Shown here one piece after another: positions 1-64,000 of a stretch of DNA of 64,000 nt. The notes under the pieces are model-generated. The model was not told the origin of the DNA, made no database searches, and saw only the letters and a program-made list of their open reading frames with translations. How positions within the stretch are numbered: the stretch's first letter is position 1; each line of letters starts with the position of its first letter. Source of the DNA: an uncultured Gemmatimonadaceae bacterium (GTDB lineage Bacteria; Gemmatimonadota; Gemmatimonadetes; Gemmatimonadales; Gemmatimonadaceae). The stretch spans positions 210,200 through 274,199 of the forward strand of contig CAWFQK010000003.1 in NCBI GenBank assembly GCA_963817955.1. The letters are read 5' to 3'. A program made the position numbers and the translations under genes.

Positions 1-516
1 CTGCTTGGCTACTACGCTGGCCCGCCGGCGCGCGACCCGGACTATCAGGCGTTGCGTGTCGCGACCGCCGTGCTCTCCGGACGCTTCTTCACCGAAATCC
101 GATCGCGCCGCAATCTGTCGTACGAAGTGGAAGCACCGTTCGTCGAGCGCGCCGTGGCGAACGGCGGCGTATACGTGACCACGACCGATCCGAACACGAC
201 GTTGCAGATCATGCGCGCCGAGATCACCCGTCTGCAAGAGGAGTTGATCGACCGCCGCGGCCTTGACCGGCTCATTGGCCAGTTCATTACTGATTACTTC
301 TTGAAGAACGAAACGAACGGCGACCAGGCCACGTTTCTGGCGCGCGCGCAGATCTACCAGGGAGATTATCGCGGCGCCAATCGTTTCGTGCAGGATCTGC
401 GTCGCGTGAGCCCCGAAGATGTTCGCCGCGTGGCCCGACAGTACATGCGCGATTTTCGTTTCGTGTACATCGGGAATCCCGCGTCACTGTCGCGCGCGCT
501 GCTCGCGACGTTTTAA
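1..516 (+). CDS. M16 (pitrilysin/insulinase) family peptidase, C-terminal part (5' truncated by window edge)
   Basis: Frame is open from base 1 (LLGYYAGPPARDPDYQALRVATAVLSGRFFTEIRSRRNLSY); the R-x-F-x-E-I-R...L-S-Y motif and C-terminal VSPEDVRRVARQY are typical of Peptidase_M16_C. Confidence 0.8.
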   Translation: MLGYYAGPPARDPDYQALRVATAVLSGRFFTEIRSRRNLSYEVEAPFVERAVANGGVYVTTTDPNTTLQIMRAEITRLQEELIDRRGLDRLIGQFITDYFLKNETNGDQATFLARAQIYQGDYRGANRFVQDLRRVSPEDVRRVARQYMRDFRFVYIGNPASLSRALLATF

Positions 517-528
517 TCAAGGCAAACG

Positions 529-1242
529 CTAGCCGCCGAACTCCTGGGCTATAGATCGCGGGTCGAGCAGGCCTGAGTACAACTCCGCACCGAGCAATAC
601 GGCCGAGATGCCGCGGTGCTCCAAGGCGCGCAGGTCGCTGACGGACGTTACCCCGCCGGCGGCGATCACCGGGAACGCGCAGGCATCCGCTATGTCTTCA
701 AGTAGCGTGAGATCGGCGTTGCTCCAGTTGCCGTCGCCGTGGGCCGCGGAAATCAGTAGCCCACCAAGAGGAAGTGAATTCAAGTCCTCGACGACATCGA
801 GGATATCGAGCGGCAGCGTGCGGACCCACCCGCGTGTCACCAGCCGCCGCTCGCGAACATCCGTTTTCAAAACGATGAGTCCTGGATACGACTCGGCCGC
901 ACCGGCCAACCACTCGGGCTCTTCAATTCCGCGGCCTCCAATGATGACCCGCGCGGCGCCGGCATCGAGGAGCCGTTCGATTTCGTCGTAAGACGCGATG
1001 CCGCCGCTCGCCTGTATCTCGAGCGTGCTATCGCGAATGATGTCTTCGACGATGCTCGCATTGGACCCGTTCCCGCTTGCCGCGTCGAGGTCAGTCACCT
1101 GGATCCGACGGAATCCGGTGGAGGCCCAACCTCTGGCGACGCCAACCGGGTCGCCGCCGACAGGCCCAGTGTCACCATTGGCGGAAAACGGTGCACACAC
1201 GCCGTCACGGATGTCGATCGTAGGAATGGCTATCATGCTCAT
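529..1242 (-). CDS. HisA/HisF-related TIM-barrel protein (divergent HisA paralog)
   Basis: IPTIDIRDG, DLDAA, ASGGI, GAARVIIG, VIAAGGV motifs follow the HisA pattern; several conserved positions are altered. Confidence 0.8.
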   Translation of the reverse strand: MSMIAIPTIDIRDGVCAPFSANGDTGPVGGDPVGVARGWASTGFRRIQVTDLDAASGNGSNASIVEDIIRDSTLEIQASGGIASYDEIERLLDAGAARVIIGGRGIEEPEWLAGAAESYPGLIVLKTDVRERRLVTRGWVRTLPLDILDVVEDLNSLPLGGLLISAAHGDGNWSNADLTLLEDIADACAFPVIAAGGVTSVSDLRALEHRGISAVLLGAELYSGLLDPRSIAQEFGG

Positions 1243-1413
1243 GCAGCATACACGGCTGACATAGGTAGGATGTTGACGGTCCAGCGGCCCGAGCTTTGCA
1301 CGCAGTTGACTCGTTTGCGTTGGGGATAGGATGTGATACTTTCACAGCCTCCGCGACTTCGCGGCGAGCGACTCTAAACGATCTCAGCTAGGCACTACTG
1401 GAGGCACTAAGAA

Positions 1414-1911
1414 ATGCGGTTCAACGGACTTGCGCTCTTGGCGGGCGCGGCTGTTCTCGGTGCGTGCGGCGGCGGCGAAAAGAAGGCGTCGGACACGACC
1501 AGCAGCACTCCTGCGGCTGGTGCACCGGCAACACCGGCTCCGGCCGGGAGTGCGGTTGCGGCAATGCCAGCGACTGGCGATACGGTGCAGGTCAAGATGA
1601 TCGGCGACGACAAAGGCTATCGGTTTGATCCCGCCAATATCACGATAAAGAGCGGTCAGGCGATCAAGTTCATCATGGTCAGCGGCGGCCCGCACAACGT
1701 AGCGTTCGATCCGGCTACCGTTCCGGCCACCTCGAAAGATCAGCTCAACGCCAACATGGTTGGCCAGATCTCCGAGCTCTCGAGCCCCATGCTCATGAAC
1801 CCGAATGAGTCATACACGATCTCATTTGCCGGCGTGAAGCCCGGGGTGTACCCATTCCACTGCACACCGCACCTCGCGATGGGCATGAAGGGCACGATTA
1901 CGGTCCAGTAA
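1414..1911 (+). CDS. Plastocyanin/azurin-family blue copper lipoprotein
   Basis: Lipobox LGAC, Pro/Ala linker, type-1 Cu ligands PHNV...CTPHLAMGM; RBS GGAGG upstream. Confidence 0.92.
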   Translation: MRFNGLALLAGAAVLGACGGGEKKASDTTSSTPAAGAPATPAPAGSAVAAMPATGDTVQVKMIGDDKGYRFDPANITIKSGQAIKFIMVSGGPHNVAFDPATVPATSKDQLNANMVGQISELSSPMLMNPNESYTISFAGVKPGVYPFHCTPHLAMGMKGTITVQ

Positions 1912-1934
1912 GCGCTACAGGCGTATTGTGTTGG

Positions 1935-1965
1935 AAGAGCGGAGTCCTTCGGGCTCCGCTCTTTT
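1935..1965 (+). terminator. Rho-independent terminator
   Basis: AAGAGCGGAGTC-CTTCGG-GCTCCGCTCTTTT hairpin with T tract after the cupredoxin gene. Confidence 0.85.
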
Positions 1966-2083
1966 GCGGAGCAGGATCAACAATGCGACATCCTCCTTGC
2001 GTGGTGGCCCATTGCCTGCCACGGTACGGACGGGGGTCGCGTCACGCTTGCGCCGCATGCCCCGTGGGTGAGAGTATCGCAGC

Positions 2084-3814
2084 ATGGCACCAATGACCGG
2101 CGACGTTCCTCGAGCGATCGCACGCCCCGCGTGGCTCACGGCGCGTGCTCGCAATGCGGTGAATCGACCAATATTCATTGCCGCTGTGGGCGGCGGTGCG
2201 TTCATCGCTGTGCTCATCGCGCTGCTCTTCGCCCCGCAGCAGGTCAGGCGCATCGCACACGCGCCGTCGCTCCCCGTCGAGGCACGGCCGGATACCGCTC
2301 CGCTCATTGCGGCACTTGCGCACGCGCGCACTCGTTTTGGGGCCGCGGAGGGCTCACTCTCGGCAGCGCGGTCCCATGCCGCGGAGGAACCGGCGCAGGT
2401 GGTGGACACGATAAGCCCGCGGCTCATTGCTCTGCGGGATACGCTTTCCGGCGCGGTCAACGATCTCGATGCGCTACTGACTCGAGTCGAAACCGCGCCG
2501 CTCACCGCGTCGTACCGCGCCCTCGCTGAATCCCCGCAGCTTACGTCGAACCCGCGGGTCAAGGCACTTCTCGACTCGCTGGCCGACATCGAGCGCGACC
2601 GTGACTCGTTCGGGACCACGGGCGCCGCCGACCCCGTGTACGTAGCGCTCACTGCGCGCGCCATGGAGATCGGGCGCGCCATCCAAGCCATTGCCCAGAC
2701 GAAGCGTGACGCCCTGCGACTGGAAATATCAAAGCTGAACGCACCAGCCGTACGCCAGGCTGAGGTTCAAGCGCCCTCTGCCGACACGACCGCCTGGATA
2801 GCAGAGCGCGACTCGGCGCAGTCGATGCTGCTGCAGGCAAATACCGCGCTTGCCGATGCCCGGATGAAGGCGACGGAATACGATGTGGAAGTAGCGCACG
2901 CGACGGAGGCAGCGAAATTCAATGCCCCGCCCGTGGCGCTGCTCGGAGCTGCGCTGGTGTTCGGTATCGCACTCGGGTTCGGCGTTGCCTTCTTTGGCGA
3001 GATGCAACACCCGCGGGTGCGCGACGAGCACGAAACAGAGCGATTGACCGGAGCGCGCGTGCTGGCGACGATTATACCTCGCCCGCCGAGGCCGGACCGG
3101 CAACGCCGGGCGGCCGACAAACAGGCACCGCCTCACTTCGATCCTGGCGCCGACGGATATCAGCTCACGTATCTCCACGTGGCGCGGGCCGGCGCCAGTC
3201 GGCTGATGCTGACAATTGCCAGCGAACACACGGAAATTGCAGCGGTCATTGCGACGAACGTCGCGGCGATTGCTGCTGATGAAGCCCGCAGCACCATCCT
3301 CATCGACACCGATGAACGGAACTCGCCGGTTGCGGCCGCGCTGCGGATACACGCCGAACCCGGCGTGGCGGACGTCATTGATTCCAAACTGGACTGGGCG
3401 GAGGTCACCACCCAAGTAATGGTGGGGCGGGATCGGGTGATAGACGTGCTTCCTAGCGGCACGTCGAGCGGCGTGCGTAACCCGAGGCAAATTCTCGACC
3501 TGTTCCGGCAGGAGGGGCCTCGCCTGGCGCGCCACTACGAAGCGATCATCCTGGTTGCCGCGATGGAACAGACCAAAGCTGGGCTGCCCGGAGTGCTGCC
3601 GATTCCCGACACGATCCTCTGCGCGCGAATTGGTCATACCAAGATCGCCGACCTACGTAACGCCCTTTCTGCGGTGCGGGAGTCAGGAGGACACCCCGTA
3701 GGGGTGGTCTTGTGGGATGCGCCGCCTCCGTCACTTCCGTCGCCGGAGCGGATTGCCAGGGCGCCCCGGACGCTGCGCACCGATGAGATGAAGGCGCTCA
3801 GCCGCACCTCCTGA
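2084..3814 (+). CDS. Wzz/Wzc-like polysaccharide co-polymerase with degenerate BY-kinase domain
   Basis: Two TM helices flanking a coiled coil, then a CpsD/CapB-like P-loop domain (ILIDTD retained, Walker A degenerate). Confidence 0.7.
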   Translation: MAPMTGDVPRAIARPAWLTARARNAVNRPIFIAAVGGGAFIAVLIALLFAPQQVRRIAHAPSLPVEARPDTAPLIAALAHARTRFGAAEGSLSAARSHAAEEPAQVVDTISPRLIALRDTLSGAVNDLDALLTRVETAPLTASYRALAESPQLTSNPRVKALLDSLADIERDRDSFGTTGAADPVYVALTARAMEIGRAIQAIAQTKRDALRLEISKLNAPAVRQAEVQAPSADTTAWIAERDSAQSMLLQANTALADARMKATEYDVEVAHATEAAKFNAPPVALLGAALVFGIALGFGVAFFGEMQHPRVRDEHETERLTGARVLATIIPRPPRPDRQRRAADKQAPPHFDPGADGYQLTYLHVARAGASRLMLTIASEHTEIAAVIATNVAAIAADEARSTILIDTDERNSPVAAALRIHAEPGVADVIDSKLDWAEVTTQVMVGRDRVIDVLPSGTSSGVRNPRQILDLFRQEGPRLARHYEAIILVAAMEQTKAGLPGVLPIPDTILCARIGHTKIADLRNALSAVRESGGHPVGVVLWDAPPPSLPSPERIARAPRTLRTDEMKALSRTS

Positions 3815-3881
3815 TCGGCCTTTCGCTCCTCGAGTACCGGATTGGGATGAACATTGGGCTCGATGCGGGTTACCTTGGGGC

Positions 3882-4376
3882 ATGGCCGAAGTTGCGCTCG
3901 ATCTTCGTCATCTGCCCAAGGACCGGTCGTACGCGCAGTTGCACGCGTACGTGCTGAACACGCTGGCGGGCATCGACGACGAGATTGCGGCAATGGCGAC
4001 GATGAGCGCAATGATTCATCATGCCTTCGGTCATCTCTGGACGGGATTCTATCGTGTCGTGGGCCCTGGCTTGCTGCGCGTGGGCCCGTACCAGGGAACG
4101 CTTGGCTGCCTCGAGATCGCCATCGGTCGCGGAGTGTGCGGCACGGCGGCTGCGGAGCGGCGGACGATGGTCGTGCCCGACGTGGACCAGTTTCCGGGCC
4201 ACATCGCTTGCGATGCACGGTCAAGGTCGGAAATCGTCGTGCCCGTGTTCGACAAGTCGGGGGCGCTCATTGCGGTTCTCGACGTCGATTCCGACCAGCG
4301 TGGAACCTTCGACGAAGAGGACGCACGCGCACTCGAGCGCATCGTGCGCTGGTTCGCCGGCGAAGGTCGCAGTTGA
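3882..4376 (+). CDS. msrC: GAF-domain free methionine-(R)-sulfoxide reductase
   Basis: WTGFY, GPYQG..C, GRGVCG, PGHIACD, SRSEIVVP, VLDVDS motifs of fRMsr/YebR. Confidence 0.85.
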   Translation: MAEVALDLRHLPKDRSYAQLHAYVLNTLAGIDDEIAAMATMSAMIHHAFGHLWTGFYRVVGPGLLRVGPYQGTLGCLEIAIGRGVCGTAAAERRTMVVPDVDQFPGHIACDARSRSEIVVPVFDKSGALIAVLDVDSDQRGTFDEEDARALERIVRWFAGEGRS

Positions 4377-4410
4377 CGCGAATGATCCGCACATATAGGG
4401 TGTTCTGCTC

Positions 4411-5037
4411 ATGACGATTACCGGATATTCGGACCGCATCAATCACGCACTGGCGTTCGCGGCCAAGCACCATGATCAGCAGGTGCGGAAAGGCACGCGC
4501 CTGCCGTACCTGACGCATCCGGCAAACGTTGCGATCATCCTCACACGCTATGGCCAGAGCGACGGAACCGTCGTCGCCGGCATCCTGCACGACGTGATCG
4601 AAGACTGCGTGCGTGAGGCCTACACGCAGGAGATGCTCGAACAGCGCATCGGAGACAAGTTCGGCGACGAGGTACTAGAAACGGTCCTTGCTGTCACGTA
4701 TCGCCTCATTGACGATGACGGCGTCGAGCTCTCGCATGACGACCGGCGAGATGACTATCTCGCGCGGCTCGCGCAGGCGAACGAATCCGCGCGTTGGGTG
4801 TGCGCGGCCGACAAGCTGCACAATGCCAGCACGATTGTCGCCGACCTGCGTCGCACCATCGAATCGAACAGCGTCTGGAGCCGCTTTACCGGAGGCAAGG
4901 ATGCGACCATTCGCTGGTATCGCCGCGTCTACGACCGCTTGAACGAGATCGGGTTCCACGGCGAGATCATGATCGAGCTCGAGAAGATCGTCGTCGCGCT
5001 CGAGGAGCATGAACCGGCGGAATCGGCGCGTTCCTGA
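4411..5037 (+). CDS. HD-domain protein, Mesh1/SpoT-hydrolase-like (small alarmone hydrolase family)
   Basis: AAKHHDQQVRKG..PYLTHP, LHDVIED, ADKLHN motifs of RSH hydrolase domains. Confidence 0.82.
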   Translation: MTITGYSDRINHALAFAAKHHDQQVRKGTRLPYLTHPANVAIILTRYGQSDGTVVAGILHDVIEDCVREAYTQEMLEQRIGDKFGDEVLETVLAVTYRLIDDDGVELSHDDRRDDYLARLAQANESARWVCAADKLHNASTIVADLRRTIESNSVWSRFTGGKDATIRWYRRVYDRLNEIGFHGEIMIELEKIVVALEEHEPAESARS

Positions 5038-5146
5038 CGTTCGCAGCACACAACGCTGGACTGGAAAGCCGAACCTGACCGGACCCGAGATAGTGGCGAG
5101 GGCCGGGAGTGGCTCCAGTACCCCACTTATATCGACATTGCTGGAT

Positions 5147-5176
5147 TATACTTGATATCGAGTATAGTCGACTATA
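5147..5176. promoter_or_regulatory. Overlapping palindromes (candidate operator) upstream of the AAA ATPase
   Basis: TATACTTGATATCGAGTATA (5147-5166, one mismatched pair) overlaps the perfect palindrome TATAGTCGACTATA (5163-5176), 11 bp before the ATG. Confidence 0.5.
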
Positions 5177-5187
5177 AGTAGCTCGGC

Positions 5188-6372
5188 ATGGATCCGATCA
5201 AGAACCCTTTCTCTCCGGGCGCCGGGGCTCCGCCGCCTGAGCTCGTTGGTCGAGACCCTGTACTCGAACTGACTCGAGTGCTGCTGGGGCGAGTACGACA
5301 ACGCCGACCAGAGAAGAGCGTGCTCCTGACGGGACTACGAGGCGTCGGCAAGACGGTTCTACTCAATGAAATCGAGCGGCAAGCAACCTCAGCGGGCTAT
5401 CGGACGATTTTCATTGAAGCCCACGAGGAAAAACCCCTCGGGCCGCTACTCGCACCCTACCTCCGCAGCACTTTATACGAGCTCGATCGTATGGCTGGGG
5501 TCGGCGACAAGGCGAGGCGGGCTCTCCGAGTGCTCCGCGGCTTTCTCGGCTCGCTCAAGATCACCTACGCCGATGTAGAGATCGGCTTGGACGTCGATCC
5601 CGAACAGGGAACTGCGGACAGCGGCGATCTCGAGATCGATCTGCCCAATTTGCTCGTCGCGGTCGGCGAGGCAGCGGAGGAACGAGGAATCGCGGTAGCC
5701 GTTCTCATCGACGAAGTTCAGTACTTCGCCGAGAAGGAGCTGGGTGCGCTGATCATGGCGATGCACAAGGTGCAACAGCGCCAGCTTCCCGTCGTTCTCC
5801 TCGGCGCTGGCCTTCCCATTCTTCCGGGCCTCGCTGGCGAGTCCAAGTCCTACGCCGAGCGGCTGTTCAGCTTCCCCGAGGTCGGCGCGTTACTAGAACA
5901 AGACGCCGCAAAGGCGCTGCGTGAGCCGGCTCAAAACGCCGGCGTCGTCTTCGAGCAAGATGCGCTCGACGAGACTTACCGGCTGACCAAAGGGTATCCG
6001 TATTTCCTGCAAGAGTGGGGTTATCAGTCCTGGAACCATGCGCCCACGAATCACATCACACTCGCCGTGGTGCGGGCCGCGACAACGAACGTCATCGAAC
6101 GGTTGGACCGAAACTTCTTTCGCGTTCGCTTCGACCGCCTCACACCAAGTGAGAAACGATTCCTCCGCGCGATGGCCGAGCTCGGTCCGGTCGCGCAGCG
6201 AACCGGCGACATCGCCGACGCTCTCGGCGTGAAGGTGACGAGCCTCGGCCCCGTTCGCGCAAAGCTGATCCGCAAGGGAATGGTGTACAGCCCAGGATAC
6301 GGCGAGATGGCCTTCACAGTTCCGTTATTCGACGAATTCATGCGTCGTGTGATGCCGACATTCGCGCGTTAA
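5188..6372 (+). CDS. AAA+ P-loop ATPase (AAA_16/archaeal-ATPase type) with C-terminal winged HTH
   Basis: NPFSPGAG..PP.LVGR, Walker A GLRGVGKT, Walker B LIDEVQ, GYPYFLQ, and a C-terminal wHTH-like segment. Confidence 0.85.
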   Translation: MDPIKNPFSPGAGAPPPELVGRDPVLELTRVLLGRVRQRRPEKSVLLTGLRGVGKTVLLNEIERQATSAGYRTIFIEAHEEKPLGPLLAPYLRSTLYELDRMAGVGDKARRALRVLRGFLGSLKITYADVEIGLDVDPEQGTADSGDLEIDLPNLLVAVGEAAEERGIAVAVLIDEVQYFAEKELGALIMAMHKVQQRQLPVVLLGAGLPILPGLAGESKSYAERLFSFPEVGALLEQDAAKALREPAQNAGVVFEQDALDETYRLTKGYPYFLQEWGYQSWNHAPTNHITLAVVRAATTNVIERLDRNFFRVRFDRLTPSEKRFLRAMAELGPVAQRTGDIADALGVKVTSLGPVRAKLIRKGMVYSPGYGEMAFTVPLFDEFMRRVMPTFAR

Positions 6373-6406
6373 GCAGGAGGCATCCGGCAAGGAAGGCTGG
6401 ACCGTT

Positions 6407-7651
6407 TCATCTCGCGTCAGCGGTTGCCGCCGTTCCATCCGATGCAAAATGCGATGCGACGTAGTCCTCCAGGATCTTTAAGAAATCCTGAACGATGGTG
6501 TCGCCCTTCAGTGTCGTGAACAGCGCGCCATCCACGTACACGGGCGCCTTCGGTTCCTCGAAGGTGCCGGGGAGCGAGATGCCGATGTTCGCGTGCTTGG
6601 ACTCGCCGGGCCCGTTCACCACGCAGCCCATCACCGCGACCTTCAACTCTTCCACCCCGGGCCGTTGCTCGCGCCACACCGGCATCTGTTCGCGGATATA
6701 GGTCTGGATATCTTCCGCCATGTGCTGGAAGAACGTGGAGGTCGTGCGGCCGCAACCGGGGCACGCCGTGACCTGTGGCGCGAAGCTCCGCAATTCGAGC
6801 GACTGCAGAATCTGTTGTGCCACGAGTACTTCCTCGGTGCGATCGCCGTTCGGTTTCGGGGTGAGGGAAACGCGAATCGTATCGCCGATGCCTTCGGCGA
6901 GCAGAATCGACAGGCCCGCCGTGCTCGCGACGATGCCCTTGGTCCCCATGCCGGCCTCAGTCAGCCCGAGGTGCAACGGGTAGTCGCAGCGCACCGCGAG
7001 ACGACGGTACACTTCGACCAGATCCTGCACTCCCGACACCTTCGCAGAAATGATGATGTACTCATGGGCAAGTCCCACCTCTTCGGCCATCTCTGCTGAG
7101 CGAAGTGCGCTGGCGAGCATCGCCTCGATATAGACATCCTTCGCGGTCCGCGGCGTCGTCGCGCTCGCGTTCGCATCCATCATCTCCGTGAGCAGTTCCT
7201 GGTCGAGCGAGCCCCAGTTCACGCCGATCCGCACGGGTTTGTCACTGTCGACGGCGATCTGTACGATCGTCCGGAAGTTCTCGTCACGCCGTTTGCCGCC
7301 GACGTTGCCAGGGTTGATGCGGTATTTCGCCAGCGCGCGCGCCGTGTCCGGGTACTTCGCGAGTAGCAGGTGCCCGTTGTAATGGAAGTCACCGACGATC
7401 GGCACGATGACTCCAGCGTCGATCACACGCTGCACCAGTTCGGGCACCGCCGCCGCCGCCTGCTCGTTGTTCACGGTCACGCGGACGAGCTGCGACCCAG
7501 CGCGCGCCAAGGCAACGACCTGGCGGGCGGTCGCGCTGGCGTCCGCGGTATCGGTGTTCGTCATGGACTGTACGACAACTGGCATGGCGGAGCCCACTGG
7601 AACACCGCCTACCCAGGTCGTGACCGTCTGTCGCCGCCTCTCAAATGCCAC
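6407..7651 (-). CDS. ispG: Flavodoxin-dependent (E)-4-hydroxy-3-methylbut-2-enyl-diphosphate synthase
   Basis: [49 protein letters not shown]...[12 protein letters not shown] start at 7651 chosen over the longer ORF start. Confidence 0.97.
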
Positions 7652-7873
7652 TGTCAGAATCCTCTGCTTCGGGGCCGCCGAAAGATAGTTGCCGTGCGGC
7701 GCCCTCTCACCTGGCTCGGCCGATTGTTCACAACGTGCTTGACCGAATTTTAATGGTTTGCTACCTTGGCGTCGCTGGAGGCGGGCCGCCGGGAGTGCCG
7801 GGAGCCGTTGGCGCCAGCGAGTATGGCCCCGCACAACATGGTGTTGTGGCGGCAGTTCTTTCAGGAGTCGGAC

Positions 7874-8089
7874 ATGCGTACGACTGGAAAGGTGAAGTGG
7901 TTCAACGACGCCAAGGGCTTTGGTTTCATCACGCCGGACGGCGGTGAAAAAGACTGCTTCGTCCACTACAGTTCCATCCAGGGAAACGGCTTCAAGACGC
8001 TCGCCGAAGGTGATCCGGTCGAGTTCGACCTTGTGCAGGGCCAGAAGGGGCCTGCGGCCGAGAACGTGAGCAAGGTCGCCGCGCAGTAA
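7874..8089 (+). CDS. Cold-shock protein (CspA family)
   Basis: [22 protein letters not shown] (RNP1/RNP2); RBS AGGAG. Confidence 0.97.
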
Positions 8090-8114
8090 CCGCGCGTCGT
8101 TCTCGCTGCAGGAC

Positions 8115-8147
8115 AACGGGACGCCGGATGCCGGCGTCCCGTTTTTT
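8115..8147 (+). terminator. Rho-independent terminator
   Basis: AACGGGACGCCGG-ATG-CCGGCGTCCCGTT hairpin followed by T tract. Confidence 0.85.
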
Positions 8148-8188
8148 CGGCCACAAATGGCGGTACTCGCTCCCGATGGCGTCTCGCC

Positions 8189-8581
8189 TCATTCGCCATG
8201 TGGGACCGCGCCTGGCGGGCGTCCACGCCGGCGGGGGACGACCGACTCGACGGCTTCAGCGACGAGCGCGTCCACTGTTCGCTGGAATGAGTCTCGGTCG
8301 AGCTTGAGCTCCAGATCGGCGCCGAGCGTTACATGCGTAGCGTTTGTGGTCAGGAGTTGGCCGGCCAGTTGGACGGCCCGCTCTGTCGGGACGCCGAATT
8401 CCAGGCACAGCCGCCGGATGAGGGCGATGTGGTAGATGCCCGTCGAGGAAACCCTTCGCGCAACGCCCTGCTTCCCACCGTCAACACCCGGAATGTCGAA
8501 GTGGGACAGGAGGTTGTCGATCCACTTACGATCGACAGTCGCCGCGAAGCGTGCAATGTCAACGTGATAGTGTCGGGCCAT
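8189..8581 (-). CDS. Hypothetical protein, possible MerR-like DNA-binding protein with C-terminal AT-hook-like RRRGRPP
   Basis: 130-aa ORF between a terminator and an AT-rich promoter region; helix-turn-helix-like N-terminus with an RR wing. Confidence 0.6.
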   Translation of the reverse strand: MARHYHVDIARFAATVDRKWIDNLLSHFDIPGVDGGKQGVARRVSSTGIYHIALIRRLCLEFGVPTERAVQLAGQLLTTNATHVTLGADLELKLDRDSFQRTVDALVAEAVESVVPRRRGRPPGAVPHGE

Positions 8582-8659
8582 TATTTATCCTGAAATAGTA
8601 GGATAAATACTATCAGCCAGCAATAGAATAATATTACTTCACTGGAAGGATAATATCCT
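8582..8659. promoter_or_regulatory. AT-rich divergent promoter region with AGGAT(A)-core inverted repeats
   Basis: TATTTATCCT-N8-AGGATAAATA (8582-8609) and AGGAT-AAT-ATCCT (8647-8659). Confidence 0.5.
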
Positions 8660-8773
8660 ATCGGAACAGGGTCTGGGGGTTGGCCCTGCGAGGTCGCACC
8701 GGCCGTCGCAACGTATGTAGAGTCTGGCACGGAACTGGAAGCCGTTTAGCCGTCACTGCTCACAGGAGACACA

Positions 8774-9307
8774 ATGACTCGTCTGCTACGCTGCGGGGTT
8801 GTCCTCGCCCTGTTGGCCGCGGAACCGGTGGCCGTGCGCGCCCAGTCCCCGTCGAACAAGGTCACGCTGAACATTGCCGCCGGTCTGTCGCTGCCTACGG
8901 GATCGTTCTCCAATGGCAACGACGCAGGTTACAACCTGATCGTCGGCGCCGGTGTCATGCCGCCACTGTCGCAGCTTGGATTCCGCGTCGAGGGCATCTA
9001 CACGGAATTCAACGCGAAAGACTTCAACGAGAAGTCGCATGCTGGAGGGGTGACTGCCAACGTCGTATACGACCTCAACCCCGTGAACCCCCGCCAGCCG
9101 GGAAGCACGATCTATCTCATTGGCGGCGCCGGCTACTACAGCACACGCGACGTCTTCTTCGACAATGGGGGAAACCTCGGGTGGAATGTGGGGGGAGGAT
9201 TCCGCTTTCCGCTCAGTGGCTTTTCGGCGTACCTCGAGGCACGGTACCACGCTGTCACCAACACCGAGGTGAGGTTCGTCCCGATCAGCTTTGGGCTGGA
9301 ATTCTGA
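8774..9307 (+). CDS. Outer-membrane beta-barrel protein (OmpA/OMP_b-brl-like, probably 8-stranded)
   Basis: Signal peptide ending VRA-Q, alternating aromatic strands, C-terminal Phe (GLEF). Confidence 0.8.
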   Translation: MTRLLRCGVVLALLAAEPVAVRAQSPSNKVTLNIAAGLSLPTGSFSNGNDAGYNLIVGAGVMPPLSQLGFRVEGIYTEFNAKDFNEKSHAGGVTANVVYDLNPVNPRQPGSTIYLIGGAGYYSTRDVFFDNGGNLGWNVGGGFRFPLSGFSAYLEARYHAVTNTEVRFVPISFGLEF

Positions 9308-9329
9308 CGGGTTGCACCATTGCCGGAGG

Positions 9330-10739
9330 CTACCCGATCGCCGTCTGCGCGGCTTCGAGTTGCGCGCGCACGGCACTCGGGCCGGTGCCGCCTTCCACCT
9401 CGCGCTGTTCCACCGATTGCAGGGCCGACAGTGCGTCAAATACGTCCTGCTCGAACAACGGATGCGCGCTGCAAAAGGCGGAGAGCGGTAGCGTGTGCAG
9501 TTCGAGCTTCTCTTCCTCGCATTGGCGAACGAGCCGGCCCACGGCGCCGTGTGCTTCTCGGAAGGTCGCACCCTTGCGAACGAGATAATCCGCCAAGTCC
9601 GTCGCCATCATCGTGCTCGACAGCGCCGCACGCATCCGCTGCGGCTTGAATTCGCACTCGTCGAGGGCTCCGGCAACAGCTGGGAGTACCAATAGGAGCG
9701 TGTCCACCGCGTCGAACAGCACGCGCTTGTCGTCCTGCAGATCCTTGTTGTAACTCGTTGGCAGACCCTTGAGCGTCGCCAGGAGCGCGGTCAGGTTGCC
9801 GAGCATACGCGCCGCGGACCCGCGCGCCAGCTCGAGCGCGTCGGGGTTCCGTTTTTGGGGCATCATGCTCGATCCTGACGTATACATGTCGCCAAACTGT
9901 ACGAAGCCGAACTCGCTTGAGCCGTAAATAATGAGATCTTCGGCGAGGCGCGACAGGTGCGTACCGATCATCGTCGCGGCGAACAGCAATTCAGCTACGA
10001 AGTCGCGATCGCTCACTGCGTCGATGGAGTTCGGTGAGATCGCACCAAAGCCCAGGCTACCCTGGAGAAGCACACGCGAGATCGGATAGGCGCACCCGGC
10101 CACCGCGCCGGAACCCAATGGCAGAACACCAGCGGTACGCTGCGCTGAACGCAGGCGTGCGCGATCGCGCTCGAGCGGCCAGAAGTGCGACAACATCCAG
10201 TGTGCGGCGGAAACCGGAATTGCGCGCTGCATGTGCGTGTACGACGGCATGATCGCGGTCTCGAGACCCTGGGCCTGATCGATCATCACCTGCTGTAGCG
10301 TGCGCACGGCCAAGTCGAGCCGAATGGCGGCTTCCATCGACCAGAGGCGTGTCGCGGTCGCGACCTGATCGTTGCGGCTGCGCCCTGTGTGGAGCTTTGA
10401 CGCGACGTCGCCGACCTCGGCGTGGAGCAGCCGATCGATGAGTGTATGCACGTCTTCGTCGCCGTCGCCTGGCCGCTCACCGGCCGCGAGTCGCGCACCG
10501 ACGGCGTCGAGACCGATCTCGATCTCGCTGCACTCTCCCAAAGTGAGCACGTCGGCCTTGTACAGCGCCATCGCCCACGCTTTGGAGAGCCGGATGTCGT
10601 ATGGCCACAGGCGAAAGTCGATGTCGATGGAGTTGTTCAGTGCGTCGAACTCCGGGGCAGGACCGCCAGAAAACCGGCCGCCCCAGAGCTTGTGCGACTT
10701 TCCCGACAACAGGGGGCGGGACGCAGCGGCGGCCGTCAC
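9330..10739 (-). CDS. argH: Argininosuccinate lyase
   Basis: [27 protein letters not shown] signature. Confidence 0.97.
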
Positions 10740-12004
10740 GCGATCTGCAGTGCTGGTGCTTCCTGCGCTTCCTTCCTTAATGGTGTCGCCGGCGCCAGCC
10801 CCATCTCCTGATCCTTGAGCGCCCGGACGCGCGCCGGCAGCGCGAAGAGGCGGATGAAGCCTGCAGCGTCGCTCTGCTGATACACGTCGTCCTCACCGAA
10901 TGTGACGAACCGTTCGTCGTACAACGCATGCACGCTCTCCCGACCGATGACCTGCAGGGAGCCCTTGAACAGGCGGAGCGTGACCGTGCCAGTGATCCGC
11001 TCCTGGGTGATGTTGACGAAGGCGTCGTACGCTTCGCGTTCGGTCGTCCACCAGCGGCCCTCATAGACGAGATCCGCATAACGTGGCGCGATCATGTCTT
11101 TGGCCGCGAGCGTGCGGCGATCGAGTACGAGCTGCTCGAGCTCCGAATGCGCGGCGTAGAGCAATGCTCCACCCGGTGTCTCGTACACGCCGCGGCTCTT
11201 CATGCCGACCATACGATCTTCGACCAGGTCAACGACGCCGACACCGTGCTTGCCGCCAATGCCGTTGAGCGCGGCAATGAGATCGACCGCGCCAAAACGG
11301 GCGCCGTTCACCGAGACCGGCGTGCCCTTTTCGAAGCCGATCACGACCTTCTCCGGCGAGTCCGGCGCATCGGTGACGTTCCGCGTGAGCATGAGCAGAT
11401 CGTCCGGGGGCGCGTTGTTCGGATCCTCGAGCACGCCGCCTTCATGCGACAAATGCCAGAGGTTCGCGTCACGGGAATAGATCTTCTGGCGTGTGGCCGT
11501 GATAGGAATGCCACGCGCTTCAGCGTACGCAATAGCGTCCTCGCGGCTCCGGATGTCCCACTCACGCCAAGGCGCGATGACGGGTAGGTCGGGAGCAAAG
11601 GCAGCGAAAGTCATCTCGAAGCGCACCTGATCGTTACCCTTGCCCGTGCATCCGTGGGCAAGCGCATCCGCACCAACCTGGCGGGCGACCTCCACCTGCC
11701 GCCGAGCAATGAGCGGGCGGGCCATGGAGGTGCCGAGCAGGTATTTGCGGTTGTAGATCGCCCCAGCGCGGAGCGTGGGGTAGATGAAGTCTTCGACGAA
11801 CTCCTCGCGGAGGTCTTCGACGAAACAGTCGTCGGCGCCGGACGCGATGGCCTTGGCGCGCACGCCGGCCAGCTCCTCGCTGCCCTGCCCGATATCGGCG
11901 GCAACGCAGATGACGCGGGCCCCACCATAGTTCTCCTTGAGCCAGGGAACGATGATGGAGGTATCAAGACCGCCAGAATAGGCGAGGACGATCGTGCGAA
12001 ACAT
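10736..12004 (-). CDS. argG: Argininosuccinate synthase
   Basis: [33 protein letters not shown]. Confidence 0.98.
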
Positions 12005-12017
12005 GGGCGCTCCTTAG

Positions 12018-12056
12018 CATGCACTGTTATGCAACCGGAACGCATATTTAATCACA
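12018..12056. promoter_or_regulatory. Tandem ARG boxes upstream of argG
   Basis: caTGCACtgttATGCAac (12018-35), 3-bp spacer, aaCGCATatttAATCAca (12039-56); matches TGMAT-W4-ATKCA with the canonical 3-bp spacing. Confidence 0.75.
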
Positions 12057-12116
12057 ATTTGCCCGCCCGTCAATCCTTAATTCAGTGTTGCGGGTTCATC
12101 CAGGCTGCCAACGCCG

Positions 12117-12575
12117 TCATTTGCCGTGCGACAGGCGCACCAGGCGATCGATGAGCGTTTGGCGAGCCTCGGCAGACCGGCAGACAATGAGTACGGTGTT
12201 CTCGCCAGCCAACGTGCCGATGATCTCTGGCCATCCCTGCGAGTCAATGGCCTCGGCAATCGGTTGTGCGCCACTGGGAAGGGTGTGAAGGACGACGAGT
12301 TCACCGACGCCATCCACGCGCGAGAATAATTGTGGTAACAGCATGCCAAGAGCCGGCTTAGACTCGTCGGACACCATCTCCGGCAGCATGTAGCGAGAGC
12401 CGTCTTCGCCCGGCGCTCGCACCACACCAAGGTCGCGTAAGTCGCGCGATAATGTCGCCTGGGTCACGATCAGCCCACGGGCCGCAAGGAGCTGCTTCAG
12501 CTCCTCCTGGCTCGCCACATGGTGACCGCTCACGAGCTGAACGATCGCGTTCTGGCGCGCTTCCTTGTTGCTCAT
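12117..12575 (-). CDS. argR: Arginine repressor
   Basis: SQEEL, TQATLSRDL (wHTH), GTLAGENT C-terminal domain. Confidence 0.95.
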   Translation of the reverse strand: MSNKEARQNAIVQLVSGHHVASQEELKQLLAARGLIVTQATLSRDLRDLGVVRAPGEDGSRYMLPEMVSDESKPALGMLLPQLFSRVDGVGELVVLHTLPSGAQPIAEAIDSQGWPEIIGTLAGENTVLIVCRSAEARQTLIDRLVRLSHGK

Positions 12576-12649
12576 CGATGGTTCGGTATCAATAGCACCG
12601 GAATTGGCCACAGGCGGCCTCTGAGTGATCGTGGGATTGACTTCGGAGC

Positions 12650-12688
12650 GGTGAATTATTATGCATCACGTGTGAATATAATACCGAT
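12650..12688. promoter_or_regulatory. Tandem ARG boxes at the argC/argR divergent promoter
   Basis: ggTGAATtattATGCAtc (12650-67), 3-bp spacer, weaker tgTGAATataaTACCGat overlapping the argC start; TTGACT at 12637. Confidence 0.8.
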
Positions 12689-13631
12689 CGGGGTGCTCGG
12701 GGCCAGCGGTTATGCCGGCCGCGAGCTCTGCGCACTCATTCATCGCCACCCGGCGCTTTCGCTCGCCTTTGCCACGGCGAACGACCAACGCGGCAGCTCC
12801 GCCCGCCTCGGCGGACGGGACGTAACGTTCGTCGCGCCCGATGATGTCAATCTGAGTGACGCCGAACTCGTGTTCAGTGCCCTGCCGCATGGTGCATCCA
12901 TGGAATGGGTTCAGCGTGCGCAAGCGGCCGGTGTCCGCGTGGTTGATCTATCGGTAGACCTGCGTCCCGGCAATGGGTGCCAGGGTTTCGCCTACGGTCT
13001 CACGGAACTCAACCGGGAGTTGGTGAAAGGCGCCAGTGTCGTCGCCAATCCAGGGTGCTATCCCACGTCCATCCTCATGGCGCTGGCACCCCTGGTGGAG
13101 CGCGGACTCGTCGCCGACGGTGGGACGATCATCGCCAACTCCGCAAGCGGTGTGACGGGTGCCGGCAACTCGCCGAAACGCGAGCTGCTGTTCGCCGAGG
13201 TGGCGGACGACTACCGCGCGTACGGCATTGGCAACACGCACCGCCACCTGAAGGAAATGCGGGCGACGCTCGACAGCTGGGGCTCTCCGGCAGATCTGGT
13301 TTTCACGCCGCACCTGCTGCCAGTCGCGCGCGGCATCCTGTCATCGATCACCGTGCCGCTCACCAGAGCACTCCCCGACGCGCTCGAGCCATGGCGGGCC
13401 GCGTTTGCCAATGAGCCTTGCATTGAGATCACGGATTGCACGCCGTCTCTCAAGGACGTGGCCCACCGGAACATTGTCCGCATTTCGGCGACCATGGTGG
13501 CTGGAACGCGCGCGCCGATGCTGCTCGTGACCTCGGCGATCGACAATCTGATGAAAGGCGCTGCCGGACAGGCGGTTCAGAACGCGAACCTCATGCTGGG
13601 TCTCGACGAAACCCTCGGGCTGCCGTTATGA
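12672..13631 (+). CDS. argC: N-acetyl-gamma-glutamyl-phosphate reductase
   Basis: GASGYAG, ALPHG, NPGCY, SGVTGAG, DNLMKGAAGQAVQN; GTG start at 12672. Confidence 0.96.
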   Translation: MNIIPIGVLGASGYAGRELCALIHRHPALSLAFATANDQRGSSARLGGRDVTFVAPDDVNLSDAELVFSALPHGASMEWVQRAQAAGVRVVDLSVDLRPGNGCQGFAYGLTELNRELVKGASVVANPGCYPTSILMALAPLVERGLVADGGTIIANSASGVTGAGNSPKRELLFAEVADDYRAYGIGNTHRHLKEMRATLDSWGSPADLVFTPHLLPVARGILSSITVPLTRALPDALEPWRAAFANEPCIEITDCTPSLKDVAHRNIVRISATMVAGTRAPMLLVTSAIDNLMKGAAGQAVQNANLMLGLDETLGLPL

Positions 13632-14386
13632 CGCGCGTCATCAAGGTCGGTGGCCGGCCGCAGAGCAATCCCACGTTATCGGCGACGCTTGCCGCGGTCA
13701 GTCGTACGAATGGGGGCGTCGTGCTCGTGCATGGCGGTGGAGATGAAGTGACCACGCTGCAATCGATCCTTGGCGGGAGCACGACGTTCGTGAACGGCCG
13801 TCGCGTGACAACCGAGAAAGACATAGAGATCCTTCGGATGGCGCTCTCGGGAAGCGCGAACAAGCGGCTCGTCTCGTCGCTCATCACGAGCGGTGTTTCG
13901 GCGGTGGGCGTGTCCGGCGAGGACGCCGCGCTGATTGGCGCCTTGCCGATGGACGCTGAACGGCTCGGCCATGTCGGTACGCCGGCGTCGATCAACGTCA
14001 CGTTCCTGAGGCACCTGCTCGCCGGTGGATATCTGCCGGTGATCTCGCCCGTCAGCCGCGGCGCGAGTGGCACTCCAAACGCGGCCCTGAATGTGAACGG
14101 GGACGATGCCGCCGCGGCAATCGCCGTGGCGCTGGAAGCGACTGAGCTGCTGCTCGTGGCCGATGTGGAAGGGGTCATGCGAGATGGCGTGGTGATCCGC
14201 TCGCTCACCCCGGACGGGGTGCACGAGCTGATCGCGGACGGAACGGCCGCGGGCGGTATGCATGCCAAGCTGCAGGCGGCGTTGACGGCGGTGGCGGGCG
14301 GAGTCCGGCGCGTGCGCATCTCGGATATCGCGGCGATCTCAGACGCCGATCGTGGAACGGTATTGCAGCCCATTGGAGAATTGTGA
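13628..14386 (+). CDS. argB: Acetylglutamate kinase
   Basis: VIKVGG, VHGGG, GRRVT, LNVNGD, GGM..K; ATGA overlap with argC. Confidence 0.95.
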   Translation: MTRVIKVGGRPQSNPTLSATLAAVSRTNGGVVLVHGGGDEVTTLQSILGGSTTFVNGRRVTTEKDIEILRMALSGSANKRLVSSLITSGVSAVGVSGEDAALIGALPMDAERLGHVGTPASINVTFLRHLLAGGYLPVISPVSRGASGTPNAALNVNGDDAAAAIAVALEATELLLVADVEGVMRDGVVIRSLTPDGVHELIADGTAAGGMHAKLQAALTAVAGGVRRVRISDIAAISDADRGTVLQPIGEL

Positions 14387-15609
14387 TGACTATTTCACTC
14401 GAGTCGGCAGGCGTGGCGAGCGACGCGACGAGCACGACGGCCGCCGCCGGCGTCTCGCCGGCGGATGCGCTGCTCGGCACCTACAAGAGAGCGCCCGTTC
14501 AGTTTGTGCGCGGAGAAGGCGTGTATCTCACGGACGCCACCGACAAGCGCTACCTGGATTTCGTGAGCGGTATCGCGGTCAATGCGCTTGGCTATGGCGA
14601 CCCGGGCCTCCGCGCCGCGATGCACGCCGCAACCGACGGCCTGATCCACGTGTCGAACCTGTACGCAACCGAACCCGGCGAGCGCCTCGCCGCCACGCTC
14701 GTGGCGAAATCGTTCGCGGACAAGGCGTTCTTCTGCAACTCCGGCGCTGAGGCGAACGAAGGCGCGTTCAAGTTCGCACGTCGCTGGGCAGGCACGCGGG
14801 CCGATGCCAAGCACGAGATCGTTTCCCTGCGCGGAGCATTTCACGGCCGCCTCTTCGGCACCCTCGCGGCCACCGACCGGCCCTCGTATCGCGCGCCCTT
14901 CCAGCCGCTCGCCGGTGGCATCAGTATCGTCGAACGTGACATTGAAGACATCGCAAGCGCACTGAATTCCGAGACGACTGCGGCGCTCATTCTCGAGCCG
15001 GTGCAGGGCGAAGGCGGCGTGCGCGTGCTCGACGCCGGCTTTGTTCGCGAAGTGCGCGCGTTGACCAAGGAGCGCGACGTCGCGCTGATCCTCGACGAGA
15101 TCCAATGCGGCCTCGGCCGAACCGGGACGCTGTTCGCCTACGAGCAGTTCGGTGTCGAGCCAGACATCCTTACGCTCGCGAAGCCGATTGCCGGTGGTTT
15201 GCCGATGGGTGCGATTCTCATCACGCAAGCAATTGCCGACACGATCAAGCCTGGCGACCACGGTACCACATTCGGCGGCGGCCCGTTCGTGGCGTCGGTG
15301 GCGAACTACGTGGTCGGGCGCCTGTCCGACCCGGCACTCCTCCGCCACGTACACGACAACGGCCTCTGGTTTGGCAAGCAGCTGCAGGACATCGCACACC
15401 GCACCGGTCGCATTCGTGCTGTGCGTGGCCTGGGATACATTTGGGGAATTGACGTCATGGGCACTGCGTCGCACGTCGTGAACGAAGCCTTCGCGGCCGG
15501 ACTGCTCACCTGCGCGGCCGGCGATTACACCGTGCGTCTGCTGCCGCCGCTCGTCGCGACGCGCGATGAGCTCGCCCTCGGTCTCGGGATCCTCGAAGAG
15601 ATCCTCTGA
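14383..15609 (+). CDS. argD: Acetylornithine aminotransferase
   Basis: NSGAEANE, FHGR, EPVQGEGG, DEIQCG, LAK (PLP lysine), HGTTFGG. Confidence 0.95.
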   Translation: MMTISLESAGVASDATSTTAAAGVSPADALLGTYKRAPVQFVRGEGVYLTDATDKRYLDFVSGIAVNALGYGDPGLRAAMHAATDGLIHVSNLYATEPGERLAATLVAKSFADKAFFCNSGAEANEGAFKFARRWAGTRADAKHEIVSLRGAFHGRLFGTLAATDRPSYRAPFQPLAGGISIVERDIEDIASALNSETTAALILEPVQGEGGVRVLDAGFVREVRALTKERDVALILDEIQCGLGRTGTLFAYEQFGVEPDILTLAKPIAGGLPMGAILITQAIADTIKPGDHGTTFGGGPFVASVANYVVGRLSDPALLRHVHDNGLWFGKQLQDIAHRTGRIRAVRGLGYIWGIDVMGTASHVVNEAFAAGLLTCAAGDYTVRLLPPLVATRDELALGLGILEEIL

Positions 15610-16100
15610 TGACGGCCGATGTCGTCATCCGGCGCGCACGCCCGTCGGATGCGGAGGCGATCGCCCGCCTGATCGCGGTATTCGCGGCCGAAGCGCTGAT
15701 GCTTCGCCGTACGCCCGAGATGGTGGCGCTGGCGATCGACGATTACGTATTGGGCGTGAACCCCAACGGCGACATCGTGGCGTGCGGCGCACTCAAGGAG
15801 TACTCGCCTTCGGTCGCGGAGGTCGCGGCGATCGCCGTGTCGCGTGACGTGCACGGCTGCGGGGTCGGCAAGGCAATCGTGAGCGCGGTAGAAGACCTGG
15901 CGCTCAAGCGCGGCATCTACGATGTCTTTGCGCTCACGTTGCAGCCGGCATTTTTTTCGGCGATCGGCTACCAACGCGTTGATCGGGCGCGCTATCCGGA
16001 GAAGATCCGGCGCGACTGCCTGTCGTGTACGCGGCGCTTTGCCTGCAACGAGATCTGCTTCGCGAAGAATCTTCAGTTACAGGCAATGGCAGCCGCATAG
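15609..16100 (+). CDS. argA: Short GNAT-type N-acetylglutamate synthase
   Basis: GNAT fold, PEKI..DC..C....CNE C-terminal motif typical of short ArgA; sits at the end of argCBD. Confidence 0.8.
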   Translation: MTADVVIRRARPSDAEAIARLIAVFAAEALMLRRTPEMVALAIDDYVLGVNPNGDIVACGALKEYSPSVAEVAAIAVSRDVHGCGVGKAIVSAVEDLALKRGIYDVFALTLQPAFFSAIGYQRVDRARYPEKIRRDCLSCTRRFACNEICFAKNLQLQAMAAA

Positions 16101-16159
16101 GCCTGCTCGTTGCTGGCTGCTCGCTATGGTCAAGATTCGAACTTGATAGATTCTGAGGA

Positions 16160-16774
16160 ATGAAACGTCCGAAGCACACTGTTGGGCTGCGCGGACTTCC
16201 TCAGGCGTTCGACGAGGTCCGGTTTGGTGCGAAGCGCACGTTGAATCTGCGCGAGTCGCTACCGACCGCGGCCGACGCGTCGGCGCGCGCCGAGGCGTGG
16301 CTAAGGCAGCAACAAGTGGATCGCCCGGACGAAGTGCTGATCATCACTGGCCGCGGGAATCAGAGCGAAGGCGGTTACTCAGTGGTCCGCGAGGCGGTCA
16401 TTCGGTTGTTGTACAGCTTGAAGCGCAAAGGCGTCGTCGGCGGCCACCAGGAGCACACCGCTGGCTCGTTCGTCGTCACCCTTGCCCCCGTATCCGCCCT
16501 CTGGGAGTCGCCGAAGCGGAACAACGGGCGTGGAGTGGCCCCACCACCAGCGACACCGCCTTCGCTCGACGACCTCGATGGCGAGACGCAGGTGCTGCTG
16601 CGCAATCTCGCCGAGCGTGCACTTGAAGAGTTGGGTGTCAAGGACACCGCCGCGTTCCTGCATGGCGAAATGCTGAAACAATTCGGCGCACTCGCAGCCA
16701 CGGTCGGTAGCGCCCCGGGGCGCGAGGCGCGCCTTCGCGCTGCCGTCCGCGCCGCGCTCGACCAGCACGAATGA
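16160..16774 (+). CDS. Smr/MutS2-family domain protein
   Basis: TLNLR...A..WL...VLIITGRGNQS Smr motif. Confidence 0.75.
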   Translation: MKRPKHTVGLRGLPQAFDEVRFGAKRTLNLRESLPTAADASARAEAWLRQQQVDRPDEVLIITGRGNQSEGGYSVVREAVIRLLYSLKRKGVVGGHQEHTAGSFVVTLAPVSALWESPKRNNGRGVAPPPATPPSLDDLDGETQVLLRNLAERALEELGVKDTAAFLHGEMLKQFGALAATVGSAPGREARLRAAVRAALDQHE

Positions 16775-16830
16775 GCGATGTCCGTTCTTCCGCGGTAGGT
16801 TGTTTGTCTCACTTCCACACGGGTCTACAC

Positions 16831-18924
16831 GTGCACACACGCATTGCCCTGGCGTTGCTCGTCGGATTGAGCGCGTCCGCGTCGTCGCAGCAGATGGTGG
16901 GATACTCGGCCAATAGCGCCACCCGCGAACGCCAGATCGAAGCCGACGCCATCAAGCGTCCATCCCCGGCGAGTGCGGCGGCGCAGTCGAAAGTGCTGTC
17001 ACGCGAGACCCATGTTTCCGGTACGCCGGCGCAGGCTCGCACGCGCGATTATGTGATCGATCAAATGAAGAAGTGGGGAATCGACACAGAAGTGCGCACG
17101 TACGACGTCTGGATGCCGCATCCGACGTCGGTGCACGTGTCGCGCGTGTCGCCCCAGCCCAAAGAGTTTGCTCTCGCCGAGCCGCCTGTTGCCAGTGATC
17201 CCACGTCGAAACTGGCACAGTACCCGACAGTCAACGGCTACAGTGGGGAAGGCGACGTCACTGCCGATGTCGTGTATGTGAACTACGGCCTCATCGAGGA
17301 TTATGCGCAGCTCGACTCGATGGGCGTGTCGGTAAAAGGGAAGATTGCCATTGCGCGCTACGGTCGCTCGTTCCGCGGCATCAAGGCGCGGGAAGCGGAG
17401 AAGCATGGCGCCCTCGGCCTGATCATCTATAGCGATCCGCAGGACGATGGATACGTCGCAGGCGATGTGTATCCTGACGGGCCGATGCGCAACAGCAATG
17501 GCGTCCAGCGCGGAAGCGTTCTCAACATCGACGGAGATCCTTCGACTCCCGGGTACGGCAGCACCGCCGGCGTCCCCCGACTGACGCCCGACAAGATGGA
17601 GATCCCGCACATCCCGGTCGTCCCGATCAGCTACGGCAATGCCAGCGAGCTGCTGAAGTACCTAAAAGGAAAGGACGTGCCGCGGGGGTGGCAGGGCGGC
17701 TTGCCCTTTCACTACCATGCCGGTCCCGGGCCGGTGCGTGCGCGCGTCGCCGTGAAGGATGATCGGGCAACCAAGGCGATGAAGCCAATCTACGACACGT
17801 TCGGAATCGTGCGGGGCAGCGAGTTCCCGAACGAGCTGGTCATCATCGGGGGGCATCGCGATGCCTGGGGTCCCGGCGCGGCCGATAACGTCAGCGGCAC
17901 CGTGAGCATTCTCGAAGCAGCGCGCGCGGTGGCTGAAGGACTCAAGGCCGGCATTCGGCCCAAGCGGACGATCATCTTTGCGACATGGGATGCCGAAGAG
18001 TGGGGTCTGCTTGGTTCCACGGAATTCGTCGAAGACGATTCGTTGCGACTGAGCCGTGATGCGGTGGTCTACTTCAACCAGGACGTTGCCGCGCAGGGCG
18101 CGCGCTTCAGCGGCGGGGGTTCGCCGTCGCTACGCGCGACACTTCGCGACGTCGCCCGCACCGTGCCCGATCCGAACGGAAAGGGCAGTGTGTACGGCGA
18201 ATGGCGCCGCGCAACCGCGGTCGCGGATACAGCGGAACCGGCGATGGGAGATCCGGGCGGCGGTTCGGATTTCGCCGGGTTCTACAATCACCTTGGCATT
18301 CCGATCGCGGAGTGGGGCTTCGGCGGCCCGGGCGGAGTGTACCACTCGCAGTACGACAGCTACACATGGATCTCCAAGTTCGGTGATCCCGGCTTCCTGT
18401 ACCATGCTGCCGCGGCCCGTGTTGGCACGGCAATGCTTCTGCGGATCGCGAACGCCGACGTGCTGCCATTCGACTACGTGGAATACGCGCGCACCATGCG
18501 TCGCTATCTGCCCGGCATTGACCGGGCCGTGGCGACGCATCACTGGAATGCGCCGACGACTGCGCTCGGTCTGGCGATCGATCGGCTGGAGCGAGAGGGC
18601 GCCGCGTTCGGCAGCGCGCGCGATTCGGCGCTCGCGGGCTCGGTGACGACGACGGCGCTCCAACAAACGAATCACGCGCTCATGCAGGTGGAACGAGCGC
18701 TCGTTCGGTCGGAAGGGCTGCGCACGCGGCCCTGGTTTCGCAACCTGATCTACGTGGCCGACGAAAATAACGGATACGCGAACATGGTCTTGCCGTCGAT
18801 CAACGAAGCGATTCGCGGCAACGACGAAGCGCTGACGCGGAGTGAAATCGCGGACCTGGCTGGCCGCTTCGATCGCGCGGCGCAAACACTGGTTACGGCG
18901 CGTGAGGCGCTGCGGGTCCACTAG
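16831..18924 (+). CDS. M28 glutamate carboxypeptidase II-like peptidase (PA and TfR-like dimerisation domains)
   Basis: Signal peptide, VYVNYG, GGHRDAW, GAADN, WDAEEWG, GSDF, YHS.YD. Confidence 0.92.
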   Translation: MHTRIALALLVGLSASASSQQMVGYSANSATRERQIEADAIKRPSPASAAAQSKVLSRETHVSGTPAQARTRDYVIDQMKKWGIDTEVRTYDVWMPHPTSVHVSRVSPQPKEFALAEPPVASDPTSKLAQYPTVNGYSGEGDVTADVVYVNYGLIEDYAQLDSMGVSVKGKIAIARYGRSFRGIKAREAEKHGALGLIIYSDPQDDGYVAGDVYPDGPMRNSNGVQRGSVLNIDGDPSTPGYGSTAGVPRLTPDKMEIPHIPVVPISYGNASELLKYLKGKDVPRGWQGGLPFHYHAGPGPVRARVAVKDDRATKAMKPIYDTFGIVRGSEFPNELVIIGGHRDAWGPGAADNVSGTVSILEAARAVAEGLKAGIRPKRTIIFATWDAEEWGLLGSTEFVEDDSLRLSRDAVVYFNQDVAAQGARFSGGGSPSLRATLRDVARTVPDPNGKGSVYGEWRRATAVADTAEPAMGDPGGGSDFAGFYNHLGIPIAEWGFGGPGGVYHSQYDSYTWISKFGDPGFLYHAAAARVGTAMLLRIANADVLPFDYVEYARTMRRYLPGIDRAVATHHWNAPTTALGLAIDRLEREGAAFGSARDSALAGSVTTTALQQTNHALMQVERALVRSEGLRTRPWFRNLIYVADENNGYANMVLPSINEAIRGNDEALTRSEIADLAGRFDRAAQTLVTAREALRVH

Positions 18925-19086
18925 CACGTTGCGGTAGGCACAACCGAGCCGGACCGTGTGGCGGGGCTCCGCGTCCAGCGAAGCTCCGCCACTGATCGCC
19001 GATCAGCGAACTGTCAAGCGCGGCCCGGACATTGCAACCGCGAAATACGGGTTGCGGATGTGAGGATGGTTGTGAGGGAGACAAAC

Positions 19087-19803
19087 ATGGGATTCACGCG
19101 GCTGACCGACAGCGAGCGTGAAGCGCTCGCGGCGTACGCGGCACGCGCGTCATGGCCTGCCGGTTTCGCGATCTACCAGCGCGGGGCCGCCGCCGATGGC
19201 GTATTCGTGGTGACCGGCGGCCGTGTCGTGCTGCGGAGCCGAGTACGCGCAGGTCGCGGATTCGTTCCATGGATCGCGATGCCCGGTGAGACCTTTGGGT
19301 CCGAAGGGCTGTCGCAGAACAACCGCTATGCCACGGACGCGCGCGCTGATGAGGAAAGTGAAACTTTGTTTCTCAGTGCCGCACGCTTCCGAGCGTTCGT
19401 GCGCGAGCAGCCGCAACATTCGCTCACCCTGATCAACCAGCTGATGGCGGAGCGGACGGCGCTGCTCGACAGACTCCGTGAGCTCACCACGTTGAGCGTC
19501 GAGCAGCGGCTCGTCGCGACGCTCGTTCGCATGGCCGACCACGACATCTTCACGTGCGAGGATGGTCGGGTCACGCTCTGTGCCACGCGCTACCGGCTGT
19601 TGTGCGAGCTGGTCGGCGCCACGCGTGAGTCGGTGTCTCTGGTGCTCGGGCGGCTGACAGGCGAAGGGCTGGTCGAGCGAAAGGGCACGACGCTGATCAT
19701 TGCCCGGCCGGCGCAGCTTGTCGAGCGCATGGAGCTCGGGGCACTCGATAACGAGCTGCAATTTCCGGCGATCGCCGACGGAGCCGAGCAGGCGCTCCAG
19801 TAG
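19087..19803 (+). CDS. Crp/Fnr family transcriptional regulator
   Basis: cNMP-binding beta-roll (PGETFG), VEQRL, HTH ELVGATRESVS. Confidence 0.88.
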   Translation: MGFTRLTDSEREALAAYAARASWPAGFAIYQRGAAADGVFVVTGGRVVLRSRVRAGRGFVPWIAMPGETFGSEGLSQNNRYATDARADEESETLFLSAARFRAFVREQPQHSLTLINQLMAERTALLDRLRELTTLSVEQRLVATLVRMADHDIFTCEDGRVTLCATRYRLLCELVGATRESVSLVLGRLTGEGLVERKGTTLIIARPAQLVERMELGALDNELQFPAIADGAEQALQ

Positions 19804-19932
19804 GCAACGGACCAGCGGCTCGTGCGCGCCCATTCGCCTCGGCGAATGGGCGTACGTATTTTCGTACATGATGAAAGCACATCCCGCCGCGGCATTCGCG
19901 GCTCGTCGTCGTTCACCTGGCTGCAGCGGCTG

Positions 19933-20832
19933 ATGCCGATCCTCGCGGCGGTTATCGTCGTCGCTGCTGCATTGATATGGCGCGCGTCTTTCCTTCGGCG
20001 AAGAACGGCGCAGACCCTGCGTCACCGCCGGCTGGGGCCAGACGGCGTTGTGATTGGCGGCGAAGGCTTCGTACTCAATTGCGCCGGCGCGCCGGCAATT
20101 CTGCTGCTACACGGCGGCGGCGACACGCCGCAGACACTACGCTACCTCGCCGACGAATTGCACGCGCGCGGGTTTCACGTCGTCGCGCCGCTACTCCCAG
20201 GTCATGGCCGCAGCGTACGTGATTTCGCGCGCGTGACCGCGGACGATCTGACCCGCGCCGCATTCGCGAACTATGAGGAGTTGAAAAACGCCCACCCGTG
20301 GGTAGGCGTGATCGGGCTCTCTATGGGCGGGGCACTGGCCGTGCAGATTGCCGCGGCCGACCCAGGGCTACCCGTGCTTGGGCTCCTCGCACCGTACCTG
20401 GCCATGCCTCCGCGCATCGCGCGAGCCGCGCGGTTGTCCCGCGTCTGGGGATTGTTCGTCCCGATCGTTCACTCCGGAGATAGTGCTTCGGTGCGCGATC
20501 CCGTGGAGGCACGTCGTGGCCTGGCGTATGGTGTCTTCACCGCAGCAGGGCTGCGGGCACTGTATGTCACCATGCGGCGGGCCGTCGATGTTCTGCCTCG
20601 GGTGGCCGCGCCGACACTGATGATTCAGTCACGCGAGGATAACCGGATTGCGGCAATCGACGCCCAACGTGCCTTCGATCGGCTCGGCGCGACGGAGAAG
20701 CGGCTCGAGTGGACCACCGGCGCGGGCCACGTGATTACTGTCGACTACGGACGTGAACACGTGATCGCGTCAATGGCGGCGTGGATGCAGGCGCACCTGC
20801 CGGCGCGCGGATCCGGTGCGAGCCGGGACTAG
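19933..20832 (+). CDS. Alpha/beta hydrolase (carboxylesterase/monoacylglycerol lipase-like) with N-terminal anchor
   Basis: LLLHG, LPGHG, GLSMGG nucleophile elbow, catalytic D and GH. Confidence 0.88.
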   Translation: MPILAAVIVVAAALIWRASFLRRRTAQTLRHRRLGPDGVVIGGEGFVLNCAGAPAILLLHGGGDTPQTLRYLADELHARGFHVVAPLLPGHGRSVRDFARVTADDLTRAAFANYEELKNAHPWVGVIGLSMGGALAVQIAAADPGLPVLGLLAPYLAMPPRIARAARLSRVWGLFVPIVHSGDSASVRDPVEARRGLAYGVFTAAGLRALYVTMRRAVDVLPRVAAPTLMIQSREDNRIAAIDAQRAFDRLGATEKRLEWTTGAGHVITVDYGREHVIASMAAWMQAHLPARGSGASRD

Positions 20833-20916
20833 TTCACGACTAACAGACTGTCGAACTACGAGTGAATCGCCAGCAATCGGTTACGCGGCTGCGAAGATCG
20901 TGATCTGAGCGAAACC

Positions 20917-20963
20917 TGTCATCCTGAGCCACTGGATGTCATCCTGAGCGGAGCGAAGGATCT
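20917..20963 (+). repeat. REP-like palindromic repeat (TGTCATCCTGAGC...GCGAAGGATCT), two tandem heads
   Basis: TGTCATCCTGAGC at 20917 and 20937; the second extends to GGAGCGAAGGATCT and forms an ATCCT/AGGAT hairpin. Confidence 0.65.
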
Positions 20964-20969
20964 CCGTGA

Positions 20970-21312
20970 ACGGCGCAACAACTCTTAACGCAGAGGACGC
21001 AGAGAACTGCAAGAGAACTGCAGAGGACTGTGAAGGATTGTCTCGCAGGGAAGTCTTGGCTGATGCCGTCGTGACGCCCCGATGGTATCGCCCAGGTCGG
21101 GATCATCACCGATATAAGCGGAATGATTGTGGACTCGGCAATCACGGTTCATTCCACCGATACGAGCTTCCCTCTTCTGTACGCTTACAGTTCTCTTTTA
21201 CAGTTCCCTTTTCCAGTTTCTCTTTTGCAGTTCTCTTTTGCAGTCCTCTGCAGTTCTCCTTGCAGTTCTCTGCGTCCTCTGCGTCCTCTGCGTTAAAAGG
21301 CTGTTGCGCCGT
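20970..21312. mobile_element. MITE-like element: long imperfect inverted repeats built of CGCAGAG(G/A)/CTGCA units around a GxxExxY gene remnant
   Basis: ACGGCGCAACA..TTAACGCAGAGGACGCAGAGAACTGCAAGAGAACTGCAGAGGACTG (20970-21030) is mirrored at 21241-21312; extra degenerate CAGTTCTC copies at 21188-21240. Confidence 0.6.
21063..21158 (+). pseudogene. GxxExxY protein N-terminal remnant
   Basis: Frame reads MPS*RPDGIAQVGIITDISGMIVDSAITVHST. ISG.IVD.AI.VH resembles the GxxExxY N-terminus. There is a nonsense codon at position 4 and the GxxExxY motif itself is missing. Confidence 0.5.
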
Positions 21313-21386
21313 CTGCGCTAAAGAACGCCGCCCGACCCTCGAACTGATCTGACTCCTGTCCAGCACTATTTCAACAGTCTGCCAAC

Positions 21387-21416
21387 AGAAAACGGCCGGC
21401 AACAGCCGGCCGTTCT
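21387..21416 (-). terminator. Terminator of the histone-like gene
   Basis: AACGGCCGGC-AACA-GCCGGCCGTT hairpin with T tract on the minus strand. Confidence 0.7.
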
Positions 21417-21449
21417 CCATTCGCTCTATTCGCCCGACGCTATGCGTCG

Positions 21450-21857
21450 TCAGCTCGTGACGCGATCGACGATCGATTCGCCGAAGTCCTTGAGCGTTTC
21501 CACTCCTTCCGTTACCGCGGTCGTTGCCTGCTGTGCTACTTCGCGCGCGACACGCGAGACGCGCGTCAACGGATTATTCGACTGACGTGGTGCAGCCTTC
21601 TTGACGGGACTCTTCTTCGCGACGGTCTTTTTCGCGCTGCTCTTCTTGACCGCGCTCTTCTTCACGGCGCTCTTCTTCACCACGTTCTTCCTGGCGCTGC
21701 TCTTCTTCAATGCCGGGCCGCGCGAGCGAGCCACACTCTTCTTCTTCGCCGTTGGACGCTTGGCGCTCGAAGAACTGCCACGTGACTTCGCAACGCTGCG
21801 TTTCGGTGCAGCTTTGCCTCCAGACTTCCCGCGAGATGTCTTGGCGCGTGTTGCCAT
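21450..21857 (-). CDS. Histone H1-like Lys/Ala/Ser-rich basic protein
   Basis: KKSAV/KKSSA/KKTVA pentapeptide repeats plus an amphipathic C-terminal helix; RBS GAGGA. Confidence 0.75.
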   Translation of the reverse strand: MATRAKTSRGKSGGKAAPKRSVAKSRGSSSSAKRPTAKKKSVARSRGPALKKSSARKNVVKKSAVKKSAVKKSSAKKTVAKKSPVKKAAPRQSNNPLTRVSRVAREVAQQATTAVTEGVETLKDFGESIVDRVTS

Positions 21858-22033
21858 GTTCTTTCCTCGGAGTCGGTGGTGAACGTCAGCCTTGAGGATA
21901 GCAAGAAGTGGACACAGCGGTAAGAGCGGGATGTTGCCGCGCGACGAACCGGCGCATACAATCCACCTTCTTCACGTCCCACCTGCGTCACCTCGCCCGG
22001 CGCCTCCCCCCCTCCCGCCCCCCCTTCCGGCCC

Positions 22034-23026
22034 ATGTCTCCTCTCGTCATCCCACAACTCGCGTCGGGCGACCGCGTGACCGGTGAGTTGCTGGTGTATG
22101 ACCGCGCCGAGAAGAAGACGAGCGCCGGCGATCCGTACGTCGTGCTCACGCTGGGCAATTCCAGCGGGCGTATCGACACGGCCCCCATCTGGTCGGACAA
22201 GCTGGAATGGGCTGACGGCGCGCGCTCGGGCAAAGTGATTCAGGCGATCGGGGACATTACGATCTACGCCAAGGGCGGCCCGGGAAAGAAGCAGCTGCTC
22301 CTCACCGCTCCCGTGCGGATTCTCCCCGACGAGAGCTTCCGGGCAGAAATGTTTTTGCCCTCCATCGATGGCGACTGCACCAAGCTCTGGGCCTGGATCG
22401 ATCGTGTGCGGGGCGAGGTCGAATCCAGAACGCTCGGACGCGTGCTGGACGTGTTCTTTGGCGACGACGATTTTCGCGTACGCTTCGAGCGCACTCCCGC
22501 ATCAACCGCTGGACATCACGCGAAACTCGGGGGGCTGCTGCTTCATGTCTATGAGGTGACGAGCATCGCCCGGCAGACGGCGCGCACCATGCGCGCCAAC
22601 ATCGATCTGGTGATCACCGGCGCGCTCCTCCACGATGTCGGTAAGGTCGAATCCTACGAGGTAGGGCCCGGCGGGTTCACGTTTACCTCGTGCGGGTTGT
22701 TGGTCGGGCATGTCGTGCTTGGTGCGCTGATGCTCGAGCGGCGGCTCGCGGCGCTCGGAGCGCCGTTGTGCACCGACGCGCAGTTGACCGAACTGCATCA
22801 CATGATTCTTTCGCATCACGGGTCGCTGGAGTATGGCAGCCCCATACAGCCGATGACCACGGAAGCCGAAATCGTTCATTGGGCCGACGAAGCCTCGGCC
22901 AAGGCAGCCGACATGACCGAGATGCTCAGTGATCCGGAGTTGTTCGGCGCTGGACGAGAGTACTCCGATCGCTCGCACTGGCGATTGGGCCGGCGGATCT
23001 GGCGTCGACCGCACTCCTGGGACTGA
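22034..23026 (+). CDS. yhaM: 3'-5' exoribonuclease YhaM/Cbf1 family (OB fold plus HD domain)
   Basis: N-terminal OB fold; HHAKLGGLLLH, LLHDVGK, GHV, ILSHHG.LEYGSP, EAEIVH.AD. Confidence 0.85.
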   Translation: MSPLVIPQLASGDRVTGELLVYDRAEKKTSAGDPYVVLTLGNSSGRIDTAPIWSDKLEWADGARSGKVIQAIGDITIYAKGGPGKKQLLLTAPVRILPDESFRAEMFLPSIDGDCTKLWAWIDRVRGEVESRTLGRVLDVFFGDDDFRVRFERTPASTAGHHAKLGGLLLHVYEVTSIARQTARTMRANIDLVITGALLHDVGKVESYEVGPGGFTFTSCGLLVGHVVLGALMLERRLAALGAPLCTDAQLTELHHMILSHHGSLEYGSPIQPMTTEAEIVHWADEASAKAADMTEMLSDPELFGAGREYSDRSHWRLGRRIWRRPHSWD

Positions 23027-23256
23027 CGGGTCGCGGTTGCGGCCGGCCTCTGCAACGTCCAATCAAGGGAACCATTGATTGCCCTGGACGTATATACAGA
23101 TGTACCGATGCGCGCGCCAAAGCGGGCTCGGCTACCTCAAGGCCTCCAGGTGACAAAAGCATACCCTGGATAGTCTTAGAGCATTAGAGGGTTAGTCGTG
23201 TATAAGGCGGTCCGGCGCCGTCAAACCGGGGCTGTTTTGTTGTTGAGGAGGTACAA

Positions 23257-23469
23257 ATGCGCAAGCCACGTCCGGCTACGTACAACCCAGCGCAAGCACT
23301 GAATCTGATCGCGAACGACAGAACGGGTTCGGCGCTGCGCTGCCCGTCGTGCTCTTCTGGTTCGATCGAGCGCATCCCCGACGAAGTTCCACCGCCGCCA
23401 CGATCCCACGTCACGCTCCGCTGCAGTGAATGCGGCCGTGTCGCCCGATACATCGCGGGCGCCGCCTGA
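23257..23469 (+). CDS. Small zinc-ribbon protein (CxxC...CxxC)
   Basis: 70 aa, CPSC and CSEC pairs, RBS GAGGAGG. Confidence 0.65.
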
Positions 23470-23683
23470 GCGACTGGTTCTCCCACAAGTTTCTGGTACC
23501 GCCGACGGGACTCTCAATCCCCCGGCTGGGCCGCGAGTTGCACAGAACTTGCTCGACGACCAGATAAGCGAACTCGCCGATTCTCTACGGGTTCGCGATG
23601 CGGAGGTAGGATCACGCCTCAGAGCCGCAACATGCTCTCCGGCGCGGGATCAGGATCACAGCTTCTTGCAAGAGGTACGATCA

Positions 23684-23890
23684 ATGGCTCGTCTTACCGG
23701 CACCGTGAAGTGGTTCAACGACGCCAAGGGCTACGGTTTCATCTCCCGTGAGGGCGGCCCTGATGTGTTCGTTCACTTCAGCGCCATCCAGGGAAATGGC
23801 TTCAAATCCCTGGCTGAGGGCGATCAGGTGGAATTCGAGATCGTGCAAGGCCAGAAGGGACCGCAGGCAGCAGACGTCACCAAGCCGTGA
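23684..23890 (+). CDS. Cold-shock protein (CspA family)
   Basis: [24 protein letters not shown]. Confidence 0.97.
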
Positions 23891-24957
23891 TCCCGCGCGA
23901 ATGGGCAGGAGTAGCGCCCCGGCATTCGCCGGGGCGTTTTCACACAAGCGAACCCGTAAAACCTCCTCGCCGCCGCACACCGACGCCGTCATCCACCGGG
24001 GCCATCGTCCGACAGCTCGAGGACATCGAGCGCGACACGGGCAATGGCACCCTGGAATTCGCGCCGGGCCGAATGCTGCACGTGTCCAGTCTGGACAAGC
24101 CGTACTTCCCGCTCGACGGGATCACAAAGGGCGACGTCATGCGTTACTACGCCACTGTCGCCCCCGCGTTGTTGCCGGTCATCAAGGACCGTCCGCTCGT
24201 ACTCAAGCGGTATCCCGATGGCATCGAGGGCCCATCGTTCTTTCAGCAGAATGCCGGCGAGCATGTGCCGAAAGGCGTGCGCGTGGAGCGCATCACGACG
24301 GGGGGAGGGCGTGGAACGGTCGTCGACAGAATCGTCGGCGGCGATCTACTCACGCTGCTGTACACGGTTCAGATAGGCACGATTGCGGTGCACACGTGGC
24401 AGGCGCGCATCCAAAGCCATCGGTACGCCGATACCACGACGATCGATCTCGATCCGGGCGACGACGTGAGCTTTCGCGAGGTTGTTGAGCTCGCAAAGAA
24501 CGTCAAGGTCGAGCTTGACAAGGCAGAGCTGAAAGGCGGAATCAAGACATCGGGGTCCAGTGGCATTCACATCGTACTCCCGCTTCCGCCGGAAACCACG
24601 TTCGACGAGGCGGCGCGTGTCGCTCAGGTGATTGCCGAACGCGTAGTGGAAGCGCACCCCGAACGCGCGACGCTCGAGCGGAGTATCAAGTCTCGTCCAG
24701 CGGAAACGATCTATGTCGACGCCTTGCAGAACGCGGAAGGAAAAAGCGTGGTCGCGGCCTACTCTGTGCGGGAACGACCAGGGGCGACGGTCTCGGCGCC
24801 ATTGGATTGGCGAGCCCTCCGGAGCACACTCCGTCTCGACTCGTTCACGATCGAGACGATGCCGGCCCGGCTGAGAAGAACCGGAGATATTTGGGGCGCC
24901 GCGATGTCGCGCCGCAACACGAAACGCCTGATCGACCGCGTCCTGCGCGATACCTGA
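23887..24957 (+). CDS. Stand-alone LigD polymerase/primase domain (NHEJ PolDom); start uncertain
   Basis: [48 protein letters not shown]...ATVSAPL.W. Confidence 0.88.
23914..23940 (+). terminator. Terminator-like hairpin after csp, inside the 5' end of the ligD ORF
   Basis: GCGCCCCGGC-ATTC-GCCGGGGCG-TTTT. Confidence 0.65.
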
Positions 24958-24976
24958 GCTGGAGAGGAGACTGGTG

Positions 24977-25270
24977 ATGGACCCAGAGATGATGAGCGAA
25001 GATGTCGCGCCAGTCTATCGGCGTGAGTTGCCCGGCGGCGGATATGTCGCGATCGATGTCCGTCGCGAACGCGAAGTGCCGCGGACGTGCGTGTCGGTGG
25101 AACGTCGTGCGAAGCACGACCGCCGCCCCGGACACAAGCCGGTCGTGATCGCCGAAGCAGAGGGCGACGATCGCTCGCCGGCATTTCAGGATCTCTACCG
25201 GCTGGCGGCCGACAACGCGGCCATCGCACGCGCGATCCTCGTGATCGAGGGCCCGCAGCGCGCGGACTGA
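24977..25270 (+). CDS. Hypothetical protein
   Basis: Strong RBS (GGAGAGGAG); 97-aa ORF with YRRELPGGGYV. Confidence 0.6.
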   Translation: MDPEMMSEDVAPVYRRELPGGGYVAIDVRREREVPRTCVSVERRAKHDRRPGHKPVVIAEAEGDDRSPAFQDLYRLAADNAAIARAILVIEGPQRAD

Positions 25271-25272
25271 GG

Positions 25273-25971
25273 TCAGCCGAGTAGGTCGAAGCGGATCCCG
25301 TGTCGGGGCCGCCGCCGACGCGGCGGCGCGTAGCGGAACAACTGTGCAGGCCGTCCTCGGCCCTCGCTACGCCATTCGTCCGTGGCCTCGACGAGTGCCG
25401 AGGCATGCAACGAGCGTCGGAAGCTGGCCTTATGTAAGCGCCGCCCGAGCAACAATTCGTAGACGCTTTGCAGCTCGCTGAGGGTGAAGGACGGCGGCAC
25501 GAGCTTGAACGCAATCGGTTGCTGATCCACGCGGTTACGCATCGCGGTCAACGCGCTGTCGATGGCCGCGCGATGTCGCGTCGCAAGGTTGTCGGCCGCC
25601 GACATGGCGACCCACTCACCTGCATGCCGCGACACATCACCTCTCTCGGAAACGAGCCCGAAATAGATGATGCTGATCTCGGCGCCATCGGGCTGGCGTC
25701 GCGCGCCGCCAATGGCGGCCGCCTGTTCCAGGAGCGACGGAACGTCACCCCACGCCTCAGATGCCACACGCAACGCGGCGTCGTTCAGCGACTCGTCGCC
25801 ACGCAGCGTGCCGGACGGCAGCGACCATCCGTCTTGCGCACGGCCGCGCCCAGTAGGCGGCGACAACAGAATGGCCAGTTCGCTCCCCTGAGGCGTGAAG
25901 AGCACCACGTCAATGGCGAGCGTCAAGCGGCGAGTGGCGGCTCCGCGTGGGGAATTCGACCGTGCAGGCAT
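25273..25971 (-). CDS. nrtR: NrtR-family Nudix-wHTH transcriptional regulator
   Basis: Degenerate Nudix box, then FTLSELQSVYE..LGRRLHKASFRR...GRPAQLFRY. Confidence 0.85.
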   Translation of the reverse strand: MPARSNSPRGAATRRLTLAIDVVLFTPQGSELAILLSPPTGRGRAQDGWSLPSGTLRGDESLNDAALRVASEAWGDVPSLLEQAAAIGGARRQPDGAEISIIYFGLVSERGDVSRHAGEWVAMSAADNLATRHRAAIDSALTAMRNRVDQQPIAFKLVPPSFTLSELQSVYELLLGRRLHKASFRRSLHASALVEATDEWRSEGRGRPAQLFRYAPPRRRRPRHGIRFDLLG

Positions 25972-25980
25972 CGCACGCGA

Positions 25981-26008
25981 ATTAGTAGCAACTTGCTAAT
26001 AAAGTCAA
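25981..26008 (-). promoter_or_regulatory. Candidate nrtR promoter/operator
   Basis: Minus-strand TTGACT at 26008-26003; palindrome TAGCAA-C-TTGCTA (25986-25998) within ATTAG...CTAAT. Confidence 0.45.
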
Positions 26009-26030
26009 GTCCGCGTACGTACCGGCTTCT

Positions 26031-27890
26031 CTACGGACGCGCGCGCGGCGCGGCGGGCCGGTCGAAGCCGGTGCCGAACGGCAACAGGGGGGGAATACTG
26101 ATGGGGAGACGTCCAGTAATCGGCGCCGTGCCAACCAGGGCACGGCCCGCAGCGGCCTGCGACACCGGAAAGCCTCCCCACGCCACCAGGTAGCTCGAGA
26201 CTCCTGGCACCTGTTGCAGAAGATACGGGTTCCCGAACGCTACGAGAACCGTGCGCGCATGACGTTGTGCCAGATCACGGATGAATTGTGCGATCGCTTC
26301 CGGCGCACTCACGTTGGAGACGGTCGTGCCGGTCGTCAGGTACGATCCTACGACGGCGACGTCGACTGAATCGGCTGCGGCGAGCAAACGGACGAAGTTG
26401 GGCGATGGATCGTCCGGGTTGATCAACTCCGTGCGCAGGCCCGGAATGACGCGCCGTAACTCGCCATTGAATGTTGCGCCCGCTGGGAGATCGGTGCGGC
26501 TGGCGATCGTGATGGACAGCACCCGCGGCGCTGGCATGCCAGGGCGAACGAGCGGTACGACGCTCAACGAGTCCTTGGCGAGCGTGATCGACCGCTGCGC
26601 CGCCGTGGCGGCGATCGTCAGGTGACTGGTGTCGGCGACTGTGATGCGCACGCTGTCCAGGCTGACGACGCGCTGGCGATCGAGGGCGAGCCGTTGTTTC
26701 GTCTCGAGCACGCGCCGCACTGATGAATCGACGCGCGCCTGGGTAAATCGGCCTTCGCCCACGCCAGCGACCACCGCGTCGATGGCCGCCGGGACGTCGC
26801 TCGGCATCAACAGGATGTCTGCGCCCGCGACGATGGCCATTTTGCACGCCTCGGCTATTCCGATGCTGTTCCGAAGGACGCCGTAGTTACCGGCAACCGT
26901 CTGCGCCTGCACAGCCGGAGCGGCGCTGATGCGCGACAGCACGCCGTTCATGTCCATCGCGTCGGTGATCACCATGCCCTTGAATCCGAGCTGTTGACGC
27001 AGCAAACCGGTCATGATCGTTGGCGACAGCGTCGCGGGCACCGGCGTCGTGTCGAGCGCCGGGACCATGCCATGGAACGTCATTATCCCTTGCACGCCCG
27101 CGGCAATGGCGCGGCGGAACGGCACCAACTCCACACTGTCCAGCCGGGCGCGGCTGGCGTGAATCGTCGGCACGGTGAGGTGGGAATTCTCGTCCGTGTC
27201 GCCATGGCCGGGGAAGTGCTTCCCCGTCGCCATCATCCCGTGCTCCTGCAAGCCGTGGATGAGCGCTGTGCCCATGTCGCCGACGAGCTGCGGGTCTTCT
27301 CCAAATGAACGAACGCCGATGACCGGATTCGCTGGATTGTTGTTGACATCGAGCACCGGGGCGAATGCGATGTGCACGCCCATCGCGCGTCCCTCGAGTG
27401 CGGTAATTCGACCCTGCTCGTACGCCAGCGACGTGTCGCGCGTCGCGCCGAGCCCCATCTGTGGCGGGAACATCGTCGCGCCGCCCAGATAGATGTTGTT
27501 CGGCAGAAAGTAGCCGCCGCGCTGGCGAAATGCCGCACCCGTCTCGTAGTCGGCGCCAATGACCAGCGGCAGCGCGCTGAGTCGCTGCATGGCATTCAAC
27601 TTCTCGGCGGTCTCGATCGGCGAGCCGATGGACATGATGAAACCGCCAACATGCTGCCGCGTGACCAACTCATCGATGCGCGTCCAACTGGCGCTCGATG
27701 TCGACGTGAAGTCACCGAATAATTGCGGCCACACGAGTTGCGCTGCCTTGTCGCGAGGCGACAGGGTGGCCATGACGGAGTCGACCCACCGCGAGTGTGC
27801 GGTGGAGAGCGGCGATGGGCGAGAGGAGTTGGACGCCGGTGCGCACGCGAGCGCGGCCATTGCCAGCATTGCCCATCGCGCTCTCACCAT
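26031..27890 (-). CDS. GH3 beta-N-acetylglucosaminidase (NagZ-like) lipoprotein
   Basis: Lipobox ALAC, APVLDVN, RSFGEDP, KHFPGHGDTDENSH, ITDAMDM. Confidence 0.9.
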   Translation of the reverse strand: MVRARWAMLAMAALACAPASNSSRPSPLSTAHSRWVDSVMATLSPRDKAAQLVWPQLFGDFTSTSSASWTRIDELVTRQHVGGFIMSIGSPIETAEKLNAMQRLSALPLVIGADYETGAAFRQRGGYFLPNNIYLGGATMFPPQMGLGATRDTSLAYEQGRITALEGRAMGVHIAFAPVLDVNNNPANPVIGVRSFGEDPQLVGDMGTALIHGLQEHGMMATGKHFPGHGDTDENSHLTVPTIHASRARLDSVELVPFRRAIAAGVQGIMTFHGMVPALDTTPVPATLSPTIMTGLLRQQLGFKGMVITDAMDMNGVLSRISAAPAVQAQTVAGNYGVLRNSIGIAEACKMAIVAGADILLMPSDVPAAIDAVVAGVGEGRFTQARVDSSVRRVLETKQRLALDRQRVVSLDSVRITVADTSHLTIAATAAQRSITLAKDSLSVVPLVRPGMPAPRVLSITIASRTDLPAGATFNGELRRVIPGLRTELINPDDPSPNFVRLLAAADSVDVAVVGSYLTTGTTVSNVSAPEAIAQFIRDLAQRHARTVLVAFGNPYLLQQVPGVSSYLVAWGGFPVSQAAAGRALVGTAPITGRLPISIPPLLPFGTGFDRPAAPRARP

Positions 27891-28162
27891 TCGATCGTCC
27901 CCTTCTTCGTCGTATCGACGTCTTCTTCGCTGCCCGTCTTGAACAGGAACGCCTCCATATTCTGCTTGAGAAAGGCGCGTGCCTGCGGGTCCATGACGTT
28001 CAGCCCATAGTGGTTGATGAGCATGGTCTGCTGTCGAAGCCACAGGCCCCAACAATCCTGGCAGATATTCTCGGCCACGCGTTGGCCGATGGCGCCGGGA
28101 AAGGGCATTCGGTCAAACCCAAGCTTTGTTTGGCCGCAGCGGGAGCAGGTGATGTCGGTCAT
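27884..28162 (-). CDS. yggX: Fe(II)-trafficking/oxidative damage protection protein
   Basis: PFPGAIGQR...CW..WL.QQTMLIN.YGL...AR.FL...M..FLF. Confidence 0.88.
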   Translation of the reverse strand: MTDITCSRCGQTKLGFDRMPFPGAIGQRVAENICQDCWGLWLRQQTMLINHYGLNVMDPQARAFLKQNMEAFLFKTGSEEDVDTTKKGTIEW

Positions 28163-28191
28163 TGGGATCCTCAGGTGTCCCGAAATTTAGT

Positions 28192-28223
28192 GACACGGGA
28201 CACGGGACACGGGACACGGGACA
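28192..28223 (+). repeat. Heptamer tandem repeat (GACACGG)x4.5
   Basis: Read directly; an inverted copy GTGTCCCG lies at 28175-28182. Confidence 0.85.
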
Positions 28224-28234
28224 AGCGCGGCGAC

Positions 28235-30286
28235 TTAACGTTTGATGGGTGGAATTGGCGGCACCAGGCCACCTGCGGTCGAAGCCGCTGTGCGGTCTGG
28301 GGGCGGGGCGTCGCCCCAGACGTCGTTGGATGCATTGAAGTCGGGTACGGTCGGATCCGGCCACAGGCGCACGCCTACGACCGGGCGGTTCACGTCGATG
28401 CTCGCCATGTACCGGTCCGTGCGAGACCATATCTGCACGGGCAGCTTCACATCCTGTGTCGTTCCGTCATCGAACTTGAGACGCATCGTGACGGGGAACG
28501 GAATACTCGTCGCACGCCGCAACTGAATCTCCGCCACGTCCTGTCCGCTCACCTGCCGCATGGAAACACCATCGATTGCGATATCGAGCACATCCGTGCC
28601 GTAGAAGAACGCGTTCCAGAACCAAGAGAGATCTTCACCAGACACGTTCTCGATCGTGCGGAAGAAGTCAGCGGGCGTTGGGTGTTTGAAGGCCCATCGA
28701 CGCGCGTATTCTCGCATCGCCCGGTCCATTGCATCGCGGCCAATCACGTTGTCACGCAAGGCGAGGAGCACCGCGCCGGGCTTGCGATACCCGATCGCGC
28801 CAAGTGCGGCTGCGTCGATGCGATCCGGGGGCGTCATGAGTGGCGACTGCGTCCCGTCTTCCACGGATTGGCGCCAGTTCGACACGTAGGACGGGAATTC
28901 ATTGGTGCCCGGTGCGCGCCGTTCATTGGAGAAGGCATTCTGATAGGTGTTGAAGCCTTCGTCCATCCACGCGTAGCGCCGCTCGTTCGATCCGACGATC
29001 ATCGGGAACCACTCGTGGCCTTGCTCGTGATCGATCGTGCCGAAGATCGACGTGGGATCCGCCGAGCCGTAGTGCACCATGACGAACATGGGATACTCCA
29101 TGCCGCCGACCGGCCCGGCGACCGACGTCGCCTGCGGATACGGGAAGTGCAACCAGTGCTCCGAATAGGTACGAATGGACCACTGGGTTTGCTCGGCCGC
29201 CGATTCCCACGCCCGTCCCGATTTCGGAAACTGATAATACGCCTGCGTCAGCACGCCGTCCCAGCTCGTCGCGTCCCATCGGAAATCCGGCGCGGCAGCC
29301 CACGCCACGTCGCGGACGTGCTCGGCCCGGAACCGCCAGGTCTTCGTACCATTGACCGCGCGGCGCTTGCCCGCCGTGGCCTCGTCAGCCGTGATGATCT
29401 GCACGACACTGGCCGCGTGTGACGCCCGTTCGATTCGCTCCGACTGTGCCGGCGTCAGCACCTCGGCGCGGTTCTGCAACACGCCGCTGCCCGCGACAAC
29501 GTAGCCCGCCGGTACGGTCACCGAGTAATCGATGTCGCCGTACTCGAGATAGAACTCGCCCTGGCCAATGTATGGATCGGTATTCCAGCCGCGCACGTCG
29601 TCGTACACCGCCATGCGCGGATACCACTGCGCGATTTCATAGAGTGTGCTGTCGCGGCCCATGCGATCCGAACCGTGCTCGGGAACCGCGAAGGCATACT
29701 GAAGTCCGATGTTCAGCACGCCGCCATGTGGCGCGAGCGGCGCGTCGAGATCGATGCGCATCATGGTGTCGTCAGTCTTGCCCGCGGCGCCGCGACCATT
29801 GACCTGCAACCCGGTGATGTCGTAGCCCCCCTGAAAGCCTCGCACGCCCCAGCGTGACTCGGCCGGAAACATCGCCGATCCTTTGCTCCCCGGGCGATAC
29901 AGATTCTGGTCGAGCTGCAGCCAGACGAAGCGCAGTGTATCGGGCGAGTTGTTGGTGTAGTGAATGCTCACCGTACCGCGGATCGTCTTGGCGGCGGTGT
30001 CGAGCGTGGCGGCAATGGTGTAATCAGCCCGCTGCTGCCAGTAGTCCGGGCCCGGCATTCCGCTGGCGGTGCGGTACTGGTTGGGCCCCGGCCAGTCCAT
30101 GCGATCGATCCGGTGCATAGGATCGTCAGCTACCGTCATCAAAGGTCGCGTGGCCGTCGGCACGGGGGCGGGGGCGGTGGTCGTCACATGGACGGTGTCG
30201 ATGCGCACTGGCGTCAGTACGGGTGTCTGATGCACGGCGCACGCGCCGAGAAACGCGATCAGAGATGCAGCGAACGATGGTTTCAC
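28235..30286 (-). CDS. M1 family zinc aminopeptidase lipoprotein
   Basis: Lipobox LGAC, YWQQRADY, GGMEYP, HEQGH-x18-E; RBS AAGGAG before GTG at 30286. Confidence 0.92.
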   Translation of the reverse strand: MKPSFAASLIAFLGACAVHQTPVLTPVRIDTVHVTTTAPAPVPTATRPLMTVADDPMHRIDRMDWPGPNQYRTASGMPGPDYWQQRADYTIAATLDTAAKTIRGTVSIHYTNNSPDTLRFVWLQLDQNLYRPGSKGSAMFPAESRWGVRGFQGGYDITGLQVNGRGAAGKTDDTMMRIDLDAPLAPHGGVLNIGLQYAFAVPEHGSDRMGRDSTLYEIAQWYPRMAVYDDVRGWNTDPYIGQGEFYLEYGDIDYSVTVPAGYVVAGSGVLQNRAEVLTPAQSERIERASHAASVVQIITADEATAGKRRAVNGTKTWRFRAEHVRDVAWAAAPDFRWDATSWDGVLTQAYYQFPKSGRAWESAAEQTQWSIRTYSEHWLHFPYPQATSVAGPVGGMEYPMFVMVHYGSADPTSIFGTIDHEQGHEWFPMIVGSNERRYAWMDEGFNTYQNAFSNERRAPGTNEFPSYVSNWRQSVEDGTQSPLMTPPDRIDAAALGAIGYRKPGAVLLALRDNVIGRDAMDRAMREYARRWAFKHPTPADFFRTIENVSGEDLSWFWNAFFYGTDVLDIAIDGVSMRQVSGQDVAEIQLRRATSIPFPVTMRLKFDDGTTQDVKLPVQIWSRTDRYMASIDVNRPVVGVRLWPDPTVPDFNASNDVWGDAPPPDRTAASTAGGLVPPIPPIKR

Positions 30287-30300
30287 GCGGTTCTCCTTGG

Positions 30301-30439
30301 GACACGGGACACGGCGACGAGACACGGGAGACGAGTTGCCTTACTGTTCGGAGTTGGTGGCGGGGATGACTCGGTATCCGTTAGCAAAATGTATTCGGGC
30401 GCATTCGTTCGCGTGTCCCGTGTCTCATGTCTCGTGTCT
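30301..30439. repeat. Inverted pair of heptamer arrays (GACACGG/GAGACGA at 30301-30334; CGTGTCY at 30412-30439)
   Basis: Read directly; same unit as the 28192 array. Confidence 0.75.
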
Positions 30440-30443
30440 CAAA

Positions 30444-31607
30444 ATGACCAGCCGCTCTCGAATCACTCGCTTGGAGTCGGCGCCAAGCGTCGACGGTAGC
30501 CAGCTCCGCGCCACGGCGGCGGGCACCGCGCAATACTGCAGGCGTTTCCTGTCGCGGTTCTCTCCGGACTATTTCAGAGCGACCACCTTCGGGGTGACGG
30601 TTTCGTCGATCGGTCTCGGAACCTATCTCGGCGAGAGCAATGCCCAGGACGACGCTGCGTACGACGCTGCGATCGGGCGCGCCATTGAGTCGGGGATCAA
30701 CATCATCGACTCGGCGATCAACTATCGCTGCCAGCGGTCGGAACGTGCGGTGGGCGCAGCACTTCAGCGTGTCTTTGCCGCCGGAACCCTGTCCAGGCAA
30801 GAGCTCGTCGTGTGCAGCAAGGGCGGATACATCCCGCTGGACGGCAATCCGCCCGCCACACGAGAAGCATACCAGGCCTACGTGCGGCGGGAGTTCGTGG
30901 ATCCGGAAATTCTGCATGCCGACGACATCGTCGCCGGCGGGCACTCCCTGGCTCCGCGCTTCCTGCGCTATTGTCTGGCGAAGAGTCGCCAGAACCTGGG
31001 GCTCCGGACGATCGACGTCTACTACATCCACAACCCCGGCCAGCAACTGGTCAGCGTAGCCCCAGAAGACCTCCGCGAACGCATCCGCGGCGCCTTCACG
31101 GTGATGGAAGAGGCGGCGGGACGTGGCGAGATTGGGGTGTATGGTTGCGCCACATGGGACTCACTCCGGGTGCCACCGGGCGAGAAGGCGCACCTGTCAC
31201 TCGAAGACCTGGTGGAGTTGGCGCGCCAGGCAGCGGGGGGCGCTGACCACCACTTCCGGGTAGTCCAGCTACCGATCAACCTGGCGATGGTCGAGGCGGT
31301 TCGAGTGCCGACGCAGAAGCTTGGCGACAGGATGGTGACGGTGCTCGAGGCAGCGACGGAGCTGGGATTGACAGTGGTCGCGAGTGCGGCGCTGATGCAG
31401 GCCCGTCTCGCCAGTGGACTACCGGACCAGCTTCGGGAGGCTTTTCCCGATTGCATGACGGACGCACAGCGGGCAATCCAGTTCACGCGGACGCTGCCGG
31501 GTGTGACGACAGCGCTCGTCGGGGCGAAACAGGCCGATCACGTCGATGAGGACATTCGCTCAGCGCGAGTGACGGAAGAGGCGCCTCATTCGTCATATCG
31601 GGCGTAA
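30444..31607 (+). CDS. Aldo/keto reductase
   Basis: SSIGLGTY, IDSAINY, SKGG, IDVYYIHNP, VQLPIN. Confidence 0.9.
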   Translation: MTSRSRITRLESAPSVDGSQLRATAAGTAQYCRRFLSRFSPDYFRATTFGVTVSSIGLGTYLGESNAQDDAAYDAAIGRAIESGINIIDSAINYRCQRSERAVGAALQRVFAAGTLSRQELVVCSKGGYIPLDGNPPATREAYQAYVRREFVDPEILHADDIVAGGHSLAPRFLRYCLAKSRQNLGLRTIDVYYIHNPGQQLVSVAPEDLRERIRGAFTVMEEAAGRGEIGVYGCATWDSLRVPPGEKAHLSLEDLVELARQAAGGADHHFRVVQLPINLAMVEAVRVPTQKLGDRMVTVLEAATELGLTVVASAALMQARLASGLPDQLREAFPDCMTDAQRAIQFTRTLPGVTTALVGAKQADHVDEDIRSARVTEEAPHSSYRA

Positions 31608-31659
31608 GACCTTATGGCGTATTGGGTTGGCGTGTGCGCCACCCTGCTCGTCGTACGCC

Positions 31660-31715
31660 GCGTTACACTAGTCGGTCCAGGTGTAACGGCTGGATAATGG
31701 TGTAGCCATTACTAT
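31660..31715 (+). promoter_or_regulatory. GTAAC-box promoter module (copy 1) upstream of pilin 1
   Basis: GTTAC 31662, GTAAC 31683 (+21), ATAAT 31694 (+11), then TACTAT at 31710; aligns with the copies at 42326 and 42475. Confidence 0.6.
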
Positions 31716-31788
31716 GCGCCCTGTTCCCGTGCCTTCGTCGGGCCTAACGCGGCGATGACGTCGCGAACGTAACATTGAATAGGTGACC

Positions 31789-32469
31789 ATGATGCTGAAG
31801 ACTATGACTCCCGCGCGCCGCCGCGCTGGTTTCACACTGATCGAGACCATCGTCACGGTGGGTCTCATCGCGGTGCTCGCCGCCTTCGTGATTCCATCGG
31901 TCATTCAAAAGGCCGGCGCGGGCGATCCGGTCAAGGTTCAGAACGACCTGAACACGGTTCGGACGGCAATCGAGACCTTCGCCACCGACACCAAGGCAGG
32001 ATTTCCACATCAAATATCGTTGTTGACCTCCAAGCCAGTCGCGGCGACCGATCACCTCATCGACAGCACCCTGATTACCAGCGGACAGGTGTCGCTCTGG
32101 AACGGTCCATACCTTGGGGCGACGATCTCTTCGACAGTCAAGGACAGCATCGCCACTGGCTATACGGCGTACATCCGCAATTTCATCGACCGCTACGACA
32201 TCGTGAATAATGCCGCGGCTCACGATACGCTGGGTGTAGTCAATGTGGCATTTTCGGCGACGAGCACGCTCTTCGCAGCAATACGCATCGACGGACTGAC
32301 CGTCGCGCAGGCAAAGGCGATGAACACGTTGTTCGACGGCGCAAACGACGCGAACCTGGGGGACGGATCGAATACGACCGGCCGGTTCCGCTTCCTCGCT
32401 CCGGCGCTGACGGGTCCTCAAGCCAACCAAGTCGTCGCCTACTATATGGCTGCACCGATCACCCAATAG
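31789..32469 (+). CDS. Type IV pilin/pseudopilin (GspG-like), pilin 1
   Basis: RRRAG|FTLIETIVTVGLIAVLAAFVIP class III signal (Phe+1, Glu+5), WNGPYL. Confidence 0.9.
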   Translation: MMLKTMTPARRRAGFTLIETIVTVGLIAVLAAFVIPSVIQKAGAGDPVKVQNDLNTVRTAIETFATDTKAGFPHQISLLTSKPVAATDHLIDSTLITSGQVSLWNGPYLGATISSTVKDSIATGYTAYIRNFIDRYDIVNNAAAHDTLGVVNVAFSATSTLFAAIRIDGLTVAQAKAMNTLFDGANDANLGDGSNTTGRFRFLAPALTGPQANQVVAYYMAAPITQ

Positions 32470-32478
32470 GCGCACACC

Positions 32479-33195
32479 ATGGTCAGCGAGCTGCAGGACA
32501 GCATGGTCGACATGCGCGCGTTGCGCCAGCGGCGTGGCTTTACCCTCATCGAGACGATCGTCACGGTAGGACTGATTTCCGTGATGGCGGCGTTCGTCGT
32601 GCCCTCTGTACTCAAGAAGGCCGATGCCGCAGATCCGGTGAAGGTGGCGACCGATCTGAACTCCATCTCAACGGCTATCCAGTCGTTCGCGTCAGACGTC
32701 AAGGGTGCTTTGCCTGGGGATCTCGAAGATCTCACCGATCCGTTGATGACCAACGGGACGTGCAACACGATCAATCCGTGCGATTCCACGGTTACGCACG
32801 TCAACATCTTCACGGTTGCGCAGGCGGCGCTCTGGCGTGGACCGTACTTGCAGGCGTCGATTGGTCCGAGCCCAGATGCGGCGATTCGTAGCGGATATGT
32901 GGCAGATATCCACAATACCCTGGTGCGCTACGATGCCACGAGCGGGGTGCCAGAGTGGTGTTCCGGCATCGGAACACAGCTCGTCCCTTGCGCTGGATTC
33001 ATCGTGACGAATCCACTGTACGTAGCGGTGCGGGTGGACAGTCTCAATCTTGCCCAGGCGCTGATCGTCAACAACATCATCGACGGACCAAACGAGGCGC
33101 AGCCAGGCTTGCAGGGACGCTTCCGGTTCCCCACGCCAGCGTCGCCAACGGCTTTGGCGACACCGGCTTACTTCCTGGCTACGCCGGTGCCGTAA
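32479..33195 (+). CDS. Type IV pilin/pseudopilin (GspG-like), pilin 2
   Basis: QRRG|FTLIETIVTVGLISVMAAFVVP, WRGPYL, two Cys pairs; paralog of pilin 1. Confidence 0.9.
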   Translation: MVSELQDSMVDMRALRQRRGFTLIETIVTVGLISVMAAFVVPSVLKKADAADPVKVATDLNSISTAIQSFASDVKGALPGDLEDLTDPLMTNGTCNTINPCDSTVTHVNIFTVAQAALWRGPYLQASIGPSPDAAIRSGYVADIHNTLVRYDATSGVPEWCSGIGTQLVPCAGFIVTNPLYVAVRVDSLNLAQALIVNNIIDGPNEAQPGLQGRFRFPTPASPTALATPAYFLATPVP

Positions 33196-33284
33196 CAGTG
33201 TTTGCCGAGAATTAAAGATTGCGGGGCCGAGAGCCGATACTCAAATGTTGGTACCCGGCCCCAGTTCGTATCAGGGATACGAAA

Positions 33285-33338
33285 AGTGGCACAAAATGCT
33301 CCTTGCAAGAGTTGACATTTAGTGCCACTCTTTAGCCT
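33285..33338 (+). promoter_or_regulatory. Inverted repeat overlapping a TTGACA -35, upstream of the large lipoprotein
   Basis: AGTGGCACAAAATG (33285-98) / CATTTAGTGCCACT (33316-29), 13/14 match; TTGACA at 33312. Confidence 0.5.
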
Positions 33339-33526
33339 GGTGGGAATGCTTTTGGCACCGATGTAGGTGCAGCACGAAGTTCGATCGCGCGTGGCAACGC
33401 TGGCCGCGCGTTGGGCAAATCAAATTTGTGACATGGATGGCGGCGCGAATCTTGTGTTCGTTGCCGATGTGTTCGCGCTGTTTCGGCACTCTGCCGTGAA
33501 GTATTTCTTTGGACGAGACCTCGACG

Positions 33527-36500
33527 ATGATCTCTCTCCGGTCGTTCGCTTCCTCTACGGTTCTTGCGTGCGCTGCGCTGCTGGTCGCAGGCTGTACGGA
33601 CGGCCCAATGGGCCCCCTGAGCGCAACGCGTCAGGCGGGCAAGGCGAATTTCGACGGGAAGGTCGGTAGCACTGGCAATTCCGCCAAGAACGGCTCGATC
33701 GACGTGCGCGTGCTGCTCGACAAGAGCGGCGGCGCGGTGCTCGAGATCCGTACCGGCACCTTTGACGACGCCACGAATACCGGAACGCCTAACGGCTACT
33801 TCCAGAATGTTCAGTACAAGGTGTATGACGGGTCAAAGAAGCAGGTGCAGGTAGAGAACGTCAAATTCAAGACCGACGGAACCACCAAATACGTCACGTC
33901 GATCAACCTCTGCTCCACGAATGAAGATGAGGAGTACGACGACCACAACCACGACCACGACCACGACCACGACCGCGACCACAACCATGAGAATCGCACG
34001 CCGTCGTGCGCAAAGACGTTCGGCGCCGGCTGGACCGTGTCTGTCCAGGCGAATCTCAAGGGCGTCGGCGGCGACGACAAGAAGACCGACGTTGTTCGCG
34101 TCGATGGAACGCCGGTGTATCTCCCCGACGTCGACCTGACCAAACAGGGCATTTACGTTGTTGGCGCCGACGGATCGCAGTCGCCCGCATCGCAGGTGAC
34201 ACCTGGCGTGGCAACGACGTACTCCGTCACGATTCCCAACAACAAGCCTGTGCTTGGCTTGCCGAACAGCGTTGGCGTCGTCACGACGTGCGCCGTGTCC
34301 GTCGATGGCATCACGCAATTCGCACTGCCAACGTCAGGTTTCGGCAAAAGCTCCAATCCGAACCTGTTCAGCTATGTCGGCAGCGGCACGCAGACGATCG
34401 CCGGTGGAGCGAGCGCCCCCTGCCAGTTCACGCTGACATTGTCAGCCGGCAAGCACACCGTCAAGGTGACCGCAGTCGTTCTGTATCCCGGCGATTACGA
34501 TAGTTTGAACAACAGCACTCAGGCGATCACCGTCACGGCGGTCTCCGGGTCGCCGGACATCGCGGCCGGCGTGCTGCAGGCCGACATCGGGAACGGACAA
34601 GTACAGACTCTCGACAAGACGATTTACGCGGGTCAGTCGCTCAACCTCGACCAATGGGTGTCGCTCGTCAGCGGCGCTCCGCCGGGAACCGTGACGTGCA
34701 CCCTGACGATCACCAATACCGCCACGAACGCCGTTACGACGGCGAGCGGCTCCGTGGCACTGACGTCGGGCGATGCCAAGGCTTGCGCGATTCCGTACAG
34801 CTTTGCAGCGGCAGGCACGTACTCGGTGACCAGCGTCGTCATGCCCCCGTCCGGCGTGACCGATCCAGTCCTTGCCAACAATACCGCGACGAATACGGTC
34901 ACGGTGAGCGTGGCTGTCGCATCGGCGAATGTCGTCGTCAGCAGCCTCGCGTTCACGGACGCCGCGGTGAACGCGACGACGCAAGTATTCTCGCCGTCAT
35001 CAAATCCAGCGGCAGACACCATTCATTCTGGCGACGTCGTCACGTACGCGGCGACGGTCAGCGCGAGCAACTTCCTGAACGCCACGTCGGTCCCGTCAGT
35101 CACCTGCACGGCAACGGACAACGGAACCGACATCACCAAGTCCGTTACGTGGATCAAGCAGGCGGTGGCGAGCTTGGGGACGAGCGCCCAATCGTGCAGC
35201 TTCCAGTACACGATCACCGAGAGCGACGTGAATTCGTCGCACCCGCATACGATCGGCGTGTCGGTCTCGACCGGGAATTTCACCAATACCGCGACGACCA
35301 ACGCGACCGGCACGGGAACGGTCACGATTCCGGCGGTTTCCCCGCAGGCTGCGGTCGTCGTAAGCCAGCTGTCGTTCACGGATGCAGCCGAGCACATCAC
35401 GTCGCGCGCCTTCTCGCCCACCGCCGATCCAACGGCGGATACCGTACACTCGGGTGACGTGGCCAGGTACGAGGCAACGATCAGCGCCACGGGCTTCCGA
35501 AATGCTACGGCCGTGCCGGTGACGTGTTCTGCAACGGTGGATGGAGTGAGCGTCACGTCCGGTTGGGTTACGCAGACGATCAGTCTTGGTACGACGCCGC
35601 AAGTGTGCAGCTTTACGCGCGCGATCACTGAGACTGACAATCTGATGCACCCGCACAACATCCAGTTCTTCGTCACGACCGGCACGTTCGTGAACACGGC
35701 GAAACCGGCAGATACGAGCCGGCTCGGTGTGATCAATGACTACCGACGCGTGGATGTTTCGGTGGGCGCGCTTCAGTTGCTCAATGCGAGCGGCAACCCG
35801 ATCGATCTTTCAAAGAACGGTGTGCAGCAAGGCGCGACGGTAACGTTGCAGGTTCCGATCACGAATCTCGATCCGACGACGGCAACGTCGGTGAACTGCG
35901 GTATCCTCTCGAACGACACCGGCGCCCCTATTACCACATTCGCGTTGCCGTCTGCGGACATCGTGGCGAGCTCGCTCAGGCCGGTGACGCTCACCACCAC
36001 CGCCATCACTCTGGCGGCGAATGGCACCGGCGTATGCCAGTACAGCGTTACGGCACCGACCGACCAAGGCCTGATTTCAATCCCGCTGGTTGCGTTGGTG
36101 ACGTCCACGACGGATAGTCCGCCCGATCCCGATCCCCGGAACAACGCATCGTTCGGTAGCCTGACCGTCGTCAGCAGCGGCGCGTTCACGAATGTGGCCG
36201 GCGGCGTCTTCAGCCTGGCGCAGGAGTGGACAAATCCGTTCACCCCGGCGTCTGATTGGCCGGTGGTTGGCACGCTCGACAACCAGAACTTTAAGGCGTC
36301 TCAGCTCTCACTGCTGGTCGTGCCGACGAAAAATATTCTGGGAACGTTCGCGCTGAGCGGAACAGTGATTAGTGGCCCAGCCACTGCACCCGTCACGTTC
36401 GGCACCGGGACGCTTCCGGCGGCCGAGCTTCGTGCTTCGACCGGACCGGGCGATACGCCGTGCATCACCATCGGACCGTTGGCTCCGCTCGGCAACGCCG

Positions 36501-36820
36501 GCGAGCCAGAAATCAAGTATTTCGCACAGGTCTGCGCGACGCAGGCGCCTCAGGACGGTTTCCAGGCGATCTTTGTGAACTACTCCCAGTCGATGCAAGG
36601 GCCGCTGGCGCCGACTCCGACCACCCTGTTCTTCACGAATTCGGTTGTGATGAAGATCCGGCTTGATTTCACGCTTACAGGCAGCACCATTGCGGATAAG
36701 GTCACCGCTACTATTACCGTGCCGGTGATTACGCTAGCCGATAATTGCGGCCCCAACCAGGGTGGGACCGCAAATGCATGTTCGACCACCTTCGGAGCCC
36801 CCACGGTTTCGACCCCGTAA
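33527..36820 (+). CDS. Large Thr/Ser-rich surface lipoprotein with Cys-paired Ig-like (CARDB/DUF11-like) repeats; putative adhesin
   Basis: Lipobox LVAGC; repeated V.C....C beta modules, several ending D...NN; internal 141-aa duplication; His-Asp loop. Confidence 0.7.
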   Translation: MISLRSFASSTVLACAALLVAGCTDGPMGPLSATRQAGKANFDGKVGSTGNSAKNGSIDVRVLLDKSGGAVLEIRTGTFDDATNTGTPNGYFQNVQYKVYDGSKKQVQVENVKFKTDGTTKYVTSINLCSTNEDEEYDDHNHDHDHDHDRDHNHENRTPSCAKTFGAGWTVSVQANLKGVGGDDKKTDVVRVDGTPVYLPDVDLTKQGIYVVGADGSQSPASQVTPGVATTYSVTIPNNKPVLGLPNSVGVVTTCAVSVDGITQFALPTSGFGKSSNPNLFSYVGSGTQTIAGGASAPCQFTLTLSAGKHTVKVTAVVLYPGDYDSLNNSTQAITVTAVSGSPDIAAGVLQADIGNGQVQTLDKTIYAGQSLNLDQWVSLVSGAPPGTVTCTLTITNTATNAVTTASGSVALTSGDAKACAIPYSFAAAGTYSVTSVVMPPSGVTDPVLANNTATNTVTVSVAVASANVVVSSLAFTDAAVNATTQVFSPSSNPAADTIHSGDVVTYAATVSASNFLNATSVPSVTCTATDNGTDITKSVTWIKQAVASLGTSAQSCSFQYTITESDVNSSHPHTIGVSVSTGNFTNTATTNATGTGTVTIPAVSPQAAVVVSQLSFTDAAEHITSRAFSPTADPTADTVHSGDVARYEATISATGFRNATAVPVTCSATVDGVSVTSGWVTQTISLGTTPQVCSFTRAITETDNLMHPHNIQFFVTTGTFVNTAKPADTSRLGVINDYRRVDVSVGALQLLNASGNPIDLSKNGVQQGATVTLQVPITNLDPTTATSVNCGILSNDTGAPITTFALPSADIVASSLRPVTLTTTAITLAANGTGVCQYSVTAPTDQGLISIPLVALVTSTTDSPPDPDPRNNASFGSLTVVSSGAFTNVAGGVFSLAQEWTNPFTPASDWPVVGTLDNQNFKASQLSLLVVPTKNILGTFALSGTVISGPATAPVTFGTGTLPAAELRASTGPGDTPCITIGPLAPLGNAGEPEIKYFAQVCATQAPQDGFQAIFVNYSQSMQGPLAPTPTTLFFTNSVVMKIRLDFTLTGSTIADKVTATITVPVITLADNCGPNQGGTANACSTTFGAPTVSTP
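33941..33988 (+). repeat. In-frame hexamer repeat (GACCAC-like)x8 encoding DHNHDHDHDHDRDHNH
   Basis: Read directly. Confidence 0.9.
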
Positions 36821-36905
36821 GCTGCGCCGCGCACTTCGTAACGCGCCATCGACTCGGATCGTCTGAGTGATGGCGCGTTTCGCGTTCCGTACCCGCGTGT
36901 ACATC

Positions 36906-38096
36906 ATGAAGCGTTCTCATCGACTTGGTCGCGGCTTCACCCTGATGGAGGTTGCTGTCGCCGCCGCCATCTTGGCGATGCTTGCCGCGGTAACGTCTCC
37001 GTACCTCGTTGAGTTCATCGACAAGCAGCAGGCCCAAACGACCGCAGACAAGCTCGCGGCGCTCGCCGCAGGCGTGGCTGCCTTCGAGAACAATGTGCAC
37101 TCCGGCGCCGCCGCCACGGCTCTGACGTATCCTGGACGCATTGGCGAACTGGCAAACGCCATCACTGCCTCGAACGCGTCATACCGTAATAGTTGTGGGG
37201 TTAACTTCAACGCGACTGCCGTCACGGGCTGGAATAGCTTTGGCCCATTCGTAACGTTCTACGTCGACAGCACCAACGGCTACAGCACGCCGCTTGGCAT
37301 GGTGAGTGATGCAATGGTCCGCAATCCGACCACCGCGAACGGCAGCAGCACGGGCGCCGGCACGTTGGCCCTTCGCATGATTGCGATCGACTCTTCCGAT
37401 GCCGTCGATCTCGATCTCATCGTTGACGGTGGCGATGGCGGTGCCTCAGGTGTCCTCCGCTACACCATCGGCACGACGACGGCACATATGGCCGACGTGT
37501 CGTATTTCATTCCGGTCGCGGACCAAGTGCTGAAACGCCGCCGCGCACAACAGGGCTTTACGCTCGCCGAAGTGCTCGTGGCCTTCGTGTTGATTGGCGT
37601 GCTCGCGGCCGTCATCGTTCCCACCGTTCGCGGCCGGCTGCAGTCGGGCTACGAGAGCGCCATCATCTCGGAATTCACCAACCTGTCGTCCGCCATCACC
37701 GCGTATCGTCAGGACGTCGGCAAATACCCACCCAGTCTCGATTATCTGTCGGCTCTCCGGACGCCGACGCCGTTAGATCGGTGCGGCATCGCGCTCAGCG
37801 CGAATGCGATTGCCTCGTGGCGCGGACCCTATACCACGCGCACCATTCCGATCGTCGGTGGCGGCGGCGGCTACATGTTCGCGTCAAAGGACACCATCGC
37901 CGATCTCATGTCAGTGAGCACCGCGCCAGTCGGCTTTTCGATCACGCTCAAGGGCCCCGACACGCTCACCGCTCACAACGTCGATCTTCAAGTGGATGGC
38001 GTCGCCAACGCGACCGCCGGCAATCTGCAGTGGACGGTCAACGGGGCGGACGTCTGGATCAACTACATCATTGCCACAAAATCCGGAGCCTGTTGA
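36906..38096 (+). CDS. Two type IV pilins in one ORF (pilin 3 plus pilin 4); possibly two genes, 36906-37533 and 37527-38096, joined by a 1-nt insertion
   Basis: Class III signals GRG|FTLMEV and an internal QQG|FTLAEV; removing one C at 37523-4 gives ...ADKC* overlapping a GTG start. Confidence 0.85.
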   Translation: MKRSHRLGRGFTLMEVAVAAAILAMLAAVTSPYLVEFIDKQQAQTTADKLAALAAGVAAFENNVHSGAAATALTYPGRIGELANAITASNASYRNSCGVNFNATAVTGWNSFGPFVTFYVDSTNGYSTPLGMVSDAMVRNPTTANGSSTGAGTLALRMIAIDSSDAVDLDLIVDGGDGGASGVLRYTIGTTTAHMADVSYFIPVADQVLKRRRAQQGFTLAEVLVAFVLIGVLAAVIVPTVRGRLQSGYESAIISEFTNLSSAITAYRQDVGKYPPSLDYLSALRTPTPLDRCGIALSANAIASWRGPYTTRTIPIVGGGGGYMFASKDTIADLMSVSTAPVGFSITLKGPDTLTAHNVDLQVDGVANATAGNLQWTVNGADVWINYIIATKSGAC

Positions 38097-38099
38097 TCC

Positions 38100-41000
38100 T
38101 CAGCGCCGGACGGCGCGCCCCGGAAGCTCTACCAGCAAGTCCGAAAGCGCGACAGTGCTTCCCGTAGCTCGCCCGCCAAGCCACAATTGCGCGGGCGTTG
38201 CCATTTCATCGCCAAGAAACTTGAGTGAAGAACGCCAGCGCACCTGACCATCCACTGAGAACGTCACGACTTGGTCGCCTCCGATCGTGATCTCGACCGT
38301 GTGGCTGTCGGCTGGACGGAACAGAGATACGGGCTCCGACGAAGTCTGCTGGCCCACCGAGTACATGAGAACGCCAGCCGCGCCGTCCCAGCTCACTGCG
38401 GCCATGGGCGCAAATCGCGGCGCCGCCCGATCGATCGCCGTCACATCGGCCAGCGGCACGAGTGCCATTGTTGCCGTGGCCGCCGACGGACGCCCGCTGA
38501 ATGGCGCAAACAGACGGGCGCGCACGTGCAGTCCGGAACGCAACTCGAGGCCTGGACGCAAGAGAACGCCGCTTTCCCATTCCATGTCGCCGTTCGGATA
38601 GACCGCCCGCTTCGCCGAGCCGGCGATGACGCCCACGTACGGGAGTGGTGCGCCGAGCGGCAGCCACTGCGCACTCACGGTGCTGCCTATGAATTCATCG
38701 GTGATGTGAAGCCGCTCCGTCGATGTCACCGCGAGCGTGAGTGTGTCGGCGCGCCAACCAGGAAGCAATGCGACGACACGAACGTTGCCTACGGCGCGCC
38801 CGACGACTTTCAATCCGGCGGTGTTTCCCGTCCCCGGCGCCGAGTCGCTCAATGCAATTATGCCTGGGTCGAGCACCTTCCAGTCAGCAATCGTTCCGCT
38901 GACGAGCGCTCCCGCAACGGAAACGGTGAATGCGGTCAGCCGCACCGTATCTCCCACGCCGAGCGCTGCGCTGCCGAGGACCCGGACGCGGTCGATGTAC
39001 ACGCGCGCGGCCCCATCCCACCGTGCGATGCCGAACTGCCGGCCCGGCGGCGTGACACGGCGGGGTGATCCACCGAGCGTCGGCCGAACGTAGATCCCCA
39101 GATCGCCATCTCGCACCGACTGGAATGCGAGCATGCGGCCATCGGGCGAGAACACCGCACCATCGTCGCCATTCCGATCGGAGACGGGCCACAGTCGCGC
39201 ATTGTCGAAATCGTATACGTAAAGACGCGGTCCGCCATTCCGTGTGCTCGTGAACACGAGCATCGAACCATCCGGCGACCAATTGATGTTGTAGTCATCA
39301 GCTGGATTAGCACTCAGGTTTCGTTGCTCCGAACCATCCGGTCTGCTGACGAACACGTCGCGCTGCCTCCCGGAGGTGGAGCGGGCCACCCACGCCACCC
39401 ATAAACCTGTCGGCGACCAGCGTGCTTCCGTCACGGTACGCGATGCAGACGTGTCGATTGGAACGAGCACATTGCGTTGGTCAATCGACGCGCGAAACAG
39501 ATCGGTGTCGAAGCTCCCGTCGTCGAGCGTGCGCGACCGGGACACCAGCAGCGACCTGCTGTCCGGCGACCAGGCGAGTGCCGTATTGTCTCCGGGGCCT
39601 GCCGCTATGATCAGTGTGTCATGCCGATCGGCGGACAAGACATACACCTCCCGTCCGCGAGTGGTAACCCGCTCGAGCGCGACGCGTTGGCGATCGGGAG
39701 CGACGATTGGTGCGAGCCAGGGTGCGCCGAGCGAATCAATCCATTGCAGCCCGGCGGCGTTCGTCGGAATCGGGACGAGCACACTGGCTCCCCGAAGCGC
39801 CCCAACGTCGGCGCGCAACTGATTCTGTCCGCGCGCGTCGCGCTCCGACACGATCAAGGTATCAGCCACGCTGCCCGCGGCCATTCGCGTGGTGACGGCG
39901 CGGCGAAAAGCCATACCGGCGAGGAACACGACGATCGAAATCGCGATTGCGCGAGCCCATTGCGCCCGAGTGGCCCTTTTCCGGACGGCGAAGGGAATGT
40001 GCGCGGTGGCGGACGTCGACGGCTCCGCTGTCTGCGCTGGCAAGTCGAGTGGCTCGACCACAACGTCAGGTTCGCTCGCCTCGACGGTCTCGACCGCCGG
40101 CGCCGCAGCCGCCTCCTCAGGCGACGGCAGGGCGAGTCGGCCGCCTCCAAACGCGACCAGCAGAGCGTCAATGTCCTGGCGTGCCGCGGCGTTCGGCGCA
40201 AAGGTCAGCGCGATGCCGAGTAGGCGCACGACCTCTGGAGAAGCTCCCATTGATGCCGCGGTGAACGCAGCCTTTCGTGCATGCGCGAACGCCTCGCGCG
40301 ATCTGCCGGCAACAGCGTAGAGCGCCGCGAGCTCAGAGTCGGTGCAATCCGGCTCTGCCGCGAGGGCATCCCCTGCCCACCCTGCGAGCAATGCTCGTCC
40401 CGCCAGTCCGCTGCCGTCCACGAGAAAAGACGTCGTCGAGTCGTGCGACACGACGTAACCATCGGATATCGCGCGCAGCAGTCCGACGCGCGTCAGGTCC
40501 TCCACGGCGTCAAAGGTCGCGCTCTCCGGAAGATGCGCCGCGGCAGCGAGCAAACGCAGCGAGGCGGTACGCTCAAAGAGAGACGCAGCAAAAAACACGC
40601 GTCGCTGTGAAGGCGACGCGCCTTGAAGTCGCGCCCACAACATGTCGCGCATCGATGCAGGAAGATCACTGGCTCCCTGACCAGCCGCCGCGCGCCGCGC
40701 CAGCTCGATGGCCGTGACCGGAACGCCCCGCGAAGCGTGGGCAATCCGCTCGACGTCAACCGCCGTGCGCGTTGCCTCTGGAAGCTGCTCGCGCACGAGC
40801 GTCGTCGTCTCGTCATGGGACAGCGGACCAAGCTCGATCCGGGTGTCGGGGCTCTGTTCATCGACCGTCGCCAGCTCGCGCAACCGTTCGATGGTTTGCT
40901 GTGCGCTTCGATCGGGACTGTAGGCGACGACAAATAGAATGGGCGAGTCGTGCAGACGGTGCGACAGATACGTCAACAGGTCGAGCGTCGAGCTGGATGC

Positions 41001-42263
41001 ATGCTGAGCGTCGTCGAGTAGCACGCAGAGCGGACGTTCGTACGCGGCGGCGTCGGTCAGCGCAGCGATGCCCTCGAAGAAGCGAATACGTCCGGCCTCG
41101 TCCTCCACTGCCGGCGCGTTCGGCAAATCGAACGAGTCTCGGAGCTCCGGCAGGAGCCGCGCGGCCTCCGCGAGCAAGTGCCGGCTTGCACCAGATATCC
41201 CCGACGCACGCACCAAGGGCCGGAGTGCTTCAGCGATGCTTGCATAGGGAAGGGCGCCCCCGGTCGTGGCCTCGTGGCCGCGAAGGACCTGCACTCCGCC
41301 AAGGCTGCGCACCCGATCGGCAAATTCGTCGAATAGGCGCGACTTGCCCATGCCCGGATCGCCCTCTACGAGAACCGTAGCTCCCTTTTCGGATCGCAGG
41401 CGCGTGAGCCGCGCGAGCATGCGTGAGATTTCGGATTCCCGTCCCACGAACGTGGCGACCTTGCGACCGTTGGCGGCGACTTCCGCCTGGGCGCGTGGCG
41501 TGTCTTTAGGGTTCCGCCGCTCGAGCCGCTCGATGATGGCGCGGATATTCGACGGAACCGGAAGGTCCAGCTCTTCCTTCAGGCGGGCCGCGTAGGCCTT
41601 GGCAGCTGCGAGCGCGTTGGCATGGCGTCCCGCAGTGACGAGCGTATTGACCTGAAAGACGGCCGCTTCCCCGTCGAATGGCGCCATGGTCGTGAGCCGC
41701 TCGGCGAGCTGGATGGCGTCGCGAATCCGGCCCGAAGCGACTGCCTGTTCACCGGCCGCAAGGAGGGCTTCCTCGAAATGCGACCGAAGACGCACTCGCT
41801 CGGCGTCTGCCCAGCGGTCGAAAGCCGACTCTCCCACCTCAAACGCCTCGAGGAATTCGCCGCCGTATGCGGCGATGGCGTCGTCCCACCGCCCGTCCTC
41901 GAACGCAGCAACAAAGACGTCGCGATCGGTGGCAAGTCCACAGTTTGGTGCAATGGCGACGTCGTCACGGTGTTGCGGGAGCACCTCGTCGCCCAATGCG
42001 GTGCGCAGGCGGTGGAGAGACTGGCGGAAGGCGTTGCGTGCCTTTTCTTCCGGGATCTCGCCCCAGAGAATGCTGATCAGCTCGTCGCGCCGGGATCGGC
42101 CGCGTACCGCGATGTATGCCAGCATTGCCAGAGACTTGCCTGGACCGAGTCCGGGCAGCGCCCGTCCGTCCTGCGCGGCGATGGCGGGCGAGCCGAGAAG
42201 CCGCAAGGAGTAGCGGGGTGGCTCGTTGGATGGTGGGTCTTGCGGCTGGATTGGCGGCGTCAC
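38100..42263 (-). CDS. Transmembrane SARP/BTAD-STAND regulator with extracytoplasmic TolB-like beta-propeller, Ig-like and ConA/lectin-like domains
   Basis: LRLLG...LLAY-like...RDEL..LW...ARNAFRQSLHRLR (wHTH), FDRWADAER (BTAD), FVGRESE, Walker A GDPGMGKS, Walker B LLDDAQH, SRGVP, TM AIAISIVVFLAGMAF, WSPD/FSPDG repeats. Confidence 0.85.
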   Translation of the reverse strand: MTPPIQPQDPPSNEPPRYSLRLLGSPAIAAQDGRALPGLGPGKSLAMLAYIAVRGRSRRDELISILWGEIPEEKARNAFRQSLHRLRTALGDEVLPQHRDDVAIAPNCGLATDRDVFVAAFEDGRWDDAIAAYGGEFLEAFEVGESAFDRWADAERVRLRSHFEEALLAAGEQAVASGRIRDAIQLAERLTTMAPFDGEAAVFQVNTLVTAGRHANALAAAKAYAARLKEELDLPVPSNIRAIIERLERRNPKDTPRAQAEVAANGRKVATFVGRESEISRMLARLTRLRSEKGATVLVEGDPGMGKSRLFDEFADRVRSLGGVQVLRGHEATTGGALPYASIAEALRPLVRASGISGASRHLLAEAARLLPELRDSFDLPNAPAVEDEAGRIRFFEGIAALTDAAAYERPLCVLLDDAQHASSSTLDLLTYLSHRLHDSPILFVVAYSPDRSAQQTIERLRELATVDEQSPDTRIELGPLSHDETTTLVREQLPEATRTAVDVERIAHASRGVPVTAIELARRAAAGQGASDLPASMRDMLWARLQGASPSQRRVFFAASLFERTASLRLLAAAAHLPESATFDAVEDLTRVGLLRAISDGYVVSHDSTTSFLVDGSGLAGRALLAGWAGDALAAEPDCTDSELAALYAVAGRSREAFAHARKAAFTAASMGASPEVVRLLGIALTFAPNAAARQDIDALLVAFGGGRLALPSPEEAAAAPAVETVEASEPDVVVEPLDLPAQTAEPSTSATAHIPFAVRKRATRAQWARAIAISIVVFLAGMAFRRAVTTRMAAGSVADTLIVSERDARGQNQLRADVGALRGASVLVPIPTNAAGLQWIDSLGAPWLAPIVAPDRQRVALERVTTRGREVYVLSADRHDTLIIAAGPGDNTALAWSPDSRSLLVSRSRTLDDGSFDTDLFRASIDQRNVLVPIDTSASRTVTEARWSPTGLWVAWVARSTSGRQRDVFVSRPDGSEQRNLSANPADDYNINWSPDGSMLVFTSTRNGGPRLYVYDFDNARLWPVSDRNGDDGAVFSPDGRMLAFQSVRDGDLGIYVRPTLGGSPRRVTPPGRQFGIARWDGAARVYIDRVRVLGSAALGVGDTVRLTAFTVSVAGALVSGTIADWKVLDPGIIALSDSAPGTGNTAGLKVVGRAVGNVRVVALLPGWRADTLTLAVTSTERLHITDEFIGSTVSAQWLPLGAPLPYVGVIAGSAKRAVYPNGDMEWESGVLLRPGLELRSGLHVRARLFAPFSGRPSAATATMALVPLADVTAIDRAAPRFAPMAAVSWDGAAGVLMYSVGQQTSSEPVSLFRPADSHTVEITIGGDQVVTFSVDGQVRWRSSLKFLGDEMATPAQLWLGGRATGSTVALSDLLVELPGRAVRR

Positions 42264-42325
42264 GCGTCAGTTGATGAAGACTAGACGTAAAGTCGTAAAC
42301 GAAACCACAACAGCATCTTGCGAGG

Positions 42326-42380
42326 CCGTAACACGCGAAAGGACAGGAGTAACGGCCAGCTAACGGTCGGGGGCGATAAT
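42326..42380 (+). promoter_or_regulatory. GTAAC-box promoter module (copy 2)
   Basis: GTAAC 42328, GTAAC 42349 (+21), CTAAC 42360 (+11), 8 bp after the heptamer, then GATAAT at 42375. Confidence 0.65.
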
Positions 42381-42474
42381 ACCAGCGTATGCAGCAAACT
42401 GAAGCACGTACAGCAGGGGTGGACGGCAGATTCGGATGGCCCAAGTCTATGGTTTAGACGGCTATTTGCCACCT

Positions 42475-42529
42475 CCGTAACACGGCAGCCGTGAGCAGTA
42501 ACGGCGGCGTAACCCTGCACTCGTATGTT
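42475..42529 (+). promoter_or_regulatory. GTAAC-box promoter module (copy 3) upstream of pilin 5
   Basis: GTAAC 42477, 42498 (+21), 42509 (+11), 8 bp after the heptamer, then TATGTT at 42524. Confidence 0.7.
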
Positions 42530-42573
42530 CGTCTTTGTTGGATGGCAGTACTGAACAGTGACTGGGAAGGAAG

Positions 42574-43163
42574 ATGAACCTTCGACGCAGAAGCACGAGA
42601 CGGAAGACCGGATTTACCCTGCCGGAAATCATCGTCACCATCTCGCTGATCGCGGCACTCGCGGCGGTTGTGGTGCCGACGGTGATCAGTCAGGTGAAGA
42701 AGGGAGATCCATCTCGTATCGGGAATGATTTCCTCGCCGTGCGCGGCGCGTCGGAGCAGTTCCTGACCGACATACGGAAATACCCGAGTTCGATGTATCA
42801 ACTCACGAACGTCATCACGACGTCGCAAACGGGGCTCGTGGGTACGTCGATCGCGAACTATGGGCAGGCCGAAGTGAACCGCTGGCGCGGGCCGTATCTG
42901 AATAAGGACAGCGCGGCCGCACGCATCACCGGCTACGGGCTGACAGATGAACATCAACTTCGATACGGTGTCGCTGGCTTCGAGCGGCGCTGCGAGCGCG
43001 GCGGGACAGAAGTATATGGTCATTGCGATTCCGATGACCGACTCGCTCTGCTGCTCTCGAGGTGGACCGCCAGTTCGACGACGGCGTGTTACTGACCGGT
43101 GCAATCCGGTATTTGAAAGGGGCGACAGACACGCTGAAATTTTTATTGATGCCTATTTACTGA
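42574..43163 (+). pseudogene. Type IV pilin 5, interrupted by two +1 frameshifts (real or assembly error)
   Basis: KTG|FTLPEIIVTISLIAALAAVVVP, WRGPYL; removing one base near 42944 and one near 43050 restores ...LEVDRQFDDGVLLTGAIRYLKGATDTLKFLLMPIY*. Confidence 0.8.
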
Positions 43164-43242
43164 GCCGATTGCGGCTCTGATGGACTTTTCGATTCCCCGC
43201 AGCAGGCAGTTCGTTCCCTACTCGACCCTTAGGAGAAGACAG

Positions 43243-43834
43243 ATGAAGAAGAACGTTCGTCGCGGCTTTACGCTGCCTGAGATCTTGGTGACGGTGACGG
43301 TAGTGGCGGTGCTCGCCGCCGTGGTCGTGCCGGCGGTGACGCAGTATGTGAGCAAGGGCGACGTCGCCAGCGACCCTGTCGGACATCCAGCAGGTACGCA
43401 ATGCGATTACGGCCTATATTGCGGATACACGTGTTAATCCCCACGTACTTTTACGATCTGACGTCGACCAGTAATGGCGTCACGGGGTACAAGGGTTCGT
43501 ATCTGGCCGCCACGCTTACTGGGGTAACTGGGGCGGGCACGTTCACGAGCGCGGGACTCGGAATCAAATTTGGTCCGAGTCTGGACGCTGATTAATACCA
43601 CCGGGGTACTTGACTACTTCGCTCAAGTTCCCGGATAACACTAAGTGCTCAGTTCTCTTCGCCCTGGACCAGGCGATTGATGGCGCCGGTGGCGTCACCT
43701 CCTCGGCGACGTCAGGGACCACGGCAACCACCGGTTCCCTCGTCTGGAGTGCCACCAATACCTGTAACACCAATCCAAACGGCACGATAACCGGCACTGA
43801 TGTCACGCTCAAACTTGTGGCGATCGGAACCTGA
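43243..43834 (+). pseudogene. Type IV pilin 6 (probable major pilin), interrupted by four +1 frameshifts (real or assembly error)
   Basis: RBS AGGAG, MKKNVRRG|FTLPEILV; single-base removals near 43369, 43440, 43583 and 43604 give one 195-aa pilin with a C-terminal Cys pair. Confidence 0.8.
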
Positions 43835-43850
43835 TCTGAGGCGCGCGATG

Positions 43851-43897
43851 TAAACGAGAGGGGCGAGCGTATGATGTACGCTCGCCCCTCTCGTTTA
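43851..43897. terminator. Bidirectional terminator between the pilin operon and the assembly operon
   Basis: Perfect 21-bp stem TAAACGAGAGGGGCGAGCGTA-TGATG-TACGCTCGCCCCTCTCGTTTA. Confidence 0.88.
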
Positions 43898-43908
43898 ACC
43901 TCACCGGA

Positions 43909-45616
43909 CTACTTGCCAATAATGATATGTCCAATCGCCATGATCCGTATTGGAAGGTGCTGACGCTCCAACTCAGGTTTTGTGACTACATGCACCGAGA
44001 CATGTCGCGCTTTCATTGAGTCCACGAAGTTCCGCGGCAGCTGGTCCGCATTGAAGATCTTCGGCACGTCGCGCAAGAACGGATCGTTTCGCAGTAGCTG
44101 GCGTCCCCACATCACCTGATCTGACGGAAATACGACGGCGTCTGCCCGCAGCGACGCCATCCACTCGTAGCCGCGCCGGTACGGTCCAACGATGCGCTCG
44201 ACGCCATTTGCGCGCAGCGGGATCTGCGCCACGATCGTGATACCGACCGAGGCCAACACCAGTCTGGCGGCACGACGCCAGCCAACCGCGCGCGCCAGCA
44301 ACTCGGCGCCGATAGCGGCCAACAACGCCAGGTTGCCGAGCCCATCATACATGTATCTGTAGCCCCAACCCTCGCCTTGCAAAGGGCTAAGAAAGGTCCG
44401 TGCGATTACGATGAATAGCAGTGACGCAGCAGCATCGCGTGAAAACGTGTCGAGCCGCCGCCACCGGATTATCGCCGCCACAGCGAGAATCGTCACGATC
44501 AATCCATTCCAGCTCGGGAATAAGTGCGAGGTCCATGGCTGAAGTCAAACGGACTTCGGCAGCCGGGATCGAAAACAGGTGAGCCGCGACGCCGGCCGTC
44601 GCGCTGGGAGACGCAAAGGTCGATGAACCTGGCGACGAGAGTCCCTGCATGTACCCATACCAGTACGAAAGCCCCAACAGGTACACGGCAGCGACGTATC
44701 CGAACACCGCGAACCGCTTGTCGCGCAAATACCGCAGGATAAAGACCGCCGCAAACAGACCATGCGGAAACGGACTGTGGACGCCAAGCGCAATCACGCC
44801 GACCCATGGCAGCAATAGCAGGCTGGTGCGCCGGTTGTCGACGTACAACCAGAGCCAGACGAGCGACACGAGCAGGTGTGTCGGCATCGAGAAGAAGGTC
44901 ATCGACATGAACATGACCTGCGTCGATGTCGCGAAGAACAGCGCCGCCAAGTAGGCGCGCGCCGGCCGATCGGGCCACACCTTTCTCGCGATCGATGCCA
45001 CGAGGCAAAGCGATAGTGCCGCAATGACGGGTCCACCGAGCCGTCCAACGCCAGCGGCAATGAACGGCGCGTTGATGAGCGAGTGGAGCGGCAAGAAGCC
45101 CAATCGCCAGGTACAATCGGCTCCGGCAACGATCGACGTCGGCGTCAATGCGTTGATGTAAGGGCACCACGCTGCGGGAACCGTCGCAAAGGCGCGCCCC
45201 CGCGCGAATATCTGCGCTTGAAACCATGCCGAATACTCGTCATCGGCCAGCAGGTATCCGTGAAACACGAGCCGGATGCCCGCGTACACGACAACCAGCA
45301 ACGCGAGGGCGAGCAGGGCGATTCGCCACTGCTTGAATTCCCACTGTGGCACATCTCGCGGTATGTCGCTGTCGCCCGCTGCGGTCCTCAGAGTGAGCAG
45401 CACCACGGCGGCAAAGGCCGCGACCAACAGCAATGCGGGCGCCTCTATCTTCACATACTGCTCAAAGAAGAGGCTGTACATCGTGTATTGCACGTTGTCG
45501 ACGACAGGGATGGCGAGAAGCCCTGCGCCTATAATGCCGAGCGTGCCGAAGCATGCCAGTCGAATAGCCGCGCGAGCAGACGGAACGTCCATCTGATCGC
45601 TGATTGGGACGGGCAT
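43909..45616 (-). pseudogene. GT-C fold (ArnT/PMT-like) polytopic glycosyltransferase, split by one +1 frameshift at about 44517
   Basis: LADDEYSAWFQAQIF (DE motif in an N-terminal extracytoplasmic loop), many TM helices, C-terminal GWGYRY; removing one G of GGG 44516-18 joins ORFs 44387-45616 and 43909-44502. Confidence 0.7.
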
Positions 45617-45647
45617 GTCTGGTCCTCCGGCGAGTGGATACGCGGCG

Positions 45648-46175
45648 CTACGGTTTCACGCGCGCATTGACGATCAATTCCGCCACCCCGCGCCCAACGC
45701 CGAACCGCTTCATGATCGCGTCCGCCGAGAGCGAGTCCACATTCACCGGCAATTGATAGAACACCACTGCCGGCACGCTTGGCACCTTGCTCGCCGAGTT
45801 GGTGCTCTGGAGCGTGAGGTTCGCCACCGACAACACGGACTGTATGGCTTGGGACACGGGAACGTCGATCAGATGCAGCCGCACTTTCTTGTTCACGTCA
45901 GGCGAGTAAATGAGACTGATCCCCGCCTTGCTCGCCAGGAAGTCGAGGATTGGGCGCACGTCCACTTCGGCGCCATGGGTATCCAGCTCGACTCGCGCTT
46001 CCGTCGTCGTATCCACCGCTAGCCCTGCAGATGGGCTGGTCGACGGTCGTGATATAGGCGGAGGTGTCACCTGCTGATGCGGAACCGGCGGCGGTGCCAC
46101 CTCTACTTTCATCGTCGGCTGATGGTGGCATGCGGCCAGGGTCAACACGCCAAGGGTCATTCCCACTCGGTTCAT
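45648..46175 (-). CDS. Lipoprotein with stand-alone secretin/TonB N-terminal (STN/N0)-like domain
   Basis: Lipobox LAAC, Pro-rich linker, DVRPILDFLA..AGISLIYSPDV.KKVRLHL.DVP..QAI. Confidence 0.7.
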   Translation of the reverse strand: MNRVGMTLGVLTLAACHHQPTMKVEVAPPPVPHQQVTPPPISRPSTSPSAGLAVDTTTEARVELDTHGAEVDVRPILDFLASKAGISLIYSPDVNKKVRLHLIDVPVSQAIQSVLSVANLTLQSTNSASKVPSVPAVVFYQLPVNVDSLSADAIMKRFGVGRGVAELIVNARVKP

Positions 46176-47335
46176 GGCGCGAGTCTCCGGAGCCCGGCAA
46201 TGTGATGCTTCACGTCGTCGATGTTCTCCTGCGCGTACTTACCGGGTGCCAGGTCCACGAATAATTGGTACTCGCGAATGGCAGCGCGGATCTCACGCTG
46301 GGTCTGCAGGTACTTTCCGTACTCGTAGTGAACGTTCGCGTCCTTGGGCGCAATCTTTACCGCGTCTTCGTAAATGCGCCGCGCGCTGGCCGTGTCGTTG
46401 ATCGCCTGGTACTCGGCCGCGAGCCGAACTTTCGCTGCGACGCTCGACGGATCGAGCTGTGTGGCACGCGCGTATGCCGACATCGCCTCCACGTGATGAC
46501 CGATCACGTTGTACGCGTCGCCCAGATTCACCCACGCATCAATGTTGCGATCGTCGCGCTTGATGGCTTGCAGGAACATCTGCGTGGCGGCGATCTGATT
46601 GCCGCGTTGCGAGAGCAATGCGCCGTAGTCGTTGAATGCCTCTGCCGACGCCTGCGGCAGCGCGATCACCTTTTCATACAGCTCTTGCGCCCGATCGAGA
46701 TTGTTGCGCATGTGCTCCGCGTACGCCTGACGAAATAGCGAATCCGCGGGACGGGTGCCGTTCGGATCCACGATGACGTGAACGCCGCCCCCGCCGCCAG
46801 CCGCCGTACCTTGCGGCTGCACTATCGGAGCAGTCGCTGGCGGTGACGCGAGTGGTGCGGCCGTCCGAGTCGGCGTATCGACCTGGCGAGCTGATGAATC
46901 CTTCACGCCGCTCGTTTTCGGCGACGCCGCCGCTTGCTGATGAGTATCGACCGCCGCCGGCTTCTTCGACGCGCCTCCCGGCAGGTCGGGCTTGGCGCGG
47001 GGTGGTACCTGCGCAACAAAAGATGTCTTTGGCGCTACGGCCACCGGCGCGGCCGGTTTCTTCGTGACGGGCAACGGGACGACTGCAGCGAGCACCGGCG
47101 ACGGTATCGCCGTGCGCGTCGGCGCATTCGTGCGCCTGTGTAGCATGGTGGCGCCGCCAACAACGAGCACGACTACTGCCAACCCGCCAATGACGAGCAG
47201 CGGGCTTAACCGACGGCCTTTCCCACGTAGCGGGAATGGAAAGAACGCGTCGCCGGCCTCGCCTCCATCCCGTCGCCCCGATCGCTCGCTTCGCTCGCGT
47301 TGCGCTTCCTTCAACGCCTCGTTGATCAGGCTCAT
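46172..47335 (-). CDS. MshN-like TPR protein
   Basis: MSLINEALK N-terminus (MshN/GspB-like), one TM helix, Pro/Ala linker, several TPRs. Confidence 0.75.
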   Translation of the reverse strand: MSLINEALKEAQRERSERSGRRDGGEAGDAFFPFPLRGKGRRLSPLLVIGGLAVVVLVVGGATMLHRRTNAPTRTAIPSPVLAAVVPLPVTKKPAAPVAVAPKTSFVAQVPPRAKPDLPGGASKKPAAVDTHQQAAASPKTSGVKDSSARQVDTPTRTAAPLASPPATAPIVQPQGTAAGGGGGVHVIVDPNGTRPADSLFRQAYAEHMRNNLDRAQELYEKVIALPQASAEAFNDYGALLSQRGNQIAATQMFLQAIKRDDRNIDAWVNLGDAYNVIGHHVEAMSAYARATQLDPSSVAAKVRLAAEYQAINDTASARRIYEDAVKIAPKDANVHYEYGKYLQTQREIRAAIREYQLFVDLAPGKYAQENIDDVKHHIAGLRRLAP

Positions 47336-48753
47336 GGCTGGATGCCGGTCGGTGGCTTCGCGGAGCGCTCGTCATGCAACGTTGTTTGGCGAACGATGGA
47401 GTCGGCCGGCGCAGCCGCGGTGCGGGTAGCGCACAGCGTCGTGACCGAAGCGAGTTGCCGTGACACGGCCGTGTCCGACACTACGGTCGGTGCAAGATCA
47501 GCAGACAAGACCCCGCAGGCTGCGGTCGTATCGGCGCCGTCAAGCTGCGCCAGCGCCGTAAGGAGCAGCGCACGCGTGTGCATGAACCCCGGTGGCGTGG
47601 CTTCCGAGAGCTTTGTGAGCTGCATGATCGCCGTTGAGCGATCACCGCGAGACAGCGCAAGTTGACCAATCCGGAGCAGGGCATCGTTCAGATACCTCGA
47701 CGTGGGATAGGTCGCCACCAGATTGAGCAGATCGTGCTCGGCGTCGGTCGCGGTCTCCGCCGTGGTCGCGCGCCAATACAACGCCGCGTCCGGCGCGGTG
47801 GGAGTCCGCTTGGGCCAGAACGCGACAGCGGCGGTGCCGACCGCCGCAAGGACGATGAGTGCGGCGATCGTTGCGGCTTTCCGGCCCCACCCTTTGCTTC
47901 CTACGCTCTTTGCCGTGCTGACGTTCGCGTTCACCTCGGCGTCCTCACCGCGCAGTGCCGCGACGGCCTTGCGCACATGCTCGGGCTCGATGTCACGCGT
48001 CTGTACCGCATAACCGGCGAGGAGCGCCCGGTCGCAGATCAGATTGATCAGGCGAGGAACGCCGTGCGACGCGCGATAGATCTCTGACACCGCCCGTTGG
48101 CTGAAGCGAATCTGTCCGCGCGCACCGGCAACGTTCAGCCGGTGATGCATGTACCGGTCGGTCTCTTGCTCGTCGAGATCGTTGAGGGTGCAACGGATGG
48201 ACACACGCTGATCGAGCTGCGACATCTGAGGCGTGCGGATCTTGTCGAGCAGCTCGGGCTGGCCGACCAGCACGATCTGGATCAGCTTCTCCTGGTCGGT
48301 TTCCAGATTCGACAACACGCGAATCTGCTCGAGGAACTCCGACGTGAGATGCTGGGCCTCGTCGAAGATGGCTACGCAGCTCTTGCCCAACGCCAACTGC
48401 GCGAGCAGGAACTGGTTGAGACGGTCGAGCAGGTCCTTGCGCGTGCCGCCGGATGGCGCACTGATGCCGAACTCCGTGAGCAGCGCGGCGAGCATCTCGC
48501 TTCCGTTCAGGAACGGGTTGAAGATCAGCGCCGACTGGGTTTTCGAACTGTCGAGCTTCTCGATCAGATCGCGACAGAGCGTCGTCTTACCCGTGCCGGG
48601 CTGGCCGGTCACGAGCATGAAGCCCTCGCGGTTGTTGATGCCGTACAGGAGCTGTCCTTCCGCCTCGCGATACTGTTGCGAGTAGAAGACGAACCGCGGA
48701 TTGGGCGTGAGCGAGAATGGCTTGTCGGTCAGGCTATAAAACTTTTCGTACAT
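47332..48753 (-). CDS. ExeA/GspA/MshM-family AAA ATPase with TM helix and C-terminal TPR-like region
   Basis: MYEKFYSL..KPFSLTPNP, GQPGTGKT, FDEAQHL, LVGQPEL, GVPRLIN.ICDRALL. Confidence 0.9.
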   Translation of the reverse strand: MYEKFYSLTDKPFSLTPNPRFVFYSQQYREAEGQLLYGINNREGFMLVTGQPGTGKTTLCRDLIEKLDSSKTQSALIFNPFLNGSEMLAALLTEFGISAPSGGTRKDLLDRLNQFLLAQLALGKSCVAIFDEAQHLTSEFLEQIRVLSNLETDQEKLIQIVLVGQPELLDKIRTPQMSQLDQRVSIRCTLNDLDEQETDRYMHHRLNVAGARGQIRFSQRAVSEIYRASHGVPRLINLICDRALLAGYAVQTRDIEPEHVRKAVAALRGEDAEVNANVSTAKSVGSKGWGRKAATIAALIVLAAVGTAAVAFWPKRTPTAPDAALYWRATTAETATDAEHDLLNLVATYPTSRYLNDALLRIGQLALSRGDRSTAIMQLTKLSEATPPGFMHTRALLLTALAQLDGADTTAACGVLSADLAPTVVSDTAVSRQLASVTTLCATRTAAAPADSIVRQTTLHDERSAKPPTGIQP

Positions 48754-48754
48754 G

Positions 48755-50491
48755 TCAGCGTCCCCCGCCTATCGACACCGGCTGCCCGCTGATGATCGTG
48801 GGTGTGAGAAACACTACGAGCTCCGAACGGGTTTCCGTGGTGTTGATCCGCTGGAACACCTTGCCGATCAACGGGAGGTCCTTGAGTACTGGAATGCCGC
48901 TCACTGTGTTTTCCTTGCGCGTCTGCACCAGGCCACCAATGATCATCGTTTCTCCGGCGCGAAGCCGTGCGATGGTGTCGCCTTCGCGGCGGGCAATCAC
49001 CGGCGCGCTCGCCGAGGTTCCATCCGAGGTGGTGATGGTCGCGATGTGATCGATGTTCGTCACCGCCGGGCGAATGTTCATCGTCAGCACGTTGTCCGCC
49101 GAGATCTGCGGCAGCACGTCGAGCACCACGCCCACCGAGATCTGCTGCGGAATGATCTGGCTTTCGATGCTCACCACGCCGCCGTTTGCGCCGAAGAGCG
49201 GCGTGCGCGTCACCGAGAAGAAGACTTCGTCGGTGGTGACATTGAAGATGGCGCGCTGGTTGTTGAGTGCCGTCGTCTGCTCGTTGGAGAGCACGTTCAC
49301 TGTGCCCTGCGTCGAGAGCGCCGTGAGCACCGCGTTCACCTGTGTCGCACCGTTCTGCAGCGTGAAATTGACGGTACCGGCGTTGCCGGTGGTCTGCACC
49401 GATGGGTCGCTGCGCAGCGTGACGCCAGACGTGCCGGCGGCGGTGCTCGTCACCACGCTCCAGTCGACACCGTACTGGAATGTGTTCGACAGACTCACCT
49501 CGACGATCTTTGCTTCGATGAGTACCTGACGCAGCACTGACGATTGGAACTGGTTGATGAACGATTCTACGGCGGCGAGCTTGTCCGGCATGGCCGTGAC
49601 ATTGATCAGCCCTGACATGGGACTGATCACGAGGCTCGAGCCATCGCCAAAGGGGGTGCTCGATGCCCCGGCGCCAACGCCGCCGCCCGCCGCCGACTGC
49701 ACCGTCGCAGGCGGTGCGTTCGGAGTGCCTGCGGCGCGTTCGGCCTGCTGGCCGGCCTGCATGATCCCAGTGAGTGAGACCTTGATTTCCTGCCAGATGT
49801 CGGCCACGGATTGCGCCGACAGGACGTCACCGCCGCCGGCACCACCGGCGATCGCGCCGGCCGCGCTGGTGCTCAGGCCCGACGCCGTTCCCACCACCGG
49901 CCCCGCCCCACCGCTCGACAACCGGCGCTGTACGACGGTGCTCATGGTGCCGACGCGTGACAGCGCGACGTAGTCCAGTGTGAACGTCTTCGTTTGCATG
50001 CGAACGGGAACCACTCGAAGCACGCTGCCCTGCAGTTGGTAGGCGTACCCGTTCCGTGACACAAGTTCCTTGAGGGCATCATCGAGCGTCACGTTTCGCA
50101 GTTTCAGGTCACCGTTTGCCGTGCCACGAACTTCAGGATCGACGTTCACGGTAAGACCGAGCTGTGAGCCTATCTGCGATACAGCCGTGGCGATCGGCGT
50201 GCCGCTTGGAACGTCGATCACGCGAATGCGCGCCACAGGAGCCCCCGAAACCGCCGGCTGCTGCGTTCCAGGGAGCTGTGGCAGGGTGGTCGGCGTGTTC
50301 GGTTCGAGCGTGCCTGCGGCTGGCGCCGGACTCAAAGGAACACCGGCCTGCGCCGGCTGTGCGGCTGGTTCCGTGTGCACCGAGGTGCGCACTTGTGGAA
50401 CACCACCGCCGCTGGCGCACGCAGTGAGCAGAACGACGACTCCCACAGCCGCCAGGTGCGCGCGTGTGTTCCTACCGTTGCAGAGCGGCAT
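48755..50491 (-). CDS. mshL: Secretin, MshL-type (lipoprotein)
   Basis: Lipobox LTAC, STN domain, TKTFTLDY (MshL N-domain), QVLIEAKIVEV, GIPVLKDLPLIGKVF, ELVVFLTP. Confidence 0.88.
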   Translation of the reverse strand: MPLCNGRNTRAHLAAVGVVVLLTACASGGGVPQVRTSVHTEPAAQPAQAGVPLSPAPAAGTLEPNTPTTLPQLPGTQQPAVSGAPVARIRVIDVPSGTPIATAVSQIGSQLGLTVNVDPEVRGTANGDLKLRNVTLDDALKELVSRNGYAYQLQGSVLRVVPVRMQTKTFTLDYVALSRVGTMSTVVQRRLSSGGAGPVVGTASGLSTSAAGAIAGGAGGGDVLSAQSVADIWQEIKVSLTGIMQAGQQAERAAGTPNAPPATVQSAAGGGVGAGASSTPFGDGSSLVISPMSGLINVTAMPDKLAAVESFINQFQSSVLRQVLIEAKIVEVSLSNTFQYGVDWSVVTSTAAGTSGVTLRSDPSVQTTGNAGTVNFTLQNGATQVNAVLTALSTQGTVNVLSNEQTTALNNQRAIFNVTTDEVFFSVTRTPLFGANGGVVSIESQIIPQQISVGVVLDVLPQISADNVLTMNIRPAVTNIDHIATITTSDGTSASAPVIARREGDTIARLRAGETMIIGGLVQTRKENTVSGIPVLKDLPLIGKVFQRINTTETRSELVVFLTPTIISGQPVSIGGGR

Positions 50492-51000
50492 CAGCCGTCT
50501 CCCTCCTTGACCGCGATTATGTGCGAGGCGCCCTGCGCGTCAGTCACCACGACGCGATCACGCTCGACCGACGTGAGCTTCCCTCCGCCCGGCAGCCGAT
50601 CACCTACGTAAATGAGGATATCGTTGATCACGGCCGCGCGGTGCGTACCTGCCACGAGCGTCGCCGATACGCGCCAGTGTTCGCCTTCGACCACCGCTGG
50701 TCGCGGCGCCGCATCACCAGAGTGCCGCGATTGAGCTACTGCCACGGCTTGCGCCGCGAATGGATCATGTCGCAGCACGATACTGTCGCTGGAGGCAAGC
50801 GCAAAACTGCTGCTGTCGGCCATCGGCGCCATCGGCGCCGTATAGGGCATGAATTGACTCAACTGCGGATGCGGAGGAGGTGCGCCGGCGAGGCCAGACT
50901 GTCGCGAACCCGTGCCATTGAGCGACCACCATCCAATGAAACCGATCGCCGCGACTACGCCGCCGACGAGTCCGATCCAGCGATGGATGTTCTTATCCAT
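50491..51000 (-). CDS. PilP/MshK-like protein
   Basis: TM anchor, RHDPF, VSATL....AAVIND...GD.L. Confidence 0.65.
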   Translation of the reverse strand: MDKNIHRWIGLVGGVVAAIGFIGWWSLNGTGSRQSGLAGAPPPHPQLSQFMPYTAPMAPMADSSSFALASSDSIVLRHDPFAAQAVAVAQSRHSGDAAPRPAVVEGEHWRVSATLVAGTHRAAVINDILIYVGDRLPGGGKLTSVERDRVVVTDAQGASHIIAVKEGDG

Positions 51001-51583
51001 GCTGGTTCACCCCGACGGTTTCAAAGACAGCAAAGGTGAGACTGTACTGCGTTCCGCTCTTCGTGCGAATCGCGACCAGGCGCTGCAGCGCGATTGACGG
51101 CGGTAACTGATTGATGAGGGACAACACGGCTCCGAAACTGCCGGAGCACTCGAGAGCCAACGAATAGTCTGCGAGCGCAACAGCGCGGTTCGTCATGTCC
51201 GGCTTCGCTGGAGGTGCGGCGCTGTCCGGACCTGCGAACCTCACGCGCACACCGGACAATCCCCGTCGCTCGGCGCCCGATGCGAGTTGCTCGGCGAGCG
51301 AAACACGCAGGTCATGTGCGACGCCGACCTGCAGATCGTCCGGCAAGCGCGCGTCGGCGTCTTCCTGCGGGGTCAGTGGCTGGAACGCCGAGCGGAAGGT
51401 GGAAATCTCTGTCTCCACCACGCGAAGCGTAGAGATGTCCGTGCGGATCGGCAGGAGCCGGCGGCGCGCCGCCAAACCCAATCCAACAAAGACGAACAAT
51501 GCGAGCAACGCCACGCCGAGCACTTCGCTCCGCAGGCGATGCTGGCGCATTGCCGCTCGCACATCAGCCATGGTCACGGCCAT
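50993..51583 (-). CDS. PilO/MshJ-like inner-membrane alignment protein
   Basis: TM helix, coiled coil, GSFGAVLSLINQL ferredoxin-like motif; position in operon. Confidence 0.65.
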   Translation of the reverse strand: MAVTMADVRAAMRQHRLRSEVLGVALLALFVFVGLGLAARRRLLPIRTDISTLRVVETEISTFRSAFQPLTPQEDADARLPDDLQVGVAHDLRVSLAEQLASGAERRGLSGVRVRFAGPDSAAPPAKPDMTNRAVALADYSLALECSGSFGAVLSLINQLPPSIALQRLVAIRTKSGTQYSLTFAVFETVGVNQHG

Positions 51584-53076
51584 CAGCGTGCCGCCTCCGG
51601 TTTCGGCGCCATGGAGAACGACAGATGGAACTGGATCACCACTGGTGCGGCGGACGCGCTGTGCGTCGAGTCCTCGACCGCGGCAGCGGCGGGATAGTCG
51701 AAATGGTCGAGCGTTGGCACGGCGATCCCAGGCCGCGAACGCACCGACTGATAGAAGGTGTCGAAGCCGCGAACCGCCTGCGCTGCAGAACCACCGGCGG
51801 ATTGACCGCCGATCGCGGCGGACCAGCCCGTTGGAGTTCGCGAGACGCGCACACTGTCGAACCGGACGCCGGCCGGCAGGCCTTCAGCAAGAGCTTGCAG
51901 CGTAGTGGTCAGCATGCGCCGCTCGTCGTGAGCACCGCGAAGGAACGCCATCTGCCGCGCGAAATCCGCACGACGCTCTGCGACCAAACGCATTGGTTCT
52001 ACCGCCGGCACTCCTGCGGCTATGGCCTTCTGCACTGTCGCCAACTCGCTCCGCGCGCCAGCGAGCGTGGTGAACTGCAGCACCGCCCACATGCCGGCGA
52101 TCGCTGCGGCAGTAGCCGCGGCGGCGGCAATCGCGTTTGGGCCGCGAAGCATGGCGCCGACGCGTTTGACCACCGTTGGGGCATGCGGAAAAAGATCCAA
52201 CGGCGTCTGGCGCTGCGCTTCCAGCACTGCGCCCATGGCGACCGCCACCTCAGGCGACGTGGCTCCCGCGAACAGCGGCTTCACGCGCACGCCGAGTCGC
52301 TGTTCGAGCGCGGCTCCGAGCTCGTCATACTCGTCGTCGGGGGCGGAGAGCAGCAGGCGCGTGGCGGTTGCGCCGCGAAACTGCTGCCGGAAGTACACCA
52401 CGCCGCGATCGACTTGATCGAGGATCATCGATACGGGCGGACGTTCCCCTTCGAGCGCGATGGGCGGATCGATTGCCAGCTCGAGCCGGCCGCCCAGGAA
52501 GAATGCGAGGTGCGGCCCGCCTTCGAGGCAGACGAGCACCGCTGTTGGTTCCAGTGCGCCGCCGGTGGCTTCGTACAGGCTGTGAATGGCCTTTGGTACG
52601 ACGGTCGCAATCTCAATCTCGATGTGCTGCGGAGTCAGTTTGTCGCGCAGCGCATCAACTACGTCGCGAGGAGCACCGCCGATGAACACTTGCCGGGGCG
52701 CCGCATCGTTGGTGTCGCGTTGCTTGGGTTCATCGGGCTCGCTCCGCGTGAACGCAATGACTGGATCGGGCACGCCGAACACGCGCTGCACCTCGCGGCG
52801 AATCACCGGCTGCAGCACCTCGTCCGCTGCACCGGGGAGTGTCATCACGTGGTGGAATACGCCGAACTGCTCCACGGCAATGGCGATCTTGGCTCGCGTG
52901 ACATTGCGCGATGCCAGGAGCGCCAGGAGCCGGTCGAGCGCCTCGTCGATCGACGTCGATCGCCCGCGGTCCATCCAGTGTTCGAGAATGCGAGTGCCCG
53001 TGCGCTCGGCATGGTACTCCACCAGGCAGACGCCGTCGAACGCGATCAGCGCGCCAAACCTCCGAATTGCGCTCAT
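51583..53076 (-). CDS. PilM-PilN fusion (MshI/GspL-like)
   Basis: Actin-like cytoplasmic domain, LDLFP (PilN N-terminal motif-like), TM helix, coiled coil, LPAGVRF PilN-like periplasmic domain. Confidence 0.7.
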   Translation of the reverse strand: MSAIRRFGALIAFDGVCLVEYHAERTGTRILEHWMDRGRSTSIDEALDRLLALLASRNVTRAKIAIAVEQFGVFHHVMTLPGAADEVLQPVIRREVQRVFGVPDPVIAFTRSEPDEPKQRDTNDAAPRQVFIGGAPRDVVDALRDKLTPQHIEIEIATVVPKAIHSLYEATGGALEPTAVLVCLEGGPHLAFFLGGRLELAIDPPIALEGERPPVSMILDQVDRGVVYFRQQFRGATATRLLLSAPDDEYDELGAALEQRLGVRVKPLFAGATSPEVAVAMGAVLEAQRQTPLDLFPHAPTVVKRVGAMLRGPNAIAAAAATAAAIAGMWAVLQFTTLAGARSELATVQKAIAAGVPAVEPMRLVAERRADFARQMAFLRGAHDERRMLTTTLQALAEGLPAGVRFDSVRVSRTPTGWSAAIGGQSAGGSAAQAVRGFDTFYQSVRSRPGIAVPTLDHFDYPAAAAVEDSTHSASAAPVVIQFHLSFSMAPKPEAAR

Positions 53077-54287
53077 CGGTGGCCGATCGAGTTGTAGATG
53101 TTCAGGATCGGCAGAATGATCGCCAGCGCCACGGTCAAGATGACACCGCCAATGAGCGCGATCAGCGCTGGCTGCAGCAACGTGATCATCCGCCGCACCG
53201 CTGCGGGAATCTCGCGGGCGTAATAGTCCTTGGTGCGGGCGAGCGCGTTGTCCAGGTTACCCGTGGCCTCGCCCAGGGCGACAGCGCGCAGCACGACGTT
53301 TGGAAACAACGGGGATTGGCCGAGGGCGGCGGCGAGTGAAATACCTTGCGTCACCTGGTCGCGCGCGTTGCCAACAGCCAGCGCGACCGACTTGTTCGTG
53401 ATGATGCGTTCGACGATCGTCATCGAGAGCACGAGGTCGACACCGGTGCGGTAGAAGAGACTGAGATACGTGACGACGCGCGCCATGTTGACGTCGCGAA
53501 TCAATACGCCGAAAATCGGAAGCCGCAGAACCAGGCGATCGACGAACAGCCGCCCACGTTCCGTCCGCCGAGCGAAGTAGATGATCAATACAAGCGCGTT
53601 GAAGGTGAGCAACGTCGCCAGCCAATCCTTGCGGACGATGTTCGACGTGAACAGGATCACTTGGGTCGGTAGCGGCAGCGCTTGTTTGGAGTTCTGCACG
53701 AGCGGCAGAATGCGCGGAAACACGAACGCCAGCAATCCGATGACGAGCAGGATGACGGCGCCGACGACGACCAACGGATACATCGTCGCCTGTGTGAGCT
53801 GGGAATTGATCGTCTCCTGCCAGTCCATGTACTCGACGAGTTGCCGCAACGCGTATCCCAGCTCACCACTCGCCTCGCCGGCGCGGATGGTGCCGACGCA
53901 TAACTCCGGAAAGGCGATCGGATGTTCGCCCATGGCGGCAGAGAGACTCTGTCCCTCGTCGGATACGGCGTACCGCACCTCGCCGATGATGATGCGCAGA
54001 CGCTTGGAGCTGAGCCGGTTGGCGACGTCGTCGAGCGATTCGAGAATTGGAATGCCGACGTCGAACGAACCAGCGACGTACTCCAAGAAGGCGAGCAGCT
54101 CTTTTCGCTCGATCTTTCCATCTGTGATCTTGCGGACCACGGCCGGCTTGTCGCGCATCTCGGCACGAATGAGAAAGGCCCCGCGTTGGCGGAGCTGATC
54201 CTCGATCACGGTCTCATTCGGGGCAGTGAGATACCCCTCCTGCACCGCTCCCGTGTCTGTGAGTGCGCTATACCAGAAATCCGGCAA
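53073..54287 (-). CDS. pilC: Type II secretion/T4P platform protein (PilC/GspF/MshG)
   Basis: GIPILESL, AGEASGEL, MYP, LPLPTQ, LPIFG, GEATGNLD; TTG start. Confidence 0.92.
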   Translation of the reverse strand: MPDFWYSALTDTGAVQEGYLTAPNETVIEDQLRQRGAFLIRAEMRDKPAVVRKITDGKIERKELLAFLEYVAGSFDVGIPILESLDDVANRLSSKRLRIIIGEVRYAVSDEGQSLSAAMGEHPIAFPELCVGTIRAGEASGELGYALRQLVEYMDWQETINSQLTQATMYPLVVVGAVILLVIGLLAFVFPRILPLVQNSKQALPLPTQVILFTSNIVRKDWLATLLTFNALVLIIYFARRTERGRLFVDRLVLRLPIFGVLIRDVNMARVVTYLSLFYRTGVDLVLSMTIVERIITNKSVALAVGNARDQVTQGISLAAALGQSPLFPNVVLRAVALGEATGNLDNALARTKDYYAREIPAAVRRMITLLQPALIALIGGVILTVALAIILPILNIYNSIGHR

Positions 54288-54304
54288 GTATGCTCTCGGG
54301 TCGC

Positions 54305-56011
54305 CTAGGCGGTCACACGCAATACCTCATCGAGCGTCGTAATGCCCGCCCGAACCTTGTCCACGCCGTCGTCCATGAGGGTTGGACGAGCGGCGATCCG
54401 CCGAATCTCGTCCGATGACTTCCTCTCATATATGGCAGAGACGATTGCCTCGTCGATCGGCAAAAATTCGAAGATGCCGATGCGGCCACGGAAGCCGGTG
54501 TTACGGCAGAGGTTACATCCCGCTCCGCGATACACCGTCGAGCCCTCGAGCCGAAAGCGCTTTCGAACCGCATCCGGGATGTCCGCCGGCGTCTTACAGT
54601 CGCTGCAAAGGCTGCGAACCAGTCGCTGTGAGGCGATCAACGAAATGGCTGATGCCACGATGAATGGTTCGGCTCCCATGTCGAGGAGGCGCGGGATGGC
54701 TCCCGCGGCAGTCGTCGTGTGCAGCGTCGTCAGGACCAAGTGGCCGGTGAGCGCCGCGCTCAGCGCGATCTGCACCGTTTCTTGATCGCGCATTTCACCC
54801 ACCAAAATGACGTCGGGGTCGTGGCGGAGTATCGACCGCAAGCCTGACGCGAAGGTCAATCCGGCGCGCACGTTGATCTGTGACTGCCGGATCCGTTCGA
54901 CCTCGTACTCCACCGGATCCTCGAGCGTGATGAGGCAGCGATCGCCGGTGTTCATTTCCAGCAACGCGGAATAGAGCGTCGTGGTCTTTCCGGAGCCCGT
55001 CGGGCCGGTGACGGGGAGCAGGCCAAACGGCTTGTCCAGGGCGTCGCGAAGCAGCTTGATGTCCGCGGAATTGATCCCCAAGACCTCGAGCTTGAGGTTC
55101 ACGCGGCTGCGGTCGAGGATACGAAGTACTGTGTCCTCGCCGTACACCGTTGGGAACGTCGAGACTCGGAGATCGATGGCTCGCCCGTCAACCCGCGATC
55201 GAACCCGGCCGTCCTGGGGCAGGCGGCTCTCAGCGATATCGAGGCTGGAGAGAATCTTGATGCGACTGAGGAGTGCCGCCTGGAGGGCCTTGGGATACGC
55301 TGGACCGTTCTGAAGCAGACCGTCTACGCGATAGCGTATCTGAACGATCTCTTCCAATGGCTCAATGTGAATGTCCGTCGCGCCGAGCAGTACGCCACGA
55401 CGAATGATGTCGTCGGCCAGCTCCGCCGCGGTCATCCCGTCGTCGGTGGAAAGCGGCGCGTTGGCCGGCCGGGGCGGCGCCACGGCGGCCGAGCGGCCAG
55501 CGTTTGCCGACCAGGTCGCTTTGGCTCGGGTTGCGGCCTCAGCGCCAGTTGCGACCGATCCGAGGGATGCCCGCATGTCGGCGCCGCCATAAACCGTTTC
55601 CACGAGCGCGGCGATCTCGCCAGGATCGGCTGCGGCGACGCGAATGTGCTTGCCCGTCGACCGTTCGAGCGAGCGGATGGCGCCGACGTCGAACGGGTTG
55701 CCCATGGCAACGAGTAGCGCGTGCGCTTCCATGCGGAGCGGCACGAAATTGTGCGATCGGGCCACCGGCGCCGCGACGAGACCGACGACCATGGGATCGA
55801 CGATGAGCTCGCGTGGCTCGAGGAACGGAATGTCGGCGTCGGATGCGAGGGTCCGTAACAGATCGCGCTCGGTGATGAAGCCGAGACCGACAAGTGCCTC
55901 GCCGATTCGCTCCCCCGTGGTCAGCCGACGCTTCAAGGCCTCATCGAGTTGTGACTGAGTGATGAGGCCTGCATCGACAAGCGACTCGCCGAGCCGAATT
56001 CTGCGCGACAT
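54305..56011 (-). CDS. pilB: Pilus assembly ATPase PilB/GspE/MshE with MshEN domain
   Basis: RLGESLVDAGLI, ATDIHIEP, RLPQDGR, GPTGSGKT, LEDPVEY, DPDVILVGEMRD, tetra-Cys Zn motif. Confidence 0.95.
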   Translation of the reverse strand: MSRRIRLGESLVDAGLITQSQLDEALKRRLTTGERIGEALVGLGFITERDLLRTLASDADIPFLEPRELIVDPMVVGLVAAPVARSHNFVPLRMEAHALLVAMGNPFDVGAIRSLERSTGKHIRVAAADPGEIAALVETVYGGADMRASLGSVATGAEAATRAKATWSANAGRSAAVAPPRPANAPLSTDDGMTAAELADDIIRRGVLLGATDIHIEPLEEIVQIRYRVDGLLQNGPAYPKALQAALLSRIKILSSLDIAESRLPQDGRVRSRVDGRAIDLRVSTFPTVYGEDTVLRILDRSRVNLKLEVLGINSADIKLLRDALDKPFGLLPVTGPTGSGKTTTLYSALLEMNTGDRCLITLEDPVEYEVERIRQSQINVRAGLTFASGLRSILRHDPDVILVGEMRDQETVQIALSAALTGHLVLTTLHTTTAAGAIPRLLDMGAEPFIVASAISLIASQRLVRSLCSDCKTPADIPDAVRKRFRLEGSTVYRGAGCNLCRNTGFRGRIGIFEFLPIDEAIVSAIYERKSSDEIRRIAARPTLMDDGVDKVRAGITTLDEVLRVTA

Positions 56012-56199
56012 GGACTTTACCGTTCCGGGATCGACGGGTACGCGTCAGACGCGGTTGGCCGGCATCGGCCAACAACCCGTGGATCGGACTGGGGGGGATG
56101 ACTGTGGAGCGAGGAAGGCTTAAGACATCCAAATGTACGTGAAGGACGAAATGCCCGCCAATATGATACGCATATTTTCTCGCCCGGCGCCCCAACGCC

Positions 56200-57252
56200 T
56201 CACTTCCAGTCGGCGATGAACAAGTTGAGCTCGCCTTCCTTCGATGACCGGCCCGACGCCCAAATCAGTTGCTTGCCGTCAGGACTGAACATCGGAAAAC
56301 CATCGAACTCCGGGTGATCGGTTACTTGCTCGAGGTGGGAACCGTCGGCATCGACGAGATACAGCTCGAAGTTGCGGCTACGCGGGTTCTTGTAGTTCGA
56401 CGAGAAGATGATCCGGCGATCGTCTGGCGTGAAGTACGGCGCGAAGTTGGCGCCGCCAAGGTTCGTGATCTGGTGTTGGTCGCTGCCATCTGCGTTCATG
56501 ACCCAGATCTCCATGCGATTCGGACGCACGAGCCGTTGCCGCAGCAAGTCCTGGTAATTCGTCAGCGCCGTGTCGCTCGGGTGCCAGGCGCGATACACGA
56601 TCTTCTTGCCATCGTGCGACCAGAACGGTCCACCATCATACCCTTTGGCGGTGGTGAGCTGTTTCAGGTTGGTGCCGTCAACGCTCATGGTGTAGATGTC
56701 GAGGTCGCCACCTTTCAGCGACGTGAATACAATGGTCTGTCCGTCGGGTGAGAGTGTTCCTTCGGCTGTGTAGACACCGTAGTTCGTGAGCCGCTGGAGG
56801 TTGGATCCGTCTGGATTGGCCGTGTAGATGTCGTACGGGTCGAGGCCCCACACGTAGCCTTTGGAGGGATCGGGCTTCGGCGGACACGCCGTGTCGGCAG
56901 CGTGCGTGGAGCCGAAGAAGATCTTCTTGTCGGCATCAAAGAAATATCCGCATGTCGTCTTGCCGAATCCCGTGGAAACGCGGTGGACGTCGCTTCCGTC
57001 AACATTCATGACGTACTGTTGATCGCACGGCCGGCCGCCCCGCGTCGATTGAAAGATCAGCCGTTTGCCATCGTGGCTGAAATACGCCTCGGCGTTCTCA
57101 CCACCGAACGTGAGTTGCCGGATGTGGGCGAAGTGGTGCTCGTTCGTTTCGGGCGCGATGCTGACGCCCTCGCTGCGCGGCGCGGGGTGGGCACACGCAA
57201 AAACCGCCGCCGCGAGAGCAATCGCGACGGCGGTTGATGTGATTGGTCGCAT
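56200..57252 (-). CDS. TolB-like (PD40) beta-propeller lipoprotein
   Basis: Lipobox VFAC, RQLTFGGENAEAYFS, repeated SPDG/WSHDG motifs. Confidence 0.85.
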   Translation of the reverse strand: MRPITSTAVAIALAAAVFACAHPAPRSEGVSIAPETNEHHFAHIRQLTFGGENAEAYFSHDGKRLIFQSTRGGRPCDQQYVMNVDGSDVHRVSTGFGKTTCGYFFDADKKIFFGSTHAADTACPPKPDPSKGYVWGLDPYDIYTANPDGSNLQRLTNYGVYTAEGTLSPDGQTIVFTSLKGGDLDIYTMSVDGTNLKQLTTAKGYDGGPFWSHDGKKIVYRAWHPSDTALTNYQDLLRQRLVRPNRMEIWVMNADGSDQHQITNLGGANFAPYFTPDDRRIIFSSNYKNPRSRNFELYLVDADGSHLEQVTDHPEFDGFPMFSPDGKQLIWASGRSSKEGELNLFIADWK

Positions 57253-57261
57253 GTCGTGAAT

Positions 57262-58881
57262 CTATGGCTTCTTCGTCGGCGCGGGAGCTTTGGGTGCGGC
57301 TGCGGCGAGTGGCTCGCCGGCCATGGTGAACAGCGCGCGTTGGGTCGAGCTGTGGTCGAGCAGATCGATCGCCTTGCGGAGCGGCGCGTCGTACGCCAGG
57401 TCACGACGCTTGGCTGTGGAATCGCCGGATACGAAATGCGCGACGCGCTGCTCGATCATACGATTCACGTACCGGCTCGCCGCGTCGTACGACGCACGAT
57501 CGACGGTGACTCCCTTTGCCTGCAGGCGATTGTAGAACTCATTCGTCCACGCCGGCTGCACGGTGAAGGTAGGCGGAGCGCTCTTTGCCAACTCCATTGC
57601 GTAGTCTTGTAATACCGTCAGGAAATCCTGGCCCTTGGGGGCGATGGTCTTGGCGAACTGCTGCTCGGCCTTCGTGAGGGTGTCGTCCTGCACAATGACG
57701 TCGGGCGTGATACCACCGCCCCCATAGACGATGCGCCCTGCGTCGGACTTGTAGGCCGGCCGCTTGGTCTTGGAGGCGTTCGTTTCTGTGGTGTCGGGCA
57801 GGTCTTCCACGAACTGGCCGTTCACGAACTTACGCGGACGCTGAATGGAGCGGCCGCTCGGCGTGAACCACTTGCCCGTGGTGAGCTTGAGCGCATAACC
57901 GCCGTCCAGGTTGTATATGCCCTGCACGAGGCCCTTGCCGAAGCTCGTCTGACCGACGACCAGCGCGCGGTCGTGGTCTTGCAGCGCGCCGGTCACGATT
58001 TCGGCGGCCGACGCTGTGCGCTCGTCCGTGAGAATGATGAGCGGAATCGATGTGGACAACGGCATCACGCGCGCCGTGTAGTTCTCAGCCGCCCCGTCAC
58101 GTCCCTTCACGGCCGCGATCTGCTGACCCTGCTGCATGAACATGTTGGCGATGTCGAGGCTCTCGGTGAGGATGCCGCCTGGATCGCCGCGCATGTCGAT
58201 GATCAGCCCACGGTCGCCTTGCCCCTGTAGCTGCTTCACAGCCGCCGCGACATTCTCCGCGGCGTTCTCGTTGAATTGCTGCAGCGGGATGTACCCAATC
58301 TTGTTCCCGAGCGTGAGCGTGAACGGCACGGCCGGTATGTGAATGATCGCGCGCGTGAACGTCGCGTCGATCGGCGCACCGACGCCAGTACGCGCAAAGG
58401 TCACGTTCACCTTCGTGCCTGGCGTGCCGGTGAGCGAATCAGACACCTGGCTGAGCGTCCAGCCCTGCGTGGACAGGGCGCCAACCTTGACGATTCTGTC
58501 TCCCTCACGCACACCGCCATTCTCGGCCGGCGTATTGGGATAGACCGTGGCGATTGAGATCTGATGCGTCTGCGGATCCTCCTGGATCAGCATGCCCAGT
58601 CCGCCGTATCGGCCGTTTGTGCGGCTATTGAATTGTTTGAGATCCTTGGGCGCGAGCAACTCGCTGTAGGGGTCGTTGAGCTCCTGCACGAGGCCGCGCG
58701 CCGCCTTCTCGTAGACGTCGGGCAGAGGAAGGGTGTCGACGTAGCGATCGCTGACGAGTCCCATTACCTGCTCGAGGAGTTGGGCGCCGTCGCGCTGAGA
58801 CCGCGTCTGCAGCACGAAGCCGCCGACGATTACCGGAATGACGAGTGCGCCGATCAGCGCGAGCTTGCGAGTTGGTGGCAT
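57262..58881 (-). CDS. S41 C-terminal processing peptidase (CtpA/Prc) with PDZ domain
   Basis: LNDPYS, YGGLG, DMRGDPGG, TASAAEI (Ser), FGKG (Lys), TPSGRSIQ. Confidence 0.93.
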   Translation of the reverse strand: MPPTRKLALIGALVIPVIVGGFVLQTRSQRDGAQLLEQVMGLVSDRYVDTLPLPDVYEKAARGLVQELNDPYSELLAPKDLKQFNSRTNGRYGGLGMLIQEDPQTHQISIATVYPNTPAENGGVREGDRIVKVGALSTQGWTLSQVSDSLTGTPGTKVNVTFARTGVGAPIDATFTRAIIHIPAVPFTLTLGNKIGYIPLQQFNENAAENVAAAVKQLQGQGDRGLIIDMRGDPGGILTESLDIANMFMQQGQQIAAVKGRDGAAENYTARVMPLSTSIPLIILTDERTASAAEIVTGALQDHDRALVVGQTSFGKGLVQGIYNLDGGYALKLTTGKWFTPSGRSIQRPRKFVNGQFVEDLPDTTETNASKTKRPAYKSDAGRIVYGGGGITPDVIVQDDTLTKAEQQFAKTIAPKGQDFLTVLQDYAMELAKSAPPTFTVQPAWTNEFYNRLQAKGVTVDRASYDAASRYVNRMIEQRVAHFVSGDSTAKRRDLAYDAPLRKAIDLLDHSSTQRALFTMAGEPLAAAAPKAPAPTKKP

Positions 58882-58955
58882 GCGAGGTTCCAGCCTGGTG
58901 TTGGTTCGTTAACGATAACTGCAATAGCAACGCCCGGCGCCGCGCGCCGGCTGCT

Positions 58956-59162
58956 TCAGCCGTAGTTGTCCTGGTCAGTCGATCCGCCGAGCTGTTCGTT
59001 ATTATCGGCGTGCCGATTCCAGAGAGACTTCCAGGATAGTGCCACGCCGGAGCGAAATCGCTTCTTTGTGAGCCGGAATCCCTGGGGCGAGATCGTGATC
59101 GTGAACAGCGCACCGTCAATCTCGATCTCGCGCCGAATCGTCTTGTCGAGCTTTGTGGGCAT
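58956..59162 (-). CDS. Small conserved-looking hypothetical protein
   Basis: MPTKLDKTIRREIEIDG...TISPQGFRLTKKRFRSGVALSW; directly downstream of the repA-like gene. Confidence 0.6.
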   Translation of the reverse strand: MPTKLDKTIRREIEIDGALFTITISPQGFRLTKKRFRSGVALSWKSLWNRHADNNEQLGGSTDQDNYG

Positions 59163-59196
59163 ACCCTTGATACCCTTGCCGGGCGACGATGTTCTT

Positions 59197-60066
59197 TCAG
59201 TAGGACCCCAACACCTTCCCTCTTCTCCCCGCGAGAACGTAGTCGACATACCACTCCCTGTCCCTCTGTCTCACGGCGGCTTCCCGAATGATACCGGCGT
59301 TGGTCAATAGTTCGTGCGCAGGTTGCAGTACCCGTTGGAGGTGTGACGGGTAGCGCTGTGTGAGCGGTAGTTGTTCCCGCAACCGGTCGAGCGAAACGCG
59401 CCAGGCAAGAACGCCGTCAGCGCGGGCGACCTCAATGAGACGGTAGAGACGGCGGGCGACAGGAGAGGGGAGTGCGAGATAGCGGGTCACATTGAGCGTG
59501 ACGACGTGCCGGGCAGCGAGGTTCTGACGAAGGACCGGGGAAATCACCACGCGCGCTTGGCCAGGCTCCGCGGCGACGACGGCAGGAAAGAGCGCGAGCT
59601 GATCGCGCTCCGACGATCGGCGCCGCTCGATCATGACGGAGCTGAGCACGGCGAAGCTGAGATCGGCGACACCAGACACCGCCGCTTCGAAGTAGCTCTG
59701 CTCCGACTGTAATACCGTGCGCTCGAGACGTGCCAGCGACCCACGAAGCTGCTCGTATGTCCGCCCATCGGCCTGGCGGCCAATGGAGCGAAGAAATGAG
59801 TGCAGCGTGAAGGAAACGGCTCCATCAGCGGGCTCTCCTGCTTCGTGGAATCGATGCATGAGCTCCACGTACACGTCCTGATCGAACGTGCCCGGAATCC
59901 GGTCGCCTGGCACTGCCAGCACGCGCCAGCGGCCGCCATCGGCCGTGACGTAGCTGATGGCGGCATCCTCAGACGAGTCGCTCAAACGGAAGAGGGGGAA
60001 TTCCTCCAGGGAGCGGTCGAGCAGGGCCGTTCGGGTGTGTGGCCGGCTGCGCGTTGCCAGCGTCAT
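59197..60066 (-). CDS. Plasmid-type replication initiator protein A (RPA/TrfA-like)
   Basis: LEEFPLFRLS, PGTFDQDVYVEL, FTLHSFLRSIG...GRTYEQLRGSLARL, L.SPVARRLYRL, SLDRLREQLPL: double winged-helix Rep pattern. Confidence 0.75.
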   Translation of the reverse strand: MTLATRSRPHTRTALLDRSLEEFPLFRLSDSSEDAAISYVTADGGRWRVLAVPGDRIPGTFDQDVYVELMHRFHEAGEPADGAVSFTLHSFLRSIGRQADGRTYEQLRGSLARLERTVLQSEQSYFEAAVSGVADLSFAVLSSVMIERRRSSERDQLALFPAVVAAEPGQARVVISPVLRQNLAARHVVTLNVTRYLALPSPVARRLYRLIEVARADGVLAWRVSLDRLREQLPLTQRYPSHLQRVLQPAHELLTNAGIIREAAVRQRDREWYVDYVLAGRRGKVLGSY

Positions 60067-60209
60067 GTGAGCAAGACGGCGGTCAAGAACCTCGATGGTC
60101 CGGTATAGGGTTTCGGGCGTTTTGTCTCGGGTAAGGATGGCACGCGGGAGGCTCCTGGACCAGAACTGACCCGGTCGTGGCACGGACCGTGTTACCGTAG
60201 TTCGCGCCC

Positions 60210-61502
60210 ATGGCACGAATCAAACGCGTCGGTCTCGTCATTCTTGGCTTCATCGTCCTCTCACTCGCGCTCATCGGCGCGCTGACGGTGACGCGTGGTA
60301 CTCCACTCGGCCGAGTCGTCACGTTGTCTGCGGCCGAGCCGCCGCGGGTGACCGACTCGTTGTTCGAGCGCACGTACGAACTATTCACTGGCACCCATAT
60401 CTTCGCCGGGAACGTAGTCACCCCAGAGTTGAATGGGAGCGTATATCCGCCGCTCTGGGCGGATCTGCGCTCGGCGCGGAAGTCGATCACCGTACAGATG
60501 TATTACTCGCTGCCAGGCAAGGTAGCGGACACATTGGCGACGATCCTCGAGGAGCGCGCGCGCGCCGGCGTCCGAACGTTGTTCCTCATCGATGCCTTCG
60601 GCTCTCAGCACTTGTCGCGAGCGTATCTACGCCGGTTGCGTGCCGCCGGCGTGGAGGTAGCAAAGCTGCGGACCCTGCACTGGTTCACCATACATGACGC
60701 GAGCGACCGTTCTCACGTTCGCGTCGTGGTCGTGGACGGTCGGGTGGGGTACACTGGTGGGTTCGGTCTGGCGGACTACTGGCTGGGCGACGGCCATCAC
60801 CAGGACCAGTGGCGCGAGTCCAACGTTCGATTCGAGGGGCCCGCGGTCATGCAGCTCCAGGCTGCGTTCTCCGCTGCCTGGGGCGAGGCGACCGGCGAGC
60901 TGATCACCGGCAGCCTCTTCTTTCCGAACAGCGGATTCCAGCCCGTCGGAATGACCCACGCCGGCTTGATGTATACGGCACCGACCACGGGCAGCACTCC
61001 CGCCGAGCGCTTTCTGGCGTTGACGATCAGCGGCGCGCGGAAAACGCTCTATATCGCGAACTCGTATTTCGTACCCGACGCCGACTTTCGCGGTTTGCTC
61101 GAACGGGCCGCAAGGCGCGGCGTGGACGTCCGCATACTCACTGTCAGCGGGAAGACCGATATCAAGACGACGTGGTACGCCGGACGCTATCGCTATGAGG
61201 AATTACTCAGGACCGGCGTGAAGATCTACGAGTACAAGCCAACCATGCTGCACTCGAAGACTATCGTCGCCGACGGTCTGTGGAGCTCGATCGGATCGAT
61301 GAATTTCGACAACCGGTCAATGGCGTTCAACGATGAAGCCAATCTCGTGGTGCTCGACTCGGCGTTTGGCGCGTCGATGGACGCCAGCTTCCTCGACGAC
61401 CTGCGTTACTCCAAGGAGATCAACCTCGCGGAGTTCCAGCGCCGTTCCGTGTGGAGCAAGATGCTCGAAGCCGGCGCGACCCTACTGTCTCGCCTGCTCT
61501 AA
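60210..61502 (+). CDS. Cardiolipin synthase-like phospholipase D (ClsB type)
   Basis: Two PLD motifs (HVRVVVVD, HSKTIVAD), WRESNVRFEGP, SYFVPD, GSMNFDNRS. Confidence 0.88.
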   Translation: MARIKRVGLVILGFIVLSLALIGALTVTRGTPLGRVVTLSAAEPPRVTDSLFERTYELFTGTHIFAGNVVTPELNGSVYPPLWADLRSARKSITVQMYYSLPGKVADTLATILEERARAGVRTLFLIDAFGSQHLSRAYLRRLRAAGVEVAKLRTLHWFTIHDASDRSHVRVVVVDGRVGYTGGFGLADYWLGDGHHQDQWRESNVRFEGPAVMQLQAAFSAAWGEATGELITGSLFFPNSGFQPVGMTHAGLMYTAPTTGSTPAERFLALTISGARKTLYIANSYFVPDADFRGLLERAARRGVDVRILTVSGKTDIKTTWYAGRYRYEELLRTGVKIYEYKPTMLHSKTIVADGLWSSIGSMNFDNRSMAFNDEANLVVLDSAFGASMDASFLDDLRYSKEINLAEFQRRSVWSKMLEAGATLLSRLL

Positions 61503-61525
61503 CGTCCCTGTCTCACGGCTCGCCG

Positions 61526-62074
61526 TCATCGAATGTCCTCGCGGCCCAGCGCGGCGCGAATGGCTTCCCGCATCGCGATGAGCGCTTCGTCGCGCGAAGC
61601 CGGTGAGTCGTCGCGCACGTGCAGTTCAATGCCGTCGGCCACGGGCATGCGGCGCCAGCTTGGCGATGGCTCATCGTCGTTCGCCTGCTTTCGTGTCTCA
61701 ATGGTTGCGCCGAGTGCGGCGGCCAGCGATGACGCCACGCGCCGCTCGAGTGTGTCGCCGGCAAACTCTTTCATCTCCCGCTTGATCGTCTCCAGCGTGT
61801 GCCCTTCTCGCTGGCGGATCTTGATCGCCAGGAGCTGGAGGAAATGCCGGTAGTTGTACGTGGCGGCCGTTCCGGTGCCCTCAGGCCGTTCGAGCAAGCC
61901 GTTCGCGACGTAGAAGCGGATCGATCGCGCGCTCGGCGCCGCACGCGCCGATGCGTTCGTTGGGCGTACGCCGGCCGCGTCGACGAGCGCGGTGACATGC
62001 GCGGCGAGTCCGCGGGCGTTCCACGGGGCGTGACGCGCGTGGGCGCGCAGGAGAGCGATCGGAGAGTCAGCCAT
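61526..62074 (-). CDS. MerR-family HTH transcriptional regulator
   Basis: RSIRFYVANGLLERP.G....ATYNYRHFLQLLAIK..Q.EG.TLETIK. Confidence 0.8.
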   Translation of the reverse strand: MADSPIALLRAHARHAPWNARGLAAHVTALVDAAGVRPTNASARAAPSARSIRFYVANGLLERPEGTGTAATYNYRHFLQLLAIKIRQREGHTLETIKREMKEFAGDTLERRVASSLAAALGATIETRKQANDDEPSPSWRRMPVADGIELHVRDDSPASRDEALIAMREAIRAALGREDIR

Positions 62075-62165
62075 GTACAGCGAGAAACCTATGGGATGGG
62101 CACTCGAACAGTAACGTGCGAGTGCCCGAACGATCACCGAACGACGACGAGGAAGGGATATTAAC

Positions 62166-62205
62166 AAAAAAAAGCAGCGGAGCGCGCATGCCAACGCTCC
62201 GCTGC
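62166..62205 (-). terminator. Rho-independent terminator
   Basis: GCAGCGGAGCG-N10-CGCTCCGCTGC with A8 on the + strand (U tract on the - strand). Confidence 0.8.
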
Positions 62206-62224
62206 CGTAGAAAGCTGAGTGAGC

Positions 62225-62953
62225 CTAACGGCGCCCTGACTTCTTGGCTGCGCCCTTCTTGGCACCCCCCTTCTTTGCAACCGTCTTCTTGGCAACCGTT
62301 TTCTTGGCGCTGCTCTTCTTGGCCGCCTTCTTTGCAACAACCTTCTTCACCGCACCCTTCTTGGCCGCGGGCTTGGCGACGCCCTTCTTGGCAACAGCCT
62401 TCTTCGAAGCGGCCTTGCCAGCCTTCTTGGGGGTCGCTTTGCTGACGGGCGCTGCTTTCTTTGGCGCCGCCTTCGAAGACGCCGCCTTCTGAGCGGGCGC
62501 GCTCTTGGCCGCGGGTTTTGGAGCTACGGTCTTGGCAGCAGCGGGTTTTGCCGGCGCTTTCGCCACTACCTTCGCTTGACTGGCTGCCGGCGTTGCCCCT
62601 GAGCCACTCGTCGCGGCCGCACCAGCACCGCTCGTCATCGCACTGCTGCTGCCGGAGCCCGCGGGACGACCGGGACGGGACGGACGCGCGCGACCGAACA
62701 CGTCGCCCTCGTCCTCCTCGTCTTCACCGACTTCCAGAGTCACGGCGCCGGTTTCCTCCTCGTCTTCATCGGTGTCGTCGGTGCTGTCCCAGAGGTCGTC
62801 GCTGTCGTCCTTGTGGGTCATCCAGCCACCATCCTCTTCGTCGTCGTCGTCGTACGACGCGCCACCACCGCCACTACCATATCCCAGATCGTCGACGTCG
62901 TCGTCTCGATCGGAAAACCGGAACTCCTCGCGCAACTCGTCACCTCGCGGCAT
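62225..62953 (-). CDS. Bipartite low-complexity protein: Asp/Glu-rich N-half and histone-H1-like Lys/Ala-rich C-half
   Basis: RBS AGGAGG, downstream terminator, composition read directly. Confidence 0.75.
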   Translation of the reverse strand: MPRGDELREEFRFSDRDDDVDDLGYGSGGGGASYDDDDEEDGGWMTHKDDSDDLWDSTDDTDEDEEETGAVTLEVGEDEEDEGDVFGRARPSRPGRPAGSGSSSAMTSGAGAAATSGSGATPAASQAKVVAKAPAKPAAAKTVAPKPAAKSAPAQKAASSKAAPKKAAPVSKATPKKAGKAASKKAVAKKGVAKPAAKKGAVKKVVAKKAAKKSSAKKTVAKKTVAKKGGAKKGAAKKSGRR

Positions 62954-63185
62954 GCCCGCCTCCTGAGGGGTGTGTGATCAGGCGAAATATTTCGTCGGCA
63001 CACGACTGCTTGGTGGGCAGCACGTGTCATGCCGAGCACTGACATGCGCAATGTCGTCGCGCACGGTGTGTCTTTCAACGACTTAGTATACTGGGCGGAG
63101 CGCTTCGTCAAGAAGAAGACGAAGGGTGCAACACGAAAGCATCGACACACAGTAGCCTAGCCTAGCGCCGCGACGTAACCCCTAA

Positions 63186-63974
63186 TCAGGGCGTCTTGGT
63201 GCCCAGCGCCGCGTTGATATCGTTCTCGTGGTTGAGGTATTCCTGGAGTTGCTTGGCCCGTTCTGCCGGCGCGGCCGCCACGAGCTTGCTGTGATAGGTC
63301 TGCTCTGCAGCTGTGTTCTTGCGTAACCGCGCGGCCTCGCCGGCGAGTATCAACCCGAGCAAGTGGTTCGGATTCTTGGCGAGAATGGTGTCGGCTTGGG
63401 CGCGCGCCATCCGTTCGTCGCCCGTGATCGCCGCGATGCGGCCAACGTCATAGTGTTGGTCGAGATCCAGCGTGCCGATCATCTGGTACGCCGCGATGGC
63501 CATTGGAGCAAAGATCTGCACGGAATCTGCTCGACCGCGTTCGTGCTGGCCCATGACCCGGTTGTACAGGCGTATAGCCGCCTCCCCGGGCGAAAGATTG
63601 CTGATGTCTGACGCCTGCCCATTGCCGGTAGCGCCGGTGTTGTTCGCTATCGGCGCCGGAGTCGTGTCGGACGGTGCGCGACTGAACCGCTGTCCGGCGA
63701 CGAGCGCGATGAACGCAACGAGCGCGATTGCCGCGACGCCCCACGGGAGCGCTGATGAGAAGCTGCGTTCCTGTGAGACAACAGCGCCAGCCTGGGCCGG
63801 CGCGCCGCACCGATGGCAGAATTTCGCGCCGGGGGCGAGCGGAGCGTCGCACGATGCACAGGTGGCGCCGGCGAGCGTAGCGCCACAGCTGGAACAGAAT
63901 TTCCCCGCAGCGGCGGCGCCGCAGGCGGGACACTGGTCCGGCTTACCTGCTTTAGGGGTCGGAGAGGAGGCCAT
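63186..63974 (-). CDS. Double zinc-ribbon membrane protein with C-terminal helical/TPR-like domain
   Basis: CPAC..FCSSC..CASC..FCHRC, TM helix WGVAAIALVAFIALVAG. Confidence 0.75.
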   Translation of the reverse strand: MASSPTPKAGKPDQCPACGAAAAGKFCSSCGATLAGATCASCDAPLAPGAKFCHRCGAPAQAGAVVSQERSFSSALPWGVAAIALVAFIALVAGQRFSRAPSDTTPAPIANNTGATGNGQASDISNLSPGEAAIRLYNRVMGQHERGRADSVQIFAPMAIAAYQMIGTLDLDQHYDVGRIAAITGDERMARAQADTILAKNPNHLLGLILAGEAARLRKNTAAEQTYHSKLVAAAPAERAKQLQEYLNHENDINAALGTKTP

Positions 63975-64000
63975 GCAATCAATTTACACGCGGGTAGGCG

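Follow-up and report, generated by a model that had tools for sequence, protein, structure and literature searches.

The genome of an uncultured Gemmatimonadaceae bacterium carries an MSHA-like pilus locus with an embedded SARP regulator, and this locus is real and conserved. The window analysed is a stretch of 64,000 nt (GCA_963817955.1, CAWFQK010000003.1:210,200-274,199, forward strand; all coordinates are window positions) from a MAG of 4,533,955 bp in 9 contigs. On balance we favour the reading that this is a type IV pilus locus of the MSHA kind whose dedicated regulator, encoded inside it, controls the pilin genes. The membrane-spanning SARP beside SARP-box-type pilin promoters suggests a direct outside-to-gene switch for pilus production, and the pilin promoters show a repeat pattern typical of antibiotic-cluster activators. 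The five items that the earlier note had described in the block 31660-56011 were all found there. The core conserved across loci comprises the msh operon, pil5-type pilins, regulator and pil3/4-type pilins; accessory to it are the lipoprotein, the pair pil1/pil2 and the GT-C gene. The interpretation given in the note was supported in part, by the linkage of regulator and pilins and the recurrence of the promoter motif, but the proposed glycosylation fits less well.

The pilin genes lie on the plus strand. Pfam N_methyl scored above its cut-off in pil1 (31783..32469, 228 aa, 25.8 bits), pil2 (32479..33195, 238 aa, 25.7 bits), a pil5-type gene (42574..43163, 22.0 bits) and a pil6-type gene (43243..43834, 28.7 bits), and twice in the single ORF 36867-38096, which adds up to the six pilin domains, each with a prepilin signal motif, that had been proposed before. 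Orthologues of pil1 and pil2 share 58-64% and 74-79% identity, respectively. The first N_methyl stretch of the double ORF belongs to pil3 (36867..37529), and the second (aa 225-250 of the fused ORF) to pil4 (37527..38096), which starts from a separate GTG at 37527 and resembles GspG at its N-terminus (TIGR01710, 77.5 bits, under that model's cut-off). The pil5-type pilin is the type kept beside the regulator in all loci, with 1-4 copies in every relative.

Several of these genes have frame errors in the window. In relatives, pil3 and pil4 occupy different frames and pil3 ends ...KC*; here one extra base near 37520, at the pil3 3' end, was observed, and the pil3 stop codon is lost, resulting in read-through into pil4. 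The 3' part of pil5 is frameshifted: in tblastn with the G009 orthologue as query, the match leaves frame 1 and continues in frame 3, the change falling between 42978 and 43047. Alignment of pil6 to the intact 200-aa and 201-aa orthologues from G009 revealed a frame switch and two stops, so that its reading frame is disrupted at three or more places, and the GT-C gene is split by a frameshift near 44516-44523. The earlier note had missed both the frameshifts (pil5, pil6, GT-C gene) and the read-through of pil3. Because of these errors, the filament may be impaired in this bacterium, or this part of the assembly may be faulty. That the locus is decaying here, with true mutations in three genes (pil5, pil6 and GT-C) and in the stop codon of pil3, and the system non-functional though intact in relatives, is possible, if somewhat doubtful. 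At least 6-7 frame errors fall within ~3.3 kb (pil3 3' end, pil5, pil6 and GT-C gene) and none in the remaining ~21 kb of coding sequence comparable with G009; moreover, the locus is patchy in the genus (10/30 genomes), and reduced forms are present in G002 and G012. On the other hand, the window stems from a 9-contig MAG, indel errors are evident in an S41 gene of housekeeping type in the same-genus assembly G002, and strain-variable pilin regions readily acquire consensus errors.

The regulator gene (38100..42263, minus strand) encodes a membrane-spanning large SARP of 1387 aa with Pfam matches to BTAD (42.9 bits), AAA_16 (84.9 bits) and PD40 (85 bits). From the N-terminus, a wHTH and BTAD (aa ~18-250) are followed by the AAA_16 P-loop domain (271-445) and a helical region; then comes the single hydrophobic segment of the protein, a TM helix at aa 767-791, and beyond it a propeller of TolB type (~798-1086), which an Ig-like linker connects to a ConA-like beta-sandwich (~1183-1381). 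This domain order agrees with the membrane-spanning SARP-STAND regulator of the earlier note. Judged by its sequence matches, the protein is SARP-like: aa 20-266 of the single sequence aligned with EmbR (E 3.6e-6), and a profile built from 11 orthologues matched AfsR over positions 10-311 (E 2.4e-11) as well as TolB (E 7e-30). Pfam Trans_reg_C gave no score on the N-terminus, which counts against the SARP reading. Three elements show complete or almost complete conservation in the 11 orthologues: the stretch ARNAFRQxLHRLR, Walker A (GxGxGK[ST]R) and the aspartate of Walker B. The predicted structure of the sensor (pLDDT 85.5) has a propeller resembling those of TolB and S9 peptidases, and a C-terminal domain resembling GH16/lectin-type sandwiches (Z 15.6-15.9). 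As in AfsR of Streptomyces coelicolor, a large SARP with SARP domain, NOD and TPR, an N-terminal OmpR-type wHTH and BTAD are followed by a P-loop NOD. However, no cytoplasmic TPR sensor was found here, its place being taken by the TM helix and an extracytoplasmic sensor of ~600 aa.

Orthologues of the regulator were found in 32 Gemmatimonadota loci (35-57% identity). In 29 of the 30 loci having upstream sequence, a pilin gene lies divergently, 150-470 bp upstream of the regulator; the exception is L077, where both are on the same strand. Seven same-genus genomes have a full-length orthologue, and the synteny is common to all seven. Distant BTAD paralogues have a pilin within 1.5 kb at 1/33 loci.

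Three operators were found, all on the plus strand. The pil1 promoter operator (31662..31715) has repeats R1 at 31662-31668, R2 at 31683-31689 and R3 at 31694-31700 and a -10-like TACTAT at 31710-31715. Operator A (42328..42380; R1 42328-42334, R2 42349-42355, R3 42360-42366, then 8 nt and GATAAT at 42375-42380) and the pil5-proximal operator B (42477..42529; R1 42477-42483, R2 42498-42504, R3 42509-42515, then 8 nt and TATGTT at 42524-42529) lie in the spacer between regulator and pil5. The motif thus consists of three heptamer repeats with a spacing of 21 + 11 bp, the last one 8 bp from a -10-like hexamer. In the whole genome of 4,533,955 bp, exactly three copies of the pattern GTWACAC-N14-GTAACGG exist (window 31662, 42328 and 42477), always on the pilin strand, which confirms the shared pilin-promoter motif noticed earlier; a looser three-pentamer pattern recovered the same three sites alone genome-wide, and a control with the reversed genome gave 2 matches. 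An NAnnnT hexamer, which lay outside the search pattern used to collect the 28 aligned sites, is found exactly 8 nt past the third heptamer in 25 of them. Inspection of the three window sites revealed no TTGACA-like -35.

SARP boxes are described as direct repeats 11 or 22 bp apart, the 3' repeat being 8 bp from the -10 (PMC10936776, PMC11301090), and the operator layout matches this rule. In AfsR target promoters, as here, direct repeats are spaced at 11 bp, and the 3' one, which lies 8 bp from the -10, overlaps the -35 position; the present operators add a third repeat two helical turns upstream. Three features deviate: the R1-R2 spacing is 21 bp (22 in some loci) and so not consistently 22; the core GTWAC is its own near-palindrome, which counts against the SARP-box reading; and the outer repeats of pil1 promoters can be read as inverted relative to each other, unlike pure direct-repeat SARP-box geometry. 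The targets also differ from those of AfsR, being pilin genes and not a regulator of antibiotic synthesis, in Gemmatimonadota and not Actinomycetota.

These observations suggest a mechanism that we regard, taken as a whole (binding, activation, extracytoplasmic cue and separate c-di-GMP control), as reasonably probable. Gene content, domain and operator architecture, the uniqueness of the operator in the genome and the joint inheritance of operator and regulator are observed, whereas binding, activation, the nature of the signal and oligomerisation are inferred. The regulator would be an AfsR-like large SARP (OmpR-type winged helix, BTAD and P-loop NOD) in which a single membrane helix, together with a sensor outside the cytoplasm built of propeller, Ig-like and ConA-like domains, takes the place of the cytoplasmic TPR sensor of AfsR. 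Its N-terminal SARP domains would bind the three heptamers (core GTNAC/RTAAY, spacing 21 + 11 bp, the last ending 8 bp before the -10) and, once bound, would substitute for the missing -35 by recruiting RNA polymerase to the pil5-type and pil1-type promoters. An extracytoplasmic cue, possibly a carbohydrate or an envelope- or pilus-derived ligand, would set the activity of the regulator and would pass via the single TM helix, altering NOD clustering or nucleotide state. Filament assembly would be governed separately, by c-di-GMP binding to MshE. Since genome-wide pattern scans found no motif at the msh operon promoter, the regulator is not expected to control the assembly machinery. AfsR itself is described as controlled by AfsK phosphorylation (PMC10936776), and a supplementary figure legend in the same source reports that its oligomeric state is unchanged upon ATP binding, so that ligand-driven oligomerisation is not a given even for AfsR.

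The position of operator A, which is conserved in 6 same-genus relatives, would also fit a regulator that binds the repeats but chiefly represses, or that controls the expression of its own divergently oriented gene, and does not activate the pilin promoters: R1 sits just 65 bp from the regulator start codon in the divergent spacer. Moreover, GSU1771, the one studied SARP-family regulator affecting a pilin gene, represses pilA in planktonic cells (PMC10599522). We consider this unlikely, since the repeats of 25/28 sites are at the activator position (on the pilin strand, without a -35, and with 8 nt between the 3' repeat and a -10-like hexamer), as in SARP activation geometry, and since the pil1 site does not adjoin the regulator gene.

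The assembly operon runs from 56011 to 43909 on the minus strand, convergent with pil6, and encodes MshEN+T2SSE, T2SSF, Secretin, AAA_22 and TPR proteins (Pfam); the convergent MSHA-like operon ending in a GT-C gene is thus present as proposed. The MshE-type assembly ATPase (54305..56011; T2SSE 407.6 bits) carries a c-di-GMP-type MshEN domain at its N-terminus (58.9 bits), with two RLG/RIG...G(L/F)I motifs and a match to NF053729 (62.3 bits, above the 38-bit cut-off). It is followed by a MshG/PilC-type platform protein (53073..54287; T2SSF 142.1 bits in two stretches) and by a 497-aa protein in the MshI position (51583..53076, PilM-PilN-like, central TM aa 315-334), whose sole match is a weak one to the PilM-like Amuc_1101 (E 2.4e-4) and whose gene occurs in 10/30 genus relatives. 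The MshJ/PilO position is occupied by a syntenic bitopic protein of 196 aa without family match (50993..51583, TM aa 16-44), and the MshK/PilP position by a syntenic 169-aa protein (50491..51000, N-terminal hydrophobic segment aa 8-27) without match in Pfam or NCBIfam. The MshL-like secretin (48755..50491; Secretin 123 bits) has TIGR02519 MshL as its best NCBIfam model (208.7 bits, under the 250.2 cut-off). Next come an MshM/ExeA-like AAA ATPase (47332..48753; AAA_22 96.8 bits; TIGR03015 290.9 bits, under the 324.5 cut-off), an MshN-like protein with one TM (46172..47335, aa 40-67; TPR families, with a PilW-type TPR match below cut-off) and a small STN-like (secretin N-terminal-like) protein of 175 aa (45648..46175; STN 17 bits, weak), which has PilQ/HofQ N-terminal matches below cut-off, adjoins the pilins and is syntenic in nearly all loci.

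With MSHA of Vibrio cholerae the locus has in common MshE with MshEN, the MshG platform, an MshL-type secretin, an MshM-like ATPase, an MshN-like TPR protein, several prepilin-type proteins and the lack of a retraction ATPase in the locus. c-di-GMP is reported to have a role in MSHA. In contrast to MSHA, the gene order here is E-G-I-J-K-L-M-N-STN, convergent with the pilins, the proteins in the I/J/K positions have no family match, several models score below curated cut-offs, and the SARP regulator and SARP-box promoters are additions. A type II secretion-like machine, whose pseudopilins export a substrate such as the adjacent lipoprotein without forming a surface pilus, is improbable. Although the best named NCBIfam matches for the pilins, platform and ATPase are GspG, GspF and GspE, all below cut-offs, the secretin scores 208.7 bits with the MshL model against 151.9 with GspD, MshEN and the c-di-GMP motif model are both above cut-offs, and MshM-like and MshN-like genes are present. 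Pfam and NCBIfam gave no GspC/L/M-type matches save a T2SSC trace (E 0.024), and the lipoprotein is missing from most loci.

The motif recurs in relatives. The pil1 operator arrangement is repeated 5' of pil1 in 5 same-genus genomes and also at pil1-type genes of other genera, and among 29 regulator-pilin spacers the strict motif is found in 17 and the relaxed one in 26, the three spacers without it being those of L084, L096 and L099. Off the pilin strand of these spacers, 358,868 bp searched on both strands gave 11 relaxed matches, 7 of which lie upstream of pil1-type pilins. The motif was not found in the regulator-less related loci G002 and G629, these two alone forming the negative side of the co-occurrence. 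All compared loci belong to one phylum, so that co-inheritance partly reflects shared descent. The earlier note had named a regulator unlinked to pilins and a motif absent from relatives as evidence against its idea; with linkage in 29/30 loci and the motif in 26/29 spacers and at pil1-type promoters, the idea survived. Other wHTH-BTAD proteins of the genome could in principle bind the repeats, three further N-terminal matches being present here and dozens in each relative, but that a different factor does so while the membrane SARP serves elsewhere (at distant genes or as a structural or sensory envelope protein) is very unlikely, since the motif occurs nowhere else in the genome, accompanies the regulator in those 26 spacers, is absent at both regulator-less loci and has a repeat core that, like the predicted recognition helix of the regulator, is invariant across genera.

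The statement that no equivalent of this system is described needs qualifying: GSU1771 affects pilA in Geobacter, and ToxR/TcpP are membrane-tethered. Regulators of the ToxR/TcpP and CadC type have an N-terminal cytoplasmic OmpR-type winged helix, one TM helix and a periplasmic sensor, a layout common to the regulator here, and the action of ToxR/TcpP leads in the end to expression of a type IV pilus (TCP). In these proteins, the DNA-binding domain is joined almost directly to the membrane, whereas a module of ~500 aa (BTAD, AAA_16 and helical region) intervenes here; unlike with ToxR/TcpP, control of the pilin promoters appears direct. Dedicated membrane-sensor control of pilA transcription is exerted by PilS-PilR, via a phosphorelay to a sigma-54 enhancer-binding protein, while in the present locus one polypeptide is predicted to do this by itself, at -10 promoters of the sigma-70 type. 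GSU1771 of Geobacter sulfurreducens is a SARP-family protein from outside the actinobacteria, and pilA expression changes when it is lost (PMC10599522, PMC12325454). It is soluble, with a receiver domain and without NOD or membrane sensor, is encoded outside the pilus locus and regulates cytochromes, biofilm and pilA globally, in which it differs from the present regulator. It is a partial precedent for the system described here.

Among the accessory parts, the large lipoprotein (33509..36820, plus strand, likely start ATG 33527) has a lipobox LVAGC, a His/Asp-rich stretch and a tandem module of ~130 aa (self-alignment score 269 versus a maximum of 66 in shuffled sequence). The repeat-bearing lipoprotein noted earlier is present, but the label "Ig-repeat" was not verified, since the sole Ig-like hint was a below-threshold Atlas lead to CARDB (0.81); Pfam and NCBIfam gave no match. 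The gene is found in the genus of the window and partly in L096 and is missing from most loci.

The GT-C-fold membrane glycosyltransferase-like gene (43909..45616, minus strand) was assigned from its intact orthologue, whose model (pLDDT 91.9) had GT-C enzymes as all of its top 30 Foldseek PDB matches; the predicted fold is common to ArnT, PglB/STT3, ALG9/12 and PMT. Among 41 homologues, a DDE motif shows little or no variation. NCBIfam and other family searches gave no sequence family, and the gene was not found in G013, G002 or the other genera examined, being confined to part of the window's genus. TfpW is a pilin-modifying GT-C enzyme of Pseudomonas; the gene here adjoins the pilin genes, yet lies on the assembly-operon strand, has no sequence family, is genus-restricted and is frameshifted. 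Given this distribution and the frameshift, the case for the "glycosylated" filament proposed earlier is weak. Finally, pil6 and the GT-C gene converge on a perfect 22-bp hairpin (43851..43897; -42 kcal/mol, z -11.3); a scan for T-run terminators found none, and, although it lacks a T run, the hairpin looks like a bidirectional terminator.

Six prepilin genes or domains on the plus strand surround a single regulator gene. The Pfam-supported prepilin genes pil1 (31783-32469) and pil2 (32479-33195) are followed by the gene of a 1103-aa lipoprotein (33509-36820) and by one ORF (36867-38096) with two prepilin motifs that contains both pil3 and pil4. The regulator gene (38100-42263, minus strand, 1387 aa), with Pfam matches to BTAD, AAA_16 and PD40, separates these from the prepilin genes pil5 (starting at 42574) and pil6 (starting at 43243). 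Class III signal peptide motifs were recognised by six N_methyl matches among the pilins (Pfam). The genome search located one prepilin peptidase gene (Peptidase_A24) outside the locus, at C2:354370-354711 of the host genome (9 contigs, 4.53 Mb; G000:C3 carries the locus).

The msh assembly operon runs on the minus strand from 56011 to 43909 and begins with a MshEN+T2SSE ATPase and T2SSF. Next come three proteins, of 497, 196 and 169 aa, and then the secretin, the AAA_22 ATPase and the TPR protein; genes of a small STN-like and a multi-TM protein complete the operon. The assembly ATPase matched PF05157 MshEN (58.9 bits, cut-off 23.1), PF00437 (407.6 bits) and the NCBIfam model of the MshE-type c-di-GMP motif, NF053729 (62.3 bits, above its cut-off of 38). 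Two RLG/RIG-type motifs are visible in its N-terminus, RLG/RIG being the c-di-GMP motif consensus of MshEN. The secretin gene product scored 123 bits with Pfam Secretin, and its top NCBIfam model was TIGR02519 MshL (208.7 bits, under the cut-off of 250.2), ahead of GspD (151.9) and PilQ (115.3). For the protein at the MshM position (AAA_22, 96.8 bits) the closest curated model was TIGR03015, at 290.9 bits and under its cut-off of 324.5, and the protein at the MshN position matched TPR families (Pfam); the hit lists of these two proteins contained no MshM or MshN model. The 497-, 196- and 169-aa proteins had no usable family match in Pfam or NCBIfam, and their size, order and single TM segments fit MshI, MshJ and MshK. 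As nine T2SSE-family ATPase genes scored above cut-off in the genome, this locus is one of several type IV filament systems of the organism. A scan for T-run terminators between the convergent operons found none; a hairpin without a T run is present there.

The N-terminus of the regulator is a wHTH-BTAD unit. BTAD scored 42.9 bits (cut-off 22.1), and the single sequence matched EmbR with an E value of 3.6e-6 over aa 20-266, while Pfam Trans_reg_C gave no score on this N-terminus. With a profile of 11 orthologues, AfsR was matched at E values from 2.4e-11 (positions 10-311) to 1.1e-8, and TolB at 7e-30. The SARP domain is followed by a NOD (AAA_16, 84.9 bits), and the AfsR alignment extends into the P-loop. 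Of the STAND-type parts, only the P-loop domain was recognised (AAA_16, accompanied by weak NACHT and nSTAND-type traces). In the alignment of the 11 orthologues, the predicted recognition helix ARNAFRQxLHRLR, Walker A, the Walker B aspartate and a HLLAEAARLLPELRD block are all invariant or almost invariant.

Beyond the NOD, the chain continues as a helical region, then crosses the membrane in a TM helix and ends in an extracytoplasmic sensor. The single hydrophobic segment (aa 767-791) lies between the N-terminal wHTH and the C-terminal propeller; the membrane orientation is predicted. Sequence-family searches found no C-terminal cytoplasmic TPR sensor, the sole TPR match lying inside BTAD (aa 168-226). 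The last 600 residues were modelled with 24 sequences at a pLDDT of 85.5. The model consists of a propeller of the TolB/S9-peptidase type (Foldseek E 3.8e-14; VIA Z 22.3), then an Ig-like linker and, at the C-terminus, a beta-sandwich resembling GH16 lichenase, the carbohydrate-recognition domain of Emp47p and a phage CBM (Z 15.6-15.9). The domain matches, the lone TM segment and the sensor model together indicate a large SARP with a membrane helix and an ectodomain in place of the cytoplasmic TPR sensor. Metagenome collections contain at least 410 clusters at E <= 1e-20, and the best 120 of these are nearly all of about 1,275-1,420 aa with the same Pfam set; BTAD is missing from three of the 120, including a partial sequence of 1,166 aa. 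Some of the source names read 'DNA-binding SARP family transcriptional activator / Tol biopolymer transport system component' or 'AAA family ATPase'.

The promoter motif that the earlier note had seen to be shared by the pilin operons is present as GTWACAC-N14-GTAACGG at 31662 (upstream of pil1) and at 42328 and 42477 (operators A and B, upstream of pil5). These are the only 3 copies in the whole genome, all on the pilin strand. When one mismatch was permitted, the additional genomic matches were no commoner than with a reversed-pattern control. A looser three-pentamer pattern returned the same 3 sites only (4,533,955 bp, both strands), against 2 matches in the reversed genome. The lone heptamer GTAACRS is not an enriched signal in the window (23 found versus 16.9 expected), and the significant feature is the phased repeat arrangement only. 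Each window site contains three heptamers, R1, R2 and R3, with a spacing of 21 bp between R1 and R2 and of 11 bp between R2 and R3. A -10-like hexamer stands exactly 8 nt past R3 at two of the sites (GATAAT, TATGTT) and one base farther at the third (TACTAT), and a TTGACA-like hexamer is absent from the -35 position of all three. In an alignment of 28 sites from the window and relatives, chosen by their pentamers alone, 25 have an NAnnnT hexamer 8 nt past R3. According to two papers, SARP targets are direct repeats 11 or 22 bp apart, of which the 3' repeat overlaps the -35 and is separated from the -10 by 8 bp (PMC10936776, PMC11301090). The geometry of the window operators is that of this rule, and the regulator is predicted to bind them.

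In the pil1 promoters (window 31662-31689, and relatives) R1 is an almost exact inverted copy of R2 (GCGTTAC-N14-GTAACGC), and in the pil5 promoters the two are arranged as direct repeats; except at its centre, the GTWAC core is its own complement. The tandem arrangement of A and B, with 42381-42476 between them, was found only in the window's genus. Operator A would launch a transcript about 190 nt upstream of pil5, passing through operator B. An Rfam scan of 30000-58000 (E <= 0.1) gave no match, so the long pil5 leader holds no known riboswitch or sRNA.

Within the window's genus, a full-length orthologue of the regulator was found in 7 of 24 genomes (50-61% identity). All seven share the gene order AKR, pil1, pil2, lipoprotein, pil3, pil4, regulator, pil5, pil6, (GT-C), STN and mshN back to mshE. 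In these same-genus relatives the motif is kept upstream of pil1 and pil5 and the neighbouring spacer DNA is not. In a sample of the phylum, 6 of 400 other genomes had an orthologue at E <= 1e-70, and a divergent pilin was present in all five cases with upstream sequence. Among named GTDB species genomes, orthologues with 35-57% identity occur in 32 Gemmatimonadota loci, recorded as Gemmatimonadaceae, Gemmatimonadota and one Longimicrobiales MAG. The earlier note had staked its proposal on the regulator being linked to pilins and on the motif recurring in relatives, and both were found: 29 of the 32 loci carry a pilin on the opposite strand, 150-470 bp upstream of the regulator (two others have no upstream sequence and one, L077, has its pilin on the strand of the regulator), and a relaxed pattern (GTSAC cores, N16-17 spacing permitted) occurs in 26 of the 29 regulator-pilin spacers, missing L084, L096 and L099; the strict pattern occurs in 17. 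The relaxed pattern gave 11 more matches elsewhere in the sequence searched (358,868 bp, both strands). Seven of these lie upstream of pil1-type pilin genes, and the remaining four are an opposite-strand echo of a pil1-type site, two matches on the other strand of the same spacers and one site upstream of an AKR-like gene. In the conserved module, mshL, mshM, mshN and STN run towards one to four pil5-type pilins, from which the regulator diverges, and pil3/4-type pilins lie beyond the regulator.

That any BTAD protein is linked to pilins was ruled out, as a pilin was nearby at only 1 of 33 loci of distant BTAD paralogues. Two loci on intact contigs lack the regulator, and the triple repeat is absent from both; one belongs to the window's genus (G002) and the other (G629) to another genus whose other members have the regulator. 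Regulator and operator are inherited together in these counts, which come from one phylum, include kin that are not independent and contain two negative cases. In the family tally, a MshM-like match was present in 21 of 300 genomes, counting one (G585) flagged as unpublished, which enters into this tally only.

Pilin transcription is classically ascribed to PilS-PilR with sigma-54 or to global signals, and SARPs have to our knowledge been studied almost solely as antibiotic-cluster switches of actinomycetes. The best-supported reading of the locus is that the regulator is a cluster-situated, membrane-tethered SARP that would activate -35-less pilin promoters via the phased repeats. Assembly would be under separate control by the c-di-GMP domain of MshE. 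Observed are the make-up of the locus, the geometry of the operators, their restriction to this locus in the genome and their joint inheritance with the regulator; binding, activation as opposed to repression, the signal and a NOD switch worked through the membrane are inferred. It is possible, though we consider it rather doubtful, that these regulators are the first transmembrane members of the SARP/STAND proteins and provide a single-polypeptide, phosphorelay-free, outside-in route of pilin supply conserved across Gemmatimonadota. By such a route, the propeller and lectin-like ectodomain would read a cue from outside the cytoplasm, which may be a surface or polysaccharide ligand, the cue would cross one TM helix to the ATPase switch of the NOD, and an array of SARP domains on the three phased repeats would activate the promoters directly. 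If true, SARP-type sigma adaptation would be an ancient general mechanism and not an actinobacterial speciality.

Precedents limit the novelty of this design. The likeness to AfsR extends over the protein core and the box, and the regulator differs in lacking the AfsR-type TPR sensor. ToxR/TcpP and CadC are membrane-tethered winged-helix regulators with the topology that is predicted for it, of wHTH, single TM segment and periplasmic sensor. However, ToxR/CadC-like proteins have a short linker from the DNA-binding domain to the membrane and no ATPase, whereas here BTAD, AAA_16 and about 320 more residues lie between wHTH and TM segment. A third precedent is GSU1771, described in two reports as a SARP-family regulator affecting pilA in Geobacter (PMC10599522, PMC12325454). 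In open-access papers and bioRxiv, no description was found of a SARP/NOD protein that spans the membrane or of pilin promoters with a SARP box. One Gemmatimonadota genomics paper mentions type IV pili merely as present, and in the accessible part of a 2026 STAND survey transcription regulators appear only as non-immune clades.

The locus is real, conserved and readily testable. It places a SARP-box promoter and a cluster-situated large SARP together in another phylum, at a pilus locus, and its NOD module is membrane-tethered and coupled to an extracytoplasmic sensor, which makes it a natural case for testing if a STAND/NOD switch can be operated through a membrane. For the poorly cultivated Gemmatimonadota it offers a concrete operator-regulator pair, with an operator sequence, boundaries of the DNA-binding domain and 30 natural variants. 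It also suggests that the metagenome proteins named 'DNA-binding SARP / TolB' by automatic annotation only are pilus regulators.

The earlier note had also proposed a GT-C enzyme at the end of the assembly operon, and this call was borne out at the level of the fold. The reading frame in the window is not intact, with a frame switch near 44516-44523, and an intact orthologue from a same-genus genome (G009) was modelled instead (pLDDT 91.9, pTM 0.92). All of its top 30 Foldseek matches were GT-C enzymes, including ALG12 (E 6.3e-6, TM 0.59) and ArnT (E 8.2e-6). In the acidic DDE motif of the early extracytoplasmic loop, D134 and E135 do not vary and D133 hardly does. The orthologue matched no sequence family in Pfam or NCBIfam, and its 62 homologues are all annotated 'hypothetical'. 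The gene is limited to part of the window's genus; it was not found in G013 or G002, both of this genus, or in any other genus examined. Gene adjacency points to the pilins as putative acceptors, this being the only line of support.

The lipoprotein is accessory to the locus. Besides a lipobox and a His/Asp-rich stretch, it contains a tandem module of about 130 aa, whose repeats were seen by a windowed Smith-Waterman scan and not by self-BLAST. No usable family match was obtained in Pfam or NCBIfam, and a sub-threshold CARDB lead is the sole pointer to a possible Ig-like fold. The His/Asp-rich run DDHNHDHDHDHDRDHNHE, at aa ~136-165 (window 33900-34000), gave a weak trace of the zinc uptake protein ZrgA (E 0.13) and may be a metal-binding stretch.

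Further frame defects were observed in the window. pil5 has a frame change between 42978 and 43047, and pil6 contains a frame switch as well as two stops in frame. Another 21 kb or so of coding sequence of the locus aligned to G009 without any frame change, so the errors are clustered in pil5, pil6 and the GT-C gene (42900-44530). They reflect either local gene decay or consensus error or local mis-assembly in a strain-variable region of the MAG. A search of sequencing runs for the stretch gave no RNA run and a single other run, with 0.05 of the sampled words. Separately, one extra base (window 37515-37530) removes the pil3 stop, where relatives end in ...KC*, so that pil3 reads in frame into pil4, which retains its own GTG start overlapping the lost stop. 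If the extra base is real, two pilins would be fused into one product that has a prepilin cleavage motif in its interior.

Just past mshE (56200-58881) lie genes of a 350-aa TolB-like PD40 protein and an S41 (PDZ) C-terminal processing peptidase, whose position is kept in same-genus relatives, including the regulator-less G002. The idea that these two proteins process the regulator was dropped because both genes also flank the G002 locus. This reduced form (L058/L059) reads AKR-pil3-pil4-pil5-pil6-STN-msh and lacks the regulator, pil1/2, the lipoprotein and the GT-C gene; its S41 gene is split among five frame pieces, a hint that the assembly is error-prone. Another reduced form, in the same-genus genome G012 (L104), retains just a MshM-like gene beside a pil1-like gene and AKR. 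Finally, at a locus from another family of the same order (G025, L046), a divergent prepilin gene lies about 250 bp upstream of a more distant 1110-aa BTAD-AAA homologue (29% identity across aa 18-695). The GTAAC triple repeat is absent there, and the locus may be an example of this wiring that arose independently or earlier.
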